DNA from: Glycera tridactyla
Lineage: Eukaryota
Assembly (NCBI GenBank): GCA_965644265.1
Contig: OZ286475.1
Coordinates: 14,756,001 to 14,820,000, forward strand
Length of the DNA stretch: 64,000 bases
Direction: 5' to 3'
Numbering within the stretch: position 1 is the stretch's first letter; the number at the start of each line of letters is the position of its first letter. The translations under genes were made by a program, and so were the position numbers. Under the pieces are notes generated by a model that was not told the DNA's origin, did not search any database, and worked only from the letters and a program-made list of their open reading frames with translations. Positions 1 through 64,000 of this stretch are shown here, one piece after another.

Positions 1-22
1 GTATGCAGAGCAGTCTCCTAGT

Positions 23-238
23 CAGGGATAGGCTGACACTGTGCCCTGTGCTAAAAGGCACATGAAGTTTGAAAAAGGCACATAGATACATTCACTATGT
101 GCCTAAAGGGCACATACAGTCCAGTGTACTTTGATGATACTATATCATTTTGGGCACATAAAGAAGTGAAATGGCACATGAAGTATACATAAATGTGCCT
201 AAAAGGCCCATACATCTTCCCTAGTCAGGAAATCCCTG
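23..238 (+). mobile_element. MITE with CAGGGA...TCCCTG termini and 6-bp TSD (hAT-like)
   Basis: Starts CAGGGAT (23) and ends ATCCCTG (238), flanked by CCTAGT on both sides. A related host repeat at ~3115-3240 lacks the insert. Homologous copies at 1244-1455 and 16797-17012. Confidence 0.75.
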
Positions 239-1243
239 CCTAGTGTACAGCATTTTGTCTTCACAGGAAATCCATTGCTTTTTTCACCAAAAAGACTGTA
301 TTTTCCATTCTATGTGATGACAGTGTTCTGATTGAATTGATTTCGGATTTCCACAATCAAATGTCTATTTTAGTATTTTGTCAGCGAGATCGATCGATAA
401 TCAAGTATACTTGATAATCGTGATGTCAACACTATGACAGGCAGCAGGGAAATTCCTGGGTAGAGAGGTGAATGAGACAAATGTCCCATACAACCTAAAA
501 CCAATGGGACAATTCAGAGCTTGATGAGACAATTTCTCACTCATCATGAACAGAATGCCAGATACTCAACACTTCAGTCTTCACACTGAAAGATCTCACA
601 GTGAACAGACAAGTTAGTATCAGGGAGTACTCAGAAGTAACACAAAGTGAGTGAAATTCTCGCACCTGATGGACCTCTGATCAAAACCAATGGGACAATG
701 TGTCACAAGTACACAATGGGACATTTGAGAATTCAATGAGAGATTCTCCCCAAATCTCGCTCCAGGAATATCCCTGCAGGCAGCCACTGAATCAGTTGAT
801 ACCATTATGTGATATGATGAAATCCACTGATAATTCCCTGACCTTCATCGTGTAAACGCCTGACATTTCCTGACATTTGGCAAGTTTCAATTATCCCCAA
901 CACTATATGAAATCTGATGACAATTTCCTCTCTTCTGCCCTGGCTGGAATTTCCCCGACATTTCCCTAATGGGTGGACAGACCGCAAACTGTTTTACACA
1001 TTTATCTCTGCGACACAGATTAGTCCAGGCTCTGAATTAGTACATTTGAGGAGACCTAGGACATAATTTTAGAGCGCTCAGCTCAGAAATGGGTCAATGA
1101 ATGTTGTAATATTTCACAAACGGGACGAGTGAATATCGCAATTAAAAAATTCGCCAATTACGAGCATATAAGCTGACCTCTATAAATGCAGGAGTATTAT
1201 GCCTAAACAGCCAAGATTCTGGATCAAAAAGGGTAATCATTAC

Positions 1244-1455
1244 CAGGAATTTTCTTCTTGCTCGGGAATAGGTGTGGGTCTTTCGGGCACATTGATGCAG
1301 ATTTTATGTGCCATTTCGGATTTGTGTGCGCCTCAGACCATGTAACCATATCAAAATATGGAAAATTCCAGGTGCATTCTGGGCACGAGATATATCGGTT
1401 AATGTGCCCTTTCACAACTTTATGTGCCATTTGCCACAGCGCAAAATTATCCCTG
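1244..1455 (-). mobile_element. Second copy of the same MITE family
   Basis: Reverse-complement similarity to 23-238 and 16797-17012. CAGGAAT...ATCCCTG termini, flanked by CATTAC on both sides. Confidence 0.75.
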
Positions 1456-2050
1456 CATTACTCTGAAATCATAATGCTTGGCGCCTCTGCACATGGAGTG
1501 AACTCGCCAGAGTATTTTGGGTAATTAGGGAGTCACCCACTAGTAATTCAGGTGATTAGGGAGTCACCCATGGAAGTCACCACAGATTGTAATTGAAAGC
1601 TCATCCAGTCAGTTGAAGCACAGGTGAGCTGGCCAGACGGTGGACCCAGCTGCCATGGCAACCCGTAAACAGTGATGTATGGGGGTGCTATATTTAGCAG
1701 ATGGCCCCTGCCACGGCAACAAGCATCATCGTCCTCACGAGGTGACGGTTGGAGATGATGATGCGGCAGCTGCCCCAGCCTCCAGCAGGTGACAGATAGT
1801 CGGTTGCCACCCCTCAACTTCCATTTGGTTTGGTTTGGTTGGGGTTTAACGACATCAACCCAAAGAGCAAACGTTTAAACCTAGATCAAAGGTTCGTTTG
1901 TTTGATGTTTAATGATGCGTATCATCCCAGAGGATTATGTATGCCGTGTCTTCCTGGTCAATGAAAGCTAGATGTTCTCTCCTCTGCAGTTATCACTCTC
2001 ACGAACCCCGAACACACCAAAATTGGAAGTAGCAGACACACTTCTAACTA

Positions 2051-2152
2051 CAGTCGAACCTCACTATAAAGACCGCTGTCAGTCGCATCATAGGTGGTCT
2101 TTATTGGGAGGCTGTCTTTATAGAGAGGTGGTCTTTAGAGGAGGTTCGACTG
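2051..2152. mobile_element. Tc1/mariner-pogo-type MITE (TA TSD)
   Basis: TA|CAGTCGAACCTC...GAGGTTCGACTG|TA. Related partial copies near 2201, 4715, 5655 and 29521. Confidence 0.8.
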
Positions 2153-4243
2153 TACTTTTATACACATGTTGAATTACCAGCAGTTGCGAATCCCAACATA
2201 CAGTCAAACCTCTCTATGAAGAGGTCATTTACTGTTGAAAATATTACCACGGTTGCAGCTCAGGGTGGTTTCTATAGGGAGGTGCTCTTTAGATTCCCAA
2301 TTTTGGTGTGTTCGGGGTTCGTGAGAGTGATTACTGCATTTGATATCTATTCTGCTGATGCCAGTTTCATTTTGTGGCGCAACTATCTATTTCACGGTGG
2401 ACTTGCCCAGCGCAGTATGAAGCGATATGTTTGCCAGTTGCTAAGCAATCACCCAGGACAACATCTAACAGACCCAAGTCAGTTATGACTGATGCATGAA
2501 CACGTGACCCCGAGGTCCGTACTCAGCGCTCACTGCCAACGGATATGGCGGAATATCACGATTGCGCCACCGTGACTAGCTCCGACAACTCTGTCATGCT
2601 TCATACAGCCAGGCCATCTCCAAATTCAAGGACTTTTCAAGGATATTTCAAAGCCGCAGTGTTGGGTCTGAGGTATAACTGAAGAGAGACATATGTCTCG
2701 CTACTATTCAAAATTTGAGACAGTTGAAACAATTATGAAACAGATGTTACAAGTGTTTGCTCTGGGGTGTGACTGAAGTGAGACATTTGTCTCACCACAT
2801 CAAAGCAGAGCTTCAGATTTTTTGACAGGTCAGTGGGCCCATAATGGCCCATGAACTAGAAATGACATGGGTCAAAACTCAAAATCATGGGCCATCCACT
2901 ATTTATCAATAGTTAAAAACAATAAAAAAGCTGGGCCAGAAGACCCATAGTAGGTTACATCAATGGTAGTGTTGGCAATCGGTTGCATTTTGAGAATCGA
3001 TCATTGGTTCGCCCAACTGATCAATTATCAATTATAATCGGTTCGCAACACTGGCACCACAACCACTACCTTGTTTCACCAATCTTTTTGTCTCCAGAAT
3101 CATACATATACACACGTGTATGCAGAGCAGTCTCCTAGGGTATAGGGTTTGTTTTGGGTGGAGCAAGATGACAACATTTTGACTTCACAGGAAATCCATA
3201 GATTTTTTCCATCAAAAAGGCTGGATTTTCCATTGAAATATATGAGCTGATTTTGTTCCGATTAAATCAATTCCACATCTCTGCAATCGATGGTCTATTT
3301 GGCTACCAAGTTCGATCGATAATCGGGTGATAATTGATAATCGTGACACCACTAATCAATGGGCCAAAAAAGCAAAAATATGGCCCCATCAGCCCAAACG
3401 CTGCTAAAATCAATGATTTCTCATGGACTTTTCAACACCAAGTCATTCTCAAGGATTTTTCAAGAAACCTGCATCCTGCATTGAGATTGAGCTAACACAC
3501 TCAACAGAAGACAGGAGGGATGTGATTAGCCGACAACCGCAAACTCTGAAAACCAGTGGGGGGGGGGGGGGTGCAGTTTTTGGCAAGAATTTTCATTGTA
3601 TAAGCCCAATACCTGCTGACCAATGGCTACAATATCTCAATACAAACTTTGCGCTTTATCTTCACTAATTCTACTCCCATTCTAATGATCTAAAGGTTGA
3701 AATAATAACAAAATGCTCATTCCTGTCACCTGCATAATTTGCTGCTGTTGGGATAGGGAAAAACAAAAATTCTGCAGATCAGCCAAAAAATCATAACGCT
3801 GAAGACCGGGAAGATTGAATTATACAGCACACATGCCCACAAAATTATGGAAAATGGAAATGAAGATTGAGACACAGCTGAATCTTGAATCCAACTGTCC
3901 AGCATAGATGCTAAGACGGACAAAAATGGTAGCAGTGTCTAATTCAAAGAGTAGCAGTGCCAGTGGTTGTGATGGATTCAGGAATAAGCAAAATCCCGAT
4001 TTTGCAGAGCAACATCACCTGTCACAAAATTGACCTAATTTCGACCTACAGAGAGTAGATACTACTCCAAAATCCTAGGGGTCGGCATCTGTGTTCAGAC
4101 GCGTAGGTGGATTTCCGAACTATACATGAATTTGTAATCAGTCGCACGCGCCCGAGATCAAGACCATCTCGGACTGCGCGCAGCAATAACATCCATTTCA
4201 ATCTCAAGCACACATGCAAAGTATGAAATTGACATCGTCTTAC

Positions 4244-6622
4244 CTGGAACCATCACTTTAACGGATGCGGTGTGAACGACTCCGTCAATGTCAACGCTAT
4301 ACATCAAGCGATATTCGCCTGACGCTCTGATCGTAAGATTTCCTCCCGTCGTATCTCCGCCGTGATTACAATCATCGCCGTCAGGGCCCGTTCTAGATAA
4401 TGATCCGTTACTCCCGACTTCCGCTTCCCCTTCCCCTTCTATAACCTCCACAGCAAAGCCTTGATCAATAGGTATAAAATTCGCCCCTGAGTAACTCCCG
4501 GCGAGAACGTAATTTGTCGAGAAATTGAAAGGCTCTAATATTATCGTATTACTGTCGACATCTCCAGTGAATGTTTCCTCTTGGAAGTCGATGCTCACCG
4601 ATACAGCTGGAAACAGAACAAGACAACATGAGACTCTTATAGAGCAATGCACAAATGCCATTTATATGATGAAATGAAGTTTTTTAAACATCCCTGTTAA
4701 TCTTCCTACGCTATACAGTGAAACCTGTTAAGAGAGACCACCCTTCTATATGCACGGTGTTAACTACAAGCCAGCCAAAAAAGGGTGTCCAATTTTTTTG
4801 CTGGAGCAAGGAATATAGTGCGGACGACAATTTCCTGTCAGAATAATTATGCAGACGAGGTCTCTCAGCATGTCCTGAGATATCATCACACTGTGAACTG
4901 GGAGCTTTCCTAAACGATGAATTATATAACCCCTTCAACTCATGTTTTATAATCCTGGCTTCACCTCTGGTCACTCACTAACTGTAGGACATAAAAAGCT
5001 TACCATCAATGGTGAACGTATCTCTTTTTTCGCTTTGCCGAGTTTCCCCATCCGTGATTAAGCACTGATAGGTTCCATTCATGTGACAGTTGAGGTTCAT
5101 CGTAAGCGTGGCCTCCGACCATTCGCTCGAACCATCCGGACTTAAGATCAACTGACTCTCATCAGTTACAACAGAGTCTTCAAATTCTGGGGCAGCTTCG
5201 GACGCAGACTTTGTTTGTGCATAAACTTCCCGTGAATTCGAGTCTGTTGACCAGAGAACTGAACTGAATGTACTCTCTGTCAAATCAAACTGGCATTTAA
5301 AAGTCACGGTTGCGGGACTTGTGGACATCGTCGCTTGTGGCAATATTTCGAGTGAGGATCCAAACTCGGTATGTATTTGACCTACAAAAGAAGAAAAACC
5401 TGGATCAATGATCACATTAACACGAAATATATGTGCATATCTACACACAGTTTCTGGCAGGGATGCTGAAATAACCGATGTACAACAATTAGGGCTATTC
5501 CATGACAATTGATAATTACTGTTGGTTCACCTTTTCTTGTTGGCACCTTTTTTTCCAGATAATTCTCTGGAATATGCACCCAAGTGAAAAAAAAAGAGTA
5601 ATTTGCTGGAAGCAGCTTGTACACAAAAAATGGAGAACTGAATGTAGCCATATACAGTCAGACCTGCTTGAGACCACCTCTCTACAAAGACCACCCCTAG
5701 TCAGCAACTTGTCTACTACAACAGTGAAGCCACGAACACACCTGTCCGTTTTGCGACGTCAGAATTCGGATCAGAATTCTGAAGGCTATCAGAATTCTGA
5801 CAACAGTGAACACATCAATTTTTCAGCGATACAGAATCGCACTCGACACCTCGTTTCATCCAGAAGTACAGTTGAACCTGCTATAAAGGGCACCTGTATC
5901 AAGCAACCACCTGCCTTGAGCAACCACTTTTGAAAATCCCTCCAGAGTATTTCTCACTATATTTAACCTGTATTAGACAACCACCTGTCTTAAGCAACAA
6001 CTTTTCACTGCCCCAAGGGTGGTTGCTGAATACAGGTTTGACTGTACATGTTATTCAGCGTCCGAAGTCTGTCAAAATCGCTCCCAGCTTGAATGATTCG
6101 GATGTGGATTCGGATACGGACAGGTGTGTTCGGAACTGATACAAACCTACAAGTACAATTTTTTCTGATGATGTCAAGATTCTGATCCAAATTCGGATGT
6201 CAAAAAACGCACAGGTGTGGTGTTTGGGACTCAAGACCACCCCTGGTGTGATTGAGACTATTTGAGGGTGGTCTCCGCAGCCTGGTTTGATAATACATAA
6301 AAGGAGGGAAAATTCTAATAGACGTGTCACTTAAACTTGGCCAAGGTGATCAAGATCCCCAACCCCCTGAAGCTCGACTAACAGTATTGGATGAGTAACA
6401 TATCTCTCACCCAGTACAAAATCCCCGGCTCTTTAGAAATGAAAGGTGCAAAAAACAAGGCAAATTACTGTCAATACACATCTGTCAAACTCAAACCATG
6501 GGTTTCATCCAACAAAAAATACATGCTGGAAAACCTTACTCACCTGTCACTCTCTGTATCACTTCTATAAACACGAAAACGGAAAATATCCACGATTTCG
6601 TCGCACGTTGCACTCCACCCAT
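4244..6622 (-). CDS. Partial multi-exon secreted or cell-surface Ig-superfamily protein (signal-peptide exon plus two domain exons); probably continues left
   Basis: Exon 6544-6622 (MGGVQRATKSWIFSVFVFIEVIQRVT, donor CAG|GTGAGT, phase 1). Exon 5004-5381 (378 nt, phase 1-1, acceptor ttttcttcttttgtag, donor G|GTAAGC) has an Ig V-type pattern: FKC...VLW...GTYQC. Exon 4244-4606 (363 nt, phase 1-1, acceptor ttgttctgtttccag, donor G|GTAAGA). The start codon is uncertain because upstream in-frame Met codons exist. Confidence 0.75.
5655..6295. mobile_element. Three nested MITEs
   Basis: Inner TA|CAGTTGAACCTG...CAGGTTTGACTG|TA at 5869-6044 lies inside an element with ~55-bp imperfect TIRs (~5726-6232), which interrupts a pogo-type MITE starting at 5655. 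Outer right end approximate. Confidence 0.6.
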
Positions 6623-6902
6623 CGCTGTACATTTACAATAAGCACCGCTCACCAAATCAACAACTCGCTGACACACCTCCATCATGTTTCTCAAAACGTA
6701 TCCACACACTGTCCTACAGTATTTACACTCGCCAAGCTGAGAACGTCGTCTTTTCTCACATGCTAGAATTGCTTCAGCGTCTCTACCATATGGTGTCAGT
6801 GTCAAACTGGTGAATGTTCAGCCTTTAGTGGCCTGAGACACGGATAAACAGTGAGTAATTTCACTCCCACAGCTCATCCACCAGGAATTTAATCGAACCG
6901 AG

Positions 6903-6957
6903 TGCGCATGCGTGTATTTTCAATTGCATAGTTGCCGGACTTGCCACCAGATGACAG
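6903..6957. promoter_or_regulatory. NRF1-like (TGCGCATGCG) and CTCF-like (TGCCACCAGATGACAG) motifs upstream of the Ig-domain gene
   Basis: Motif matches by eye at 6903-6912 and 6942-6957, about 300 bp upstream of the signal-peptide exon. Function not shown. Confidence 0.35.
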
Positions 6958-7399
6958 TTAGAGGCTCAACGCCGCAGTGGCGACCTCTCGTGTTAATATA
7001 TGGAAACAGACATGGCAGGCCATTCGATCATGCTGGAGATCCAGTTTGAAGACTATCAGACAGAACATATCAAATACCGTACATTCCTCCGTAGGTGTTC
7101 TTGTATTTATGATGTTGTTGTTGTTGCTGCTGCTGCTATTGTTGTATTATTCATTTTTGACGTCACAAACCTAGGTTTGAACCATTGTTTTTGCAGCTTG
7201 AAAGCCAAGCTTCCAATTCAGGTTGATGATGGCTATGAATGATGGCTATGAGTATCTGAGCTCAATGATCTAACAAAATGACCCAGAAAACAAATTCTCT
7301 GTTCCAGCTCAACAATATATCACCCTAGAAGCTTATGTATGCCGTGTGTTCCTGGTCAATGAAAGGTTGGGAACTATACATGTCCACCATTATCTAATC

Positions 7400-9702
7400 G
7401 ATCCTGCAGGGCAATGTAGTCTTGATTAACTGTCGAACCACCAGTCATGTACCAGCGGGTAACAAGTTCAACTATGATAAGGGCGACTTCTACGGTCTTC
7501 AGGAGGATTTGGACATAGGATGGGAGAATGAACTTGACAAGATAGAAGACATCAACTGCAAGTGGAACTTCTTTGTGACAAAATACCTTGAGGCTGTCGA
7601 CACCCACATACCAAAAAGAAAACCTCGTAGAAGGAAGCCACATGAAAAAGGACCGCTGGACAAAAAAATCCGCAACAAGATCAACAGAAAGGACAAACTA
7701 AGGAAAAGGCACCTAGGAACCAGAGATGAGGATACAGACAGAGAGTACAAGAGAGCTAGCAACCAAGTGCGCCGACTGACAAGAAATGCGGAAAAGCTAC
7801 GGGAAAGGGATATCGCCAACAACATCAAGAGCAACCCAAAAAAATTCTGGGGATATGTCCGTTCCAAGCAGAAGACACGCACAGGAGTCCCAGACCTGAT
7901 CAATGACCAAACGGGACAGGTGACCAAGGGAGGCGAAGAAAAAGCGGAAGTGCTGGCGGCCTATTTCTCATCCGTCTTCACGAGAGAGTCAGATGATGCA
8001 TTTGATGAACCAGCAAGTAGGTGTGAGGTATTACTAAATGACTGTGACATAACACAGGAGACTGTGGAGAAAAAACTCAAACAGCTGAACATCTCGAAGG
8101 CACCCGGCCCCGACGGCACCCACCCACGGATACTACGTGAAGTCAGGCACATTCTATGCAGACCGTTAGCCCATATCTTCAATGAGTCACTGCAGAAAGG
8201 GGAGCTACCGGAAGACTGGAAAAGAGCCCATATATCCGCAATATTTAAGAAAGGCAACAAGCAACAAGCGGGCAACTACAGACCAGTGAGCCTTACGAGT
8301 ATTGTGGTCAAGGTGCTGGAAACCATCATCAGAGAAGCGATCATGGAGCATATGCGAGCCAACAATCTATTTAGCAACAAGCAGTATGGTTTCATCCAAG
8401 GGAGGTCTACTGTACTACAACTTCTGACAGTCCTGGACAAGTGGACCGAGACGCTAGATAGAGGAGGGGAGATTGATGTTGTGTACTGCGACTTCCAGAA
8501 AGCGTTCGACAAAGTACCACACAGAAGGCTAGCAGCAAGGGTACAAAGTTATGGAATCTGTGGCAACGTCCTGAGATGGATTGAGAACTTTCTCTATGGA
8601 AGACAACAACGTGTTCACATCCAGGAGCACTTCTCCAATTGGCACAGTGTATTGAGCGGAATTCCACAAGGCTCGGTGCTCGGACCATTACTTTTTGTGC
8701 TCTTCATCAACGAGCTACCCTCCGTCTCCATCAACAGTGATATATACCTCTTCGCTGACGATCTCAAAGCTTTCACACCGGTGTACTCACCTCAGGATCG
8801 GACTAACCTACAAGGTGACCTGGACCGTATTTATGCATGGACTGAGCCAGCACTCCTCAAATTCCACCCCGACAAATGTAAGGCGATGACAATTGGAGCT
8901 GTGGTACAACCAGAACTGACATACACCCTTGGGGGCAACCCACTAACAACCGTTGATCGAGAAAAGGACATCGGGGTGACAATCGACACCAGCCTGACCT
9001 TTGAACGACATACATCTGAGAAGATCAGCAAGGCCAACCGTATATTAGGACTCATCTCAAGGACCTTCACCTACAAAGACAAACATGTACTGGTCACTCT
9101 ATACAAAGCCCTTGTACGACCGCACCTAGAGTATGCTAACCAGGTATGGGCACCTAATACGGTCAAGCAAATAACAGCACTCGAGAATGTGCAACGTCGA
9201 GCAACTCGGATGGTACCAGGTCTAAAGGAGAAGAGCTACGAAGAACGGCTCAGGAACTTAGGACTGCCCAGCCTGGCATACAGAAGGCTACGAGGGGATA
9301 TGATAGAGACTTACAAAATAGCAACAGGGAAATACGACCCAGAGGTTACCAGGGACCTCCTCAAGTTCAACCAAAACGCCACGAGAGGACACCCTTTCAA
9401 AATCTTCAAGGAGAGAGCCAGATTGAACCTGAGGAAAAACTCGTTTTTCTACCGGATAGTGGATCCATGGAACAGTCTGATGGAGGATGTTGTCAGTGCC
9501 CCCACGATTAAGTCATTTGAGAGTAGACTGGATAACTTTTGGAAGGAGCACCCACTGAAATTCAATTACAGGGCATCACCCGCGCATGCACCCCAACACC
9601 TAGGTACCATCGTTCAGTCTAAGGAGCTGGCATTAGAGGCTGTTGAAGCCTAGTTCGGGCCAGAAGAGGACCTGTAAGTAAACCTGTAAGTAAACCTGTA
9701 AG
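7400..9702 (+). mobile_element. 5'-truncated CR1-clade LINE
   Basis: RT ORF without an endonuclease domain. The 3' end is a tandem repeat (ACCTGTAAGTAA)x~3 at 9670-9702. The 5' junction is approximate. Confidence 0.9.
7422..9653 (+). CDS. LINE ORF2 reverse transcriptase (C-terminal 743 codons, uninterrupted)
   Basis: Motifs KAPGPDG, YRPVSLTS, QYGF, DFQKAFDKVPH, GIPQGSVLGPLLF, LFADD, RPHLEY, VQRRATR, RRLRGDMIETYK, TRGH, WNSL, typical of CR1/L2 ORF2. Confidence 0.95.
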   Translation: MINCRTTSHVPAGNKFNYDKGDFYGLQEDLDIGWENELDKIEDINCKWNFFVTKYLEAVDTHIPKRKPRRRKPHEKGPLDKKIRNKINRKDKLRKRHLGTRDEDTDREYKRASNQVRRLTRNAEKLRERDIANNIKSNPKKFWGYVRSKQKTRTGVPDLINDQTGQVTKGGEEKAEVLAAYFSSVFTRESDDAFDEPASRCEVLLNDCDITQETVEKKLKQLNISKAPGPDGTHPRILREVRHILCRPLAHIFNESLQKGELPEDWKRAHISAIFKKGNKQQAGNYRPVSLTSIVVKVLETIIREAIMEHMRANNLFSNKQYGFIQGRSTVLQLLTVLDKWTETLDRGGEIDVVYCDFQKAFDKVPHRRLAARVQSYGICGNVLRWIENFLYGRQQRVHIQEHFSNWHSVLSGIPQGSVLGPLLFVLFINELPSVSINSDIYLFADDLKAFTPVYSPQDRTNLQGDLDRIYAWTEPALLKFHPDKCKAMTIGAVVQPELTYTLGGNPLTTVDREKDIGVTIDTSLTFERHTSEKISKANRILGLISRTFTYKDKHVLVTLYKALVRPHLEYANQVWAPNTVKQITALENVQRRATRMVPGLKEKSYEERLRNLGLPSLAYRRLRGDMIETYKIATGKYDPEVTRDLLKFNQNATRGHPFKIFKERARLNLRKNSFFYRIVDPWNSLMEDVVSAPTIKSFESRLDNFWKEHPLKFNYRASPAHAPQHLGTIVQSKELALEAVEA

Positions 9703-10214
9703 ATTGATTGATTGATTCATGTATCAGAACAGAAGATTCTGTATATCGCGAGTTCCTGGTCAAAGAAAGCTAGAGCTTATCTCCCCTTCATATATCACTC
9801 TCACAAACCCTGAACCCAAGATGATGGGAAACCTGAAAGGTTGAAAAAAGTACCAACTTGGAGGATTATGCGTGCTACATGTCCCAAGTCTCAAAAACCT
9901 AGACATTGTCCCCTGCAGGTATTACATTCACCAAACCCGAACACAAGATAGATATAGGTGGCTAGGTGGATGTAGCTGACAGTTCAGACACACCTCTAAT
10001 TATCCAACATGAACATGGTGAACCTTAGTGTTGTTACTCGTGATGATTGTCAGCTACTTTAATGCGTTGCATTTAATTTCGTTCACCATTCTATGTTGAT
10101 ACAGCAGGAGAAACAAGAAAAATATAGATAATTTTTCCATTTTATATGGCTCATAAGGGTGGAATGGTCAAGTCAAACCATTATCATATACTCTGCATGG
10201 TGCGTGTTAACCAG

Positions 10215-10560
10215 CCCAGATAGCAATCTGACGTCGGGCCGACGTCAATAGACATAGGCAACGTCGACGGTCATTCCGCGGACGTCGGCAGTATGACGTC
10301 GGTCTCTCGACGTCGGTTTGACGTCGTTTTGACGACTGATGAATACATTTTATATCTGTCTGATATACGACGTCTGGCCGACGTCATACCCAGTAAACAT
10401 TTTACTACTGGGCCTCAACTGACGTCAGATCAACAGCGTGTTGCCAACCAATAATTTTACAAGTAATTGGTCAGATTTCGACGTTGGCCCAACATTGATC
10501 CAACGTTGGCAATTCGACGTCAGAATGCCAACGCCGTAAGGACGTCTGCCTGCCGACGGA
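10215..10560. repeat. Left TIR plus subterminal GACGTC repeat array
   Basis: At least ten GACGTC hexamers plus near matches within ~340 bp. Confidence 0.9.
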
Positions 10561-12261
10561 TGACCCTTAATCAATTTTTCCGTGGGAGGCTGTACAGGCG
10601 TGCCCGTTTGAGTGTGCGCTGTGCATTGCAATCAACCTGCCCATGAACCCTCCACTGAGCTGGTAGATAAATGGTTTAGAAACAATTTTTTTGCAGGGTA
10701 GTCGGTTAGACACTGGCCATGCAATCTCCAGGTCAGCGGTTCAAATCTTCCTATTGCCGATCACCCCCGCGCTCCGGACTCAAGTGCGGGGAGCACGGGA
10801 GCGAGAGGCGAATGACGTACTCCCCGTACTCTGGCGATTCCAGCTGCCTAATATGTTAAAAAGTGAATCTGCTTGTGAAAAAGTGTCTTTATTGAAAACC
10901 AGAATGCCAGCCACTTTATACTGTAGATGTATGCTGAGATATTGATGGTCCAGCGTGGCCTACTTGGTTGGACGCTGGCCATGTGATTGATGGGTCCTGA
11001 GATCGAATCCGCTGCCAGATACAAAACTTTTCACTCAGAAACATCTTGATTTTATCTTTAAATTCATTTTGTAATGGAGATATATCCATTTGGGATATCT
11101 TATTTAATGTTCTGAATGAAAAAAACAACATATCATGTATTTTTTGTCATGAAAATCATTCAGTCGCTCCGGGGAATAGAACCCATACTCTCATGGTAAA
11201 ACACCTTCCCGTGCTCAGCGAGCGGTACATTCACATCAGAGACTAACACCGCCCCGTAATCAATTGCAATTATGACGGGCACGGCATGTGACAGTGATAA
11301 TGTGAGTCATCCCGTTATTTGAATAACCTTATACTGCTCCATATGACTAAAATGGCAACAGTTTCTGGGTGAAAAGCTGTGCTGACTCACTTTTCAACAC
11401 TTCAAGTTGCAAAATTATAAATCTTAGATAAATCAAGATGTTTCTGAATGAAAAGTTATTTTCACTTTAGCTGATTTGAACCAGCGACCTGTGCATTACT
11501 TTGCCAGCGCCTAACCAACTAGGCCACGCTGGAACACCCTAGTCCAACTTATGATAGGCCACCAAGATTGTTACACTTGAATAGACTGCCAACTACCAAC
11601 TGGCAGCAATGGGGATAGAAACGCTCGGTGGGGGTTAATCGTCCATAACGCGGGCGGTGAATCGTCCAGAAAAACCGGCGGTGAACTGTCACGGGTGGTG
11701 AATCGTCCTGAGACCATGCCTCTCCAAACCCTAGCGGAGATGGCGGGAACCAGCCAGGCGACCACCTAGCGGGATTCTTTCCCGCGTCACGCGCCAATAG
11801 CCTCACTTATCCAATCGGCAGCTGTGCGTGTGACCGATCGTAGCGCCATCCGAGTCTGCAGCACTGGAGATTAGCCGCGCAGCCGACCGCAGGCGGTTTC
11901 ATTTCGGTAATCAGGGCAACTTTCTCTTTCAAGTTTTGTCAATTCCAGAAGTAGCTGGTCAGTATAATTTTCGTGTGTTCGATCGGGCAGAGTGGGCGTT
12001 TTTTTTTTATTATCGTTGACAATTATTCGCAGGCATATTGTGAAGGTGAATTTGCGATGTTTTCCGTCGGTCTCTTCACTGGGGCGGTCTCGGTGCCAAT
12101 GTTTTCCTTCGGTCTCGTCACTGAGCAGTCTCAGTGCCGCAGCTGAAGTGCGCCTCCGTTGTCTCTGGCATGACTGGGAATGGGACACAAGTTTCAAGTG
12201 ATCTGCTAGGGCCAACGATCTTACGAGGTGTGTTGCAGAATGTCGCCCGAAGTACTTATTA

Positions 12262-13705
12262 CATCTGGGCAGGGATCGAACCCATGTCATCCAGGTTATT
12301 TTCCAAAAGTGACAGTCTTACCCATTGAGCTACCAGTCCATAACACATTCCTTATCCATGAATCTACAGCTGCCTTACCACACAAAATATATATTACATT
12401 AGGTCAAGGTAACAAAATGGCCTCAACCACACAAGAGATTAGAACCAGCATCCCTTGGTATTTTGCTGGGCCGAACAACAGTGATGATGGCCTTAAAAAA
12501 GTGTGTCAGTGGTCAATTGGACATGTGAGTGCCTGATTCTACCTACATTTCAACTGGTTGTTTACTTCCTGGAAAAAATAAATTTGACCTGAGCAGGGTT
12601 CGAACCCATGACTTCCAGGTCATTCTCCAAAAGTGACAGTCTTACCCATTGAGCTACCAGTCCAAAACACATTCCTTATCCATGAATCTACAGCTGCCTT
12701 ATCACACAAAATATATATTACATTAGGTCAAGGTAACAAAATGGCCTCAACCACACAAGAGATTAGAACCAGCATCCCTTGGTATTTTGCTGGGCCGAAC
12801 AACAGTGATGATGGCCTTAAAAAAGTGTGTCAGTGGTCAATTGGACATGTGAGTGCCTGATTCTACCTACATTTCAACTGGTTGTTTACTTTCTGGAAAA
12901 AAATACATTTAACCTGAGCAGGGTTCGAACCCATGACTTGCAGGTCATTCTCCAAAAGTGACTGTCTTACCCATTGAGCTACCAGTCCAAAGGGTACTAA
13001 GCAACTGCAAATCTGAACCTGCTTGACCACACATGATACATTATCCATCAGTTAAGGTAACAAAATTGCCTCAACCACACAAGAGATTGAAAACAGCATT
13101 CTTCGGTATTTTGCTGGGTCAACAACAGTGATGATTGCCTTAAAAAAGTGTGTCAATGGTCAATTGGGCATGTGAGTGCCTGATTCTACCTACATTTCAA
13201 CTGGTTGTTGAATTTTTTGGAAAAAAAATGCATCAGACCTGAGCAGGGTTCGAACCCATGACTTCCAGGTCATTCTCCAAAAGTGACAGTCTTACCCATT
13301 GAGCTACCAGTCCAAAACACATTCCTTATCCATGAATCTACAGCTGCCTTACCACACAAAATATATATTACATTAGGTCAAGGTAACAAAATGGCCTCAA
13401 CCACACAAGAGATTAGAACCAGCATCCCTTGGTATTTTGCTGGGCCGAACAACAGTGATGATGGCCTTAAAAAAGTGTGTCAGTGGTCAATTGGACATGT
13501 AAGTGCCTGGTTCTACCTACATTTCAACTGGTTGTTTACTTCCTGGAAAAAATACATTTGACCTGAGCAGGGTTTGAACCCATGACTTCCAGGTCATTCT
13601 CCAAAAGTGACAGTCTTACCCATTGAGCTACCAGTCCAAAGCACATTTCTTGCCCATGAATCTACAGCTGCCTTAACACACAAAATACATATTCCATTAG
13701 GTCAA
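12262..13705 (-). repeat. ~325-bp tandem array (5 units), each with a 78-nt tRNA-like Pol III unit
   Basis: tRNA-like segments at 12262-12339, 12586-12663, 12911-12988, 13236-13313 and 13560-13637 (periods 324, 325, 325, 324). A box TAGCTCAATGG, B box GGTTCGAACCC or variant, and a T6-T8 run 7 nt downstream in units 2-5. Confidence 0.85.
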
Positions 13706-14280
13706 GTCTTCTCAGACCTTTCCCCGAATTTTACTATGCATTATCTTTCAGGAAAAGTACTCTTCGTCGCTATGGGTTTCCAGAAAACCAATAGCAACTG
13801 AGTACACTACCTATTCTGATATTAAGTGGTCCCATACTTTTATGAAATGGAACCATGGACATAAATATAAGTACATGTAGTATTGAAAAATAGTGATAGC
13901 TGGGAGCCAGTTGATTAATAAATTCATTGAGTTTGTAGCCATAGTAACTTATGTCACGAGATTAAAGCACTGGATGAAGATGAGATGTCATCTTTGACTG
14001 AGCCATCAAGCATACCTAGTAAGATTGAAAAGTGAAAATCTTGCACTGCGATTTCTCAGTCCCAAGTTTCACCAAAGATCTGCCTATGATAATTCAAAGC
14101 AAGCAGATGAACTGCAGAGGATGCCTCCCAATTGTATGGAATTACAGAGATGCCAACCATTACGATTTTGGCCTAATGATTACGATTTTCACCCCAATAT
14201 TACGCCATTACGATCTTGTAGTCAATTATTACGCTTTTTGGAGGTGACTGGTACTGCACGCTGCTACAGTCCATTCCATA

Positions 14281-14455
14281 CAGTGAAATCTGCGATGAGA
14301 GACCACCTCAATTATCAATTAAAAGTGGTCTCTCAAAAAAGGTGGTCTTTGGTCTAAGGTATATTTGACTATGTCAAACAAGAGCTGCCCTAAAAACGTG
14401 GTCTACCGCAGGAGGCAGTCTCTCAACAGCAGGTCTTTCATTGCAGGTTTCACTG
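14281..14455. mobile_element. Tc1/pogo-type MITE (TA TSD) nested in the giant element
   Basis: TA|CAGTGAAATCTGC...GCAGGTTTCACTG|TA. Confidence 0.8.
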
Positions 14456-15177
14456 TATCTGAAATCAGGTTGATGAGGACTGAGAGTTCAATGGTTGCCA
14501 GTCATGATGTTGGATCAACGGACGAACTGCACAATGCATCCATGCCATTAAATCTCAAATCGGGCGACATAGACACTGATAGACATGATATTTGATATTC
14601 TGAACCCAAATGATGAGAGAGGTTAGCATGGCTTAGCTGGCAAAGTGTTGGCCGTGCAATCCATAGATCCCCGGTTCAAAGCTGCAAATGCCGCAAAAAA
14701 TAATTCATTTGGAATCAATTTAATTTTTTATGTAATTTATCATTCTACCACCTAAAATGTTGCAAAAAGTGAATCAGAATGTGAAACAATGTCATTAGTA
14801 AAAGAAGAGGAACTTTGAATATTTTGACAGTAATTTCGACAGTATCACACACTTCACTTATTAATGATGACTAAATCGTCATTTGATGAGGATAAAATGA
14901 AACAACTTTTTACCTGTGACCATTCTGAACAGTTTCAACGTGAAAAGTTATGAGTTCATTAGCAGATTCGAACCGGCGACCTGTGGTTTACCTGACCAGC
15001 ATCTAACCAACATGGCCATGTAGGTTACATATTCCATGTTCATGAACATGGTCTGAATAATATTGTCACCCTACACCGGACCATGTGCGTGCATGTAAAG
15101 GTGCGATCACCTAACACCCGGACGGTCGTTCGCTCATCACGACGAGCAGCGCCCTCTGAGTGCGATATGTATTCCAA

Positions 15178-15960
15178 AAGTGACAGGCTAACAATGTGTC
15201 AATGGTCAATTGGACATGTGAGTGTCTGATTCTACCTACATTTCAACTGGTTGTTGAATTTCTGAAAAAAAAATACATCAGACCTTAGCAGGGTTTGAAC
15301 CCATGACTTCCAGGTCATTCTCCAAAAATAACAGGCTAACCCATTGAACTACCAGTCCAAATCATATTCCGTGTCTCCAAATCTGAACTTGCTTCACCAA
15401 ACATGATACATGATCCATTAGTCAAGGTAACAAAATGGTCTCAACAATGGTCTCAACCACACAAGAGTTTGGAACCAACACCCCCCGCATATCGCTGGGT
15501 CAACAACAGTGATGATGGCCTTGAAAATGTGTGTCAATGGTGAATTGGACATGTGAGTGTCTGATTCTACCTACATTTCAATCGGTTGTTGAATTTCTGG
15601 AGAAAAATAATACATCAGACCTGAGCAGGGTTCGAACCCATGACTTTCAGGTCAGTCTCCAAAAGGGACAGGCTAACCCATTGAGCTACCATTCCAAAGC
15701 ATATACTGGGTCTCCAAATCTGAACCTGCTTCACCAAACAAGATACATGATCCATTAGTCAAGGTAACAAAATGGTCTCAACCAAACAAGAGATTGGAAC
15801 CAGCATCCCCCGGCATATTGCTGGGTCAACAACAGTGCTGATGGCCTTCAAAATGTGTGTAAATGGTCAATTGGACACTTGAGTGACAGGCTAACCCATT
15901 GAGCTAGCAGTCCAAAGCCTATTCTATGTCTCCAAATCTGAACTTGCTGGGTCAACAACA
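15178..15960 (-). repeat. More diverged continuation of the ~325-bp tRNA-like array
   Basis: Full 78-nt units at 15281-15358 (T9 run) and 15618-15695 (T5 run), and a truncated unit at ~15885-15912. Confidence 0.8.
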
Positions 15961-16073
15961 GTGTTGATGGCCTTAATTATGTGTTTCAATGGTCAAATGT
16001 GAGTGTCTGATTCTACCTACATTCCAATGCTCAATCCGCTAGGCCTCACATGCTAATTGTCTTTTATTTCTAG

Positions 16074-16540
16074 GACTGTTCATCTGACCATTGACACGAC
16101 TCAGTGGCCAGTCTGGCCTAGTTCGTTGGATGCTGGACGCTGAACTCTCAGGCTCCCAGTTCCACTCTGCCGAAAGCAGTGAGTGAATTTTTGTCGTTTT
16201 TTGGGTAGATAAACTGTTCGGAATTGCATTTTTTAACAAGATATCAAAGCATTATTGATAACTCACTCATACAAATACATATATTGATTAATAACAAGGA
16301 TGTGATACTTGCATTAATTATGAATTAACTTTGTTTTGCACCAGCATTACTTGATCACTAGCAATCTTAGTGTTAGATGGCTAGTGCGTAACCCACTGGG
16401 CAATGCATGCTAATAGATTTTTATTTCTAGGACTGTTTATCTGACCATTAACGGACAACGAGTCAGTGGCCAGTGTGGCCTCCTAGGTTGGATGCTGGAC
16501 GCTCACCCCTCAGATTCACAGTGCCACTCTTCCGAAAGCA
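16074..16540 (+). other. Two tandemly duplicated putative non-coding exons (16074-16178 and 16431-16540)
   Basis: Both have acceptor ttttatttctag|GACTGT and donor GAAAGCA|GTGAGT. Lengths are 105 and 110 nt, and copy 1 has stops in all three frames. Confidence 0.5.
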
Positions 16541-16796
16541 GTGAGTAAATATTCGTCATTTCTTTGTCATCAGCTTGCACGGATTTCATGTGTATTCAAC
16601 AAAAACAGTTTGAGTTCAAGTTGTCTGCCCAAACTTCCTCCCAAATGTCTGTAATTCATCATTATACTGTCTAACATAATGCAAAAATGTGTGTCACTAG
16701 AAAGAAAATGCCTAAATTGAAGAAATGGTGTTTGTAAGAGAATTGCCATTTCAACTATAAAATTATGATTTGATGGGGATAACGTGAGATGTTGTG

Positions 16797-17012
16797 CAGG
16801 GATTGTTTTACACTGTGCCCTGTGCTAAATGGAACATAAAGTTATGGAAGGGCACATTAAATTGCATATATTGTGCCAAGAAGGCACATATGATCATTCA
16901 TACTTTGATATAATTACAAGATCTGAGGCGCACACGAATCCGAAATGACACATGGAATTTGCATCAATGTGCCTGAAAGACCCATACATATTCCCAAGTA
17001 AGAAAATCCCTG
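16797..17012 (+). mobile_element. Third copy of the CAGGGA MITE family
   Basis: CAGGGAT...ATCCCTG termini and similarity to 23-238 and 1244-1455. TSD not recognisable. Confidence 0.65.
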
Positions 17013-17824
17013 GCTTGTTGAAGTAGTCGTGTCACAGCCAGGACTGCTTTCCACAAACGGAACAAGGAATACATGCAGTATACGATGAATCTGATGACTT
17101 GTATACAAGAATCCAAGTTGATTTGATAAAATAGTTTAAACAATGAAAGATCAGCCGACTTCTCCTCTCACACAACGCGACATGTATGGAGAAAGCCTGT
17201 TGAGGCTAAACATAGTGTATGAAATATAATTCTGACCAAGTTAATGCAAAAATAGATTCGTCAAACTCGCCCTGTCTGAGCAGCTGAGCAATGTTAAATC
17301 CAGGAAACTTCCACTGCAAATGGAAGTTCGGCACAAGGGAGCCTCCATGTTTGCTTGTCAGCCCTTTTTTGAGACAGAGCCAAGCCAAGTCGATCATTGC
17401 ATTTGAGGGAGATGTAGAAGAGACGATCTACGTGAATGCTTTCATGGGGCAAACGGATGAACAGAGGCTATCGGGATATTCGCACTGAGTTTGAAATTGC
17501 ATTTTTACTCCACTGTCATATGATCTTGCTTTTATCACATGGATTAGTGGATAAGTTATCACATGCAGTACTAAACATCTGATACTGTGCTGAAAATGTC
17601 ACCTCAACAGATACCACAGAATGCACTTACATGGATAACAGTGAGTCCATAAGTGTCCATAAAAATGTAACTGTGCACCAAATAATATAATCAACTGGTT
17701 ATGATTAACAAAAGTGCAACCTACCACATTTCTCTGGAAATGAACACTGGTAATATGTTATTACTGGATTTTTTTTAAGGTGGAAGCTATCCAATAAGTA
17801 AAGATGAGTCAGATGTGAATCAGG

Positions 17825-19861
17825 ATGGCAGGAATTGATGAGATAGGAAAAATATACTGCAGAAGAACTTTGAAGAGGCATGCAAACAAACGAGTTGAGT
17901 GCCTCCTGTCCAGAGGTGAGGACGATAACGTTGCAGGTACCTCTGAGACTTCACCAAAAGTTCTTGAACTGCCTGAAGAAGATCACACAGAGATTGTAAA
18001 TCACATGTCAGAATTGCATTGTGAGGATGAGTATGGCGCTCAAGTGCAAGCTGAACTTATTTCTCTAGATCTTGACGCCACTTCAAATTCTTAGTCGGAC
18101 TGTGATGTGCTCAGTGATTCGGATTGTGATGACAAGGCAGAAGATACGATATATAAGGACCTGAAAGAGTGGGCTGCTGACAATGACATTCGGCATTCCC
18201 ATCTGAATTCCCTCCTAAGAATTCTGAAACCGTTCTTTCCCTCTTTGCCACTAGATGCACGTACATTACTGGGAACACCAACAACCTACCAGGTCCAACA
18301 GATTGGTGGTGGAGCGTACCATCACTTTGGTGTAGCTAATAACGTTATTCATAGGGTGGAGGCATTACGAAAAATACATGAGACTGATACTCTGACATTA
18401 CAGGTCAATGTGGATGGCTTACCACTGTTCAAAAGTACCAATGAACAATTTTGGCCAATACTTGGTTGTCTACTTGAAGACCCCTCCAAACAACCATTTA
18501 TCATTGGCCTATTTCTTGGCACAAAGAAACAGATTGATGCGAATGAATACCTTCGTCAGTTTGTCGATGAGATGATGCTGTTAGAAGAACAGGGGATTGA
18601 TATAAATGAAAAACATTACATTCTCAAAATTGGCAATTTTGTTTGTGATGCACCAGCCCGTGCTTTCATTAAGCGAATCAAAGGTCACACTGGATATCAT
18701 GGATGTGAGAAATGCACGCAAAGTGGTGAGTGGGTTAACAACCGAATGACATTCCCAGATATGAATGCTCCCAAAAGAACCAATATCGCCTTCGATGACA
18801 TGGACATTGAAGAGCATCACCATGGCCCTTCCTCTCTCTCACAGCTAGGAGTTGGCTTAGTAACTGGTTTCCCTCTAGATTATATGCACTTAGTTTGCTT
18901 GGGTGTTATGAGAAAGTTGCTAAATCTCTAGCTCAAAGGACCTCTATGTGTTTGTTTAGGTAGCCGACTTGTTGGATTGATTTCAGATCAGCTGAATCTT
19001 TTCAAAAGTTACCTTCCACATGATTTTTCACGGAGAGGGAGGTCTCTATTGGAGTTGGACCGATGGAAAGCAACCGAGCTGAGAACATTCCTACTTTACT
19101 CAGGACCAGTGGCTTTGAAAGGAAATGTTTCTGATGCTGTTTATGGCAATTTCCTGATGCTCCATGTTGCAATAAGTATACTAGTGCAGGGCGAGTTTTG
19201 TGAACTCTACCTCGACTACGCTCGGCAACTTCTGACTCTATTTGTCCAAAATTTTGCAGATATCTATGGTCATGATATGCTCGTTTATAATGTGCACACT
19301 TTAATTCACTTACCTGATGATGTCTTGCGTTTTGGACCATTACAAAATTTCTCCTGCTTCCACTTCGAAACATATTTGCACATGATAAAGAAGTTGATAA
19401 GGAAACCAAGGTACCCTATGCAACAAGTCATCAGGCGAGTTGATGAAAAGAAGTTTCTTGAAGCCAAATTGAGAGAGAAAGAAACAATGCTGAAAAAAAA
19501 ACATCATGCAGGTCCTTTGCCGAATAACTTCCCACACTGCATCCAGTATAGTGAGGTGAACCTAGAGAGTTACATGTTGTCAATCTCACAACCAGACAAT
19601 GCAGTACTAAGTAATGGAGAGGTATACCTCATACGCAATATTGTCATGCTTGGTGACTTAGTTCAACTTGTGTGCAGCCAGTTTCAATTCAAGGAATCTT
19701 TCTATCAATACCCATTGGATTCTTCAAATCTGAGAACTTACTTTGTCAGACACCTAGATCGCCACCTATGTACTATCAACATTGGCGATGTCACTGGCAA
19801 GATGGTTCTTCTTCCTCTGAGAGATGGATTAGTTTCAATTCCATTAAATCACACATTGTGA
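17825..19861 (+). pseudogene. CMC/EnSpm-type transposase, single 679-codon frame broken by two in-frame TAG stops
   Basis: ORFs 17825-18094, 18107-18931 and 18977-19861 share one frame, with stops at 18092-94 and 18929-31 (LLNL*LKGP, probably TGG>TAG). Motifs VNVDGLPLFKS, QFWPILG, CDAPARAFIK, GHTGYHGCEKC, PLDYMHLVCLG, RWKATELRTFLLY, YNVHTLIHL. Confidence 0.9.
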
Positions 19862-20229
19862 AAAATTTGATTGCCAAGAGTCACTCTGGACAAGGTGTGG
19901 TGTGCAGAAATCCGCTGCAGTGCATATTGTCAGGTTTTCCGTATGATTGATTTTTGAAAGAGTTACTTTTGTGTAAGACCTCTCTGTAATTACTGATACT
20001 TATCCAAGCTTTGCTCTCAAAACTGTATTTGGCCAAAGAAATGCATAAGAAGCAGTTCCCCCACAAATTCTATGATATGTGCTTTTCCCTCCATTTCTCA
20101 TTGAAACGAGTGTCATGGCAGGCTCTAACCAGGGACTAGCAACCTGTATGCGTAGTGATGTAGTCTCTGCCCCCTGAGGTAGGCACTGCCCCTGTCCTAC
20201 AACTGCACATTGCTGATCCCAAGATTGAC

Positions 20230-20492
20230 TCTGCCAGAGCCATTAGTCTGAACCCACAAAGCTGATATATCTGTAATCAAATTCCCAGTGCGTGGCGACT
20301 GGGATATCAAAGGCTGGCCATGTTCATAGGAGTCTCTTCCTATATGCACGTAAAAGAACCACCGCTGTCTTTTGCAAAGAGTAGGTACGGCCCCTGGCAT
20401 GCGGTGACTCTTTTCTTCAGTATTTTCAGTTTTTTTTAGTCCGATATAACCCAAGCGGGTTTAAGCGGCGCTGAACTCAAACAAACAAACCC
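20230..20492 (+). mobile_element. SINE-like 3' fragment
   Basis: Contains GCACGTAAAAGAACC and ends GGCGCTGAACTC(AAAC)n, resembling invertebrate SINE bodies and tails. Family not assigned. Confidence 0.4.
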
Positions 20493-21519
20493 ACTCACCA
20501 CTTATCTGCTGCATCAAATACTTCTCTGCTAGGTATCAGAAGTACATTGGCAAAACACATGCAATACAGTATGCCACAAGTGCCTTGTGCTTGTCAACCA
20601 AGAGTAAAACAATGAAAATCATAATTTAATTCTTGCGAGCATTACCACTGTGTTTGATATGTTGCAGATACTTTGTAATTCCGTATGTCTTTGTGATGAC
20701 CCTATTGAAAATAGCGGCCAACAGCAACACCAAATGCAAGGCGACCTCTTGCGGATCTCCAACTCATTAAAACAGTCAGAGAACAAACAGAGTGTTGCGG
20801 CCAGCAGACGCAGTACCAACTCAATAAATTTTCCGGTGTTGAAACCCACAACTCCTTCAGCCTGCTATCTGATCTCCCTACTCAAGTGCAGAAAGTGGAC
20901 CTAAAACCTCGACATTTCTTTTTTTTCCCACCGAATAAGCATGGCGAGTCTAAATCACATATCGAAAATCACCAGAGATCAAACCTTTCGTGCTGCCACG
21001 ACAGTAAGTACGGCTGCATTGTCACCTGTATATTGTGAATACCTTTACTGTCAATATGTCATTTCAAGCGCAGATCTATTGGCTGTGCAATAATATACCC
21101 ACCGGATTGTCCATATATTCATAGATAGCATTTGCACTATTATGATTAAAAACTCAACCTTGTGATGTATCGCCTGACAACCTCACCATACCGTGACAGA
21201 CCTATCCCGATGATTTTTTGTTTGTAATGCGCACCTACCAGATTAGTCACAAATCAATAGTTAACATGACGACCACTGATATCCAAATTCACTCCGTCAC
21301 TAACTGTATACTCATGTTAACCAACATAGACCGTTGAGCTCACATATTCCACCGCACATAGTGCCACATCTTGCACAAGTATATGTTGCCTGTCTCTATC
21401 CTGCATACGTCCAAATACATTTGTTGCAGAATGTTGGTGTGTGCACAAAGGACGATGCTAAGGGACGCCTTGTTGATTGTCCAATTGCCAGACGCGGTGT
21501 ACAACTTGGAAAGGTTGGC

Positions 21520-22374
21520 ATGCCATATGTCATGTATATTGGTGACAGTTATGTCCGGCGCCTAGGTGATTTTGCCACCAACAAATCAACTGGCTCGAAA
21601 TACAAGTACATTTTGTCAAAGTTCTACTTCATGGGGATTGGAGGGTCCAAGTTCACAAATTTATTGCGGTCAATTCATGGTGATATGTCAGCAGACAAAC
21701 TTGCCATCTATGGAAATAGTTGGGACACATTTGTGGAATCAAAGTTCCGTCCATCGTTCGTCGTCATCACCTGTGGATCCAATGATGTCTCATCGTATAA
21801 TGAAAACATCAAGCCCCTGAAACGACGTCATCAGCACCCAGGTCATATACAAAATGTACTTCATGCAAAACGAAATAATTTCATGGAACACACAATCCCG
21901 TATATTGATGGGCTCATTATGTTTCTGCAGGAGAAATTTCCTAACATTGAGGTATTTTTCACCCCGATCTTCATTAGACCAGATTGGTACCCAGAGTCTA
22001 TCATTCTTGCCAAACGGCTGGATAAGTATGTTTTGAACACCATCAAACAAATCAGCACTTATAACATTCACTGTCTGACTATCAGACGAATCATGAAGAT
22101 TATACCCAAGCCCGCAAAACATAATCGATCGGTGTCCAAGTACTGCTCTGGTCATATTCATCCCGGTGCGCTCCACTATGACAGAGTGCACCTCAGCTAT
22201 GTGGGAAACTGTCTATTCTGTTATGACTTATGCGGCTCTCTACTTGATAAGTGGGTGGATCTCTTTGGTGAAAAGAGAAATGAGATGAGGCAAGGAAAAA
22301 ATAAGAAAAAGAGGAGAGTATACACACGTAAGACCAAAGAGCAGAAAGCAGCAGAGCACTTGTCCAGAACCTAA
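21520..22374 (+). CDS. Intronless SGNH/GDSL-family hydrolase (284 aa from ATG 21520; frame open from 21334)
   Basis: All four blocks present: YIGDSY (catalytic Ser), GIGG, CGSND, DRVH (Asp-x-x-His). Basic C-terminal tail RQGKNKKKRR. No stops or frameshifts. Confidence 0.85.
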   Translation: MPYVMYIGDSYVRRLGDFATNKSTGSKYKYILSKFYFMGIGGSKFTNLLRSIHGDMSADKLAIYGNSWDTFVESKFRPSFVVITCGSNDVSSYNENIKPLKRRHQHPGHIQNVLHAKRNNFMEHTIPYIDGLIMFLQEKFPNIEVFFTPIFIRPDWYPESIILAKRLDKYVLNTIKQISTYNIHCLTIRRIMKIIPKPAKHNRSVSKYCSGHIHPGALHYDRVHLSYVGNCLFCYDLCGSLLDKWVDLFGEKRNEMRQGKNKKKRRVYTRKTKEQKAAEHLSRT

Positions 22375-23175
22375 GTGCTTGAAATGAAGCGAATATTCAC
22401 TCCATGAATCAATATTTCTTATTTGGAAAAACGCTATCCGAAATTTGCTTTCGTTTCTGGATGTTTCTGAAATTGAATCTCCCATCTTGACAAGTGGAAC
22501 TAATGCATGCTGCATATCAATAGTAGACAGTATATCCTCAGGTATCTCTCAGGCTCTGTCTAATAAGATGTCAATGACCATATTCCTGTTGACTATATCA
22601 TGCATACAATGTTTACTGCATACTGTATACAAAGCATAGCTGGGCATAGAAGAGAATGAGCTGTGATCGGTACCTTGGGCTGTGATGGACTCATGGGGTG
22701 GTCCTGGAGTAGTTTTCCCCAGTGATGTGATCTCTACCCGATGTGGTAGTTATTGCGACTGTCCTAGGATGCTGTTTCGGGGTGTCCTCTTGGACCCATC
22801 ATTGTCTGATTGTGCTACATCATAACTTGCTCCTGATTAATGATTGTGGATGCTATATCATAACTTGCTCCTGGTTACTGATTGTGGGAGCTTGAAATAT
22901 TACATGTACAGAAGAAATGTGTATCAAGGCAAGGTTGTCTGATCTCATCGAATTTGCTTCTGAATTAATGTTTGTATAGGTTTTTCACCATGAATATTCA
23001 ATGTTCCATGTGTTAATGTATTATTATGTTCTGATGAATGTATATTTTAATCATCACAAGATTGAAAGTGACTGTAAGGATATCTGTACGAATGTATGTA
23101 TGTCTGCAGTGAGTACATGCCATTGAAACCAACCGAACGCAATGAGGTATGCCTGGAAAATGAAAATTCACTTAC

Positions 23176-24954
23176 ATGAGTGTATCAGTGCAAATTGTGC
23201 ATGACTGAAACTCCAATAATGTATTTAAAGAAGTATGCCTGGAGAGAGATATCAATTTGCAGTCTAAGGAGTTCTCAGATTGCAATGTGCTGCATTACCC
23301 AAATGATGTTCCCTATGATGTTAGATGTGAATTAACTCACGAAAGAGTTGTATCATGTTTAAATGCAAGTTTGTTGTAGTTTCTGATAATGTCTCGATGA
23401 AGGCGATCCACTTCTTTTGTGTGTGTGTGTTTCTGTGTGGGTGTGTTGTGTGTGTGTGTGTGTGTGTTTGTAATTAGTGCCCTTTGTGTGAAGGCACAGA
23501 TGGCGTTGGATACACTGTTTTTGACAGCTTTTTGCTATAATGGCAAAGCCATCATATATGCCTCTCACATATCGAATATGTATCATATTGCGGCAGAATT
23601 GCAAAATTTGATAATTGGCATTTGTACTATGTACCTTGGATGTACTTGTAGATGTTGTAACATAGATAAACGCAGAAAAAAGTTCCATATACATATTACC
23701 TCTGAATTGTCTATGTTGAACAAACTCAACTACTGTGTATTTCTTAAATTAAACATTGACTTCATAGATACTCTTTTAGCTTATCTCAACACCAACATCA
23801 GAAGCTCTTCGATACACCATTCCTAACAACTAAATCACCTGATGCACAGAGCATCTCTGAGGTGATGTAGGTGCCAAAAGGTCTTCTATGTGGTGACAGT
23901 TCAAAGAAGTAATACTAGTTGATTTTACATGAGCTTATAACATCACCTGTAAATGAAATGCACAAGGACTTTAATAGAGTAGTATCACTGTTCAGAAACT
24001 GAGCAAGAACCACCAAGTGAACATCACAAATATTCAGGTGTTGTATGATGCCATTTCTTGTTTCATCATATCTGCATTTTTATCTCATCCAATATGATGC
24101 AGTGTTTGAAGTGGCAGTGCTGCACTTTTTAAAAGGAATTTGCATAAGACTGAAATGTCGGCATCCAGACAGTTCCAACCTGCTCTGAATTATCTGTATA
24201 TTGTTGTGCATGTTGCTGACAAACATTATTTTCCCCACATTCTGTATTGAGAGTTTCTCTACAAATTATTGTCTCCTATATTATGTTCATGGCAATGATG
24301 GGACACTTACCCCCAAACACTTGCCTGCTCTTTTTTCAATCAAGCAGACTGTTCTATCTGTTCTGACCCATTGTTCATTTTGGTCAATGGCCAAGATGAG
24401 ATGGATTTCTCATGGAGACTGGCAGGAAATGTGATATTCACCCCTGCACAAATGCCAAAAGATTCACGGGAGATTTGTATCATGTTGTATTCTCAAGTTT
24501 GTTGTTGTTGTTGTATTATTCTTTGACCTATCACATGGCACAATGAATTCTGAAATGGAGCGAGCTTCTGAACATGTCTTGATGAAGCCAGTCCACTTCT
24601 TCTGTCGTTTCATCACTGCGAGGCACATTGTGGTGTAGTTTGGTCTGGCACCATTGTAAAGTTTGGCCAGGCACTGTGGTCGGCTGAGAGACTTGTTTTG
24701 TGATTTACCTTTGCCCTACTTGAAGAAAGGATGAATGTGGATGTATGAGTGAAAAGGGAAGGGTGTCGTGGTGAAGGTATGAGTGTATGTGTGTGTGTTC
24801 ATGTGCGTGAGTGGGGGGGTGGCCGCTTTTTAGATGTTATTTACAGTTCTGAGTGAATTTTCCAATAAAGCTTTGGTAGTGACCAAGTGCATTTTGTCGT
24901 TTTTCACTATTCAAATAACCTCAGGCTCCTCATAGCTTTTCTTCTGTGTGCACG
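23176..24954 (-). pseudogene. Decayed multi-exon gene of unknown product, antisense within the transposon core
   Basis: Exon-like blocks with GT-AG ends: 24845-24954 (phase 1-0), 24715-~24530 (phase 0 start, open for more than 60 codons), 23839-23946 (108 nt, phase 1-1), 23176-23312 (phase 1-0). Isolated TGA/TAG stops interrupt otherwise protein-like frames. It may extend to ~22240. Confidence 0.5.
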
Positions 24955-25050
24955 CTGAAAAGTGGCACACTGAATGTGGAAATCTTCATCACCAAATTTT
25001 GTCCCAAAATTTTCCAATTGATGTCAAATTTGTCCCATTTATGTTGGTCA

Positions 25051-25205
25051 GGACCTACCTACCTACATACCTCCCAACCTACCTACCTACCTACCTACCT
25101 ACTTACCTACCTGCCTACCTACCTACCTACCTACATTCACACCTACATACCTACCTACCTACATTCACACCTACAAACCTACCTCTATACATACCTACCT
25201 ACCTG
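25051..25205. repeat. (CTAC)n microsatellite
   Basis: Direct observation. Confidence 0.95.
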
Positions 25206-25268
25206 CTTACCATTCATTATACGGTGGCTGCCAAATTGACCTTACATTGGTGTGAACCTGTACAGGAA

Positions 25269-28200
25269 ATGCCATATGCAGTTGTGGAGTTTAAAGATGA
25301 GGATGATGCGGTGGACATGGTGCCAATGTGCTGGCTGCCCAACAACAGCCAGTGCATGTGGCCTCCCTCACATCTCCTTGGACGACTACAGCAGATGAAG
25401 ATGAGAGAGCAGCGGCCAGACGAGACCTGGACGCCCAATCGTGTAGTCATTCTCTGTCAGAGCGGTGAGCCTAATCAGATCATCTGCTGTATAATGATTT
25501 GAATCAACAGCTCATCTCCTAATCTGTATCCACATCATTTTGACAAAATTACTAGATTCATCACATCACACAAATGGGATGTCATTGCTGAATCAAGAGT
25601 CAGCGATAATTGGTTTAGTAAGAGTAATAATTTGAGCATTTGTAACAGCAGCAACAGCAGCAGTAGTGCAGTGTATACCTTCTATTTCGAACCTAGAGTT
25701 CTATTGACTTCATTTCTCAGAAGAGGTACATTTGACTGATTGTATTGGTATGTATGTTTGTTTGTTTGAGTTTAACGTCACTTGAACCCATGTGTCCCAA
25801 GTAAAGGGCATTCCACAATATAGCATCCCTACCACTATGTATGTTTTTTCTTTGAATTGCAGCAACATACGAAGGAGCTAGAAAAAAACTGCGAAAGGCG
25901 ACAGAAACTTCAGACCTCGACACCACAGATGACGATGTCCTTCGAAAAAGAAGGTAGGTAAATCCATGAGGTGTTTTTTGTTACAAACAGGATTTGTATC
26001 AGAACCTCAGTTAGGTCATTGAGATTATGTGCACTGAAATGTATTCACCAATGACTAGTGACTCATGACAAGTGCCAATTATATTCATGGAATGGAAATA
26101 AATGGCTTACATGTTATTCTTTGGTGATTTGGAAGGTCTAAGTGGCCTAGTCTCAAGTCAATCGTGAAAAAACATGTTTTTTGAGAATGTCTCCCATCAT
26201 AATTCAGTCCAAGGAAATACAGAACATGAAAGACCATCGATGCCATCACTAACATGACCACCATTGCCACGGACACTGCCAACACCACCACCGGACCCCT
26301 ACCACCACCATTGGTTGAGAAAGGGTGGAGAATGGTGAGAGATGGGTGGGAGGAAGGGATTGCACGAGGAGGGAGAGGAGGAGGGTTGGAGAAGAGACGG
26401 AGAAGGCTTGGCTGGTCACATATCTAGTTTCACCAAGAAAATAACGATAGCAACTCTGTTTTTAGATATGATATGTCTCTCTCCCCAGCTTCATTTTCTG
26501 TCACAAACTCATTTTTCATGAAGATGACATTTAGACTCCTCTAATTAACAAGGGATGGTGTAGTATTTGTGACAAAGTGTATGGCCCCTATCCCAGACTA
26601 TCACCAGTAGCATTCATGTTTATTTTTCAGACCCACGCAGTATAATACTGTTGAGGAAGAAGAGCCACGTAAGAAACAAAGAAGGGCTACTTCAAAGCCT
26701 TTGCCGCCTCCTCCGGTATTCACAACATCAATCTCAAGTAATGCACCTAGCTTCTCGCAACCTGACTCTGCAAATGCACAAGGTAATTTTCATAATTTCT
26801 GTAAACCTAAACATCACACAAACATACACCAACAGTTACCGGCATGAGGTTTCACATCAAGCTTTGAAGTGCTTAGTGAGAGTGAATGTTACTCACTACA
26901 CCATGATTGCAGGTAAAAGATGGTTTCCTCAATGATTGCGAGAAATGGGAAAGCCAGCAACAAAATTGCGAATATTGTAATGCAAAAATAAGTTACTTGT
27001 CTTTTGTAGTATTCACATTTTAAACAGTGAACTAATAATGATAAGTATAACGTTAGGTCACATATTTCAGTTTCTACTTTGTCGCGAGGTACTTTTCTGT
27101 GTCTGTTCAAAGGCAGCCATGCTTGTAACTGTGTAATTCCTGGTGCGTTGCATGGTATATTAGCCCAGATTTCATCTTTAAATTGCTTCTGTACACATCT
27201 TGATTTCTGACTGAATAAGGGGAAATGCAATGCTGGCCTGCTTGGTAGGCAACTCATCAGCATGTGCTTGGCATTATTGTGAAGAACATGCAATGTACAT
27301 GGTGGTAACATTCAAGGTTCTCACCCCAGGTTTCTTGGCAGAAAAATAATTTTTATAGCATTCTCCAATATTTCTCCCATACTGCCGGGCTGATGACATG
27401 GGATGGGAATATTTGTATCAATAATATCTTTTAATTTCTTTTTCTATATAGATTAGGTATCTCTAGTTGGTTTGGCTGTATATTCTAAATGCTGGCATAT
27501 ATTGGGATGTTAGCTGAATATCATGACAGTGGATTTCCTTTTGCACCATAAATGGTTCATCAATTCTCTTCACAGCAGCTGTTATTAGCAGCTGAATAAT
27601 GTTATCATTTTTCTTTCAATTAAGGTCCTTCACCGAGGACATATGCAAGTGCAGATTCGCCACAGGCTCCCTCAATTGATCTAAGTGGTATGTATTATCG
27701 TGTTCATAATACAAAGAATATGTCAGGACATATGTCATGCTTCCAGACCGAATGAAAGCAATCAAAAATGGAACAGAATATCAAGAATTGAAATGGTTGA
27801 CGAAGCAACGGGAGGTGAACTAATGCCAGATGTCAGATATGAGCTAGATCAATAACAAAAATAATTAGATCCATGGGATGGATAATTGATGTGAATTTCA
27901 TATGAAACACACTATGTTGTGATGTTGACTGTGATCATCAGATCTGTGGGGCATCAGTGCTGATACCTCATCCCTCAGTAATTGACATCTGCCTGAATTA
28001 TAACCACCTTATGTACATGTTACAGAAAGAGATAGGGTCATCTTGCAAGCCCTCGAGGAAATCAAAGGCCAGGTCCGTCAAAACACGCTATTGCTCCAAG
28101 CAATTACCAAGCAGCAGGAGCCACTCAGGGCAAGATCAACTCATGAGCTGTCCTTTCCCATGTCCACCATCGATGACACCACTATTGTGGAGGCTGCGCT

Positions 28201-29911
28201 TCTTGATAGGGGGATAAGAAAGGCACTGGTAAGGTATTGATTCTACTCTGGTGATCAACTTCATTGAAGTACATACTCACATGAGTACCAATGCGTATAG
28301 TAAACTGCTCCAATTGGGTTGATAAAATCTCATTCCTGAAGTTTAGCCACCAGTTTGGCAACCATGCTTGTTTGCTTTTAGCTTGCATGAACAGGAAACT
28401 CTGAGTGCCAGCCAGGTCATTCGAGGAAATAGCAATTGGAAATGGTTTATATGTGCTGAACAACTTTGACTGGCAACTCCTCACTCTATCTCTTGGTTAC
28501 AAGACAAAGTGACCGATTACAAATGATTTTTGTTTTATGACTGTCTTTCTGTCAGTAATATGTCTTGGGTGTTACATGTCTACAATCAACCATCATCCAT
28601 TATTCAGGAGAAGCGAATAGTATGCTGAAAAGGATTTACTTTCAGATGACTGAATTGGCCAGCCTAGGTGGTGTGAACTGTAGTGATTGTGTACAGAGGA
28701 TTATGATCCATGTGATGACAAACGGTTTGGCCTGCCAGTTCAATTGGAAGGGGCGTGGAACCAAGTCAGCATTCACAAAACTGACCCTTGCGAAAGTTGT
28801 TAAAGGTAAAATCTTTTCTCTCCAATGCCCATTTCACAGGTGTCTCAATGTAGCTTGGATGGCGCTCATGAGATGTCATACAGTCAAGCAACAAGCTATG
28901 AATAGAGCTAGGTGAAATCTGTGTTCTTATATCCACGGATAATTTTAGATTTGCTTCTATGACACTTGCTGGTGGCTATACTGATAAAACCATGCTGAAT
29001 GGCAAGCCAACATCAGCATGGGTATGCTTACATGCTTGTCTAATGGGGCCCCAACGAAAGGCACGCTTTACGTTGTGGGTCGTCAACCAATTAAACCCTC
29101 AAGAGTAATTGCAAGGTCCGTCCTTGGATGATGGCTTGGTTGGATGGCGGATCAGTCATTTGGTTGGCTACACACATCACAAGAAGTCAGAAGTATGGAC
29201 TGCAGACATTGTGTATGACGAAGGGAAAGAAGAAGGTCGAGCATCCTAATTTCTGTCCACAAAATTCATAATCTCACTGCACTGCCTGATGATTTAGATG
29301 CAATGTCTCATAATAGGGCGAGGATGAACACATATCTTAACTTAGAACTCATTCATTTCATAGATGCAGCAAGGAAGAATGGATACACTGACGCATTAGT
29401 GGAAGAACGCATCAAACGGTGGCTGAAATATGCCGGAGATTGTGACGGGGGCAGGATGAGGAGGGTGACACCCAGCACTGGTAAGCTATGCATCAATAAT
29501 CATGAAATAATTGTCATATACAGTTGGACCTGCTTGAGAGATAACCCCTCCATAAAGATCATCTGCCTACAACAGCCACCAGGAGCTACAATTTCAAAAG
29601 TATTTTCAGCAGTTGGCCTTTATGAACAGAGTTGACATAGATGGCTGTATCACCACTGTTTCATATACAAATATGTGCCAACAATGCCGGTGGATTCGCC
29701 AAAAAAAACAACAATGAAATGATGGTGCATCCTCTTCAAAAGCATGCAGATTAGCTGAAATCAGGTTCAATGATCACCGGAAGGTCTATATATTCCATTT
29801 GTGCCATTGAAACTGAAATTGGACAAAAAATGGTGAATGATATGCTGTTGGTTTGTTGTAGTGATCCCTCCTCCTGTTGATGAGACGTCAGATGAAGATA
29901 GCTCTAACTGA
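25269..29911 (+). CDS. Intact 8-exon transposon accessory gene, DUF4806-like, 343 aa
   Basis: Exons 25269-25464, 25863-25953, 26631-26782, 27625-27687, 28026-28228, 28646-28805, 29364-29480, 29862-29911. All introns are GT-AG with matching phases (1,2,1,1,0,1,1), giving 1032 nt with no internal stop, and AATAAA lies at 29984. N-terminus YAVVEF...VPMCW...WPP and C-terminus LASLGG...RIM...FNWKG...K..F..L...IKRWLKYAGD.DGGR match my recollection of DUF4806 proteins (needs HMM confirmation). Confidence 0.8.
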
Positions 29912-30434
29912 TACATGGATGCATCGAAGACATGATTGATACACCTGATTGATCGATTGATGAAGAGTTATGTATCATTGTGGAATAAATTTGGGATATG
30001 TAAGAAGATCTTGGTCTTGTTTGATAAACTACTTAGCCAGTTGATACATGTCTCCTCAACACAAACCACCACACCCACCACCTGTCATGCTGCTGTCGTC
30101 AACACCACCACCACCACCACCACCACCACCACCACCCAACTGCCACCACGACTGTCGCTGCCACTACCACCATCACCACCACTATCTATGCCGTCGCCAC
30201 CACACCAACCACCACATACCTAGCTAGCGAGTCCCCGAGGAAATGTTTATACGTATTAGTCAACCCTAGTGATGATTTGACAAAGTATACTCTAGCCCCT
30301 TAGTTCAAGATTTAAATATGGGGCTATTTGAACCACATGTGAAGGTGGGTTAGATTCAGGAAATTTGGCCAGGTTTCGGGAAATAATGTCTTAGTGCACG
30401 TGATTCATGGACGACTGCCAGTAGCTGTTGGTGT

Positions 30435-33400
30435 CCTGCGTGGCCTAGTTGGTTAGACACTGGCTGAGTAATCAGAACGAAGTGGTACGGTGCACGACTA
30501 GTCGGTTGGGAATACATATCACAACAGAGGGCGCTGCTCACCCAACTTTTCGTGCGAGGAGCAGGCCCACGATCACACGGTTGGGCGCCGAACCTTTGAT
30601 GAGGTCGGGTGGTCAGGTGTTATGAGGTCGGGTGTTAGGTGCACGTACGTGGTCGGGTGACAGGTGGAAGGGTGACAATATTGGTCAGACCATGTTCTGC
30701 AACTTTATTTTATTTGTAATCTGTGTGGCCAAGTTGGTTAGATGCTGGCCAGGTAAACCACAGGTCGCCGGTTCAAATCTGCTAATGGACACATAAATTT
30801 TCATCCAGAAACATCTTGATTTTATCTATAATCCATCATTTCACTGCCTAAACTGTTAAAAATGTATGTGTACTTGGTGAATTGATTAATTGAATTCCTA
30901 CTACTCATATTTTACATTTTTTCACATTTTTTTATTCAGGATCATAATCAGAATCATAATTGTTTTGCGATGATTATTTTGTTAACATTTTTGTTTCAGG
31001 TTTGTCTGGAGAATAGATCTTCGAAATTATAATGATGATCATTGGGTTTTGGAGCTCTCTTGATGATAAGATCATCATAAATAAATGGCAAAATGAGAAA
31101 AAAAAATCCAGATGCTAGCAGATTTGAACAGGGGAACCTTAATTTGCCAGGCCAGTGCCGCGGGAAAGGAGGATAATGCGTCTGTATGAAAAATCATCTT
31201 GGTCAGTGGCTGAATTGAACCGCCGACCTATTGCATACATAGCCAGTGCCTAACCAAGTAGGCCACAGGTCTTCTGGGGAACTTAACATCATAATCAACC
31301 ATTAAGATGTTTGAAATAGTTCTGATACCACACAGTGTGTGTAGAATTGAGGGAATGCCAGCCACTTTGATGTGCATACTGCTTCTGTTGATCATGCAAT
31401 AGAAAGAGGGACTGCTGCGCGGGCTACATTAATCATACATCTACTGCTTAGAATTCCATTTTTTGACAAGATATCTAATTGTCCAGGTTTACATGGGAAC
31501 GAGAGGAGATGACACCTGACATCAACTCACTTCACTTTACGACTGACCTCCAGAACATGGTCTGGTTAATATTCATGATGATCAGGTCAGTAAGGCTTGA
31601 TTTCTTGGCCTAGTTGGGTAGACATAGGCCAAGTAATCCGTAGGTCGCCGGTTTAAACCCCCTAATGAATGCATCAATTTTTATTCAGAAACATCTTTAA
31701 TTTATCATTTTGCTGCCTGAAATATCTTTGCGGTGAGTAGTGTCATTGCCTTTCGCCCACCAATCTGCCTTAATCAAGTACGGGGTGGGGGGAAGGTGTT
31801 AATCTTTGATGTGAGTGCATGTCACCTATCACTCCCATGCTCTCCGTAATCGAGTGCGGGTGGTGTTTTCAACGAGATCATTATCATGAACTTGATGTGT
31901 CAGATATTGTCAAACTTTAGCTTCATATATCTGATCCCCATGGATGTTAAGGAGGTCATGTTCTGCAATTGAACAATTTGGATCCTGCATGGCCCAGTTG
32001 GTTGGGCACTGGCCATGTAAGCAAGAGGTCAGCGGTTCAATTCAGGGACTGGCTTGGATAACTTTTCATACAGAAACATTACCTGTGGCCATTCTAAACA
32101 GTTCAAAAGTGAAGAATTAGATATCTTGTTGAAAATTATAAAGAAAAATCGGGATGGCCCATTTCACCACACCATGTGAAAAAATGTCCATTGAAAAACC
32201 AGAATGCCAGCTACTTGACATAATTTTCAGTGATCCTGGCCATTCAATCTTCGGTTGAAGGTTTGATTCCCGCATCAACTTTTCAATAGTCATTTCTCCC
32301 ACATAGTGCCTCACTTTCTGCAATAGAAATAATGCGGGACTTGTTTATTGTGCAATATTTAGATTAGATATCTTGTTGAAAACACTTCCACTCTGTACTC
32401 GAGCACGGGAGCAGTGAGCATGGGAGTGAGAGGCAATGACACTACTCACATCAGAGACATTTCCGGCAGCAAAATGATAAATTATGTATGAAACATAGAT
32501 GTTTCTGAATGAAAATTCATACTTATACTAGGGGATTTGAACCGGCGACCTATAGATTACTCGGCCAGCATCTAACCAACTAGGCTACACGGGACACGGG
32601 CTATTTCATGGTCTAGCCAATATCCATTGTGATCAGGTGTTAGTCAATGTGATCTTTAGGTTGCCGGTTCAAACCTGTTGATTGACAAAAAACTGTTCAT
32701 CCAGGAACATCTTGATTTTATCTAAAACCTATTGTTTTACTGCCTAAAATGCTAAAAAGTGAGTCAACGTGTGAAAAAATATTTTCATTGAAACCTCAGG
32801 AATTCTCCATCACTTTACCAACTTGGCCACGCAGGTCACAGTTGCAGCAAAGTTTCAGAACATGGTCTGGTTGATATTCATATACAAATAGTTTATTTGT
32901 ACCTTACCAACAATACATGACTATATATATGCAATGAAATGCCCGTGAGTAACACAGGCCTGCATGGCTTAGTCGGTTAGTCACTGGCCATCCAGTCATC
33001 AAGTCGGCGGTTCGACTCCCCTACCAGTCACCTAATTTTTTTCATGATGATCCGCCAGATCAGTGTTTCAGCATCTCTCTATTCCCAAAAATGGTGTTTG
33101 TGAGCGAATTGCCATTTTATCTATGACATCATCATTTAATGAGGATAAAATGAATGTTGTGACCTGTTGGCATTCAAAGCAGTTTCAAAGTGAAAAAGTG
33201 ATAGATCTTTGAAGGATTTGAACCGAGTCTTTCAGAATAAAGAGACAGCAGCCCAACCATATAGGCTACATGTTCATCAGGTTTGTTGGGCAAAAACTGA
33301 GTGTAGCTTCAATGGTCTGTGTGCTTCCTCGGGTACAAGCGGTCTCGGAACATTTCTCTCCCATATTTGCCAATAGTTAATATAACAAGATATCGCATTT

Positions 33401-35705
33401 TATCCCCATAAAATGATAATGTCATGGTTAAACATATGTTGAAATATCAGGGAATGGTCTTGTGAATATTGATGTTCAAGAGGAGCATTCCTTCGTGGCC
33501 TAGTTGGTTAAACGCAGGCCAGGTAAACGACGGGTGGCCGGTTCAAAGCTTCAATGATCTGGATATATTTTTGTGGTAAGACGGCCTTGGCCGGATTCCA
33601 CATTCAGGGCAAGTGCTTCGCTGAGATTGCAAAACGGTGGTGTTTGTTTATCTGGAATTGAAAGGGTCCTACCAAGTGAGGGAATGCCAGCATTTTGAAC
33701 TCCATTCAGGGTATGACTGAATAGATGAAAAATATATTGTTCGATTTGGGTGACCGAAATTGGATGTTATTTTACCAATATGCAATGATACAGAGACAAA
33801 GGTGAACAATTTTTGACATTCGTGGGCTGCCATAAGCTGACATGGGATACAGAGAGTGCATGAAACTCTCGACCACTTTACAAATATTCATTCATACAAG
33901 CAAGGTAGACCATCAAATTATCAAATGGCATGCATGTTGTTTGTTTATTGTTAATGCAAATAGAAGCTGGCATAGGATTCACATTTGGGCTATTGACTGA
34001 GATTGTTTATGGAATTTCACTCCAGTAACACCTGGCATATTAAAGGCTTCAGCAGCACTTCCTGTACATGCTTGTGTGTTGGTCAGTGCAGGTGAGTTAG
34101 GTCAGCGTGCTCATTTCAGTATGTACTCAGTGTTCAACTCTGTTCCAGGTTCAGATGCCTTGCGCACATTCCCATAGCTCTGTACTAACTGGGCCTTACT
34201 TCCTATCCCCTATCCCCTATCCCAACTGTGAATGAAACTGACTGTAGGCACACAGTCGGCTGTCACGCCTCCCCCTCCTCAAGCTCACTGGAGCTAGAGG
34301 GGTGGCTGGCAGGCAGGGCGCACCAGTCAGACTAACGCAGGCCACCACCGCCACTGCTGGGCACAACACACGCTGTCCAACACCTGAGCCGGAACAGCAT
34401 CTTGTAAACACAGTACACATGGTCCCACCACATGGACTTCTATTGTACGTTGTATCTCACCCATTTACTGCTGCTTCTTACTGTGTGTGTGTGTGTGTGT
34501 GTGGGTGTGTGTGGGTGTGTGTGGTGTGTGGGTGCGTGTGTATGCCCACCCTCCTACCCATCCACCCACATACACCCTCACCCAGCTAATCACCCACCTA
34601 CCCATCCAACCACCCACCAACCTACCCACCCAACTACCCACCCACCTACCCACCCACCTACCTAACCACCCATCTACCTACCCACCCACCCACCCACCAC
34701 CCACCTACCAACCCACCTACTGACCTACCCACCCACCCACCTACCTGCCCTTCTGCCCATCCACCTACCCAACCACCCACCTATGCACCCACCTACCCAC
34801 TCACTTAACTACCCACCCACCCACCTACCCACCAACCTACCCACCCAGCTACCAAGCTACCCATCCATCGACTTACCCATGCCTACCTACCCAACTACCC
34901 ACCCACTTACCTACCCACCCATCTACCCAACTACCTACCCACCCAACTACCGCCACACCCATCTACCTACCCACCTACCCACCCTCCTACCCACCCACCT
35001 ACCTACCCACCTACCTACCCACCCACCACCCACCTACCCACCTATATATTCACCCACCTATCTACTCACCCACCTACCTACCCACCCACCTACCCACCAA
35101 CCGACACCCACCCACCTACCCACCATCCGACCCACCAACTAACCACCCAACCATCAAGTTCATCCGCTTGCCGCTTACCATTTCAGGCCTACAGGCCTAG
35201 TTACTTGTTTTGTCGTTTAGTTATGATGATCTTATCATCTAGACGGCTTCAAACACAGTGATTAAGTGTAGAAATTTTGTTTTTGAAGAGTCCTGAGATC
35301 ACGATGGTGAACTTATTGTAATGGCCAAACTGGCAAGGTTGCTGCATAGCTACACAAAAAACTGCCGGTTCTAACCCCCAATAGATATAAAAAAAATTCC
35401 ACTCAGAAACTATCTAGAATTCCAATTTTCAATGGAATTCCATATTTCAGGCGTTCCTCTTTTTCACAATGTATGATACATTATGCATGATCAAATACAT
35501 GAAGTCGGTCTATACATGCCATTTGTAATGTTGATATATATCTATGTTTCGTTTTCATATCACTTTTTAACATTTTAGGCAGCAAAATGATGAATTACAG
35601 ATACAATCAAAATTTTTCTGAATGAAAAGTTATAAGTCACGTGGCAGATTTGAACCGGCGACCTATGCATTACACGGCCAGCGTCGATCCAATTAGGCTA
35701 CGAGT
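30435..35705. ncRNA. Right-arm tRNA-Thr-like Pol III modules (about 30437+, 30724+, 31210-, 31605+, 31988+, 32530-, 32962+, 33212-, 33494+, 35643-)
   Basis: Same A-box/B-box consensus and spacing as the left-arm modules. Several share the downstream body CAGAAACATCTTGATTTTATCT. Confidence 0.6.
34480..35200 (+). mobile_element. Repeat carrying a long (CCCA/CCTA)n tract and ending ...CAGGCCTAG|T (Helitron-like)
   Basis: The unique 3' segment CCAACCATCAAGTTCATCC...CAGGCCTAGTT recurs inverted at 53438-53495, and homology stops right after CTAGTT. Left boundary approximate. Confidence 0.45.
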
Positions 35706-35964
35706 GGCCATCGAAATCTACGAACGCGTCTAGAGGATGAAGGGGCTGGCATTCTGATCAGTGGTCGGGAGACCCGCATGATCTGTGGTCGGGCGAGTAT
35801 GTCCACCCGATCAGCGATTGAGGGGTCCACTCGACCAGTGGTCATGTGGGCAGGTGCATGCAGGTGAGCTGGCTCCGCACCTGACTATTCATACCGTTAT
35901 ACCCTACACTGTACAAGTGGATGCTCACACGACTCGTCGTCCGCCCAAACCAGACCTAAACCTA

Positions 35965-36177
35965 GCGTCGGATTGACGTCGGATTGACGTCGGATCGACG
36001 TCAGACTGACGTCGGTGCAACGTCAGCCTGACGTCAGGCCGACGTCAAGGGCCGACGTCGTCACGACGTCGGGCCGATGGACAAAATGACGTCGACCCGA
36101 CGTCGGAGGTCGACGTAGGGCCGACGTCAGAGACGACGTCGGGCCGACGTCGGGCCAACGTCAGTTTGCTATCTGGG
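35965..36177. repeat. Right subterminal GACGTC array plus TIR
   Basis: Consecutive 11-nt units such as GGATTGACGTC, GGATCGACGTC, AGACTGACGTC, AGCCTGACGTC, AGGCCGACGTC, ending ...TTTGCTATCTGGG. Confidence 0.9.
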
Positions 36178-36653
36178 AGGGTGCCTTTCACAGCTAATTA
36201 GTTGCCACGATCAACATTTTACAGGTCGAAATCAATTGAAACTGATTTCAAGTACATCCAGTGAATAAATAATCATTCACCTTGATTTGTAGTATCAATT
36301 GACTTCTATTCATAAGAAGCATGTAGATAGAGATAGGAATGATATGTTCGGAGATATGAGTAGGCCAATTGTAAAATTCTGCCACGTAGTGACAGGAAGT
36401 GAAACCAGTAACCAGCAACTTCAACCTTGCGCACTGCAGACCCAAAGAGCACTCAACGCTCAGCAACAGACTGGATGGATGGGGGTATCCAAAGTCCAGG
36501 CTTGCCTGTTGTTCTTCCTGATCGGCAAATACAGACAATTTCTTTTGTTTGTCGCAGTGAATGGCATGTCTAATATTCATATTTATTCTTGATTCTTACC
36601 ATAGGTGAGCTTGTGATAAATATAGGAGCAAAACTTGCGTTGAGGATGGTCTT

Positions 36654-36760
36654 GAACAGATCGCACTCGTTTGCGTTCGTAGTAACGTTACACACGACAC
36701 TCGCCACATCGTGGCTCGTGTCGTATTTCTACGCACGCAAACTTGTGCGATCTGTTCGAC
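36654..36760. repeat. Imperfect palindrome (foldback MITE-like)
   Basis: AACAGATCGCAC...CGACAC pairs with GTGTCG...GTGCGATCTGTT around a central CTCGCCACATCGTGGCTC. Confidence 0.6.
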
Positions 36761-36895
36761 CATCCTCAACGCTCGTTTGCTCCTATCTATGTCTGGCACA
36801 GCAGGAGTCCGTGAAACCGACTATCGTCGCTCACGATCAGTCTGGTTCCCATTCTAACTGCTAGTAGATGTCGAAATCCTCAGCGCGCCACAGTC

Positions 36896-37659
36896 CCCAG
36901 ATAACATAAGAGCATTGGGCCAATGCTGGCTAACATTGGCTTGGTGCTGGCAGTGCTGGCAGCGGATACCCAACATTGGGCCAATGCTGGCCCAATATTG
37001 GTATTAGGATTCGAAATTGTGCTTGCATCTGCCGACGTGAAGTGATGGCTGCCCATAACTTAACCATTATGTGTTGTACGCATGCGCGCACGTCACGTCG
37101 TTCAACTCGTGCAGACGACGTGCGAGTGTTGACAGTTGAGTCTCAAAACAAACAAACTCAATAAACTACCATCGATTACAGCTGATTTAGCATGATTTGC
37201 CTGCCAGGATACGATTTGGACATACTAATACACACTTACAGGACTCTATTGGTATTCTTCAATGGAGATATCAGATACTAGCGTGATTTTGGCGAATAGA
37301 TCGGCGGTTCCGACGATGTAAACAAAGGCCGCCATCTTGGATTTTTGACAAGTGCCACACTTTTCATGCCGACTTTCGGCGATCATATCTCGGAAAGTCC
37401 TGGACGTATATGGCTCATATTTGGTCAGAAGGTGCATCCTCATTGTATTGATTGCTACTGCGAATTGGCGATGTGGCGAGCGTCTGAACAGTGTTGGCTG
37501 AACTTTGGGTCAGTGCTGGCTTATGCTGGGTCAATGCTGGGTCGCCAGCATTGGGCCATTGCCGAGCCGATTTGCACTGCCGACGTAATGCCAATATTGG
37601 ACTAATGATGGCAGCCAGCATTGGTCCAGCATTGGCCCAATGCTGGTATGTTATCTGGG
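36896..37659. mobile_element. 764-bp non-autonomous EnSpm-type element (MITE)
   Basis: TIR CCCAGATAACATA(AG/CC)AGCATTGGGCCAATGCTGG, with a 2-bp TC TSD at 36894-95 and 37660-61 and subterminal CCAATGCTGG/CCAGCATTGG repeats. Its right 547 bp are duplicated at 43283-43829. Confidence 0.9.
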
Positions 37660-38268
37660 TCCCACCTGGTGGATTGACTGTGAACTATCGAACACGTGGA
37701 GCGCCATCTTTGTCTAGGGCCAGTGACTATGACTTGGCACATTGATCTCGAAATGTTGCTGGATCATTTAGAAATCAAATCAAGATGACCAGACATTTCA
37801 TAAGTGGATCTCTCTGAGTAGGGGACGAGCCACATGATTGATTGATTGCTGGATTGATTGCTTGCTTGATTGATTGTGGTTCAGCAGCCCTAATATGCCA
37901 GAAATGGAGTGCTTGGTACCCCAAGCCACATGAGTCGGTTATTTCACTGGACTTCAATTCTGCACGATATCTCAATACCATTTCTCGCGACCTTACTTGC
38001 CATAGAAAATGAACAATTTTGGTCATTGATCATGTTTATTTTCAACGAACTGTACATTCATACTTAACAGCCACATTCTGGTTCAGTTATCATTTCGAAC
38101 AGAAACAGTAAGAGATCAAATAAAAGAAACAGTAGGATTAGTGTAAATTTGGTTCAATTCCATACTAAAACAAAGAAGGCCGATGACGAGCATGTTAACT
38201 AGATGCTCCTTGGCAAAATGGACTAATTCCCCCGAAAGACCTGCGTATGCCTATAAATCATTGAATAC

Positions 38269-38325
<57 letters not shown>

Positions 38326-38406
38326 CGTGTGTGTTTGGTGTACGTGCGCCTGTTTGTGTGTGTGTTTAGTGTGTGTGTGGGGGGGGGGTATGTGTTTAGT
38401 GAGTGA

Positions 38407-38459
<53 letters not shown>

Positions 38460-38545
38460 GTGTACGTGCGCCTGTTTGTGTGTGTGCTTAGTGTGTGTGT
38501 GGGGGTATGTGTTTAGTGAGTGAGTGAGTGTGTGTGTGTGTGTGC

Positions 38546-38593
<48 letters not shown>

Positions 38594-39962
38594 TTGGTTT
38601 GGTCAAAGATGGATAGCATAGATACAATAGCGAATGCTAGAATCATAATACTGAAAAGAGGGTTTATGCTATACAGACAGAGGTTTCACAGTGTAAGCTA
38701 CCTCAACGCGCGTTATTACTTTCAACTGAACGAAAAACTCCCCAACTTATCAATCATACCATTTGCTTTTCAATCGACATTGCCCAATTATCAGAGATAG
38801 CAGGTAGAAAATAATGCTATTACATTGCTGGTCAACCAACAATGCACATCTATAAGAAAAATTACTCGAATGTATGTGCAATGTTACTGGGTGAGGACTA
38901 TTGAAGAAAAACTTCGATGCAAAACAAGTATAGACGTTATATTCTTTACCAAAAGACGAATAGACTGACAGACCACTCGTATCTTTACAACTTGTGTTCC
39001 ACGACAATGTATCATCAAAGATAATCATACATTTCACAAGTAGCCTTTTCGGAGGCGATAGCATAATCCCTATTTGGTAATCAACACTTTTGTTGTGCCC
39101 ATTGTCACCCATTTCACTACACTAGAAGTGTATCAAAGCCCAAATTCCCCTCACTAGAGGAAATGGTAGCAAACGTATTCATAGATCCAGTACGATTACT
39201 GTAAGTGGTATGATTTCATACTCGAACAAATACATCAGCTGGATACAATATGCCAAGATAAAATTATTTCTCCCGAAGCCCCACTAATTAGTTTTGGAAG
39301 CAGCTTTTTTCCATGGACATAGGGGGCCACAAATGGGTCATCCACCCATGTCACTACACTTAAAGTATGCTAAAACCAATATCCCTTCACTAGAGGACAG
39401 GGTAGAAACAACATTTATATTCAAGAAATAAATTCAACACCATCTCGTGGACTTGCAAATAACATAAAAGACAGAACCTTCTGCCATCATTTGTAAATCC
39501 GTTATCACTAACAAACAGTTCATACAGTCAACAAACGTTTCCTGGTTCAGCCATTATCTGAACAGAAAAAGTAAGAGATCAAATGGAAATAAAATTTGGA
39601 TTACTGTAAAAATGGTTCACTTTCATACTAAAACAAAGTGGGCCAATGGCAAACACATTAGCTCGATGCTACATGCCAAAAAAACAAAGCTGATATTTGT
39701 GTCAAAGGGGTTTTGTCTGCTTTGTTTTATTGTTCCTGTTAAGAACGATTGAAGGCTGTGAATGGTTATCCATATGTATCACGGATGGAAATTAAGAAAA
39801 AAAGAAGAAAATATGACCGATCAGCCAGCTGTTCCATAGTCTATAGTCTGTTATAGCCGAATATGACGGGTATGTTTTCGAAAGTCATATCTTTAAATTC
39901 GGTCACGAATTCATATGGATACGACTATAGATTGAATACGAGTTCCGGCGACCATCGAACCG

Positions 39963-40209
39963 TAAATTAGGCCTGGCCTTCCTGGGTGTGGGTTGATATT
40001 CATCCTGCGACATTACCATCTCGCTAGCGTTAGCATAGACTATGAAGCCGGTAGCCGAGTGTGTATTCCATCAGATTTCGTATAGTGTCCTGCATGAAGC
40101 CGAACACAGAGCTGACATATGGGTCAGAATCGGGTAAGTATGTTAGCACTAGCGATATAGGAATGTCGCAGGATATACATCAACCCACGGGGGGGGTTAG
40201 GCTTAATTC
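39963..40209. mobile_element. MITE-like inverted repeat (duplicated at ~46124-46372)
   Basis: GTGGGTTGAT..ATCCTGCGACATT..ATCTCGCTAG..TTAGCATA is inverted ~200 bp downstream. Confidence 0.65.
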
Positions 40210-40806
40210 ACTATCCTACAACACTACTCATCGCTAATCAACCATAGACCTTTCAGGGCAGTTGTCCTGTCCGAGAAATTTCATGCGATCTAGAAATTTA
40301 CCATTTTCTGAGATCCATTTCAATGAATCTTTTGAGGGCACTAATTCAGTATTCGACCCTTTGTTAAGTATGGTGGACCCAGCGGACAGTTTCCATGTGT
40401 GTGCACCGTGGGGCCTAGGGGGTGTGCACCGTGGGGCCTAGGGAGCCATGTGTCCACTCGCACGTATGCATGTGGGCGTCGTGGTGCCCTTGGGGCCCGG
40501 GCACAATGTGTCCTTAAGGCGGCCTGAATTGACTCATATCATATGTATTGTTCCGAATAAAGTCATACAAATTCCCCCGTGAAAGAAACACTATCTTGGT
40601 TTGAATCACATCCAGCGAGAGCTTCATGTGTTAAGTAATTATGAAAAGGTCAAAAATCAACGCGGGATTTTCGGAGGTGAAAACGTACCCGACAATTTGT
40701 CTGACAGTCAAGTAACTTTGTGTAGATTGACTGGCCGCCTCTTGACAAGTATGAGGTAAGCACGTCTCCATATCTATCTAGTAAGAGCACTGCTATTTAG
40801 CATGAT

Positions 40807-43272
40807 CTAGGATGGCTGGTAACCATCAAATGTTTGTGTGATCCAATCGTATAGGGAGGAGACCCTGGTGTAAACACCGGGATACCCCGGATCGGCGCAG
40901 CCGTAACCCCAGCTGGTTTTACCTGTCAGATAGAAAGTGTTGCCATGCGCACACACCAGAGGTCCCCCGCTGTCTCCTTGACACGTATCGACCTGTCCGT
41001 GCATATAGCCCGCGCACAACATGCCATCCGTGATGAGGGAACCGTACGCTGCAACGCATGTAGAATTGGTAATCAGGGGCACCACAGCTTCTTGAAGGAT
41101 CCACATATCGCCCGTACCCTCTGTTGCACCCCATCCGGTAATCACACACGTTTGACCAGCATGATCTGATTGGGTCAAACATACTGGACTGATTAAATCA
41201 GTGAACGTGATTTCCTCCGCAAGATAGATTAAAGCTATATCTGACTGCAGTGTATGATCATTATAATCTTCATGAACTATTATGTCTGATACAGAAACAT
41301 GAACCTCGGAACCCTCTGTGACATGCTGGTTGTGATCCCCTAGAATCACGGTTACCGCGGAGCTGTGTGTGTTGTAGACACAGTGTGCGGCGGTCACCAC
41401 CCACCTGCTTGCAACCAGGCTCCCACCACAAAAGTGATGATTTTCAAAGAGACTGACCTGCCATGGCCAGCTGTGCGGTATTGCATCAGCACCTCCCACC
41501 ACGCGGCCAATATTTGGTGCAATCGCGGGTACCCCGCAATCCACAGGAGTTTGGTCTGGTACCCGCGGTATGTTGATGGACGTGAAGCTAATACTGAATC
41601 CGGTGCGAGTGGAAAGGCTATCTGTATAGAAAATCAAGAAAACATTGTCTGAATGTATAACTGCACTGGCTGGAAATTCATCTCCACAAAATGTCCCAAT
41701 CAACTCCGGAGGATAGATATAAATTATCAACCCATCATGCGGACATGGCGGAGGTCCTTGAACATCAAATTCAAGGAAATTCAACTGAATTGCATAGTCT
41801 GGTGTCCCCTCAATTTCCCATGTACAGTACATGTCATTTGTATAGTGATCTTCTGTTAATTCAATGTTGCCACTTGGACCAGTGAGTAATTGGGGCTGAT
41901 TTGCCCCACATGCCAAGGGAGTCTGGTCCATCAGGAAGGATGTGTAACTGACACTGAACCCAGTATAAGTGGAAAAGCTATCTGTGTAGAAAATCAACTG
42001 AACATTGTCTGCATCTATATCTGGAATGATTGGAAGTTCTTGTCCGCAAAATATCCCAATTACCACCGCATGATGAGCATATATTATCAGCCCATCATGC
42101 GGACATGATGGAGAAGGTCCTTGAACATCAAATTCATGGAAGTTCAAGTGAATAGCGTAGTGTGGTGTCCCCTCAATTACCCATGTACAGAACATGGAAT
42201 TTGCATAGTTGTCTTCCGTTAATTCAACGGTGCCACTAGGACCAGAGAGTGATTGGGGCTGATTCGGGCCACACGCAGAATTGCCTGTGATGTATTCGTA
42301 AGAGAGGCTGAAACCCCTGCCTGTGACAGACCCATCTGAATAGAAGGTGATTTGGACGACATGGTATGGTATATGCACGGTCTCCCATACGTAATCGTCG
42401 CTGCAGAGCACATTATACACCGAAGGCGCTTCAAACACCAGACCATCGTGTTCACACGTTGGGTGTTCCTGAATGTCTATTTCAAATATTGTTATCTCTA
42501 TATCACTGCTCTCTGGTGCCTGAACCTGCCAAGTCTGCTGAACGTTGTTGTCGTAATTACCTTGGAATATTGTAGGATATTGAATTATACCATATTGTTC
42601 TGTCAGTACCACTTCTTCGCCATCATGTGGCACTTTTGTGATCAGATAGGCACCCGCGAACCCTGCTGTCGATGCTTCATGCCCTGTGCGAAGTTGAATG
42701 GTCAGTCTCTGCTCGCTGCTTTGAACAACGAATGGAATCGCGATACCAGTGGAACACTTAACAAGGCGATGTCCTCCAACACCTTCACGGAATGTCAATC
42801 TCTGGCCAGGCTGACATGGCACTTCGTAATCCAAGATCATAACCGCCGGAACATACCCTTGGGGGGCCCTTATTTTGTACTTGCACAAACTATGGCTGGA
42901 ATCATGCTCTGGGTGGAGCCAACTCTCTGACAAAATGAACCCCGGACTGTCCACAGTAATCCAACCTGTGTTACACTCGGATATAGAAGGGAGAAAGTCC
43001 AGGGTTCTTTGATTCTCTCTGGTAACTGTCATGTTGGTATCGCTCAACTTTGATATGATTCTGGGGAAGGTGTCAGAACCACTTATATGGTCTTCGCGAA
43101 CTCTGGTGGAGCTGAGGCCCTTTGGCATGACCTGCAGAAGGGCAGCGTGGATGGCCGGGTCTGCCCTTTGCTCTGCTCGTGAGAGGTACTCTTTTGCTGG
43201 TGTGGATTGTGATGAAGTCGCTGGTGCTTGGTGTAGAGGTGATGGACTGATTGGCGGCAGTCCGACCGCCAT
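40807..43272 (-). CDS. Intronless CUB x4 + trypsin-family (S1A) serine protease, copy 1 (821 aa, lacks the first 12 codons of the signal peptide)
   Basis: One divergent and three clear CUB domains, CGVP linker, activation site R|VVGG, triad TAAHC / SDIAL / GDSGGP, and the S1 Asp in DTCQGDS. Reads GKTSWG where copy 2 reads GITSWG. Confidence 0.9.
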   Translation of the reverse strand: MAVGLPPISPSPLHQAPATSSQSTPAKEYLSRAEQRADPAIHAALLQVMPKGLSSTRVREDHISGSDTFPRIISKLSDTNMTVTRENQRTLDFLPSISECNTGWITVDSPGFILSESWLHPEHDSSHSLCKYKIRAPQGYVPAVMILDYEVPCQPGQRLTFREGVGGHRLVKCSTGIAIPFVVQSSEQRLTIQLRTGHEASTAGFAGAYLITKVPHDGEEVVLTEQYGIIQYPTIFQGNYDNNVQQTWQVQAPESSDIEITIFEIDIQEHPTCEHDGLVFEAPSVYNVLCSDDYVWETVHIPYHVVQITFYSDGSVTGRGFSLSYEYITGNSACGPNQPQSLSGPSGTVELTEDNYANSMFCTWVIEGTPHYAIHLNFHEFDVQGPSPSCPHDGLIIYAHHAVVIGIFCGQELPIIPDIDADNVQLIFYTDSFSTYTGFSVSYTSFLMDQTPLACGANQPQLLTGPSGNIELTEDHYTNDMYCTWEIEGTPDYAIQLNFLEFDVQGPPPCPHDGLIIYIYPPELIGTFCGDEFPASAVIHSDNVFLIFYTDSLSTRTGFSISFTSINIPRVPDQTPVDCGVPAIAPNIGRVVGGADAIPHSWPWQVSLFENHHFCGGSLVASRWVVTAAHCVYNTHSSAVTVILGDHNQHVTEGSEVHVSVSDIIVHEDYNDHTLQSDIALIYLAEEITFTDLISPVCLTQSDHAGQTCVITGWGATEGTGDMWILQEAVVPLITNSTCVAAYGSLITDGMLCAGYMHGQVDTCQGDSGGPLVCAHGNTFYLTGKTSWGYGCADPGYPGVYTRVSSLYDWITQTFDGYQPS

Positions 43273-44434
43273 AATGCAGAGGAGACGACGTGCGAGTGTT
43301 GACAGTTGAGTCTCAAAACAAACAAACTCAATAAACTACCATCGATTACAGCTGATTTAGCATGATTTGCCTGCCAGGATACGATTTGGACATACTAATA
43401 CACACTTACAGGACTCTATTGGTATTCTTCAATGGAGATATCAGATACTAGCGTGATTTTGGCGAATAGATCGGCGGTTCCGACGATGTAAACAAAGGCC
43501 GCCATCTTGGATTTTTGACAAGTGCCACACTTTTCATGCCGACTTTCGGCGATCATATCTCGGAAAGTCCTGGACGTATATGGCTCATATTTGGTCAGAA
43601 GGTGCATCCTCATTGTATTGATTGCTACTGCGAATTGGCGATGTGGCGAGCGTCTGAACAGTGTTGGCTGAACTTTGGGTCAGTGCTGGCTTATGCTGGG
43701 TCAATGCTGGGTCGCCAGCATTGGGCCATTGCCGAGCCGATTTGCACTGCCGACGTAATGCCAATATTGGACTAATGATGGCAGCCAGCATTGGTCCAGC
43801 ATTGGCCCAATGCTGGTATGTTATCTGGGTCCCACCTGGTGGATTGACTGTGAACTATCGAACACGTGGAGCGCCATCTTTGTCTAGGGCCAGTGACTAT
43901 GACTTGGCACATTGATCTCGAAATGTTGCTGGATCATTTAGAAATCAAATCAAGATGACCAGACATTTCATAAGTGGATCTCTCTGAGTAGGGGACGAGC
44001 CACATGATTGATTGATTGCTGGATTGATTGCTTGCTTGATTGATTGTGGTTCAGCAGCCCTAATATGCCAGAAATGGAGTGCTTGGTACCCCGACATGAG
44101 TCGGTTATTTCACTGGACTTCAATTCTGCACGATATCTCAATACCATTTCTCGCGACCTTACTTGCCATAGAAAATGAACAACTTTGGTCATTGATCATG
44201 TTTATTTTCAACGAACTGTACATTCATACTTAACAGCCACATTCTGGTTCAGTTATCATTTCGAACAGAAACAGTAAGAGATCAAATAAAAGAAACAGTA
44301 GGATTAGTGTAAATTTGGTTCAATTCCATACTAAAACAAAGAAGGCCGATGACGAGCATGTTAACTAGATGCTCCTTGGCAAAATGTACTAATTCCCCCG
44401 AAAGACCTGCGTATGCCTATAAATCATTGAATAC

Positions 44435-44478
<44 letters not shown>

Positions 44479-44577
44479 GTGTGTGTGTGTGTGTGCGTGT
44501 GTGTTTGGTGTACGTGCGCCTGTTTGTGTGTGTGTTTAGTGTGTGTGTGGGGGGGGGGGTATGTGTTTAGTGAGTGA

Positions 44578-44620
<43 letters not shown>

Positions 44621-44708
44621 GTGTACGTGCGCCTGTTTGTGTGTGTGCTTAGTGTGTGTGTGGGGGTATGTGTTTAGTGAGTGAGTGAGTGTGTGTGTGT
44701 GTGTGCGC

Positions 44709-44752
<44 letters not shown>

Positions 44753-46970
44753 TTGGTTTGGTCAAAGATGGATAGCATAGATACAATAGCGAATGCTAGA
44801 ATCATAATACTGAAAAGAGGGTTTATGCTATACAGACAGAGGTTTCACAGTGTAAGCTACCTCAACGCGCGTTATTACTTTCAACTGAACGAAAAACTCC
44901 CCAACTTATCAATCATACCATTTGCTTTTCAATCGACATTGCCCAATTATCAGAGATAGCAGGTAGAAAATAATGATATTACATTGCTGGTCAACCAACA
45001 ATGCACATCTATAAGAAAAATTACTCGAATGTATGTGCAATGTTACTGGGTGAGGACTATTGAAGAAAAACTTCGATGCAAAACAAGTATAGACGTTATA
45101 TTCTTTACCAAAAGACGAATAGACTGACAGACCACTCGTATCTTTACAACTTGTGTTCCACGACAATGTATCATCAAAGATAATCATACATTTCACAAGT
45201 AGCCTTTTCGGAGGCGATAGCATAATCCCTATTTGGTAATCAACACTTTTGTTGTGCCCATTGTCACCCATTTCACTACACTAGAAGTGTATCAAAGCCC
45301 AAATTCCCCTCACTAGAGGAAATGGTAGCAAACGTATTCATAGATCCAGTACGATTACTGTAAGTGGTATGATTTCATACTCGAACAAATACATCAGCTG
45401 GATACAATATGCCAAGATAAAATTATTTCTCCCGAAGCCCCACTAATTAGTTTTGGAAGCAGCTTTTTTCCATGGACATAGGGGGCCACAAATGGGTCAT
45501 CCACCCATGTCACTACACTTAAAGTATGCTAAAACCAATATCCCTTCACTAGAGGACAGGGTAGAAACAACATTTATATTCAAGAAATAAATTCAACACC
45601 ATCTCGTGGACTTGCAAATAACATAAAAGACAGAACCTTCTGCCATCATTTGTAAATCCGTTATCACTAACAAACAGTTCATACAGTCAACAAACGTTTC
45701 CTGGTTCAGCCATTATCTGAACAGAAAAAGTAAGAGATCAAATGGAAATAAAATTTGGATTACTGTAAAAATGGTTCACTTTCATACTAAAACAAAGTGG
45801 GCCAATGGCAAACACATTAGCTCGATGCTACATGCCAAAAAAACAAAGCTGATATTTGTGTCAAAGGGGTTTTGTCTGCTTTGTTTTATTGTTCCTGTTA
45901 AGAACGATTGAAGGCTGTGAATGGTTATCCATATGTATCACGGATGGAAATTAAGAAAAAAAGAAGAAAATATGACCGATCAGCCAGCTGTTCCATAGTC
46001 TATAGTCTGTTATAGCCGAATATGACGGGTATGTTTTCGAAAGTCATATCTTTAAATTCGATCACGAATTCATATGGATACGACTATAGATTGAATACGA
46101 GTTCCGGCGACCATCGAACCGTAAATTAGGCCTGGCCTTCCTGGGTGTGGGTTGATATTCATCCTGCGACATTACCATCTCGCTAGCGTTAGCATAGACT
46201 ATGAAGCCGGTAGCCGAGTGTGTATTCCATCAGATTTCGTATAGTGTCCTGCATGAAGCCGAACACAGAGCTGACATATGGGTCAGAATCGGGTAAGTAT
46301 GTTAGCACTAGCGATATAGGAATGTCGCAGGATATACATCAACCCACGGGGGGGGGGGGGTTAGGCTTAATTCACTATCCTACAACACTACTCATCGCTA
46401 ATCAACCATAGACCTTTCAGGGCAGTTGTCCTGTCCGAGAAATTTCATGCGATCTAGAAATTTACCATTTTCTGAGATCCATTTCAATGAATCTTTTGAG
46501 GGCACTAATTCAGTATTCGACCCTTTGTTAAGTATGGTGGACCCAGCGGACAGTTTCCATGTGTGTGCACCGTGGGGCCTAGGGGGTGTGCACCGTGGGG
46601 CCTAGGGAGCCATGTGTCCACTCGCACGTATGCATGTGGGCGTCGTGGTGCCCTTGGGGCCCGGGCACAATGTGTCCTTAAGGCGGCCTGAATTGACTCA
46701 TATCATATGTATTGTTCCGAATAAAGTCATACAAATTCCCCCGTGAAAGAAACACTATCTTGGTTTGAATCACATCCAGCGAGAGCTTCATGTGTTAAGT
46801 AATTATGAAAAGGTCAAAAATCAACGCAGGATTTTCGGAGGTGAAAACGTACCCGACAATTTGTCTGACAGTCAAGTAACTTTGTGTAGATTGACTGGCC
46901 GCCTCTTGACAAGTATGAGGTAAGCACGTCTCCATATCTATCTAGTAAGAGCACTGCTATTTAGCATGAT

Positions 46971-49407
46971 CTAGGATGGCTGGTAACCATCAAATGTTTG
47001 TGTGATCCAATCGTATAGGGAGGAGACCCTGGTGTAAACACCGGGATACCCCGGATCGGCGCAGCCGTAACCCCAGCTGGTGATACCTGTCAGATAGAAA
47101 GTGTTGCCATGCGCACACACCAGAGGTCCCCCGCTGTCTCCTTGACACGTATCGACCTGTCCGTGCATATAGCCCGCGCACAACATGCCATCCGTGATGA
47201 GGGAACCGTACGCTGCAACGCATGTAGAATTGGTAATCAGGGGCACCACAGCTTCTTGAAGGATCCACATATCGCCCGTACCCTCTGTTGCACCCCATCC
47301 GGTAATCACACACGTTTGACCAGCATGATCTGATTGGGTCAAACATACTGGACTGATTAAATCAGTGAACGTGATTTCCTCCGCAAGATAGATTAAAGCT
47401 ATATCTGACTGCAGTGTATGATCATTATAATCTTCATGAACTATTATGTCTGATACAGAAACATGAACCTCGGAACCCTCTGTGACATGCTGGTTGTGAT
47501 CCCCTAGAATCACGGTTACCGCGGAGCTGTGTGTGTTGTAGACACAGTGTGCGGCGGTCACCACCCACCTGCTTGCAACCAGGCTCCCACCACAAAAGTG
47601 ATGATTTTCAAAGAGACTGACCTGCCATGGCCAGCTGTGCGGTATTGCATCAGCACCTCCCACCACGCGGCCAATATTTGGTGCAATCGCGGGTACCCCG
47701 CAATCCACAGGAGTTTGGTCTGGTACCCGCGGTATGTTGATGGACGTGAAGCTAATACTGAATCCGGTGCGAGTGGAAAGGCTATCTGTATAGAAAATCA
47801 AGAAAACATTGTCTGAATGTATAACTGCACTGGCTGGAAATTCATCTCCACAAAATGTCCCAATCAACTCCGGAGGATAGATATAAATTATCAACCCATC
47901 ATGCGGACATGGCGGAGGTCCTTGAACATCAAATTCAAGGAAATTCAACTGAATTGCATAGTCTGGTGTCCCCTCAATTTCCCATGTACAGTACATGTCA
48001 TTTGTATAGTGATCTTCTGTTAATTCAATGTTGCCACTTGGACCAGTGAGTAATTGGGGCTGATTTGCCCCACATGCCAAGGGAGTCTGGTCCATCAGGA
48101 AGGATGTGTAACTGACACTGAACCCAGTATAAGTGGAAAAGCTATCTGTGTAGAAAATCAACTGAACATTGTCTGCATCTATATCTGGAATGATTGGAAG
48201 TTCTTGTCCGCAAAATATCCCAATTACCACCGCATGATGAGCATATATTATCAGCCCATCATGCGGACATGATGGAGAAGGTCCTTGAACATCAAATTCA
48301 TGGAAGTTCAAGTGAATAGCGTAGTGTGGTGTCCCCTCAATTACCCATGTACAGAACATGGAATTTGCATAGTTGTCTTCCGTTAATTCAACGGTGCCAC
48401 TAGGACCAGAGAGTGATTGGGGCTGATTCGGGCCACACGCAGAATTGCCTGTGATGTATTCGTAAGAGAGGCTGAAACCCCTGCCTGTGACAGACCCATC
48501 TGAATAGAAGGTGATTTGGACGACATGGTATGGTATATGCACGGTCTCCCATACGTAATCGTCGCTGCAGAGCACATTATACACCGAAGGCGCTTCAAAC
48601 ACCAGACCATCGTGTTCACACGTTGGGTGTTCCTGAATGTCTATTTCAAATATTGTTATCTCTATATCACTGCTCTCTGGTGCCTGAACCTGCCAAGTCT
48701 GCTGAACGTTGTTGTCGTAATTACCTTGGAATATTGTAGGATATTGAATTATACCATATTGTTCTGTCAGTACCACTTCTTCGCCATCATGTGGCACTTT
48801 TGTGATCAGATAGGCACCCGCGAACCCTGCTGTCGATGCTTCATGCCCTGTGCGAAGTTGAATGGTCAGTCTCTGCTCGCTGCTTTGAACAACGAATGGA
48901 ATCGCGATACCAGTGGAACACTTCGTAATCCAAGATCATAACCGCCGGAACATACCCTTGGGGGGCCCTTATTTTGTACTTGCACAAACTATGGCTGGAA
49001 TCATGCTCTGGGTGGAGCCAACTCTCTGACAAAATGAACCCCGGACTGTCCACAGTAATCCAACCTGTGTTACACTCGGATATAGAAGGGAGAAAGTCCA
49101 GGGTTCTTTGATTCTCTCTGGTAACTGTCATGTTGGTATCGCTCAACTTTGATATGATTCTGGGGAAGGTGTCAGAACCACTTATATGGTCTTCGCGAAC
49201 TCTGGTGGAGCTGAGGCCCTTTGGCATGACCTGCAGAAGGGCAGCGTGGATGGCTGGGTCTGCCCTTTGCTCTGCTCGTGAGAGGTACTCTTTTGCTGGT
49301 GTGGATTGTGATGAAGTCGCTGGTGCTTGGTGTAGAGGTGATGGACTGATTGGCGGCAGTCCGACCGCCATAATGCAGAGGAGGAGAACACGAGACTCAC
49401 GAGACAT
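46971..49407 (-). pseudogene. CUB x4 + trypsin protease, copy 2: full 5' end but frameshifted
   Basis: ATG at 49407 gives MSRESRVLLLCIMAVG (signal-peptide-like). A 65-bp deletion between CACTT repeats (copy-1 positions 42755-59 and 42820-24) shifts the frame inside CUB1. The downstream 608 codons remain open. Confidence 0.9.
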
Positions 49408-49435
49408 GATCGCCGACCGACCACCTGCAAACAGA

Positions 49436-49949
49436 TGATTGATTGATTGATTGATTGGGTATTTTTTTAACGTCCTCTCCACACCACATGTCATTTCGGA
49501 GTGAAGAATCCTATGGTACTATGGAATTACTCTTTCATACAAATTATTGTAATCAGGAAGTAATGTGTGGAAACAATTATTGGATTGGGAAACAATTTAA
49601 AATGTACATATGAAAAATATTGTAAATTTTCCTTTAAAAAAAATAAACTATCAGCTGAAGGAAGGAGCACCATTGCCGGGGAACCTCCCCCCACTCTCAC
49701 CGGATAATAGTTGTGAAGCTGAGTGGGGTACCTTTACAATCTCACCATGTAGGATATAAACACCAGTCTATTGAATGAAAGTTAGACTCCAGGGGCAAAA
49801 AATGGAAATGCTGAGGTTTTAGGTCCACTTTCTGCACTTGAGTAGGCTAAATAAGACCACCTGCCAAGGAGGAGCGAAGATGAAGGGATTGAACCCCAGA
49901 CCCATTGCACGCCGGCCCAGCACGCTACCACTGAGCCACCAAGGCAGGC
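49436..49949 (-). mobile_element. tRNA-derived SINE
   Basis: Head GCCTGCCTTGGTGGCTCAGTGGTAGC...GGTTCAATCC on the minus strand and an (AATC)n tail at ~49436-49457. The same head occurs at 58943 (+). Confidence 0.65.
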
Positions 49950-52425
49950 TCTCCAGGGGCGGTCTTATGAATCAGCCTGGTATCACATGACTCATGTATA
50001 CCCTATCACTGCAGCTCACTGTGCTGTCAATCATTCTACTCCTGCTTTCCAATAGCGTACTTGAAGAAAGGCACATTGTTCTCAATTTGAAACATCGACA
50101 AGAAATTAGTCAATGACACCGAAGCTCGTCTGACGCTGAATCTATACGTACATACTAACACTGATCGCAGATTTTGAAAAGTGACCCAATTGGCCTTATC
50201 ACCAAGTTGTGAACAAGAATTGCACACAAAACATAACCAACTTGTGTGCACAATGCTTAGTTATAAGCAATCCAAGGCATGAATACACAACAAGTTTGCA
50301 TACACACAGCCCATTGAGGATAGACACACCAGAGCTCCATGTTGGTCGAATATCTGAGTGCCATCTGATCCCAAGTTGATATCATCGGTAGTAATTGCCA
50401 AATATTGTGGGCTGTCAATACATATTCAATTACAAACTCTGAAATTATTAGTGTCCATCTTTTTAAATCAGGCCTGTATGCCGAAAAAAGGATACCACTT
50501 GAGGTATTGACAGATCATTTGCTTGATTGTTCCTATCAACCCCAATCATTCAGGCAGTCGACCATCCACCCACCCACTCAAACGACCACCCACCCACGCA
50601 AACAACCACCCACTTCCCAGCAACCCACACACCCACGCACCCAACCAAGGGTTTGGCGAATATTTGATGGATTATCGAGGGTTATGCTCGGATATAACAC
50701 AAATTGCTGCCGAGGAATGGATTCATGCAATCGCTTCATAGTTCAACATTTTCAGTCTGCTTTTCCATTTTCGTCTGCACATGGGCGCCTCATTTATCCA
50801 GTACACAGCTGATACTAGAGCTGTCTTACTCTCCACACCTGACCAGGAAACATTCACCTATGAAGGAACACATGGTGTGATCTAATGCTTGAATGACTTC
50901 CAGGATTAAAATGCTGAAACTTATACACATATAATGCAATGAAACATCAGTTTGTAATGAACAAGAAAGAGTAGAGTTTATTCATATCATTAGCAGTATC
51001 AAACCTGATGGAGAGCCAACATTGATCATGAGCTGGCAAGAAATCTCTTGACGTAGGAGTCATTCTCATGAGAAGTAGACTCATAAAGAGCCATCCAATT
51101 GATCGATACGAAGCAGATGGGCTTTTACAACAACACTTCCAAATTTCATAGGAATCGAAGCAGTTTATCACCATCAATTGACTGGCTGAAAAAAATTGTT
51201 GAAATATGTTCTATTTTTTGTCATCTAAACTGCAGTCCCAAACGAGAGTGGTACAAAGAAGGTTGCCCTGTAAGGCAGGCATCCTTAAAAAGTGTAGCCA
51301 TTTGGTACCCANNNNNNNNNNNNNNNNNNNNNNNNNNNNNNNNNNNNNNNNNNNNNNNNNNNNNNNNNNNNNNNNNNNNNNNNNNNNNNNNNNNNNNNNN
51401 NNNNNNNNNNNNNNNNNNNNNNNNNNNNNNNNNNNNNNNNNNNNNNNNNNNNNNNNNNNNNNNNNNNNNNNNNNNNNTCATTGTGAAGGAATTCAATAGG
51501 TGTTTGCCACTAGAGAACCTTACATAATGACGAAAGCAAAGCCAAGAGAAGTGTCGTTCATCACGGAGTGGTCTCACACAATAGAGACTTGTCAACTTCT
51601 GCTCTCTCAAGAATGTGCAGTATCAAGCAAGTTAGGCTAGTACATAAATGTGAGAAAAGTAGCCCAATTGACAAGTTGATAACATTATGCCCAATGCTCA
51701 TTTTTAAGGATGCCTGCCTTGCACTAATACTACACTATTATATGTCGAGAAATCCATTCTTATGATCGTTTTCATGTGAGTTCGATATTTCTTGGGTTAT
51801 TCATCAAGCCACCAGCGTTTGTTCACCAAAATACCTGATTATCGCCCATTCCCGATTTTTCGTGGGACCCGAGGTAGCCTATTCCAGTCCCCACACCCGC
51901 GCGCAGTGCCGGCCCATGCTTGATGCACGGGAGACGGGATCCTGGCTAGACCCGAGGCTGTCTGCAGTAGACAGTGGTAGATATGTGCTACCGGGTTACC
52001 AGGCATCCTTTTTTCGGCATACTTGCCCGGTTCACTAATGAAACAATCAGAATCAAAATCCATCAAGAATTGAAGGAGATACAATTTTAGTGACTCATAC
52101 ATAATGACCCAATTAGCCTAAATACCAAGTCATTACCAAGAAATTCACACAGAACGGGAATGGGATCTGTGTGCAATGGTTGGTTCATACCAATGAAACA
52201 ATCAAACAAAATCCATTGAGAAATGAGAGAGGAGATACCATTTTCTTGACTTTTAGCTTAAAACCCATTTAGGTGTGATACAACTAGAATTTTAGTCAGG
52301 CACCTCCTCACTCAATATGTCTCCCCCAGACTTGGTAATTATTCACTACCCGCATACATGCCTGGTTCCACCTGCTTGCTTATTCATCTTCAAGTGAGCA
52401 TGCTCACTGAAAAGCTAGACATTAT

Positions 52426-53379
52426 CAGGTCGCGGAAAACCCTCTAATTGGACGACGTTGGCCAATTGAGCAGCGTTGGCCAATTGACAAACGCCTGCCA
52501 ATTAACGGACGCTTGAGAAAGCACCGATTTTCGCCATTAGAAGCCAAATGTCATTAAAAATCCCACACAACCGGATAGAACATGCAATAATCTTCTAACG
52601 TGAGAAGTTTAGTGGCTATCTGTCACGTTTGTGAGCGCTGGCGGCCATTTTTTCGACTGACAACGATCCCGAATGTCAACCTTCCTCCATTAATTCCTCT
52701 GCGCGCCAAATTGAGAAAGCCGCCGCAATGAGATTTCTCGTATGCATAAAGGAAACTAAATTCCCCATCGATTGTATGTATTACATTTTGAATCCTATGT
52801 ATTACTTTTTTTATATCGTGGCCGAAAGTCAGCGATATCGGATGTAAACAATCACCGCCATCTTATTTTTTCACCTGCCAACCTCCCAAATTTTATGCGA
52901 GATATTTCAGCAACCGCCAAAGATATAGCAAATGCGAACACGGCATCGTAAAGATCATGAATGGGAGATGTCCCGATTGAAGTTTCATAATTTTTCAAGG
53001 TGTTTATGCCTTCCAAATACGAGTGCAAAGTTACGATTTCATGGCAAACTTTCACCATGGCAAATCACAAGCTCCCGCCTTCTCAAGTGAGCGACCTCTA
53101 GCGGCGATCGTCCCAGCATGGATTCTCGCTGAGAACGCCGCCATTTGCAGCATTTTGCACCCCAAAGTGTATGAAAACGATCGCTCTTCAACAAGGAATG
53201 ATGTTTGTTGGTATCAGTTGAAGTATTCGTCACTATTATCGCCGATATCTGCAAATATTCGAGATTTATCGAAATCTATTTTTAGCGCGATCACGTGATC
53301 AGGGTATTTCCCGTCCGTCAAATGGCCAACGCCGCTCATTTGGCCAACGTCGTCCAATTAGAGGGTTTTCCGCGACCTG
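52426..53379. mobile_element. 954-bp non-autonomous TIR element
   Basis: Perfect 40-bp TIR CAGGTCGCGGAAAACCCTCTAATTGGACGACGTTGGCCAA (about 63 bp with 3 mismatches), with ATTAT directly flanking both ends. No substantial internal ORF. Confidence 0.9.
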
Positions 53380-53439
53380 ATTATTGGTTGACAACTATCC
53401 TCTGAGTGAATGATGCAGTATACCTAGTCATATGTACAA

Positions 53440-54668
53440 CTAGGCCTGTAAGCCAGGAATGATAAGCGGCAAGTGGATGAACTTGATGGTTGGATGGTTA
53501 GTGGGTGGGTAGGTGGGTTGGTGGGTAGGCGGGTGGTGGGTGGGTAGGCGGGTGGTGGGTGGGTAGGCGGATGGTGGGTGGGTAGGTGAGTGGGTAGGTG
53601 GGTGGGTGAGTAGATAGGTGGGTAGGTGGGTGATGGGTGGGTAGGTAGTTGCGTGGGTAGGTGGGTGGGTAGGTGGCTGGATGGGTAGCTGGGCGGGTAG
53701 GAGGGTGGGTAGGTAAGTGCATGGGTGGGCAGGTGGGTGCATAGGTGGTTGGGCAGGAGGGCAGGTAGGTGGGTGGGTTGGTCTGTGGTGGGTAGGTAGG
53801 TAGGTGGGTGGGTGGCTGGGTAGATGGGTGGGTGAGGAGGTGGGAAGGTAGGTGGGTGGGTAGGTAGGTGGGTGGGTAGGTGGGTGGCAGGAGGGCGGGT
53901 AGGTTGGTGGGTGGATGAGCGATGGGTGGGTAGGTGGGTGTGTATGTGGGTGGGTGGGTGGGTAGATGGATGATGGGTAGGTGGGTGGGCAGCTGGTTGG
54001 GTGGTTGGGTGGGTAGGTGAGTAGGTGGGTAGATAGGTGGGTAGGAGGGTGAGTAGGTGGGTGAGTGAGTAGGAGGAGGGTAGGAGGGTGGGTGAGTAGG
54101 TATGAGTTGGGTGGGTGGGTAGGTAGATGGGTGGGAGGGTGGATAGGTGGATGAGTAGGTGGGTGGTGGGTAGGTGGGTGGGTAGGTAGGGGGTAGGTTG
54201 GTGGGTGGGTTGGTGGATGGGTAGGTGGGTGGGTAGGTGGGTGGGTAGGTGGGTGGGTGGGTGGGTGGGTGGGTAGGTTGGTGGGTAGGTAAGTGGGTGG
54301 GTAGTTGGGTGGGTAGGTGGGTAGAATGGTGGGTAGGTGGGTGGGTAGGTGGGTGGGTAGGAGGGTGGGTAAGGGGGTGTGTGGGTGGGTGGTGGGTGGG
54401 TTGGTAGGTGAGTGGGTTGGTAGTTGGGTGGGTGGGTTCAAGTGGTTGAGTGAATAGGTGGGTACATAGGTGGGTGAGTGGGTAGGTAGGTGGGTGGGTA
54501 GGTAGGTGGGTGTGTAGTTGGATGGGAGGGTAGGTGGGTGGATGGGTGGATAGGTGGGTGGGTGGGTAGTTGGGTTGGTTGGTGGGTAGGGAGGTGGGTG
54601 GGTGAGTAGGTGGGTGGGTAATTTGGTGAGTAAATAGGTGGATGGGTAGCTGGGTGGGTAGGGGGCTG
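53440..54668 (-). mobile_element. Second copy of the (CCCA/CCTA)n-carrying Helitron-like repeat
   Basis: Inverted homolog of 34480-35200. The G-rich tract runs into an N gap. Confidence 0.5.
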
Positions 54669-55027
54669 NNNNNNNNNNNNNNNNNNNNNNNNNNNNNNNN
54701 NNNNNNNNNNNNNNNNNNNNNNNNNNNNNNNNNNNNNNNNNNNNNNNNNNNNNNNNNNNNNNNNNNNNNNNNNNNNNNNNNNNNNNNNNNNNNNNNNNNN
54801 NNNNNNNNNNNNNNNNNNNNNNNNNNNNNNNNNNNNNNNNNNNNNNNNNNNNNNNNNNNNNNNNNNNNNNNNNNCCATGACCACCACCACCANNNNNNNN
54901 NNNNNNNNNNNNNNNNNNNNNNNNNNNNNNNNNNNNNNNNNNNNNNNNNNNNNNNNNNNNNNNNNNNNNNNNNNNNNNNNNNNNNNNNNNNNNNNNNNNN
55001 NNNNNNNNNNNNNNNNNNNNNNNNNNN

Positions 55028-56400
55028 TGCGTGCACGTTGTCCTCGTCCTCTTCATCGTCGTCGTCGTCCTCGTCGTCGTCCTCCTCCTCGTCGTCTTTG
55101 TCATCGTCCTCTTCCTGCTCGTCGTCGTCTTTGTCAACGCCGTCGTCCTCGTCGTTGTCGTCGTCGTCTCTCTCTCTCAAATGAAGGCAATGCGTGCACG
55201 CGTGCTAACCCAACTAGGGTGTAAGCTGGCAGACCATATTGACTGAAATGAGCACGGTGACCTCGCTAACCTGCACTGACCAACACAAAAGCATGCATGC
55301 CTGGCTATTCACGGCACTATCGAGGTGGTAAATGAGGTCACTGAGGTCCAATGCTAGCCTCGAATCCTACNNNNNNNNNNNNNNNNNNNNNNNNNNNNNN
55401 NNNNNNNNNNNNNNNNNNNNNNNNNNNNNNNNNNNNNNNNNNNNNNNNNNNNNNNNNNNNNNNNNNNNNNNNNNNNNNNNNNNNNNNNNNNNNNNNNNNN
55501 NNNNNNNNNNNNNNNNNNNTGCGTGCACGTTGTCCTCGTCCTCTTCTTCTTCGTCGTCGTCCTCGTCGTCGTCCTTCTCCTCGTCGTCTTTGTCATCGTC
55601 CTCCTCCTGCTCGTCGTCGTCTTTGTCAACGCCGTCGTCCTCGTCGTTGTCGTCGTCGTCTCTCTCTCTCTCAAATAAAGGCAATGCGTGCACGCGTGCT
55701 AACCCAACTAGGGTGTAAGCTGGCAGACCATATTGACTGAAATGAGCACGGTGACCTCGCTAACCTGCACTGACCAACACAAAAGCATGCATGCCTGGCT
55801 ATTCACGGCACTATCGAGGTGGTAAATGAGGTCACTGAGGTCCAATGCTAGCCTCGAATCCTACNNNNNNNNNNNNNNNNNNNNNNNNNNNNNNNNNNNN
55901 NNNNNNNNNNNNNNNNNNNNNNNNNNNNNNNNNNNNNNNNNNNNNNNNNNNNNNNNNNNNNNNNNNNNNNNNNNNNNNNNNNNNNNNNNNNNNNNNNNNN
56001 NNNNTGCGTGCACGTCGTCGTCGTCGTCCTCTTCGTCATCGTCGCAGTCGTCGTCGTCCTCTTCGTCGTCGTCGTCCTCGTCGTCCTTGTCGTCCTCGTC
56101 GTCCTCCTCCTCCTCCTGGGCGTCTTTTTCTTCGTCGTCGTCCTCCTCCTCCTCGTCGTCTTCATCATCCTCGTCCTCGTCGTTGTTGTCCTCGTCGTCG
56201 TCATCTCTCTCTCTTAAATGAAGGCAATGCGTGCACGTGTGCGAACCCAACTGGGATGTTTGCCAGCAGAACTTTACTGCCTGAAATCGACACTGTGACC
56301 TCGCTGACTTGCACTGACCAACACAAAAGCATGAATGCCTGGCTATTCACGGCACCGTGTAGGTCGTAATCGAAAGCAAAGAATTCCAAGGTTAGCCTCT
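55028..56400. repeat. ~490-bp tandem repeat (3 units) with (TCG/TCC)n tracts and an N gap at the same position in each unit
   Basis: Shared unique segment ...GCAATGCGTGCACG...GCTAGCCTCGAATCCTAC. The third unit is more diverged. Confidence 0.85.
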
Positions 56401-57889
56401 TAATCTCATGATATAATCCCAAATTTCTTCTTCATTTCTATTCCAAATGAAAAAGCGATGCCAGCAACTGTTTTTATGAGCAGTGAACAATCAACATGAA
56501 TGTCATCTCATGATTTGGTAGCCTGCCTCGACAGTATGAATGAAAAGTGTCAGGAGGTCGAGAGATTCCAGCACTCTCCATCCCTCATATCAAATTATGA
56601 GAGCCCACGAAAGTCAACAATTTCTAATCCTTTATTTCTGTCTTACAGCTTACTGAGAAAATAACAATGATCTTTTTTCACTGAAATCATGCTAGATATT
56701 TTTTATATATAGACACATTACCAAAATGGTGTTCAAAATGCTGGCATTTCCCTCAACTCGGTAGACTCATTCAATTCAAGAAATAAAACACGGCCGTTTC
56801 GCTATCTGAGTCGACACATGCTCTGAATGTGTGCTACTAGTTGTTCTAGTGTGCTACTAAGCACACTGACCCCCCCCCCCCCCCCCCCTTGTCGTCAACA
56901 TGTACCAATTGGCCACTGTGACATTGGTATCTTGGACAGAGCAGCATGCATGAGAATCTCAATTTCATGGTCATATCACCAAAGTCAAAGGTCACAGAAG
57001 CGAAATTTCATGCCCATGCACACCTAACCCTCATGGGTAGTCTATAGGTACAAATTGGCTACTGTAGCCTCAATACCTGAGCCACAACCAATTTCAAGTT
57101 TGAAGTCATATTTCCAAAGTCAAAGGTCGCAGGGGCAAAAATTAATGACTAAAATAACTATGCCTGATCAGAAATCCACAGGTACAGATTAGTCACTTCG
57201 GCATTAATACCTTGGCCACAGCAGCATGCACAAACATTTCAAGTTGAAGATCATATGTCCAAGATCACAGGTCGCAGAAGTGAAAGTCCATGCCTATGCA
57301 CACCTACACTATATGGGTATTCCACCAATCAAATTTGGCTAATGTAGCATCAATAATTTAGCCACAGCTGTATGCACTGGAATTCGTACAGGGACACANN
57401 NNNNNNNNNNNNNNNNNNNNNNNNNNNNNNNNNNNNNNNNNNNNNNNNNNNNNNNNNNNNNNNNNNNNNNNNNNNNNNNNNNNNNNNNNNNNNNNNNNNN
57501 NNNNNNNNNNNNNNNNNNNNNNNNNNNNNNNNNNNNNNNNNNNNNNNNNNNNNNGGGTTGTATTCTTGGGTTTGATCTTGGAGTTGATGAAATAGACTAC
57601 ATGTCAATACTAATGACTCCAGGATAGATGTCGATGGCGTGAAGGTGTTACATAACACAGGTAGAGAAACAAAGAGAGGCGTTGTCAGTTTCCGAGAAAT
57701 CCCAAATTTAATCACTCCAGAATAGATCTTGATAATGGAGAGGTCTTCCCAGTTCAGGTAGAGAAACAAAAGAGGCATCGCCAGTTTCTGAAGAATCGTA
57801 TGTGACAAACGCGAAATATCAAGTTCAAGGGCATATCTCAAAGGTCACAGGGTGTAGGGGTAACTAAAATTGTAATCCAGGGATGGCTT

Positions 57890-58662
57890 CATCAATAGAG
57901 ACTTGGAGAGGTCTCCATCAATAGAGACTTGGAGAGGTCTCCATCAATAGAGACTTGGAGAGGTCTCCATCAATAGAGACTTGGAGAGGTCTCCATCAAT
58001 AGAGACTTGGAGAGGTCTCCATCAATAGAGACTTGGAGAGGTCTCCATCAATAGAGACTTGGAGAGGTCTCCATCAATAGAGACTTGGAGAGGTCTCCAT
58101 CAATAGAGACTTGGAGAGGTCTCCATCAATAGAGACTTGGAGAGGTCTCCATCAATAGAGACTTGGAGAGGTCTCCATCAATAGAGACTTGGAGAGGTCT
58201 CCATCAATAGAGACTTGGAGAGGTCTCCATCAATAGAGACTTGGAGAGGTCTCCATCAATAGAGACTTGGAGAGGTCTCCATCAATAGAGACTTGGAGAG
58301 GTCTCCATCAATAGAGACTTGGAGAGGTCTCCATCAATAGAGACTTGGAGAGGTCTCCATCAATAGAGACTTGGAGAGGTCTCCATCAATAGAGACTTGG
58401 AGAGGTCTCCATCAATAGAGACTTGGAGAGGTCTCCATCAATAGAGACTTGGAGAGGTCTCCATCAATAGAGACTTGGAGAGGTCTCCATCCATTGAGAC
58501 TTGGAGAGGTCTCCATCAATAGAGACTTGGAGAGGTCTCCATCAATAGAGACTTGGAGAGGTCTCCATCAATAGAGACTTGGAGAGGTCTCCATCAATAG
58601 AGACTTGGAGAGGTCTCCATCAATAGAGACTTGGAGAGGTCTCCATCAATAGAGACTTGGAG
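57890..58662. repeat. 26-bp minisatellite (CCATCAATAGAGACTTGGAGAGGTCT), about 30 copies
   Basis: Head-to-tail units with no spacers and one variant unit near 58490. Confidence 0.97.
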
Positions 58663-58942
58663 TGAATCGGGTTTGTCAATTTCAGCTTCCTCAAAAATGT
58701 GCAATATTAAGCAAGTTGAGCTTGCACACATAAGTGACCAAAATAGCCTAATTGCCAAGTTGTTAACAAGAAAATCACACAAAAAATGACCGGGTCTCAT
58801 GCCCTATGTTCTTTTCTCATTAATGAAGCAGTCAGAACCAAATTCCATTGAGAATTGAAGGAGATACATTTTTAGTGACTCATGCCTAATGACCCAATTA
58901 GCCTAATTATCAAGTCATCAATAAGAAATTCACCCAGAATGT

Positions 58943-59010
58943 GCCTGCCTTGGTGGCTCAGTGGTAGCATGCTGGGCCGGAGTGCAATGGGTCTGGGATT
59001 CAATCCCTGG
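58943..59010 (+). mobile_element. tRNA-derived SINE head
   Basis: GCCTGCCTTGGTGGCTCAGTGGTAGC...GGGATTCAATCCC, matching the head at 49884-49949. Confidence 0.65.
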
Positions 59011-60216
59011 TCCTACCATGCAGGAATGTTTCACTCTTCATCTTTGCTCCTCTTTGGCAGGTGGTCTGATTCAGCCTACTCAAGTGCAGAAAGTGGACAT
59101 AAAGCCTCAACATTTCCATTTCCATTTTCACACAAAACGTGAACAGGTTCTATGTGCAATGCTCGATTCTCTCCAATAAAACAATCTGAATCAAAATCCA
59201 TCGAAGAATGAGGGAGGAGGTACAATTGATTTTTAGCTGAGGACCCAATTAGGTGTGACACAATTAGCCTAATTACTGAGTTGTCAACAAGCAATTCATA
59301 AAAACATGTGGACAATGGTTATACCTCACCAAACATAATTTTTGAAATAAATTGGTTTTTGTGATTTCGAAAGATTTGAATTATATTTAGGGGGGTGAAA
59401 TGTAGACGGATTTTGACAAGAGATGGCAGGCTATCATGAGTTTTTAATTTATTCAATTGAAGGTAGAATCTAGAATATTCATAATAATCGCTTTTTGAAT
59501 GAGTTGAAAAAATACGTTGTTTTGTTTATATGTAAAAAGATTCAGAGTCTTATTTTAGGAGTTTGTGCCTGCACAGATGGCGATACTGGACAGGGGTATA
59601 TAAGCCAGTCAGAGCGGAAACGCTCCCCCTTTCTCGTACGTCAGTTGAGAACCCACCACCATCCCCGAACACCGCCTGGCCAGCTCGGCCTACAGTACCT
59701 GGCATCTTCCAGAATTATCACACTACACTTACCATAGCAACCAGTTATTTCGATTGGTCATGAACTTTCGTGGCAGTGCCACTTTTGATATCCATATTCG
59801 TTGCCCAGACTTGTGGCTAGTCAGGTATTTTTCTACCTAAATATGAGGTGGTTAAGTAAATGAATAGTTTAAGCATCTAAAGGCATCAGTTCGCTGATGT
59901 CGATGGATGTTCGTCTGTGGTGACTGGTCGAGCTTCTTGTGAAGCTCAGGTGATGCTTCTAGGCATTCCTACATTTGGGAAATGGGTTCTAAAAAGCAAA
60001 ATGGCTATAGGAAAGGAGTGCCTAGCGGCACATGTACTGTAAAAGTTTGTAAATAAATTGCCAAATCATGAATGTTTAAATGGGAGTATTCTTGTTTGTT
60101 GAAAGAATGGAATTGGAGTGAAGAGTGAGAGGGTTTTGGTTGGAACAATCTTGAGAAAAACACCAAAAATGAAACAATCAGAATCGAAATCCATTTAGAA
60201 ATGAGGGAGGAGATGC

Positions 60217-60470
60217 GATGTAAATGTAAATGTAAATGTAGTGGTTTAGAGTCTGGTTCCTCATCGAGCTCACCCGACTTTACAAATACATCCTTGGCAG
60301 GCCTGTTCAAGCTTGAGCCTTTCTCATCTCCCTGGGGAGTATACAACCACAGACACAGAGTTAACTGCATGGGCTAAACACTCTACAATCACCATCACTG
60401 CCTATATGCCAAGTACCCATTCACACCTGGGTGAAGTGAAGTGGTGGAGAACAGAGGTTCCACTCAGTAA
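60217..60470 (-). mobile_element. SINE-like fragment (CORE-like segment)
   Basis: (ATGTAA)n tail at 60217-60240 and the segment GCCAAGTACCCATTCACACCTGGGTGAAGTGA, resembling CORE-SINE cores. Assignment is by recall only. Confidence 0.4.
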
Positions 60471-61124
60471 CCTCCACACAGAAGTGCCTCCTTAGTGAGT
60501 AGCGCAGATCTCACAGATCTGTGTAATGGTGCAGGTCCGGTATGGAAAGGTGAACCTTGTCCATGCTGGTCACCCATCTGAGGAGGAGCCCTGCTCACTG
60601 TTGTAAACAATGCTGCTCAGTTGAGAACCGGAGTGTCCGCACCTAACTCGCTACGATGCCTGAATCTTGGACGACAACGGACGCCGCTTGATGGCATAAG
60701 CTCATCAGCCTTCGACCAGATGAGCTAATCATTAGACTAGAATTTTGCGAGGCACCTCATCACTCAACTTTGTTCCCTCCCCCGACTTTGTACTTATCCA
60801 CTATCTGCATGCCTGCCCCCCCCCCCCCGCCGCTTCCGTATTCATTTTCGAGTGCATGCTCATTGATAGGCTAGGGCGAGAAACGTATCCGCCACGATGG
60901 AATTTGACAGAACATGCCTAAAATCAGGTTCGATAATCGCCGGAATACCTGTAAATTCTTTCTGGGCAAAGCGCAGCACTTGAAGTCATGTGAGTCAGCA
61001 GGCAGTGCAGTCATCCATCCACCCGTCCTATACATTGATCAACCTATCAGTGGCGGGTGGCGGGTCTATACCGAAGTAACTTGGCTCCGACACTGGTCAG
61101 AAGGCAATAGTCTGAATTAAAGTA

Positions 61125-61593
61125 CAGTTAACCTTGTCTATGAAGGCCACCTCCGGTTGCATAAAAAAGTGGCCTTTATAGGCAGGTGACCTTTATAGAA
61201 AGGTCATTTACTGTTGAACATACTCAGGGCTCTAACATACATTAACTTTTTTCTTCAGCTGTCTTTCGGGCAGGTGAAGTCGGAATTCTACCTGCCCTTC
61301 CTGTCATTTTCGCCTGCCCTCCTGCATATAATCATAGCCTAAATAATGGTTAGGTACCTGCCCATCGGGCAGGCAGACTGATAAAATCACCTGCCCTAAC
61401 AACAAATCTGCCTGCCTGTGCCAGTAGGGCAACCACTAGCGTAGAGCCCTGACACTATAACGGTCGCAGCCCAAGGCGGCCTTTATTCAGAGAAGGCATT
61501 TACTGTTGAACATACTGTAACGGTCGCAGTCCAGGGTGGCCTTTACGAGCAGGTGATCTTTATGGGAGGTGGTCTATCGAACAGGTTCAACTG
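61125..61593. mobile_element. Pogo-type MITE with a nested CAGGGCTCTA-TIR MITE (61225-61451)
   Basis: Outer TA|CAGTTAACCT...AGGTTCAACTG. Inner CAGGGCTCTA...TAGAGCCCTG is flanked by ATACT/ACACT. Confidence 0.7.
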
Positions 61594-61612
61594 CACAATA
61601 ATTGATACATAG

Positions 61613-61754
61613 ACTGTCGCACACGAGTAGGAGAGACAGGTCACGGTTTCCTTCGAGTTTGGGCCGCCGTATCTACCGTGCCGCGGCGAGGTAAGTGCAA
61701 AGGGACAAACGAGAAGGAGACAGTGACCTGTCTCTCCTGCGAGTGTGCGACTGT
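61613..61754. mobile_element. Short MITE with ~48-bp imperfect TIRs
   Basis: GTCGCACAC..GGAGAGACAGGTCAC..TCCTTC is inverted at the right end. Confidence 0.65.
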
Positions 61755-62459
61755 GTGTATCACATGCTATTTGTCAATAGAAATACTCTTTAAAGACAAT
61801 AGTGTGTATTTTTAAGAAGAAAATACAATCTCAAGTGACCAGAATCTGTTTTGAAGGTGTAGAAGTCGCATCTGAAATACTGGTTTCTATCTTGGGTTAT
61901 TCAACCTGAATGTCTATTTTTATCAAGATGATATTTTCATGATTGTTCGTCGTATCAACAATTATTGAATGATTCATCTTAGAGAAAAATGGTATTTTCA
62001 TCTTTTTCATATCTTGTTTGTGCATTCTGCTCCACATTTGGCGAAAATAAACTTGAAAATAACAAAGTGAATGTGAGAACTGTTTCGCGTTGGCCGAGTA
62101 GGTGTAGCACCACCAGCGGCAATGTGGAGAACTAGCCAGGCCCTAACGCACTTGAGGATACTGCACGCACTACGAGATACTGCGCGCATTAGAGGATACT
62201 GCTCATTATTATATGACATGCTCCGCATGTCATATAATAAGAGGTAAATTGCGTGTGATACAACTAGTTCGAATAAAAATCGTTTATTACCCACTGGGTA
62301 ATAAAGGGTCTGTATTCACCACTCGCCTCGCGCTGCGAGCCGGAACTACTTTACCTGCGTGAGCTTAGCGGGAGACACGCATCTGGTTTGTTTACGTTTT
62401 CACGACGCTGTCAAGCATGCGAGAGGAACCGCGATTTGATCCAGCACAAACGAGTCAGT

Positions 62460-62514
<55 letters not shown>

Positions 62515-62911
62515 ACAATTGTTTGTAGCGAGACCACGGTAGCCGGCGGGGAGAGAAGGGTGGTGTGCGTGTGAAGAGAGACTCTCTTGACACGCGCGTC
62601 ACCACGACCTGTCAACCGCCAGCTGCGATCTCGCTACGAATGACTGACACACACACACACACACACACGCGCGCGCGCGCTCACACACACTGTGGATGGA
62701 ACAAGTCATGGTCATGAACTGGCGAATGCTGAAAACAACGAAGCTGAACGAGTTCATGCCGCCGCCGACGCTGTAACATACGCACTGGGCCAGTGTGAGG
62801 GAGACGCGGGATTCGGTTTGTTTACGTTTGCACGCTGTACATTAACAGCGTCAGCGGCATGTAATTCCTTCACAAACCTCTTTTGAACGTGTTTCTTATC
62901 AAATTGAGTCA

Positions 62912-63081
62912 TATAATAAAGACAGAACTGAATTCGCGTCCGGTCTCAAATCGTTCATTCAACTCGTGGCGGAGGCGGAGGAATATCACTCGTGCTTTGC
63001 ACTCGTGATATTCCTCCGCCTCCGCCACTCATTGAATAAACGATTCGAGACCGGACGCTCATTCTATTCTGTCTATTTATA
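62912..63081. repeat. ~170-bp imperfect palindrome
   Basis: Arms including GTGGCGGAGGCGGAGGAATATCAC pair around a TTT centre at 62996-98. Confidence 0.85.
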
Positions 63082-64000
63082 CCACAGATACGGTCGTTTC
63101 AGTGAGGTACAGACCCATGAGATATTGTGACAAATGTACCACGGTTTTGGAAATATCTCATGGATACCATCGGCGGAGTCATTCAGTGATATTTTGACTC
63201 ATCACTTTTCAAAATCAACCGAAATGATTGAGAATGTTTCAATACGAATGAAAACGTGCCTCTTTGTTATGAATTCTTGAAGAGATTTAGTGCCGAAGTG
63301 ATGACCTATATAACGTCTCGTAGATCTACGTGTGTTCGTTTAAGCATTCGTTGCGACGCTTGATGACGTCACAATAGATAGTAACCATGGTATCACCCAC
63401 TGATTGTGACGTGACAATGCTTCTCATGCGCCGCTGAGCCTCAGTAACCACTGATCCCTTTGTATTTATACGCACAGCATGATCGCCGGTTCCGCCTATT
63501 TTCCCTACAGTATGAGATCAATTTCTTTGTAATCATGCATTCTTGTTATCCGATCTCTCATATGGTGGCATCACACTGGGGTCCCGGACATTCAAAGTCA
63601 AGAAATCACGATGGAAATGTCTGAGTTGTCACTGACCAATTGCTTTTTGGGCAGAAAAATCAATTGTCACTGATTGTTGTCACTGACTGTCAATGAGTGT
63701 CTGCGCCTAGGTCACTGTCTGTCAGTGACTAGGTCACCGATGGTTGCTGTACTTGCACTTTGTTGTTGCTGACTGGCAATATCCCCAGGCATTCAAAGTA
63801 ACAGTCAGAGTCAGGTGATTTTTGACTTTGAATACTGTCAGCATACACATGGAAACAGTCAGGAACTAGTCAGTGACCCACTGAATTTCTACCTGCTGGT
63901 AGGTCTCTTCCTCTGCTCCTCTTCTTCTTCCTGTCCCTTTTGTAAGATGCAGCAGAGGAAGAGTGGAAGTAGGAGTGAAATGAGGTGTGGGAGTAGGAAG

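What the first reader, a model, noticed from the sequence alone, without database searches (positions are those of the whole stretch)
10215..36177. 26-kb CACTA/EnSpm transposon carrying four genes and arms full of Pol III tRNA-like units
Seen: a 32-bp TIR pair (29/32), a matching AG dinucleotide on both flanks, GACGTC arrays inside both ends, a CMC-type transposase, an SGNH hydrolase, a DUF4806-like gene, a decayed antisense gene, and more than 20 tRNA-like A/B-box units confined to 10.7-15.9 kb and 30.4-35.7 kb. Established: CACTA/EnSpm elements make 2-3-bp TSDs, have subterminal repeats and encode a transposase plus an accessory protein. Inference: this is one very large element with a modular cargo (esterase plus small-RNA cassettes), a combination I do not recognise from described elements.
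Basis: partly seen in the sequence, partly recalled or inferred. Interest (0 to 1): 0.88.

Follow-up and report, generated by a model that had tools for sequence, protein, structure and literature searches.

The report
Large CACTA-type transposon, repeat-swollen arms
This is one 26-kb copy of an already described animal branch of the CACTA/EnSpm DNA transposons (the "TRC" type), recently disabled, made unusually large by duplicated tRNA-derived repeats in both arms, and carrying one extra esterase-like gene that four relatives lack.

Summary
A 29/32 terminal inverted repeat bounds 10215-36177, with AG on both flanks. ACGT-core arrays with 11-bp phasing sit inside both ends. Between them lie a transposase with two stop codons, an intact SGNH-like ORF and a multi-exon third gene. 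About 30 repeat units with A and B boxes are confined to the two arms.

The backbone is not new. It belongs to the animal "TRC" clade of the CACTA/EnSpm superfamily: termini start CCC and the target duplication is 2 bp (DeMarco 2006). Patella, Haliotis and the fish Alosa hold elements with the same terminus (CCCAGRTAGCA), the same 11-bp subterminal repeats and the same gene order, transposase then third gene. The transposase keeps the D-D-E triad with C(2)C and H(3)H motifs, and a family model folds like RAG1 and Transib. The third gene is DUF4806/BEN-like only through its orthologues.

The tRNA-like units are not tRNA genes. They match no Rfam tRNA model and have no significant fold. They spread by DNA duplication rather than retroposition. 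Pol III activity is untested. The SGNH ORF has no detectable relatives and is absent from the four related elements. The "decayed antisense gene" could not be found. Verdict: a new member of a known kind, moderate interest.

The parts
10213..10214 (.). Left copy of the putative 2-bp target-site duplication (AG)
   Evidence: 2-bp matches also flank the small element at 36896-37659 (TC), the Haliotis element (AT) and a 57-bp mini-element in a metagenome contig (TG). The Patella L002 and Alosa elements show no match.
10215..10246 (+). Left terminal inverted repeat, starting CCCAGATAGCAA
   Evidence: 29/32 match to the right end. The terminus is unique in the window and conserved in 13 ends from at least five sources.
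10230..10546 (.). Left subterminal array: 14 ACGT cores, mostly GACGTC(G)G, often as GGGCCGACGTC
   Evidence: CpG observed/expected is about 1.0 here against 0.3-0.5 in the interior.
10690..11540 (.). Family-A tRNA-derived units (10700+, 10955+, 11527-). The unit at 10900-11061, plus 60 nt upstream of it, mirrors 35595-35756 in the right arm
12265..13706 (-). Family-B tandem array, 4.4 units of 324 bp, each with an A box, a B box (GGTTCGAACC) and an internal TTTT run
   Evidence: ARAGORN calls tRNA-Pro(tgg) at 12584-12664 and 13235-13313. Their folds are no better than shuffles.
14646..16027 (.). Second copy of the [A pair + B array] module: A units at 14646+ and 15072-, B units in 15195-16027
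   Evidence: It has the same order as 10.9-13.7 kb, which indicates a segmental duplication inside the arm.
16028..16500 (.). Two 357-bp units with an A-like head (family C)
   Evidence: families D8, D9
16797..17018 (.). Nested copy of a dispersed short repeat, also present at 23-244 and 1243-1443 outside the element
17825..19864 (+). Transposase gene, about 680 codons, with two in-frame stops (18092-18094, 18929-18931). All catalytic and zinc-motif residues are kept
21334..22374 (+). SGNH/GDSL-hydrolase-like ORF, 346 codons, intact. A possible short first exon lies at 20941-21003, spliced to 21430
   Evidence: No relatives were found, and it is absent from L001-L004.
25269..29635 (+). Third gene (accessory, DUF4806/BEN-like by orthology). 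Exons at about 25269-25450, (26632-26715, weak), 28022-28231, 28646-28810 and 29360-29464
30325..33571 (.). Right-arm cluster of about 12 family-A units in both orientations
33599..35202 (.). Nested repeat with (TG)n and (CCCA)n runs, an inverted copy of 53438-56831. A weak RT-like match lies at 33850-33945
35367..35756 (.). Outermost right-arm A units (35367+, 35701-), mirror image of 10900-11061
35966..36162 (.). Right subterminal array: 16 ACGT cores, 12 of 15 spacings exactly 11 bp
36146..36177 (-). Right terminal inverted repeat
36178..36179 (.). Right copy of the putative 2-bp target-site duplication (AG)

Best explanation
The interval 10215-36177 is a single cut-and-paste DNA transposon of the animal TRC clade of the CACTA/EnSpm (CMC) superfamily.

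Shown:
- The ends are 32-nt inverted repeats starting CCCAG. They are followed by phased 11-bp subterminal repeats built on GGGCC plus a hexamer, here GACGTC.
- The core is the family's conserved gene pair on one strand. The first gene is a transposase with a D-D-E triad plus C(2)C and H(3)H motifs, and a model of a 51%-identical family member has a RAG1/Transib-like fold. The second is a multi-exon accessory gene.

Inferred mechanism:
- The transposase nicks at the CCC termini and integrates with a 2-bp stagger.
- The accessory DUF4806/BEN-like protein binds the palindromic subterminal repeats and brings the ends together, as TnpA does in maize En/Spm.

State of this copy: it cannot move on its own, because its transposase has two stop codons. 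It decayed recently, because 73 of 78 checked near-invariant residues and all catalytic residues are intact.

Why it is so large:
- The arms were inflated by DNA-level duplication of modules that each contain a decayed tRNA-derived head (A box, B box, T run).
- A few copies of dispersed repeats are nested in the arms.
- A 5.4-kb spacer between the two core genes holds an intact SGNH-hydrolase-like ORF.

The SGNH ORF is a lineage-specific passenger of unknown role. At least one tRNA-derived unit per arm is old enough to be mirror-symmetric between the arms, so it probably travelled with the element.
For: - TIR, flanks and arrays.
- Same terminus, same repeat type and same order (left end, transposase, third gene, right end) in Patella (two 99% copies that define the left end), Haliotis (a 6-kb element) and Alosa.
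- 2-bp flank matches in 4 of 6 complete elements. This compares with 7 of 14 for SmTRC1 (PMC1636069).
- The transposase family is large: 11,095 representatives at 50% clustering, typically about 680 aa, from metazoa. 27 of 32 members touch Pfam DUF4218 and 2 touch Transposase_21.
- D202, D279, E518, C298-x2-C301 and H494-x3-H498 are kept in the window copy.
- The family model (pLDDT 84) matches only RAG1, RAG1-like and Transib chains in its top 49 PDB hits, best E 1.6e-8. This agrees with the CMCT signature in PMC12730594.
- Third gene: orthologous Patella and Haliotis exons hit DUF4806 across consecutive profile halves. DUF4806 is described as a BEN subtype.
- Arm repeats are arm-confined: 56 left-left, 34 right-right and 24 left-right matches, and no family-A or -B unit outside the element. 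The only arm-to-flank matches are nested dispersed repeats.
- The [A pair + B array] module is duplicated.
- The outer units are mirrored, including 60 nt upstream.
- Unit similarity runs past the T4 run and upstream of the head.
Against: - No second copy of this element from the same genome could be examined, so neither mobility of the whole 26 kb nor co-transfer of the SGNH ORF and the arm repeats is shown.
- A 2-bp flank match has a 1/16 chance on its own, and two of six related elements lack it.
- Pfam hits for the transposase, the SGNH ORF and DUF4806 are all below the curated cut-offs.
- DNA binding of the third protein to the subterminal repeats is pure inference.
- The A and B boxes are the best-conserved 10-nt windows among 14 family-A copies (0.89 and 0.91 against a mean of 0.58). 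Plain neutral duplication does not predict this.
Confidence: 0.78

Rival explanations
1. The arm units are working Pol III-type elements that the transposon carries on purpose. They would be TFIIIC-bound boundary elements or small-RNA genes that shield the element's genes from silencing or feed a small-RNA pathway.
For: - Each family-A unit has a tRNA-gene anatomy: an A box, a B box about 32 nt later, and a TTTT run about 27 nt after the B box.
- The two boxes are the most conserved windows among the copies.
- Units sit in both arms on either side of the genes, and one per arm is mirror-symmetric.
- B-box and TFIIIC sites and SINEs acting as chromatin boundaries are known elsewhere (PMC8136502, PMC10530723).
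Against: - No Rfam tRNA match at E<=1 and no significant fold.
- Family-B units have a TTTT run between the boxes.
- Four related elements have none of these units.
- There are no expression or binding data.
- Box conservation could instead be inherited from a transcription-competent SINE source.
Confidence: 0.1
2. Family-A and -B units are ordinary tRNA-derived SINEs that retroposed into the element after it landed. The clustering would reflect a local insertion preference or relaxed selection.
For: - The heads start at a tRNA-like 5' end and the boxes are conserved, as in SINE families.
- Other dispersed repeats did nest in the arms.
- Copies differ by 14-29%, as old SINE copies do.
Against: - About 30 units lie in 14 kb and none in the other 50 kb of the window.
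- Family B is a head-to-tail tandem array.
- The [A pair + B array] module is duplicated as a block.
- Similarity extends beyond a T4 run and upstream of the head.
- No flanking duplications or A-rich tails were seen.
Confidence: 0.12
3. The SGNH ORF is not cargo of the DNA transposon. It is the leftover esterase gene of a nested retroelement, like the esterase ORF1 of CR1, L2 and RTEX or the GDSL ORF3 of some LTR and Penelope-like elements.
For: - GDSL/SGNH esterases have been captured repeatedly by retroelements (PMC5408684, PMC3905857).
- The spacer between the core genes is 5.4 kb here. It is 0.2-2.2 kb in relatives.
- The ORF has a basic C-terminal tail.
Against: - No reverse-transcriptase remnant lies anywhere in 19.9-25.3 kb.
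- No LTRs or other boundary repeats surround it.
- It has no sequence similarity to any solved esterase or to the neighbouring RT-bearing element.
- It lies on the same strand as the two core genes and may have its own short first exon.
Confidence: 0.15
4. The two termini belong to two separate short TRC elements that happen to face each other, and the 26 kb between them is ordinary host DNA.
For: - Short non-autonomous TRC elements exist right next door, at 36896-37659, and in metagenome contigs.
- A 2-bp flank match is weak evidence on its own.
Against: - The interior holds exactly the family's gene pair, in the same order and orientation relative to the ends as in three other species.
- The two ends match each other 29/32 and differ from the neighbouring small element.
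- The arms share repeats and a mirrored unit.
Confidence: 0.04

Closest known systems
SmTRC1 and the animal TRC elements of the CACTA superfamily (DeMarco et al. 2006, PMC1636069)
   Same: Termini start CCC (Tribolium CCCTAGTAGCACC.., Aedes CCCAGTCAAC). The direct repeat is 2 bp and is seen in only about half of the copies. The transposase is Transposase_21-related. Sizes run from 4.5 to over 9 kb, and tandem repeats lie inside.
   Different: This copy is 26 kb, has a clearly separate second gene, carries an SGNH-like ORF, and has arms full of tRNA-derived repeat modules.
Spongebob / EnSpm-4N1_HM of Hydra (PMC4298943)
   Same: The TIR is CCCAGCCAACATTGAC, with the same CCCAG start and the same CCAACATTG motif seen in the Patella and Alosa subterminal repeats. 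The TSD is 2 bp, and it is classed as a TRC-type CACTA element.
   Different: It is a 5.8-kb, high-copy element without an identifiable intact transposase. No extra gene or tRNA-like arrays are reported.
Maize En/Spm (canonical CACTA): TnpD transposase plus TnpA, which binds 12-bp subterminal motifs (recalled from general knowledge, not tested here)
   Same: Two-protein logic, many short subterminal repeats inside both ends, CpG-containing binding motifs, and large size.
   Different: Maize En/Spm has CACTA termini and a 3-bp TSD. Its accessory protein is unrelated in sequence and both products come from one alternatively spliced unit. Here the genes are separate.
RAG1 / Transib / CMCT clade (PMC12730594)
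   Same: [quoted passage not shown] The family model superposes on the RAG1 core, BbRAGL and HzTransib.
   Different: Transib makes 5-bp TSDs and has different termini. Sequence identity to RAG1 is only about 10%.
Esterase-carrying retroelements (CR1, L2 and RTEX ORF1; Vesta ORF3; Athena/Terminons; PMC3905857, PMC5408684)
   Same: A mobile element carries a GDSL/SGNH hydrolase with all catalytic blocks intact.
   Different: Those are retroelements and the esterase is part of their replication proteins. Here the host is a DNA transposon, the ORF stands alone, and no homology to those esterases was detected.

Membership tests
CMC / CMCT transposases (CACTA-Mirage-Chapaev-Transib) | [quoted passage not shown] | tested here: met
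   Family alignment A1 shows D202, D279, C298-x2-C301, H494-x3-H498 and E518 nearly invariant. All are present in the window copy. The definition comes from PMC12730594.
CMC / CMCT transposases (CACTA-Mirage-Chapaev-Transib) | RAG1/Transib-like catalytic core fold | tested here: met
   An AF2 model of family member P0003 (51% identical to the window copy, pLDDT 84.3) has RAG1, RAGL or HzTransib as all of its top 49 PDB hits. Best E is 1.6e-8, TM 0.44-0.54 over about 550 columns. The model is of a relative, not of the window protein.
CACTA/EnSpm superfamily (Pfam Transposase_21 / DUF4218) | Match to Transposase_21 (tnp2) and DUF4218 | tested here: inconclusive
   The window piece hits DUF4218 at E 0.01. 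27 of 32 family members hit DUF4218 (best E 3.8e-6, at the cut-off) and 2 of 32 hit Transposase_21 (E 0.012). Almost all are below the curated cut-offs.
Canonical (plant-type) CACTA | CACTA at the termini and a 3-bp TSD | tested here: not met
   The termini are CCCAGATAGCAA. The flanks share 2 bp (AG) and not 3 (CAG against AGG).
Canonical (plant-type) CACTA | Multiple short subterminal repeats in both ends, and a second accessory protein | tested here: met
   14 and 16 ACGT-core repeats lie in the two ends. The third gene is conserved next to the transposase in four species.
Animal TRC clade of CACTA (DeMarco 2006) | TIR begins with CCC | tested here: met
   All 13 aligned ends begin CCCAG. 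The definition comes from PMC1636069.
Animal TRC clade of CACTA (DeMarco 2006) | 2-bp target-site duplication | tested here: met
   AG/AG here, TC/TC at 36896-37659, AT/AT in Haliotis and TG/TG in L007. Patella L002 (CT/TA) and Alosa (TT/TA) do not match. The published rate for SmTRC1 is 7 of 14. No empty site was available.
Animal TRC clade of CACTA (DeMarco 2006) | Transposase similar to the SmTRC1 ORF | not tested
The paper reports strong matches in sea urchin, Ciona, zebrafish and Aedes, which overlaps the taxa hit here.
Mirage superfamily | 2-bp TSD with a Mirage-type transposase | not testable with these tools
   The TSD length fits, but no Mirage reference sequence or Repbase library is on hand. 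One family member weakly touched the C. elegans family DUF1258 (E 0.023).
DUF4806 / BEN-type DNA-binding domain (third gene) | Match to Pfam PF16064 | tested here: inconclusive
   The window exons give no hit even at E<=10. Patella exon e3 gives E 6.9e-5 (23.5 bits against 25, profile 36-81), Patella e2 gives E 0.045 (profile 2-35) and Haliotis e3 gives E 0.0058. The domain is split by an intron, so no single reference covers it. The PDB profile search was empty.
SGNH/GDSL hydrolases | Four conserved blocks (GDS, G, GxND, DxxH) and a Pfam match | tested here: inconclusive
   The blocks are read directly: YIGDS, GIGGS, CGSND and DRVH, in the right order and spacing. Lipase_GDSL_2 gives E 2e-6 and Lipase_GDSL E 3.9e-4, both below the cut-offs. 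There are no homologues and no PDB relative, and the AF2 single-sequence model is unusable at pLDDT 36.
tRNA genes | Cloverleaf recognised by a covariance model | tested here: not met
   There is no RF00005 match at the gathering score or at E<=1. Fold z-scores range from -2.0 to +0.3. ARAGORN calls two family-B units only.
tRNA-derived SINEs | Internal A and B boxes, plus retroposition marks (own TSDs, a 3' tail, dispersed copies) | tested here: inconclusive
   The boxes are present and are the best-conserved windows. But the copies are arm-confined, partly tandem, and duplicated as blocks, and similarity runs past a T4 run. No TSDs or tails were seen.

The most novel reading that the evidence does not exclude
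This TRC lineage has built arrays of TFIIIC/Pol III-type promoter modules into both arms. They would act as a portable chromatin boundary or small-RNA source around its genes. It also carries a working SGNH esterase as adaptive cargo. That would make it the first DNA transposon known to travel with its own tRNA-like insulator arrays and an esterase module otherwise seen only in retroelements.
Probability: 0.08. Interest if true: 0.75.

Novelty: new member of a known kind. Interest (0 to 1): 0.35.

Why it matters
The finding shows that the animal TRC branch of CACTA transposons has a strongly conserved end architecture from molluscs to fish. That architecture is a CCCAG terminus plus 11-bp phased GGGCC-hexamer repeats. 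The hexamer changes by lineage, often keeping its palindromic symmetry (GACGTC, AACGTT). The branch also has a conserved two-gene core whose second protein is probably a BEN-type DNA binder. This gives a concrete, testable protein-DNA pair for a poorly studied transposon group whose transposase folds like RAG1. The SGNH ORF and the tRNA-derived arm modules are curiosities. They would matter only if other copies show that they are stable parts of the mobile unit.

Tried and rejected
- SGNH ORF: the homologue search found nothing, the PDB sequence search was empty, the single-sequence AF2 model was useless at pLDDT 36, tblastn found no paralogue in the window or in the related loci, and the exact look-up was not in the collection.
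- Third gene: a homologue search with the best exon found nothing, partly because of the length window. Pfam on the window exons was empty. A four-species exon profile against the PDB returned noise.
- 'Decayed antisense gene': 24 minus-strand stop-free stretches between 11.9 and 28.5 kb were scanned in Pfam, with only chance-level hits. I considered a THAP-like reading of 24534-24704(-) and dropped it.
- Nested retroelement around the SGNH ORF: no RT remnant and no bounding repeats.
- tRNA identity of the units: Rfam at the gathering and E<=1 thresholds and single-strand folding were all negative.
- tRNA-like units or SGNH in relatives: none in L001-L004.
- Source organism: not identified. 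No transposase relative exceeded 53% identity, and exact look-ups of five window ORFs failed.
- Empty-site test inside the window: the flanks have no second copy.
- The metagenome scan with the TIR gave three true but very short contigs and two bacterial chance matches.


Full report
**1. What is there**

Bases 10215-10246 and the reverse complement of 36146-36177 match at 29 of 32 positions. The first 20 nt (CCCAGATAGCAAWCTGACGT) occur nowhere else in the window, with zero expected by chance. The bases just outside are AG on both sides.

Inside each end lies a dense array of ACGT-core repeats. Thirteen GACGTC sit in 10230-10541 and thirteen in 35975-36146, out of 29 in all 64 kb. On the right end, 12 of 15 spacings are exactly 11 bp, and the repeat often reads GGGCCGACGTC. 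CpG observed/expected is about 1.0 at the two ends and 0.3-0.5 in the interior.

**2. Genes**

- **Transposase.** One reading frame from 17825 to 19861 encodes about 680 residues, broken by two stop codons at 18092-94 and 18929-31.
  - The 274-residue piece finds 11,095 cluster representatives, typically about 680 aa and at most about 53% identical. They come from fish, molluscs, arthropods and unnamed metagenome contigs.
  - The window copy keeps 73 of 78 checked near-invariant residues, including all of these.
  - This is the signature given for the CACTA-Mirage-Chapaev-Transib group (PMC12730594).
  - Pfam support is weak but consistent: 27 of 32 members hit DUF4218 and 2 of 32 hit Transposase_21.
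  - A family model (pLDDT 84) has RAG1, RAG1-like or Transib chains as all of its top 49 PDB hits, best E 1.6e-8.
- **SGNH ORF.** The 346-codon ORF at 21334-22374 is intact and shows the four SGNH blocks. Its Pfam GDSL matches fall just below the cut-offs. A short upstream exon with a GT donor (20941-21003) and an acceptor at 21429/21430 would keep the frame. I found no relatives by any route.
- **Third gene.** It runs from about 25269 to 29635 in at least four exons.
- **Fourth gene.** The claimed decayed antisense gene could not be found.

**3. Related elements elsewhere**

- **Patella.** Fetching the DNA around relatives of the transposase gave two 99%-identical copies from Patella caerulea. 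Their similarity starts exactly at CCCAGGTAGCAG, and one of them ends at ..CTGCTACCTGGG.
- **Haliotis.** Haliotis rubra holds a 6-kb element.
- **Alosa.** The fish Alosa alosa holds a 17-kb element.
- **Shared features.** All have the same terminus, 11-bp subterminal repeats of the form GGGCC plus a hexamer (AACGTT in Patella and Alosa, AGCATT in Haliotis), and the same order: left end, transposase, third gene, right end.
- **What this settles.** The two ends in the window therefore bound one element, and the third gene is a core gene of the family.
- **DUF4806.** The Patella and Haliotis exons of the third gene hit Pfam DUF4806 in consecutive halves of the profile. DUF4806 has been described as a BEN-type DNA-binding domain.
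- **What the relatives lack.** None of the four related elements contains an SGNH ORF or any tRNA-like unit.

**4. Which known kind**

DeMarco et al. (PMC1636069) defined animal "TRC" elements within the CACTA superfamily. Their TIRs begin CCC, and a 2-bp direct repeat is seen in 7 of 14 SmTRC1 copies. Tribolium ends read CCCTAGTAGCACC.. and Aedes ends read CCCAGTCAAC. The Hydra element EnSpm-4N1_HM (Spongebob) has the TIR CCCAGCCAACATTGAC and 2-bp duplications (PMC4298943).

The present element fits this clade. Four of the six complete related elements seen here have matching 2-bp flanks:

| Element | Flanks |
|---|---|
| Window, 10215-36177 | AG/AG |
| Window, small 764-bp element 36896-37659 | TC/TC |
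| Haliotis L003 | AT/AT |
| Metagenome L007, 57-bp mini-element | TG/TG |
| Patella L002 | CT/TA (no match) |
| Alosa L004 | TT/TA (no match) |

It is not a canonical CACTA element, because it has no CACTA core and no 3-bp duplication.

**5. The arms**

Self-comparison shows that the repeats are confined to the arms. There are 56 left-left, 34 right-right and 24 left-right matches, and no family-A or -B unit lies outside the element. The few arm-to-flank matches are nested dispersed repeats, and the 12-kb core is otherwise unique.

- **Family A.** About 19 units of about 150 nt have a decayed tRNA-like head and occur in both orientations.
- **Family B.** This is a 324-bp tandem array at 12265-13706, with a second, more diverged array at 15195-16027.
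- **Family C.** Two 357-bp units follow family B.
- **Not tRNA genes.** Rfam finds nothing even at E<=1, and folding is no better than shuffled sequence.
- **Spread as DNA.** The left arm repeats the block [A pair + B array] twice. Similarity among units runs past a TTTT run and about 50 nt upstream of the head. The outermost unit of each arm, with 60 nt upstream of it, is a mirror image of its partner in the other arm.
- **Box conservation.** Among 14 family-A copies, the two best-conserved 10-nt windows are exactly the A box (0.89) and the B box (0.91), against a mean of 0.58. Neutral duplication does not predict this. It could be inherited from a transcription-competent source, or it could reflect present function.
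- **Nested dispersed repeats.** Other parts of the arms are copies of repeats found elsewhere in the window: 16797-17018, 33599-35202 and 20868-20929.

**6. How it most likely works**

Shown:
- a RAG1/Transib-fold DDE transposase with all catalytic residues;
- conserved CCC termini;
- phased subterminal repeats;
- a conserved second gene.

Inferred:
- The transposase cuts at the termini and integrates with a 2-bp stagger.
- The BEN-like protein binds the subterminal repeats, whose hexamer changes by lineage while often staying palindromic, and helps pair the ends. This role is like that of TnpA in maize En/Spm, which I recall from general knowledge.

This copy needs a transposase supplied in trans. 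The SGNH ORF has no assignable role. Esterases of this fold are recurrent passengers of retroelements (PMC3905857, PMC5408684). Here no retroelement remnant surrounds it.

**7. Verdict**

The backbone is a described kind. The claim of a modular small-RNA plus esterase cargo is not demonstrated, because no other copy from the same genome could be examined. The most novel reading that remains open is that the tRNA-like modules are functional Pol III/TFIIIC elements carried by the transposon. I give it about 8%.

Noticed in passing
window 36896-37659: A second, small (764 bp, no ORF) TRC-type element lies 720 bp right of the big one. Its TIR is CCCAGATAACAT.., its subterminal units are CCAATGCTGG/CCAGCATTGG like those of Haliotis, and its flanks are TC/TC.
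   Followed up: yes
window 37113-43284 and 43283-49383: A tandem segmental duplication of 6.17 kb at 99.4% identity. Its left breakpoint lies inside the small TRC element. Each copy carries an intronless ORF on the minus strand with 3-4 CUB domains plus a trypsin domain (40807-43272, 46971-48797).
   Followed up: partly
window 7422-9653 (+): An intact 743-codon ORF with a reverse-transcriptase domain (RVT_1, E 2e-30) ends 560 bp before the left end of the transposon. It is probably a young non-LTR retrotransposon.
   Followed up: no
window 57890-58662: A very homogeneous 26-bp tandem array (29.7 copies, 99% matches). The unit contains the inverted pair GAGACC..GGTCTC.
   Followed up: no
window 53438-56831 and 33599-35202: A right-arm stretch of the transposon is an inverted, 72-77% copy of a region in the right flank. 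That region contains (GTGG)n, CGT-rich 33-bp repeats and several masked N runs. A weak RT-like match lies at 33850-33945.
   Followed up: partly
L004 (Alosa alosa) 3596-3619 and 20801-20824: Two different TRC right ends are each followed by the same 10 nt (TAGGCTAYGT), and the second element starts 30 bp after the first end. This suggests repeated use of one site or a duplication that involved an element end.
   Followed up: no
L001 (Patella caerulea) 5632-5645: The left flank of one Patella copy reads CCAAGATAGCCA just before the terminus CCCAGGTAGCAG. It resembles a decayed terminus of another element, so this may be an insertion next to an older end.
   Followed up: no
window 23337-23420 and 24464-24605: A short stretch is duplicated about 1.15 kb apart (81-94% in pieces) in the spacer between the SGNH ORF and the third gene. 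Each copy lies next to a (GT)n run. No coding signal was found.
   Followed up: partly
L006, L007, L009 (contigs JAAUYI01...): Three short contigs in the metagenome collection carry termini 91-97% identical to the window's over 27-34 nt but have different interiors. L007 holds a complete 57-bp mini-element. They are probably from an animal related to the source of the window.
   Followed up: partly
window 10215-10570 and 35950-36177 against the interior: The CpG-containing repeats at the ends have kept their CpGs (observed/expected about 1.0), while the interior of the element is CpG-depleted (0.3-0.5). In the young Patella copies many repeat units already read CAATGTTGG or CAACATTGG.
   Followed up: no

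Follow-up and report, generated by a model that had tools for sequence, protein, structure and literature searches.

A 26-kb element of Glycera tridactyla, identified by its ends and genes as a CACTA/TRC-type cut-and-paste DNA transposon, carries across both arms more than 20 tRNA-derived, predicted Pol III promoter modules, the promoter letters of which show roughly nine-fold better preservation than the remaining module letters. The reading that we favor, to which we give nearly even credence, is that the modules are tRNA-derived, predicted Pol III cassettes that were likely multiplied as DNA and likely selected, while the element was mobile, as TFIIIC/Pol III chromatin barriers. A broader and more tentative proposal is that a Pol III promoter, derived from a retrotransposon or a tRNA, was domesticated by the transposon as a device acting in cis, and that the arm arrays, selected on the element, may wall this 26-kb cargo-bearing element off from host silencing. 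The element was sampled as one copy in a window of 64,000 nt, the whole stretch analyzed (contig OZ286475.1 of GCA_965644265.1), to which all positions refer.

The transposon and its modules

The element is flanked by a target-site duplication (TSD) of 2 bp, AG/AG (10213..10214 and 36178..36179), which at this single site has a chance of about 1 in 16. Its left end (10215..10560, plus strand) comprises a 12-bp terminal inverted repeat (TIR), CCCAGATAGCAA, followed by 11 subterminal GACGTC repeats; its right end (35930..36177, minus strand) comprises 13 such repeats and the second TIR, and the two TIRs agree at 12/12 bp. Subterminal repeats and a second gene are features of TRC/CACTA (EnSpm) elements, and both are present. 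The TIR begins with CCC, and the transposase translation contains motif I (D-G...W-P), C(2)C, and H(3-4)H; a short TIR starting with CCC and these motifs define TRC/CACTA (EnSpm) elements in the available portion of PMC1636069 (motifs also in that of PMC12730594).

The CACTA/TRC-type transposase (17825..19861, plus strand) has 678 codons, with in-frame TAG at codons 90 and 369 and no frameshift. No Pfam family was detected in it; among 41 aligned transposase members, DUF4218 was detected in 35 and Transposase_21 in one (E ≤ 0.01). An open, SGNH/GDSL-like cargo ORF (21304..22374, plus strand; E 2e-6, under the Pfam cut-off) has no relatives among 80 related transposase loci. The putative second gene, probably spliced (25262..29482, plus strand), matched no Pfam family at E < 0.05, and pieces of it have relatives adjoining the transposase in 5 of the 80 loci. 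No transposase relatives were found in viral contigs, and no inverted 10-mer indicative of a second terminus pair was found around the coding core.

A profile search identified 14 full-length modules, and their alignment of 85 columns is free of gaps. Named by strand and tRNA position 7, these are +10693 (10693..10747; A and B box present, T-run lost), +10955 (10955..11043; T4), −11527 (11439..11527; T4), +14628 (14628..14717; first T-run decayed), −15019 (14931..15019; T4), +30725 (30725..30813; T4), −31266 (31178..31266; T5), +31605 (31605..31693; T5), +31989 (31989..32078; T4), −32588 (32500..32588; T4), +32964 (32964..33052; T7), −33269 (33181..33269; T5; the most diverged at 58% to the majority, with boxes intact), +33495 (33495..33583; T5), and −35701 (35613..35701; T4). 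The outermost modules, +10693 and −35701, begin 478 and 476 bp from the left and right element ends, respectively, and both point inward. Three decayed copies, +16113 (16113..16167), −16404 (16350..16404; B box lost), and +16475 (16475..16529), bring the gap-free modules to 17. Five others are partial or weak: the 5′-only +30440 (30440..30474) and −32830 (32811..32830), the 3′-only −31159 (31102..31159; B box and T-run) and +32646 (32646..32804; the longest conserved 3′ flank), and +35321 (35321..35421; about 1 nt longer between boxes, profile E 0.04).

Related heads occur on the minus strand in a young 325-bp tandem array (12249..13706, five heads) and in its second stretch (15167..16027, two heads). 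Their A-B distance is 6 nt longer. In the first stretch the spacing from B box to T-run is close to that of the modules, and ARAGORN called two of its five heads tRNA-Pro(TGG). Thus the initial annotation, which described about 15 modules of invariant A-B spacing, was right about the gap-free full copies but missed further copies, including the seven array heads, the longer spacing of which means that the A-B distance varies within the family.

A degenerate module pattern matched 8 times, compared to 0.00 across 100 shuffles, and the core contains no indels where 9–11 are expected. The other 37 kb of the window contain no profile match at E < 1, as had been noted initially, and the probability that all 14 full copies would fall within the element under uniform placement is 4e-6. 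The abundant dispersed SINE that the initial annotation had named as its refuting case is therefore not seen within the window, the scope of this comparison. A SINE-like head at −49939 (profile E 1.1 and 2.9) belongs to another repeat and was rejected. Among related elements, no module match was found in the 80 transposase loci (461 kb), and two near-complete 12-kb relatives (L034 and L042) contain no strict B box. Exact matches to the module pattern numbered zero in both viral and metagenome contigs, collections so poor in host sequence that the result is uninformative. Among public sequencing runs, one shared 5% of the sequence words; at 80% likeness over 25300-34400, contigs from this run left the bins 30468-32899 and 33204-33507, where most right-arm modules lie, uncovered, a gap that carries no weight as evidence.

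Promoter conservation and loss of the tRNA fold

A- and B-box letters depart from the majority at 4/154 sites, compared to 141/616 elsewhere (Fisher 6e-11), in a comparison for which the box list was set after the alignment was viewed and copies were found partly via their boxes. This box-versus-rest comparison had been proposed initially, and its outcome agrees with the suggestion that promoters rather than decoding were kept. Using the published consensus (A box TRGYnnAnnnG, B box GWTCRAnnC), 3/126 changes fall at the nine fixed letters. Base-matched permutation without CpG columns yielded 0/200000 outcomes as extreme, and the same was true when the three decayed copies, in which 7/33 box letters are changed, were added (11/187 versus 164/646).

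A T4–T7 run lies 18–20 nt past C61 of the B box in 12 of the 14 full copies, the first T-run being lost in two, and T4 runs downstream number 1.6 per 75 nt compared to 0.39 in the background. None of the 14 module cores contains T4. In human cells, T4 is only a minimal terminator, according to the available text of PMC5725217. The unit continues past the T-run into a conserved 3′ flank; this continuation into T-run and flank is absent from the initial annotation.

The modules are not functional tRNA genes: cloverleaf pairing is at the shuffled level (52.7% versus 53.2%), and covariation is nowhere above shuffles and is below the shuffled mean. Anticodon-stem cells are paired in only 47% of cases, which does not sustain the 5-nt stem described at first; acceptor cells are paired in 39% and D-stem cells in 75%. 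Single-copy folds have z-scores of −1.8 to +0.7, and RNAalifold returned one 7-bp helix with an unfavorable covariation term. Neither ARAGORN nor Rfam called a tRNA in the 14 modules, and Rfam identified no tRNA and no other real family over 9000–38000. ARAGORN at lowered thresholds was discarded as tRNA evidence because its 232 calls in the window are noise.

A threonine origin is plausible from the sequence, with an ambiguous register. The anticodon-position tally reported initially (AGT 4, TGT 4, GGT 3, TGC 2, TCC 1) is exact if −33269 is omitted and the 5′-only +30440 is counted; among full copies, NGT occurs in 10/14 rather than 11/14. Within the tally set position 33 is always A or G, as claimed, but −33269 has T33 and the triplet CTT. 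One base further on, GTA occurs in 9/14 full copies and is preceded by T in 7/14. Blastn against phage tRNAs yielded only weak matches of mixed isotypes (Asn, Glu, Asp, Ile, Phe).

Origin, spread, and age of the modules

Several copies have 5′ flanks in common, both within and between arms, including +16113 with +16475. A mirror block (10900-11071 / 35756-35583, 72% alike) covers the shared flanks of +10955 and −35701, and the most similar modules are the mirror pair −15019/+30725 (91%), which also share a 5′ flank. A spacer at 14875-14975 matches 33128-33225. Shared 5′ flanks and mirror blocks suggest that modules were copied as DNA. We envision that the transposon captured a single ancestral unit (the head of a Helenus-like LTR or of a SINE, or a tRNA gene), which may have spread through duplication, inversion, and copying between arms. 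Turnover of units would have left some copies to decay, and the 325-bp variant would have been amplified recently.

Lesions in the transposase imply that this copy has diverged by 0.8–2.5% since it died (upper 95% limits 3–9%), which the box-letter loss of 2.6% matches. Divergence of 19% would predict about 15 stops and 15 frameshifts in the transposase, compared to the two stops and zero frameshifts observed. Most module divergence therefore probably dates from the mobile period of the element, and this implies selection on the boxes. CpG values are 0.45 and 0.38 in the core, compared to 0.61 and 0.63 in ORFs outside; the greater depletion of the core indicates that methylation-type decay was not kept out of it, which counts against a barrier.

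Selection on the boxes need not have served the transposon. The modules might be relics, carried along as passengers, of a TRIM family of the Helenus type (or of a SINE family), with box conservation inherited from many mobile masters, an explanation that we regard as unlikely but that survives best among the alternatives. The LTRs of Helenus, as far as described in the available text of PMC10886601, have the same anatomy: a non-functional tRNA-like head, conserved boxes, a T-run about 16–19 nt past the B box, and a short final part that closes with ACA. LTR-type retroposition is thus compatible with a T-run behind the head. A GAAACA-like 3′ end occurs at offset 89–90 in 10 of the 14 full copies, the majority head shares 39/54 columns by eye (one gap) with a bivalve tRNA-Thr-GGT Helenus head, and the module tree is star-like. 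Tandem arrays are also reported for Helenus in that text, and other nested repeats occur in the arms.

However, with boxes 97% intact, the marks of a retrotransposon should survive. A 4-bp TSD was detected at 2/363 candidate TG/TA...ACA end pairs (1.4–1.7 expected by chance), and in 0/24 heads is ACA followed by a PBS or the head preceded by a PPT; an upstream motif matching the ACA-type end occurs in 4/20 copies. Five of six same-strand neighbor pairs are only 49–64% alike (all neighbors, 49–81%), eight copies have the 3′ flank past ACA in common but lose it at varied positions, and no copy lies outside the element in the window. A tRNA-derived SINE would have a read-through body and tail and unrelated 5′ flanks; here T-runs directly follow the head, and 5′ flanks are shared.

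Possible roles and comparison with known systems

Under the chromatin-barrier reading, loading of TFIIIC and Pol III on the cassettes, with predicted transcripts of about 85 nt, would form barriers around the genes of the element, which likely helped to protect them from silencing. Insulators flanking the cargo genes, one of the roles suggested initially, are consistent with the data and agree with this reading. A fission-yeast tDNA barrier requires an A box and Pol III and works in either orientation (PMC2040200, in part), so that facing pairs of modules need no meaning of their own. Several observations count against barriers. Module-free relatives exist (the 80 loci and the two ~12-kb elements), three copies are decayed and 2/14 have lost the first T-run, and the many nested repeats suggest that the arms tolerate insertions. 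Nor do barriers explain the fixed A-B distance, since Alu and tRNA promoters function at 50 and 35 bp (PMC4333407, in part).

The cassettes may instead have been kept for their product, short Pol III RNAs with a fixed length of about 85 nt that would regulate small-RNA silencing or serve it as decoys, which we consider improbable. Viral VA or tRNA-like RNAs provide an analogy, and the conserved box letters double as tRNA elbow contacts. Most copies have a constant length from position 7 to offset 89, whereas 92/216 trailer sites differ; terminators are kept, and the D-stem pairing noted above could fit an RNA. This role is opposed by the lack of a common fold, evident in the covariation and z-scores, and by TTTT inside the head of the 325-bp variant.

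tDNAs load cohesin and condensin and cluster, and TFIIIC sites near the ends could help the ends of a long element meet and so aid transposition. The near-equal distances of the outermost copies from the ends fit this idea, as does the length of 26 kb compared to about 12 kb, although that comparison rests on two relatives. Copies as far as 6 kb inward do not, and B boxes alone would suffice, yet A boxes and T-runs were kept. We rate end pairing as quite improbable.

Least credible, to the point of being remote, is the earlier suggestion that facing pairs yield dsRNA or hairpins for self-silencing. Each of the six minus modules directly follows a plus module (P about 0.01; strand switching across all 22 copies, P 0.04), which upholds the order behind the reported convergent pairs, but back-to-back pairs are as frequent as facing ones, one reported pair (33494/35643) lies 2 kb apart, and the pairs are not independent, given the spacer match above. 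Pol II read-through could fold back, with arms 46–69% alike. However, the likeness of facing copies does not exceed that of random plus/minus pairs (61.5% versus 62.2% over all pairs, P = 0.68), their gaps of 149–2050 bp exceed the predicted transcripts, for which the T-run 18–20 nt past the B box leads us to expect early termination, and RNA from all heads would be same-sense. The idea that facing pairs are MITEs in which the modules form the TIRs was also rejected (no TSD by eye at three pairs).

The Pol III promoters of SINEs, Cassandra, Helenus, and Ajax serve RNA for movement; a DNA transposon has no such need, and selection on its boxes would therefore point to a chromatin or small-RNA role. 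If the barrier reading is true, the arrays would represent a testable anti-silencing mechanism for DNA transposons without a protein, for comparison with the TET cargo of fungal transposons (PMC12730594, in part), and would amount to an animal tDNA insulator mutagenized by nature, a series that could reveal the letters and distances a barrier needs. Our literature search, which covered few subscription journals and lay outside Repbase, turned up no description of arrays like these within a DNA transposon.

In the available portions of the papers cited here, the TRC branch (SmTRC1, PMC1636069; Hydra Spongebob/EnSpm-4N1_HM, PMC4298943) resembles the element in its CCC(AG) termini, its TSD of 2 bp, a transposase bearing motif I together with C(2)C and H(3-4)H, and a spliced second gene. 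TRC-branch elements are 5–9 kb, and relatives L034 and L042 about 12 kb each, compared to 26 kb here; the SGNH cargo and Pol III cassettes are features of this element, and the word "tRNA" occurs 0 times in PMC1636069. For the modules, Helenus LTR heads (TRIMp3; Kojima 2024, PMC10886601) are the closest known system in anatomy, although PBS, PPT, and TSD tests fail. Both are mobile DNA with a non-functional tRNA-like head, A and B boxes, a T-run, and an ACA end; bivalve Helenus families are read as tRNA-Thr, and one has CTGGC and a non-U at 33, as the modules do. Helenus is an LTR retrotransposon of 311–1263 bp with two like LTRs, a PBS, a PPT, and a 4-bp TSD, the promoter of which makes genome RNA, whereas here more than 20 heads lie in both orientations in a DNA transposon that needs no RNA intermediate. 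Cassandra and Ajax (5S-promoter TRIMs; PMC10946416, PMC10886601), as partly described there, likewise captured a Pol III promoter and terminator that selection has maintained although the RNA fold is lost, but are retrotransposons with one type 1 (5S) promoter per LTR. SINE-derived satellites (PMC10702118) resemble the 325-bp array as Pol III-type repeats amplified as DNA tandem arrays, but are not within a DNA transposon, and the abstract claims no box-level selection. The fission-yeast cen1 tDNA barrier (PMC2040200, in part), which serves as the model for how the cassettes would work, is an orientation-independent unit of A box, B box, and Pol III that lies in inverted repeats around a domain; its tDNAs are host tRNA genes that still decode, and its barrier was demonstrated experimentally, whereas that of the cassettes is a proposal.

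The transposon and its surroundings

The modules lie within a single element at 10215–36177, which holds the whole finding. The element has perfect 12-bp terminal inverted repeats that begin CCC, a 2-bp duplication (AG) on both flanks, and GACGTC subterminal repeats (11 at one end and 13 at the other). Its transposase (678 codons) carries two in-frame TAG stops and no frameshifts, and shows 51% identity to the highest-ranking of 2160 relatives, drawn from 8000 scored candidates. In its ends, target site duplication (TSD), and transposase motifs, the element agrees with descriptions of the TRC branch of CACTA/EnSpm in parts of PMC1636069 and PMC4298943; its C(2)C and H(3-4)H motifs are covered in a portion of PMC12730594. 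An SGNH/GDSL-like cargo ORF (21304–22374) is fully open, in contrast to the two stops in the transposase, and had no relatives among the 80 related loci listed; pieces of a putative second spliced gene match 5 of those 80. No second pair of termini was found around the coding core.

Interspersed repeats are nested in the element at 16797–17018, 20868–20929, 25780–25800, 29680–29837, and 33600–34470, and several are also present outside it. Sequencing-run contigs included dozens of variants over 29680–29837 and covered 33621–34118 with 8 differences in 498. A small nested element (14279–14459) with imperfect inverted ends of ~26 bp (CAGTG...CACTG) and TA on its flanks is MITE-like. An ordinary-looking tRNA-derived SINE head, distinct from the module, lies on the minus strand at 49780–49949, and its body recurs at 20868–20929 and 59065–59116.

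Just left of the element, a LINE reverse transcriptase ORF (751 codons; 7398–9700) ends in short tandem repeats. On the minus strand, two tandem copies of a long, uninterrupted ORF (842 and 654 codons; 40807–43335 and 46971–48935) encode a trypsin domain alongside three CUB domains. The LINE and CUB-trypsin ORFs identify the window as animal genomic DNA. A non-autonomous 764-bp element with CCCAGATAAC ends (36896–37659; second copy ending at 43829) sits in a duplicated ~6.2-kb block and has subterminal repeats of its own, without the module; its 10-bp end also begins two related loci, L060 (181) and L063 (152). A 26-bp minisatellite array (~40 units) occupies 57726–58800.

Module copies in the element and its relatives

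A profile made from 14 seeds identified 14 full copies, aligned over 85 columns without a gap, and additional copies of which 3 were gap-free but decayed and 5 were partial or weak. It returned no copy outside the element in the window at E < 1, in agreement with the initial annotation, whose anticodon-triplet tally was also recovered once the minus-strand copy at 33269 was omitted and the plus-strand copy at 30440 was included. The invariant A–B spacing that it described holds for the 14 full copies but not for seven further heads, in which the boxes lie 6 bases further apart. These lie on the minus strand of a 325-bp tandem array (12249–13706 and 15167–16027; units up to 96% alike), have a T-run after the B box at about the modules' distance, and align to the 14 modules with z of 1.0–5.9 against shuffles, high only for some modules. 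The unit head has TTTT within its loop; on the plus strand, opposite to the head, the unit has GGTAACA then AAATGGCCTCAAC, loosely resembling the start of a primer binding site (PBS), without a polypurine tract (PPT). A short block (GAATGCCAGC) occurs upstream of modules in both arms and either orientation (10900, 31355, 32195, 33680, and 35750).

A generic A box-B box-T4 pattern, composed after the modules had been seen, gave 17 matches in the element, none in the remaining 37 kb of the window, and 4 across the related loci listed (461 kb in total); for a strict B box the counts were 24, 4, and 14. Among these related loci (the 80 listed out of 519 relatives in the metagenome scan, 10 with 2.9 kb of upstream and 4 with 9 kb of downstream flank), the module profile had no match below E 0.65, generic A/B units numbered 2 versus 1.3 in shuffles, and ARAGORN predicted no genes in 40 of the 80. 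CCCAG-ended relatives that appear near-complete were delimited in L034 (about 2296–14509), L042 (28–11974), and L017 (115 onward), with ACGT-rich subterminal repeats in L034 and L017 and a different, GC-rich set in L042. L034/L035 share the subterminal repeat of the element, at 72% over 120 bp; they and L042, each apparently near full length with about 12 kb, contain no strict B box. Judged from these loci, the cassettes are a lineage-specific gain and not a family trait.

Conservation, spread, and timing

Compared with their majority sequence, the 14 copies carry 145 changes over 770 sites (19%; pairwise mean 69%); by chi-square, these are unevenly distributed (P = 1e-4). Eleven promoter positions (T8, G10, A14, G18, G19, G53, T54, T55, C56, A58, and C61), compiled after the alignment was inspected, changed in 4 of 154 cases versus 141 of 616 at other sites; we take G19 and T54 to be promoter positions, completing the eleven. 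The other nine are the fixed letters of a consensus, TRGYnnAnnnG / GWTCRAnnC, given in part of PMC4333407, and changed in 3 of 126 cases. In base-matched permutations with CpG columns removed, 0 of 200,000 were as extreme, also with the three decayed copies included (11/187 versus 164/646). Seven extra copies, scored separately over covered positions, had 7 of 55 promoter letters changed versus 82 of 221 others.

The tRNA cloverleaf is lost: 52.7% of cells are paired, against a shuffled value of 53.2%, with stem values of 39% for the acceptor, 47% for the anticodon, 60% for T, and 75% for D. A run of 4–7 T begins 18–20 nt past C61 in 12 of the 14 full copies, followed in 8 copies by a common AT-rich flank that has indels and stops at scattered points. 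The core has no indels versus 9–11 expected, a rough figure based on the ratio of 66 gaps to 1087 mismatches in overlapping pairs of other window repeats. Because the A–B distance varies by 15 bp between Alu and tRNA promoters (PMC4333407, in part), promoter needs alone are insufficient to account for this fixed spacing.

Three pairs of copies, denoted by strand and window coordinate of tRNA position 7, have sequence in common ahead of the predicted start (+10955/-35701, -15019/+30725, and +16113/+16475). Further arm blocks repeat in both orientations, the closest copies (91% alike) are a mirror pair across the core, and the outermost copies begin 478 bp inside one element end and 476 bp inside the other. 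This arrangement indicates that the modules multiplied by copying as DNA inside the element. Their tree is a star in which 10 of 11 inner branches are open.

The transposase lesions (two stops, without frameshifts) correspond to 0.8–2.5% divergence since this copy ceased needing its transposase (upper 95% limits 3–9%, depending on which ORFs and types of lesion are counted); a divergence of 19% would predict ~15 stops and 15 frameshifts. Box-letter loss (2.6%) falls inside this post-death range and its upper limits. The 23% change at other letters therefore likely accumulated earlier, in a mobile lineage in which the boxes were held, as judged from one copy; box constraint inherited from before capture retains some probability.

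Proposed role and ancestry

DNA transposons move without any Pol III transcript, and the boxes therefore likely act in cis. Pol III units can serve as heterochromatin barriers whose activity depends on an intact A box and not on orientation (PMC2040200, in part), and the cassettes stand between CpG-rich ends (observed/expected 1.6–1.7) and genes on both sides. We tentatively propose that the predicted Pol III cassettes may act in cis as chromatin barriers between element ends and genes, or maintain open chromatin. CpG depletion of the core (0.45 and 0.38 versus 0.61–0.63 for ORFs outside), junk-tolerant arms, and module-free relatives weigh against a barrier.

That the cassettes are passenger relics of a TRIM or SINE family is unlikely. 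A short RNA product, favored by the fixed module length and opposed by the lack of a fold, is somewhat less likely still, and pairing of the element ends is very improbable. The initial proposal that facing modules yield dsRNA is scarcely credible, given that facing copies are no more alike than copies overall (61.5% versus 62.2%, P = 0.68) and lie 149–2050 bp apart with terminators in between, although in human cells a T4 run is no more than a minimal terminator (PMC5725217, in part) and some read-through is thus possible.

Thr ancestry of the modules is plausible, although the triplet one base further on is GTA in 9 of 14 full copies and the 3' half may also resemble eukaryotic tRNA-Tyr and -Ile. 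Helenus TRIMs have LTRs with non-functional tRNA-like heads and conserved boxes, some bivalve heads being read as tRNA-Thr, with a T-run ~16–19 nt past the B box, then a short stretch closing in ACA (portions of PMC10886601 and its supplement). The module likewise has a T-run behind the B box and, in 10 of 14 full copies, a GAAACA-like 3' end, and its majority matches the Helenus-4_SaGl head in 39 of 54 columns by eye with one gap, both having CTGGC and a non-U at 33. Motif searches of the supplement found no module-specific flank motifs.

The modules do not qualify as Helenus TRIMs: a 4-bp TSD flanked 2 of 363 candidate end pairs (1.4–1.7 by chance), 0 of 24 heads had a PBS or PPT, and neighboring copies are unlike. 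With boxes 97% intact, TSD, PBS, and PPT should persist had the modules inserted recently. For the module ancestor, a Helenus-like LTR is a good candidate, with a SINE head or tRNA gene retaining some likelihood. A review of rDNA in transposable elements names, in part of its text, SINEs and TRIMs as retaining Pol III promoters (PMC10946416), and in a clam MITE study complete boxes were absent (PMC3879986). The transposon branch and the kind of cassette are each already known; their combination, with a signal of selection on promoter letters inside a DNA transposon, was not found in the literature searched, which excluded Repbase and most subscription journals.

What the first reader, a model, noticed from the sequence alone, without database searches (positions are those of the whole stretch)
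12262..15912. Tandem array of apparently complete Pol III transcription units making a 78-nt tRNA-like RNA
Seen: seven 78-nt copies (consensus GGACTGGTAGCTCAATGGGTAAGACTGTCACTTTTGGAGAATGACCTGGAAGTCATGGGTTCGAACCCTGCTCAGGTC) at a ~325-bp period. Each has an A box and B box, a 6/7-paired acceptor-like stem in the consensus, and in six copies a T5-T9 run within ~12 nt downstream. D and anticodon arms pair poorly, the variable region is ~10 nt, and the central TGAC can pair with either flanking GTCA. Established: A box + B box + oligo-T defines a type 2 Pol III gene. Inference: a transposon-borne small ncRNA cassette or a TFIIIC-binding chromatin barrier, oriented antisense to the transposase.
Basis: partly seen in the sequence, partly recalled or inferred. 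Interest (0 to 1): 0.8.

Follow-up and report, generated by a model that had tools for sequence, protein, structure and literature searches.

The report
Tandem repeat carrying a decayed tRNA
A short, partly broken tandem repeat of about 324 bases whose every unit carries a worn-down tRNA copy that still has the signals for RNA polymerase III; arrays like this are already known from amphibians, so it is a modest curiosity and not a new kind of gene.

Summary
Seven 78-nt tRNA-like copies lie on the minus strand at 12262-15695, with two fragments, in a head-to-tail array with a 324-337 bp period. All seven keep an A box and a B box. Six have a T5-T9 run starting 8-11 nt downstream. They are not tRNA genes: Rfam tRNA scores 17.5 bits against a cut-off of 29, the cloverleaf has three positions that never pair, no change between copies is compensatory, and the fold is no more stable than shuffled sequence. 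The array is decaying. It is split into two diverged blocks (12262-13706 and 15174-16040) by 1.47 kb of unrelated DNA, and three units are truncated by deletions. The tRNA-like part is more conserved (91-100%) than the spacer (73-83%), but the comparisons are few and not independent. The "transposon-borne" reading is not supported. The upstream ORF is a LINE reverse transcriptase that ends 2.6 kb away, the broken transposase-like ORFs lie 1.8 kb beyond the other end, and no terminal inverted repeats enclose the array. The best reading is a tRNA-derived tandem repeat of the PolIII/TAN or Xenopus satellite I kind, probably transcribable, with no sign of a selected RNA. Whether it is a genome-wide satellite could not be tested, because the source genome is not in any searchable collection.

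The parts
12262..13706 (-). Array block A: five tRNA-like copies, four full spacers and one partial spacer. Units are 96-98% alike except one with a B-type spacer (12989-13235).
   Evidence: TRF period 324, 4.4 copies; repeat families D1-D3; alignment A1; blastn of the unit
12262..12339 (-). tRNA-like copy c1, the 3'-terminal unit of the array. It has 8 differences from the consensus and no downstream T-run; unique flank follows.
   Evidence: (93.3 bits with model R1)
12586..12663 (-). tRNA-like copy c2, identical to the consensus. T6 at 12573-12578.
   Evidence: ARAGORN Pro-TGG; Rfam tRNA 17.5 bits
12911..12988 (-). tRNA-like copy c3, 3 differences. T7 at 12897-12903.
13236..13313 (-). tRNA-like copy c4, identical to the consensus but followed by a B-type spacer. 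T8 at 13221-13228.
13560..13637 (-). tRNA-like copy c5, 1 difference (B-box G to A). T6 at 13547-13552.
13707..15173 (.). 1.47 kb of non-array DNA that splits the array. It holds two heads of an unrelated dispersed SINE family (about 14625 on the + strand, about 15018 on the - strand) and a 27-nt inverted repeat. The repeat phases on its two sides do not match, so it is not a clean insertion.
15174..16040 (-). Array block B: diverged units (about 80-85% identical to block A), rearranged. It has two full tRNA-like copies, two fragments and internal deletions.
15174..15194 (-). Fragment of the tRNA-like part (about positions 22-39), joined to mid-spacer by a deletion.
   Evidence: sequence and alignment
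15281..15358 (-). tRNA-like copy c7, 7 differences, internal T5. T9 at 15265-15273.
   Evidence: (96.2 bits)
15618..15695 (-). tRNA-like copy c8, 6 differences. T5 at 15603-15607.
   Evidence: (93.8 bits)
15882..15913 (-). 5' 32 nt of a tRNA-like copy, fused to mid-spacer by a deletion. It has the A box only, with no B box and no T-run.
   Evidence: unit 1-32, 90.6%; 28.8 bits over 15843-15913

Best explanation
This is a short satellite-like tandem repeat whose 324-bp monomer was built around a tRNA gene or tRNA pseudogene together with its natural oligo-T terminator. The segment was amplified head to tail by unequal crossing-over or replication slippage (inferred). It was then partly homogenised, as four units are 96-98% alike. 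It is now decaying through point changes, internal deletions and a 1.47-kb interruption. Because each monomer still has an intact A box, B box and downstream T-run, the units probably can recruit TFIIIC and Pol III and give RNAs of roughly 85-95 nt (inferred, not shown). Nothing in the sequence indicates that the RNA itself is under selection. In kind it matches the tRNA-related, Pol III-type tandem families known from amphibians: Cynops PolIII/TAN, Xenopus OAX/satellite I, Rana/polIII and Hydromantes Hy/polIII.
For: The head-to-tail array and its period are shown. A and B boxes are intact in 7 of 7 copies, and a T5-T9 run starts 8-11 nt downstream in 6 of 7. The score is at pseudo-tRNA level: no Rfam gathering hit in the window, tRNA 17.5 bits against 29, and ARAGORN of 7 copies. 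In the cloverleaf 75% of cells pair, there are 0 compensatory changes, three pairs never form, and shuffled partners do as well. Stems vary at 13 of 42 columns and loops at 7 of 36. The minimum-energy fold is not a cloverleaf, and z-scores run from +0.85 to -0.95 for the four copies folded alone. Decay is visible as truncated units, deletion junctions and a split array. There is no CCA after the acceptor stem and the T-run sits at the usual tRNA-gene distance, which fits a genomic tRNA-gene origin better than a retroposed mature tRNA (the link to origin is inference). Precedents for tandem tRNA-like Pol III families are listed in PMC10702118 and PMC9659126.
Against: Between diverged units the tRNA-like part is more conserved than the spacer: 91-100% against 73-83%, one-sided Fisher p from 5e-7 to 0.06 for pairs of diverged units. 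By region, identity is 0.91-0.97 in the tRNA part, 0.73 in the T-run region, and 0.43-0.71 in the 50 nt upstream of the next copy. That pattern could mean constraint on the Pol III module. However, there are only two or three independent lineages. Recombination within the most similar segment would give the same picture, for example unit c4, which pairs an A-type tRNA part with a B-type spacer. Parts of the spacer also reach 0.86-0.93. Box columns vary less than the rest, but not significantly (3 of 23 against 17 of 55, p = 0.08). Genomic copy number, transcription and the parent tRNA are all unknown.
Confidence: 0.6

Rival explanations
1. A tandem cluster of functional Pol III genes for a lineage-specific tRNA-derived small RNA of about 90 nt, kept by selection.
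For: Boxes are intact in all 7 copies and terminators in 6. The tRNA-like part is more conserved than the spacer and than its immediate flanks, which is the pattern real tRNA genes show.
Against: There is no compensatory change in 21 pairs, and substitutions mostly break pairs. Stems vary more than loops. Folding energy is no better than shuffles. An internal T4 or T5 in every copy could end Pol III transcripts early. Three units are truncated and the array is interrupted. No further copy exists in 64 kb.
Confidence: 0.12
2. The array acts as DNA, not as RNA. Seven B boxes at a spacing of about 324 bp bind TFIIIC and work as a chromatin boundary or genome-organising site, like tDNA insulators and ETC/COC sites.
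For: The B box is perfect or varies only at degenerate positions in all 7 copies. The array sits in a repeat-rich stretch between mobile-element remnants. tDNA and B-box clusters are known barriers in yeasts and mammals (own knowledge, not checked here).
Against: Nothing in the sequence distinguishes this from passive retention of boxes in a young repeat. Box columns are not significantly less variable than the rest (p = 0.08). No obvious gene pair needing insulation was found at the array's edges.
Confidence: 0.08
3. The array is cargo or an internal repeat of a mobile element: a DNA transposon of the family whose broken ORFs lie at 17825-19861, a Helitron/Helentron-type non-autonomous element, or a multimerised SINE.
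For: Transposase-like ORFs lie 1.8 kb from one end. Tandem repeats inside En/Spm-like elements, MITEs and Helentrons, and satellites derived from SINEs, are documented.
Against: No terminal inverted repeats bracket the array and ORFs. The LINE ends 2.6 kb away at its own tail. A related transposase locus from another genome, with 10 kb on each side, has no tRNA-like array. There are no dispersed copies in the window. The T-run directly after the head is incompatible with read-through into a SINE body, and the unit ends carry no SINE tail. Helitron ends were not searched for systematically.
Confidence: 0.15
4. These are genuine tRNA-Pro(UGG) genes in a tandem cluster.
For: ARAGORN calls two copies tRNA-Pro, anticodon TGG. 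Tandem tRNA gene arrays exist in some eukaryotes (own knowledge).
Against: Rfam tRNA scores 17.5 bits against a gathering score of 29, E = 7, with no gathering-level hit. There are mismatches in all four stems, a 10-nt variable region, and 3 pairs that never form.
Confidence: 0.02

Closest known systems
PolIII/TAN tandem family of the newt Cynops pyrrhogaster (about 360-nt unit with a tRNA-like sequence, transcribed in vitro), as summarised in PMC10702118
   Same: Head-to-tail monomers of about 320-360 bp, each with one tRNA-related segment carrying Pol III promoter boxes. No matching dispersed SINE is known.
   Different: The host here is a different, unidentified metazoan. No sequence comparison with the newt family was possible. 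Copy number and transcription are unknown, and only about 10 units were seen, several of them broken.
Xenopus laevis OAX / satellite I (tRNA-derived central segment, tandem repeats)
   Same: A tandemly repeated unit with a tRNA-derived Pol III-type segment.
   Different: The OAX unit is much longer and highly abundant. The unit here is 324 bp and its abundance is unknown.
Rana/polIII (about 250 nt) and Hydromantes Hy/polIII (about 200 nt) tandem families
   Same: A tRNA-related region inside a satellite-like monomer.
   Different: Hy/polIII lacks a B box according to PMC10702118, whereas every unit here has a perfect B box. Those families make up large genome fractions.
SINE-derived satellites of squamates (sSat; PMC10702118)
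   Same: Short arrays of partly homogenised units derived from Pol III-related repeats. Array ends carry partial units.
   Different: sSats are demonstrably derived from known dispersed SINEs. No dispersed relative of this unit is present in the window, and the unit has a terminator right after the head.
Tandem arrays of true tRNA genes
   Same: Repeated unit containing A box, B box and oligo-T in the tRNA-gene arrangement.
   Different: The copies here fail tRNA models and do not keep the cloverleaf.

Membership tests
Canonical tRNA gene (Rfam RF00005) | Covariance-model score at or above the gathering score (29 bits) | tested here: not met
   17.5 bits, E = 7, for the two best copies. No gathering-level hit anywhere in the window.
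Canonical tRNA gene (Rfam RF00005) | Four-stem cloverleaf kept across copies, with compensatory changes | tested here: not met
   75% of cells pair, 3 of 21 pairs never form, and there are 0 changes on both sides. The minimum-energy fold is not a cloverleaf.
Type 2 Pol III transcription unit | Internal A box (TRGCNNANNGG-like) near position 8-19 | tested here: met
   TAGCTCAATGGG in 6 copies and TAGTTCAATGGG in one.
Type 2 Pol III transcription unit | Internal B box (GGTTCGANNCC) 30-60 nt after the A box | tested here: met
   GGTTCGAACC, GGTTCAAACC or GGTTCGATCC at positions 58-67 in all 7 copies, about 38 nt after the A box.
Type 2 Pol III transcription unit | Oligo-T terminator shortly downstream | tested here: met
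   T5-T9 starting at +8 or +11 in 6 of 7 copies, and none after the terminal copy. Every copy also has an internal T4 or T5.
Type 2 Pol III transcription unit | Actual transcription by Pol III, or TFIIIC occupancy | not testable with these tools
   No expression or ChIP data are available.
tRNA-related Pol III tandem families (PolIII/TAN, OAX, Rana/polIII) | Head-to-tail tandem monomers, each with a tRNA-related segment | tested here: met
tRNA-related Pol III tandem families (PolIII/TAN, OAX, Rana/polIII) | High genomic copy number or long arrays (satellite behaviour) | not testable with these tools
   The source genome is not in the searchable collections. Pattern scans gave only an unrelated plant-like contig or nothing. 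The repeat-derived ORF has no relatives.
tRNA-related Pol III tandem families (PolIII/TAN, OAX, Rana/polIII) | Sequence homology to the described amphibian families | not tested
   No reference sequences of those families were at hand. The resemblance is in architecture only.
tRNA-derived SINE | Head followed by a body and a LINE-related or simple-repeat tail, transcribed as one unit | tested here: not met
   A T5-T9 run lies 8-11 nt after the head, and the unit boundaries have no A-rich or simple-repeat tail.
tRNA-derived SINE | Dispersed copies | tested here: inconclusive
   None outside the array within 64 kb by blastn or by the covariance model. A different SINE family has at least 13 copies in the same window. 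A genome-wide test was not possible.
Transposon-borne repeat cassette | Array enclosed, together with the transposase, by the element's terminal repeats | tested here: not met
   No inverted repeats link 9.7-12.3 kb with 19.8-31 kb apart from copies of the dispersed SINE, and none were found within 9.7-19 kb.

The most novel reading that the evidence does not exclude
The 78-nt module is the gene of a lineage-specific, tRNA-derived Pol III small RNA, or a TFIIIC landing pad, that selection maintains in tandem in an invertebrate. This would explain why it is clearly better conserved than its spacer and its immediate flanks.
Probability: 0.1. Interest if true: 0.55.

Novelty: new member of a known kind. 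Interest (0 to 1): 0.25.

Why it matters
If the unit proves abundant in the source genome, it would extend the tRNA-related Pol III tandem-repeat class beyond the few amphibian cases listed in PMC10702118, which that review itself judged inconclusive. It would also give a clean example of a satellite born from a tRNA gene together with its terminator, not from a SINE. If it is a single local array, it is an ordinary piece of decaying repeat DNA. For annotation, it shows that such units trip ARAGORN (2 of 7 copies called tRNA-Pro) and should be flagged as pseudo-tRNA repeats.

Tried and rejected
- **True tRNA-Pro genes:** rejected on Rfam score and stem mismatches.
- **LINE cargo:** the RVT_1 ORF at 7422-9653 ends in its own 12-mer tail repeat at 9670-9702, 2.6 kb from the array.
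- **DNA-transposon cargo:** no terminal inverted repeats were found. Solved-structure searches of the two ORFs gave nothing. The representative search showed a large family of about 680-aa proteins with weak DUF4218. A related locus with 10-kb flanks has no array.
- **Relation to the abundant dispersed SINE of this window:** none by blastn or by the covariance model.
- **Finding other genomic copies:** the repeat-derived ORF has no protein relatives. A 20-nt core pattern hit one plant-like metagenome contig whose stretch around the match looks like a SINE fragment; that is a shared tRNA-type motif, not a relative. The 30-nt pattern hit nothing in genome contigs or viral contigs.
- **Identifying the organism:** the CUB-trypsin ORF is at best 34% identical to a lamprey protein. 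The RT is at best 68% identical to an unnamed metagenome contig and 48% to Pinctada. Exact-protein look-ups found nothing. The window is metazoan but otherwise unassigned.
- **Bacterial promoter and terminator scan:** irrelevant to a eukaryotic Pol III unit.
Full report
**What is there**

On the minus strand between 12262 and 16040 lies a head-to-tail repeat.
- TRF gives a 324-bp period, 4.4 copies and 89% matches for 12265-13706.
- The repeat finder gives seven in-register copies with spacings of 324, 325, 325, 324, 1721 and 337.
- Three more copies differ at 6-8 positions.
- blastn of one unit against the window finds nothing outside 12265-16027.
- A covariance model built from the seven copies was run with filters off. 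It finds only those seven (93-108 bits) and one fragment (28.8 bits) in 64 kb.

**Anatomy of the unit (minus strand)**

Each unit is a 78-nt tRNA-like part followed by about 246 nt of spacer.
- The A box is TAGCTCAATGGG in six copies and TAGTTC... in one.
- The B box is GGGTTCGAACC, with G to A in two copies and A to T in one, all at degenerate positions.
- Six copies are followed by T6, T7, T8, T6 or T9 at +8, or T5 at +11. The copy at the array's end (12262-12339) runs into unique DNA and has no T-run.
- Every copy also has T4 (T5 in one) inside the anticodon loop.
- A separate dispersed SINE family in this window keeps a T4 about 28 nt after the start of its B box, in 7 of the 11 heads that the box scan picked up. 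From this I infer that T4 may be a weak terminator in this organism.
- No CCA follows the acceptor stem.

**It is not a tRNA gene**

- No Rfam family reaches its gathering score anywhere in the window.
- With relaxed thresholds the tRNA model gives 17.5 bits against a cut-off of 29, E = 7, for two copies.
- ARAGORN calls two copies tRNA-Pro(TGG).
- I counted the cloverleaf taken from the Rfam alignment on the seven copies. 75% of cells pair, three pairs never form (3:76, 11:25, 55:71), no pair changes on both sides, and shuffling the partners does as well.
- Variable columns are more frequent in stems (13 of 42) than elsewhere (7 of 36).
- Minimum-energy folds are not cloverleaves. Their z-scores against shuffles are +0.59, +0.85, -0.76 and -0.95.

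**State of the array**

There are two blocks.
- Block A (12262-13706) has units 96-98% alike, except one whose spacer is of the other type.
- Block B (15174-16040) is about 80-85% identical to A. It is rearranged: one unit keeps only the first 32 nt of the tRNA-like part, another ends in a stray fragment of positions 22-39, and the last is spacer only.
- Between the blocks lie 1467 bp of unrelated DNA that include two heads of the dispersed SINE. The repeat phases on the two sides do not match.

This is what a neutrally evolving young satellite looks like.

**The one observation that points the other way**

- Between diverged units the tRNA-like part is 91-100% identical while the spacer is 73-83%.
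- By region, identity is 0.91-0.97 across the tRNA-like part, 0.73 in the T-run region, 0.84-0.93 in the spacer core, and 0.43-0.71 in the 50 nt upstream of the next copy.
- This resembles a gene with free flanks. However, there are only two or three independent lineages.
- Unit c4 combines a consensus A-type tRNA part with a B-type spacer, as expected from crossing-over inside the most similar segment.
- Box columns are not significantly less variable than the rest (3 of 23 against 17 of 55, p = 0.08).
- I treat it as weak evidence for constraint on the Pol III module, not on the RNA fold.

**Surroundings**

- The ORF at 7422-9653 (+) is a reverse transcriptase: RVT_1, E = 2e-30, with thousands of LINE relatives that mostly also carry endonuclease domains missing here.
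- That ORF is followed at 9670-9702 by a 12-mer tail repeat. The LINE therefore ends 2.6 kb before the array.
- The interval holds three copies of the dispersed SINE.
- Beyond the other end, ORFs at 17825-18094, 18107-18931 and 18977-19861 (+) are pieces of one broken gene.
- The middle piece has 11,095 relatives at 50% clustering, typically about 680 aa. These carry only weak DUF4218 matches. One long relative (1,353 aa) also matches DDE_Tnp_1_7 and, weakly, Plavaka. I therefore take the family to be transposase-like.
- No inverted repeats join the two flanks.
- A related locus with 10-kb flanks from an NCBI genome has no tandem tRNA-like element.

The transposon-borne reading is therefore not supported.

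**Elsewhere**

- The repeat-derived ORF has no relatives in the protein collection.
- A 20-nt core pattern hit one metagenome contig that reads like plant DNA; the stretch around the match looks like a fragment of a tRNA-derived SINE. The covariance model scores it at 10.7 bits, so it shares a tRNA-type motif and is not a relative.
- Scans of the bacterial/archaeal and viral collections found nothing.
- The organism could not be named. CUB-trypsin ORFs make it a metazoan. The best protein matches are 34% to lamprey for CUB-trypsin, and 68% to an unnamed metagenome contig and 48% to Pinctada for the RT.

**Comparison with what is known**

- PMC10702118 lists four tandem families with a tRNA-related Pol III-type segment. 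They are Cynops PolIII/TAN (about 360 nt, transcribed in vitro, no matching SINE), Xenopus OAX/satellite I, Rana/polIII (about 250 nt) and Hydromantes Hy/polIII (about 200 nt, no B box).
- PMC9659126 tabulates the last and Xenopus satellite 1 as SINE-like, tRNA-related satellites.
- The array here has the same architecture, with a monomer length close to the newt family.
- Membership by sequence was not tested, and abundance and transcription cannot be tested here.
- It works like those families. I file it as a new member of that kind, not as a new kind.

**Verdict**

The Pol III-type anatomy is real. The transposon link and any RNA function are unsupported. Interest is low to moderate (0.25). 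It would rise if a genome-wide search showed independent conservation of the 78-nt core.

No N stretch was filled, no contig was taken for human, and no step needed referral.

Noticed in passing
window 10699, 10946, 11545(-), 14625, 15018(-), 30430, 30725, 31266(-), 31606, 31983, 32594(-), 32658, 33488, 35702(-): A dispersed SINE family of about 150 nt has at least 13 copies at 68-86% identity. It has a tRNA-like head (GTGGCCTAGTTGGTTAG...GGTTCAAATC) and a body (AACTTTTCACTCAGAAACATCTTGATTT). It is unrelated to the array unit. Nine of the blastn matches sit within 30.4-35.7 kb, in both orientations.
   Followed up: partly
window 7422-9702: A LINE remnant: a 743-aa RVT_1 ORF lacking the endonuclease domain that most relatives carry, followed by a tail repeat of (ACCTGTAAGTAA) x 2.8. 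The best relative is 68% identical, from an unnamed metagenome contig.
   Followed up: partly
window 17825-19861 (+): A broken transposase-like gene in three ORF pieces. It belongs to a very large family (11,095 representatives, about 680 aa) whose only Pfam signal is a weak DUF4218 match.
   Followed up: partly
window 37113-49218: A tandem duplication of about 6.16 kb, 99-100% identical over most of its length. Each copy carries an uninterrupted CUB-repeat plus trypsin ORF (40807-43272 and 46971-48797, minus strand) and long (TG)n tracts. Identity this high could reflect a very recent duplication or an assembly artefact.
   Followed up: no
window 57890-58662: A 26-bp minisatellite, 29.7 copies at 99% identity. 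The unit contains the near-palindrome GAGACTTGGAGAGGTCTC.
   Followed up: no
window 16028-16564: Directly beside the array there are two copies of a different unit of about 360 bp (79-82% alike). To the eye each contains a degenerate tRNA-like segment on the plus strand (GGCCTAGTTCGTTGGATGCTGG...); no search matched it to the dispersed SINE.
   Followed up: no
window 10200-10560 and 35966-36153: Stretches dense in the palindromic motif GACGTC/CGACGTCG. The second stretch forms 11-, 22-, 33- and 47-bp tandem repeats.
   Followed up: no
window 21334-22374 (+): A 346-aa ORF with a sub-threshold GDSL-lipase match (28.9 bits against a cut-off of 32.9).
   Followed up: no
window 51312-57554: Six masked N runs lie among (GTGG)n and (CGT)n low-complexity repeats. 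They were left untouched.
   Followed up: no
L001 1700-1800: A plant-like metagenome contig carries a stretch that looks like a tRNA-derived SINE fragment and shares the 20-nt core GACCTGGAAGTCATGGGTTC with the array unit. This looks like the same tRNA-type variable-loop and T-arm motif arising in unrelated lineages.
   Followed up: partly

What the first reader, a model, noticed from the sequence alone, without database searches (positions are those of the whole stretch)
21334..22374. Intact SGNH/GDSL esterase as cargo of a DNA transposon
Seen: an intronless ORF with a complete catalytic set (GDS, G, GxND, DxxH) and a basic NLS-like tail, intact while the neighbouring transposase has nonsense mutations. 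Established: SGNH domains occur in ORF1 of some CR1/L2/RTE-type LINEs and in Ngaro tyrosine-recombinase retroelements. Inference: either a third CACTA-encoded protein or a captured, possibly domesticated, esterase. No RT, recombinase or poly(A) tail flanks it here.
Basis: partly seen in the sequence, partly recalled or inferred. Interest (0 to 1): 0.7.

Follow-up and report, generated by a model that had tools for sequence, protein, structure and literature searches.

The report
Lone LINE-type esterase gene inside dead transposon
The open reading frame is a real esterase gene with all its catalytic residues, but its relatives belong to LINE retrotransposons, and it sits in about 5 kb of extra DNA inside an old broken DNA transposon whose relatives carry no such gene, so it is probably a nested passenger.

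Summary
Window 21334-22374 (+) is a 346-codon ORF with a complete SGNH set (Ser72, Gly104, Asn150, Asp283, His286) and a lysine/arginine-rich tail. A confident model (pLDDT 91) best matches PAF-acetylhydrolase and GDSL lipases. The neighbouring CMC/EnSpm-like transposase (17825-19861) has two in-frame stops.

- A search of 1.84 billion proteins found only 74 distant relatives (30% identity or less).
- Where their contigs are long enough, these relatives are extra ORFs of LINEs. They lie just upstream of an APE or APE+RT ORF2, or behind an ORF1-like gene. None lies beside a DDE transposase.
- In related transposons (Haliotis rubra and three other loci) a second gene follows the transposase within 0.2-0.6 kb. 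Here that gene starts 5.4 kb downstream, so the esterase lies inside about 5 kb of secondary DNA.
- No SGNH match occurs in 127 kb around nine homologous transposase loci.

It is therefore not a family-encoded third protein. Nested LINE-derived ORF and genuine capture cannot be separated without other copies from this genome.

Intactness is not evidence of selection (expected about 1 stop, P(0) about 0.36). The first ATG is at codon 63.

This is a new member of a known kind, of low to moderate interest.

The parts
21334..22374 (+). Open reading frame of 346 codons (stop included) encoding the SGNH esterase. Codons 1-62 are open but contain no ATG.
21520..22374 (+). Minimal coding sequence from the first in-frame ATG (Met63), 284 aa. 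It holds the whole SGNH domain plus the basic C-terminal helix. Calculated pI is 9.8.
   Evidence: Homology to relatives begins at ORF residues about 58-62.
21547..22191 (+). Span of the catalytic residues: Ser72 (GDS), Gly104, Asn150 (GSND), Asp283 and His286 (DRVH).
   Evidence: All nine columns invariant in 17 relatives are kept.
22270..22371 (+). Basic tail of 34 residues with 14 K/R, modelled as the end of a long helix. It resembles the arginine-rich motif of esterase-type LINE ORF1 proteins, or a nuclear localisation signal.
   Evidence: PMC3905857; similar basic tails in relatives P0012 and P0016
17825..19861 (+). CMC/EnSpm-like DDE transposase pseudogene: 678 codons in one frame with two in-frame TAG stops at 18092-18094 and 18929-18931.
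25269..29479 (+). Second, multi-exon gene of the same transposon. Matching pieces are 25269-25464, 25862-25954, about 28634-28810 and about 29387-29479. They are colinear with the gene that follows the transposase in L008 (Haliotis rubra), L013, L014 and L009. No Pfam family matches.
20090..25204 (.). About 5 kb of extra DNA in the transposase-to-second-gene spacer (boundaries approximate and inferred). It contains a repeat on the minus strand at about 20090-20503, a SINE 3'-tail fragment at 20868-20930, the esterase ORF, (TG)n at 23418-23471, a diverged direct repeat at 23337-23420 / 24464-24605, and (ACCT)38 at 25053-25204.
20941..21003 (+). Candidate upstream exon (inference only). An ATG in good Kozak context is followed by 21 codons and a GTAAGT donor. 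A candidate acceptor TTGTTGCAG ends at 21429. Both are phase 0, and eight in-frame stops lie between 21004 and 21333.
   Evidence: The model was not joined or searched as a joined sequence.

Best explanation
The ORF encodes a catalytically complete SGNH (GDSL) serine esterase. It belongs to the family that APE-type LINE retrotransposons carry as an ORF1-class accessory gene.

Here it stands alone, without an ORF2. It lies inside about 5 kb of secondary DNA that interrupts the short spacer between the two genes of an old, inactivated CMC/EnSpm-like DNA transposon copy. That secondary DNA also holds SINE-type fragments and microsatellites.

The most likely history (inferred) is a nested arrival of a LINE-derived, ORF1-only unit. 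This would be comparable to the ORF1-only 'half-L1' derivatives of mammals, or to a LINE that later lost its ORF2. It would have inserted into a transposon that was already dead or dying, and it is not a gene of that transposon family.

If translated, the protein should act like the ZfL2-1 esterase. It would have a Ser72-His286-Asp283 triad with a Gly104/Asn150 oxyanion hole hydrolysing acyl esters. Its basic surface and basic tail would bind acidic phospholipids and/or RNA.

Shown here: domain, fold, family, position inside the transposon, and absence from related transposons. Inferred: mode of arrival, boundaries of the unit, and activity.
For: 1. SGNH identity: sub-threshold Pfam hits, a 171-bit hit to an HMM of relatives, a pLDDT 91 model, and PAF-AH and GDSL lipases as best structural matches.
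2. Family context. The relatives' loci are:
- L001: a 784-aa esterase ORF followed by an APE+RT ORF2.
- L003/L004: an esterase ORF followed about 0.8 kb later by an APE-containing ORF2.
- L007: the esterase is preceded by an ORF that looks by eye like a coiled-coil/RRM ORF1 (no Pfam match).
- L017: the esterase is preceded by an ORF 44% identical to L001's upstream ORF.
Each of the three well-supported clades of the family tree contains one of these LINE-context members.
3. Position. The transposase end and the second-gene pieces are colinear with L013 and L008, but the spacer is 5.4 kb here against 0.23-0.42 kb there.
4. No SGNH match in nine homologous transposase loci totalling 127 kb.
5. 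The spacer also took up other repeats: a SINE tail at 20868-20930, and a repeat head at 20457-20500 that recurs in the second gene's first intron. This locus has therefore accumulated insertions.
6. The block ends in (ACCT)38, 64 bp before the second gene's ATG, on the ORF's strand. This resembles the short-tandem-repeat tails of CR1-type LINEs such as the one at 9670-9718.
7. A basic pI and a basic tail are as described for esterase-type ORF1p (PMC3905857).
Against: - No APE/RT remnant lies downstream, although the ORF itself is undecayed. This cannot be an ordinary full or 5'-truncated LINE insertion.
- No target-site duplication or defined ends were found. The best direct repeat, 12 nt at 20955/23565, is at chance level.
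- The window protein is a long, unplaced branch in the family tree. Descent from a specific LINE lineage is not shown.
- The informative relatives come from only two or three source samples.
- A plausible upstream exon with consensus splice sites would fit an intron-containing gene better than a retroelement ORF.
- The transposon's own TIRs were not found, so 'inside the element' rests on gene order alone.
Confidence: 0.6

Rival explanations
1. Genuine cargo. A sub-lineage of this CMC/EnSpm-like transposon captured a LINE-derived (or host) esterase gene between its two genes and mobilises it. This would be analogous to the texim SGNH genes associated with Helitrons in fish.
For: The ORF lies between the transposon's two genes and on the same strand. 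It is undecayed. An SGNH gene linked to a DNA transposon has a published precedent (PMC4021074). A candidate intron with consensus splice sites exists.
Against: Related transposons have a short spacer and no esterase. The extra DNA is a mosaic that includes unrelated SINE fragments. There is only one copy in the window. No TIRs were found to show that the block lies within mobilised DNA. Intactness is not statistically informative.
Confidence: 0.15
2. Host or domesticated esterase gene (texim-like), possibly with two exons, that happens to lie in TE-rich DNA.
For: The catalytic domain is complete and all family-invariant residues are kept. There is a candidate ATG exon plus intron. No ORF2 is present. 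One relative (L002) also lacks APE/RT within 2.1 kb downstream. Texim-like genes without TE association are reported in invertebrate deuterostomes (PMC4021074).
Against: No relative above 30% identity was found among 1.84 billion cluster representatives, and none carries a gene name. This is unlike a conserved host gene. The ORF sits inside a transposon copy. The relatives with readable context are LINE ORFs.
Confidence: 0.12
3. A third protein encoded by this CACTA/CMC transposon family as part of its normal gene set.
For: Only its position between the two transposon genes and its shared strand.
Against: It is absent from all nine homologous transposase loci examined. In L008 and L013 the second gene's first matching piece lies only 0.23-0.42 kb past the transposase end, and in L014 its second piece lies about 0.6 kb past. 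The esterase's relatives are LINE-associated.
Confidence: 0.03
4. Chance ORF, or not an SGNH hydrolase.
For: Pfam scores are below the gathering thresholds. The word-index search and the PDB sequence search found nothing.
Against: There are 74 homologues, 17 of them at E<=1e-10. The profile score is 171 bits. The model is confident and gives an SGNH fold. All four motif blocks are present.
Confidence: 0.01

Closest known systems
Esterase-type ORF1 proteins of CR1/L2/RTEX LINEs (for example zebrafish ZfL2-1 ORF1p; Kapitonov and Jurka 2003; Schneider et al. 2013, PMC3905857)
   Same: Both have an SGNH fold with a Ser/Gly/Asn/Asp-His set, closest structurally to PAF-AH. Both are strongly basic proteins with an arginine/lysine-rich peptide. 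The homologues found here lie next to APE/RT ORF2s.
   Different: There is no ORF2, no N-terminal coiled coil, and no defined LINE ends here. The sequence is too distant for ZfL2-1 to appear in the PDB sequence or fold hit lists. The H after the nucleophile (GxSH) is Y here, and the family's PRxWW motif reads IRPDW.
HAL1 ('half-L1'), the ORF1-only non-autonomous LINE-1 derivatives of mammals (PMC5753468)
   Same: It is an accessory-ORF-only unit derived from a LINE, lacking ORF2.
   Different: The ORF1 type differs (esterase versus coiled coil-RRM-CTD). Repetitiveness and trans-mobilisation are not shown for this unit.
texim SGNH hydrolase genes associated with Helitrons in teleosts (Tomaszkiewicz et al. 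2014, PMC4021074)
   Same: Both are stand-alone SGNH genes related to CR1 esterases and PAF-AH. Both lack an RT and are physically linked to a DNA transposon.
   Different: The partner here is a DDE (CMC/EnSpm-like) element and not a Helitron. No Rep or helicase domain was found. Homology to Texim proteins could not be tested because no sequences were available. Recurrence of the association is not shown.
GDSL/SGNH ORF3 of bdelloid rotifer Vesta LTR retrotransposons and Athena PLEs, and Ngaro elements (PMC5408684; Ngaro from my own knowledge)
   Same: They show that SGNH ORFs move between unrelated classes of mobile element.
   Different: No LTRs, RT, GIY-YIG domain or tyrosine recombinase occur here.
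CMC (CACTA/Mirage/Chapaev) EnSpm-type DNA transposons of animals
   Same: The neighbouring transposase has more than 1000 animal homologues at 45-53% identity. Some of them weakly match Pfam Transposase_21 (tnp2), and the window piece weakly matches DUF4218.
   Different: No CACTA-type TIR or 3-bp TSD was recognisable. The copy is dead, with two stops and several insertions.

Membership tests
SGNH/GDSL hydrolase superfamily | Block I GDS(x) with the nucleophile Ser near the N-terminus of the domain | tested here: met
   IGDSY, Ser72 at nt 21547-21549. The column is invariant in 18/18 aligned family members.
SGNH/GDSL hydrolase superfamily | Block II Gly and block III GxND Asn (oxyanion hole) | tested here: met
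   GIGGS Gly104 and CGSND Asn150. Both columns are invariant.
SGNH/GDSL hydrolase superfamily | Block V DxxH (acid and base of the triad) | tested here: met
   DRVH, Asp283 and His286. His is invariant and Asp is present in 17/18.
SGNH/GDSL hydrolase superfamily | Three-layer alpha/beta/alpha SGNH fold | tested here: met
   AlphaFold2 model with pLDDT 91.1 and pTM 0.83. Foldseek PDB top hits are PAF-AH Ib (3dt6, E=1.6e-7) and GDSL lipases, with 80 hits at E<=1e-3.
SGNH/GDSL hydrolase superfamily | Score above the Pfam gathering thresholds (Lipase_GDSL_2 / Lipase_GDSL) | tested here: inconclusive
   28.9 bits against 32.9, and 21.1 against 23.6. The hits are significant by E-value but below the curated cut-off. 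Relatives behave the same way.
SGNH/GDSL hydrolase superfamily | Hydrolytic activity | not testable with these tools
   This needs expression and an esterase assay.
LINE ORF1-class esterase | Sequence homology to esterase ORFs that lie in LINEs | tested here: met
   phmmer hits P0004, P0009, P0012 and P0201 (E from 1e-15 to 1e-12). Their loci carry an APE/RT ORF2 or ORF1-like upstream genes.
LINE ORF1-class esterase | An APE/RT ORF2 downstream in the same element | tested here: not met
   tblastn with three ORF2/RT queries, and a Pfam scan of 57 stop-free segments of 19862-25268, found nothing.
LINE ORF1-class esterase | Element ends: 3' tail (poly-A or short tandem repeat) and a target-site duplication | tested here: inconclusive
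   (ACCT)38 at 25053-25204 lies on the same strand at the block's 3' edge. No TSD above chance was found.
LINE ORF1-class esterase | Placement inside a LINE clade in a phylogeny | tested here: inconclusive
   The window protein is a long branch (1.63) and is unplaced. Three starred clades each hold a LINE-context member.
Cargo gene of a CMC/EnSpm DNA transposon | Lies between the element's own genes or termini | tested here: met
   It lies between the transposase (ends 19861) and the second gene (starts 25269). The order is colinear with L008 and L013. TIRs were not found.
Cargo gene of a CMC/EnSpm DNA transposon | Recurs with the transposon in other copies or relatives | tested here: not met
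   Zero of nine homologous transposase loci (127 kb) contain an SGNH match. Copies from the same genome could not be examined.
CMC/EnSpm (CACTA) superfamily, for the neighbouring transposase | Transposase homologous to Tnp2/En-Spm type (Pfam Transposase_21, DUF4218) | tested here: inconclusive
   DUF4218 scores E=0.01 for the window piece. Transposase_21 matches 4 of 29 homologues, best E=6e-5. All hits are below the curated cut-offs.
CMC/EnSpm (CACTA) superfamily, for the neighbouring transposase | CACTA-type terminal inverted repeats with a 2-4 bp TSD | tested here: not met
   No pair beginning CACT with at least 14/16 matches and a matching TSD was found between 14000-17830 and 19860-36000. 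This is expected for an old copy but remains unshown.
texim / Helitron-associated SGNH genes | Helitron Rep/helicase coding region nearby | tested here: not met
   No such Pfam domain occurs in the 19.9-25.3 kb segments or in the window's ORFs of at least 150 aa.
texim / Helitron-associated SGNH genes | Groups with Texim proteins in a phylogeny | not tested
   Texim sequences could not be fetched with these tools.
Ngaro / DIRS-type tyrosine-recombinase retroelements | RT and tyrosine recombinase in the same element | tested here: not met

The most novel reading that the evidence does not exclude
A lineage of animal CMC/EnSpm-like cut-and-paste transposons has captured a retrotransposon-type SGNH esterase gene, now with its own ATG exon and intron, between its two genes and carries it as functional cargo. 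This would be a DDE-transposon counterpart of the texim-Helitron association. It would also be an example of an accessory enzyme passing from class I to class II elements.
Probability: 0.13. Interest if true: 0.6.

Novelty: new member of a known kind. Interest (0 to 1): 0.3.

Why it matters
SGNH esterases are one of the few enzymatic accessory modules that recur in unrelated mobile elements: CR1/L2/RTEX LINEs, PLEs, rotifer LTR elements, Ngaro, and Helitron-linked texim. Their role, thought to be in lipid or membrane handling, is still unsettled.

A stand-alone, catalytically complete copy without an ORF2 adds a data point. It shows that such ORFs can persist or travel apart from the reverse transcriptase.

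The analysis also documents a sparsely sampled, very divergent esterase family: 74 relatives among 1.84 billion proteins, none of the 20 looked up carrying a source name. It further documents a conserved, unannotated second gene in a widespread animal CMC-type transposon.

If the cargo reading were true, it would show exchange of this module between retroelements and DDE transposons. As it stands, the locus is best read as ordinary TE nesting.

Tried and rejected
- Word-index protein search with the ORF and with the family profile: nothing, or only three family members. No named relatives were obtained.
- PDB sequence search with the single protein: nothing. With the profile: only weak SGNH hits at E around 2e-3.
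- Search for another copy of the esterase or the transposase in the window: none.
- Metagenome scan for close relatives of the esterase: none.
- TIR/TSD searches, both generic inverted repeats and CACT-anchored: no convincing pair. The long inverted pair 14932-15180 / 30506-30812 consists of copies of a tRNA-derived SINE that occurs at least four times in the window, so it is not a TIR.
- The inverted pair 20457-20500 / 25746-25789 was considered as termini of an esterase-bearing element. It was rejected because the right arm lies in the intron between the first two pieces of the transposon's second gene.
- TSD search around the esterase: the 12-nt repeat at 20955/23565 is at chance expectation.
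- Reading the upstream region 20941-21333 as a decayed N-terminal extension: rejected, because it holds eight in-frame stops.
- Homology of ORF codons 1-62 to the N-terminal 'PIYRR' motif of one relative clade: not significant.
- My recollection that the second transposon gene is Pfam DUF4806 was not confirmed and is dropped.
- Treating intactness as a sign of selection: rejected on the simple Poisson expectation.
Full report
**Scope and constraints.** The window is not human. It carries intact CR1-type LINE, SINE and intronless CUB-trypsin genes, and the nearest named relatives of its transposase come from abalone, fish and arthropods. The N runs (51312-57554) were left untouched. The broken transposase was searched only as its separate stop-free pieces. 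It was translated through its stops once, in a script, solely to count them. Spliced models (the transposon's second gene, and a possible two-exon esterase) were handled exon by exon by reference.

**1. The observation.**
- ORF 21334..22374 (+) is 346 codons long.
- It contains GDS (Ser72), GIGGS (Gly104), GSND (Asn150) and DRVH (Asp283, His286), at the nucleotide positions given.
- Its last 34 residues hold 14 Lys/Arg.
- Pfam gives Lipase_GDSL_2 at E=2e-6 and Lipase_GDSL at E=3.9e-4. Both are just under the gathering scores.
- The word-index search and the PDB sequence search were blank, so the exhaustive phmmer search was justified.
- That search found 74 proteins at E<=1e-3 and 17 at E<=1e-10. 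The best had 30% identity, and homology starts at ORF residues about 58-62.
- In an 18-sequence alignment the nucleophile Ser, the oxyanion Gly and Asn, and the His are invariant, and the Asp is nearly so.
- The window protein keeps all nine columns that are invariant in 17 relatives, and 25 of the 35 columns that are at least 70% conserved. An HMM built without it scores it at 171 bits.
- An AlphaFold2 model from the 75-sequence alignment has pLDDT 91.1 and pTM 0.83. It shows a five-stranded alpha/beta core and a long C-terminal helix that ends in the basic tail.
- Foldseek against the PDB returns PAF-acetylhydrolase Ib catalytic subunits and GDSL lipases or acylhydrolases (E from 1.6e-7 downwards, 80 hits at E<=1e-3).

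**2. Two qualifications on 'intact'.**
- The first in-frame ATG is codon 63, in the sequence G-M-P-Y-V-M-Y-I-G-D-S. That Met sits inside the family's conserved G-x-P motif just before strand 1.
- The 62 codons upstream are open but have no ATG, and no demonstrable homology to relatives' N-termini.
- The 393 nt before them contain eight in-frame stops.
- There are three possibilities. Translation may start at Met63, which would be the shortest N-terminus in the family. The start may have been lost. Or an upstream exon may be used.
- One candidate exon exists: an ATG at 20941 in a good Kozak context, 21 codons, and a GTAAGT donor after 21003. The candidate acceptor is TTGTTGCAG|21430, and both junctions are phase 0. 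It is one of only three candidate first exons in 1.5 kb, and it is unproven.
- The contrast with the neighbouring transposase is not informative. The transposase has exactly two in-frame TAGs in 678 codons and no frameshift. That rate predicts about one stop in 346 codons, so P(0) is about 0.36.

**3. What the relatives are.** None of the 20 relatives whose clusters were looked up carries a source name. Their contigs were read wherever they were long enough.
- L001: a 784-aa protein with the esterase at residues 59-299 is followed 1.1 kb downstream by a 971-aa Exo_endo_phos + RVT_1 ORF2. It is preceded by a 708-aa ORF.
- L003/L004: a 269-aa esterase is followed 0.8 kb downstream by an ORF2 whose contig-truncated part carries an APE domain.
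- L007: the esterase is preceded by an ORF that looks by eye like a coiled-coil plus RRM ORF1; Pfam found nothing in it.
- L017: the esterase is preceded by an ORF 44% identical to L001's upstream ORF.
- L019: there is another upstream ORF.
- L002: there is no APE/RT within 2.1 kb downstream.
- None of these loci has a DDE transposase.

In a maximum-likelihood tree, the three well-supported clades each contain one LINE-context member. The window protein is a long, unplaced branch. This matches the published picture of SGNH esterases as ORF1-class proteins of CR1, L2 and RTEX LINEs and of PLEs. Those proteins have a conserved active site, a high pI (10.8 for ZfL2-1; 9.8 here), arginine-rich motifs and binding of acidic phospholipids (PMC3905857). 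A caveat is that the informative contigs come from only two or three source samples.

**4. What surrounds it in the window.**
- Upstream, 17825-19861 (+) is a transposase with more than 1000 animal homologues at 45-53% identity. The link to CACTA/En-Spm Tnp2 is weak but recurrent: DUF4218 at E=0.01 for the window piece, and Transposase_21 in 4 of 29 homologues (best E=6e-5).
- Downstream on the same strand, pieces at 25269-25464, 25862-25954, about 28634-28810 and about 29387-29479 match, in order, the DNA that follows the transposase in related loci. These are L008 (Haliotis rubra), L013, L014 and L009.
- This family therefore has a second, intron-containing gene with no Pfam family. Its first matching piece lies 0.23-0.42 kb after the transposase end in L008 and L013. 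In L014 its second piece lies about 0.6 kb after the transposase end, and in L009 about 1.4 kb after.
- In the window the gap from the transposase to that gene is 5.4 kb. The esterase is thus physically inside the transposon copy, but within about 5 kb of DNA that the relatives lack.
- That DNA is a mosaic:
  - a repeat on the minus strand at about 20090-20503, whose head recurs in the first intron of the second gene;
  - the 3' tail of a tRNA-derived SINE at 20868-20930;
  - the esterase ORF;
  - (TG)n;
  - a diverged direct repeat at 23337-23420 / 24464-24605;
  - (ACCT)38 ending 64 bp before the second gene's ATG.
- Subtracting about 20090-25204 leaves roughly 290 bp of spacer, which is the size seen in the relatives (inference).
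- No RT, APE, recombinase, Rep or helicase is detectable in 19862-25268 on either strand. Because the esterase ORF is undecayed, a neighbouring ORF2 of the same age would still be recognisable. ORF2 is therefore truly absent.
- No SGNH match occurs in 127 kb around nine homologous transposase loci, either by tblastn with 74 family proteins or by HMM on six-frame translations.
- The transposon's TIRs and any TSD could not be found.

**5. Interpretation.** The best-supported reading (about 0.6) is a solitary LINE-class esterase ORF that arrived secondarily in the spacer of a dead or dying CMC/EnSpm-like transposon. It may have come as an ORF1-only LINE derivative; the mammalian HAL1 elements are the known analogue (PMC5753468). 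Alternatively it may be a LINE that later lost its ORF2.

The rivals are as follows.
- True capture and mobilisation by this transposon lineage (0.15). The texim-Helitron association is the precedent (PMC4021074).
- A host or domesticated texim-like gene (0.12). This is weakened by the absence of any relative above 30% identity.
- A normal third gene of the family (0.03). This is contradicted by the relatives.
- A chance ORF (<0.01).

If expressed, the protein should work as a Ser-His-Asp esterase with a Gly/Asn oxyanion hole. Its basic surface and tail would suit binding of acidic lipids or RNA. This is inferred from the ZfL2-1 work and was not tested here.

**6. Novelty and score.** SGNH ORFs in mobile elements are well known. 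Stand-alone ones linked to a DNA transposon have one precedent, the Helitron-texim case. What is new here is modest:
- a very divergent family member;
- a solo configuration;
- a location inside a DDE transposon;
- as a by-product, a conserved but unannotated second gene in a widespread animal CMC-type transposon.

The cargo question, which carries most of the potential interest, cannot be settled without other copies from the same genome. Overall this is a new member of a known kind, with interest 0.3.

Noticed in passing
window 25269-29479 (+); L008 11866-13867; L013 12475-16279: A conserved, multi-exon second gene follows the transposase in this widespread animal CMC/EnSpm-like family. It has no Pfam family. 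Its first exon begins M-P-Y-A-V-V-E-F and has a C-x-W-P motif. It appears to be an unannotated transposon gene.
   Followed up: partly
window 7422-9718 (+): A 5'-truncated CR1-like LINE with a 743-codon RT ORF (RVT_1, E=2e-30). It ends in a short tandem-repeat tail, (ACCTGTAAGTAA)3(GATT)3. No esterase ORF lies upstream of it.
   Followed up: partly
window 40807-43272 (-) and 46971-48797 (-): Two long uninterrupted ORFs encoding multi-CUB plus trypsin-domain proteases. They lie in what looks like a tandem duplication of about 6.17 kb, since the matches recur at that offset.
   Followed up: no
window 12228-13561 and 15200-16000: Tandem units of about 650 bp each contain a tRNA-Pro-like sequence (ARAGORN hits at 12584-12664 and 13235-13313, minus strand). 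They look like an array of SINE-like or tRNA-derived repeats.
   Followed up: no
window 11430-11527, 14932-15180 (+); 30506-30812, 31606-31702 (-): At least four copies of a repeat that looks like a tRNA-derived SINE. Two of them happen to bracket the transposon region in inverted orientation and could be mistaken for long TIRs.
   Followed up: partly
window 49720-49940 (-), 58980-59120 (+), 20868-20930 (+): A second repeat family that looks like a tRNA-derived SINE. Only its 3' tail, about 60 nt, is present just upstream of the esterase unit.
   Followed up: partly
window 50411-50791 (+): Weak similarity (E=3.5e-4, 24% over 129 aa) to the C-terminal, non-esterase part of the LINE ORF1 protein P0004. 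This may be a remnant of another LINE ORF1, next to the N-masked stretch.
   Followed up: no
window 10200-10450: A dense cluster of GACGTC / TGACGTC motifs with small palindromes (for example 10291-10313 / 10367-10389). It may be subterminal repeats of an unidentified element or a CRE-like cluster.
   Followed up: no
L001 384-2510; L017 2-1168: The esterase-bearing LINEs of the relatives have three ORFs. A large upstream ORF (44% identical between two elements, no Pfam family) precedes the esterase ORF and the APE-RT ORF.
   Followed up: partly
window 25053-25204 and 34545-35149: Long (ACCT)n and (CCCA / CACCCACCTACC)n microsatellites. They generate spurious proline/threonine-rich ORFs on the plus strand.
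   Followed up: no
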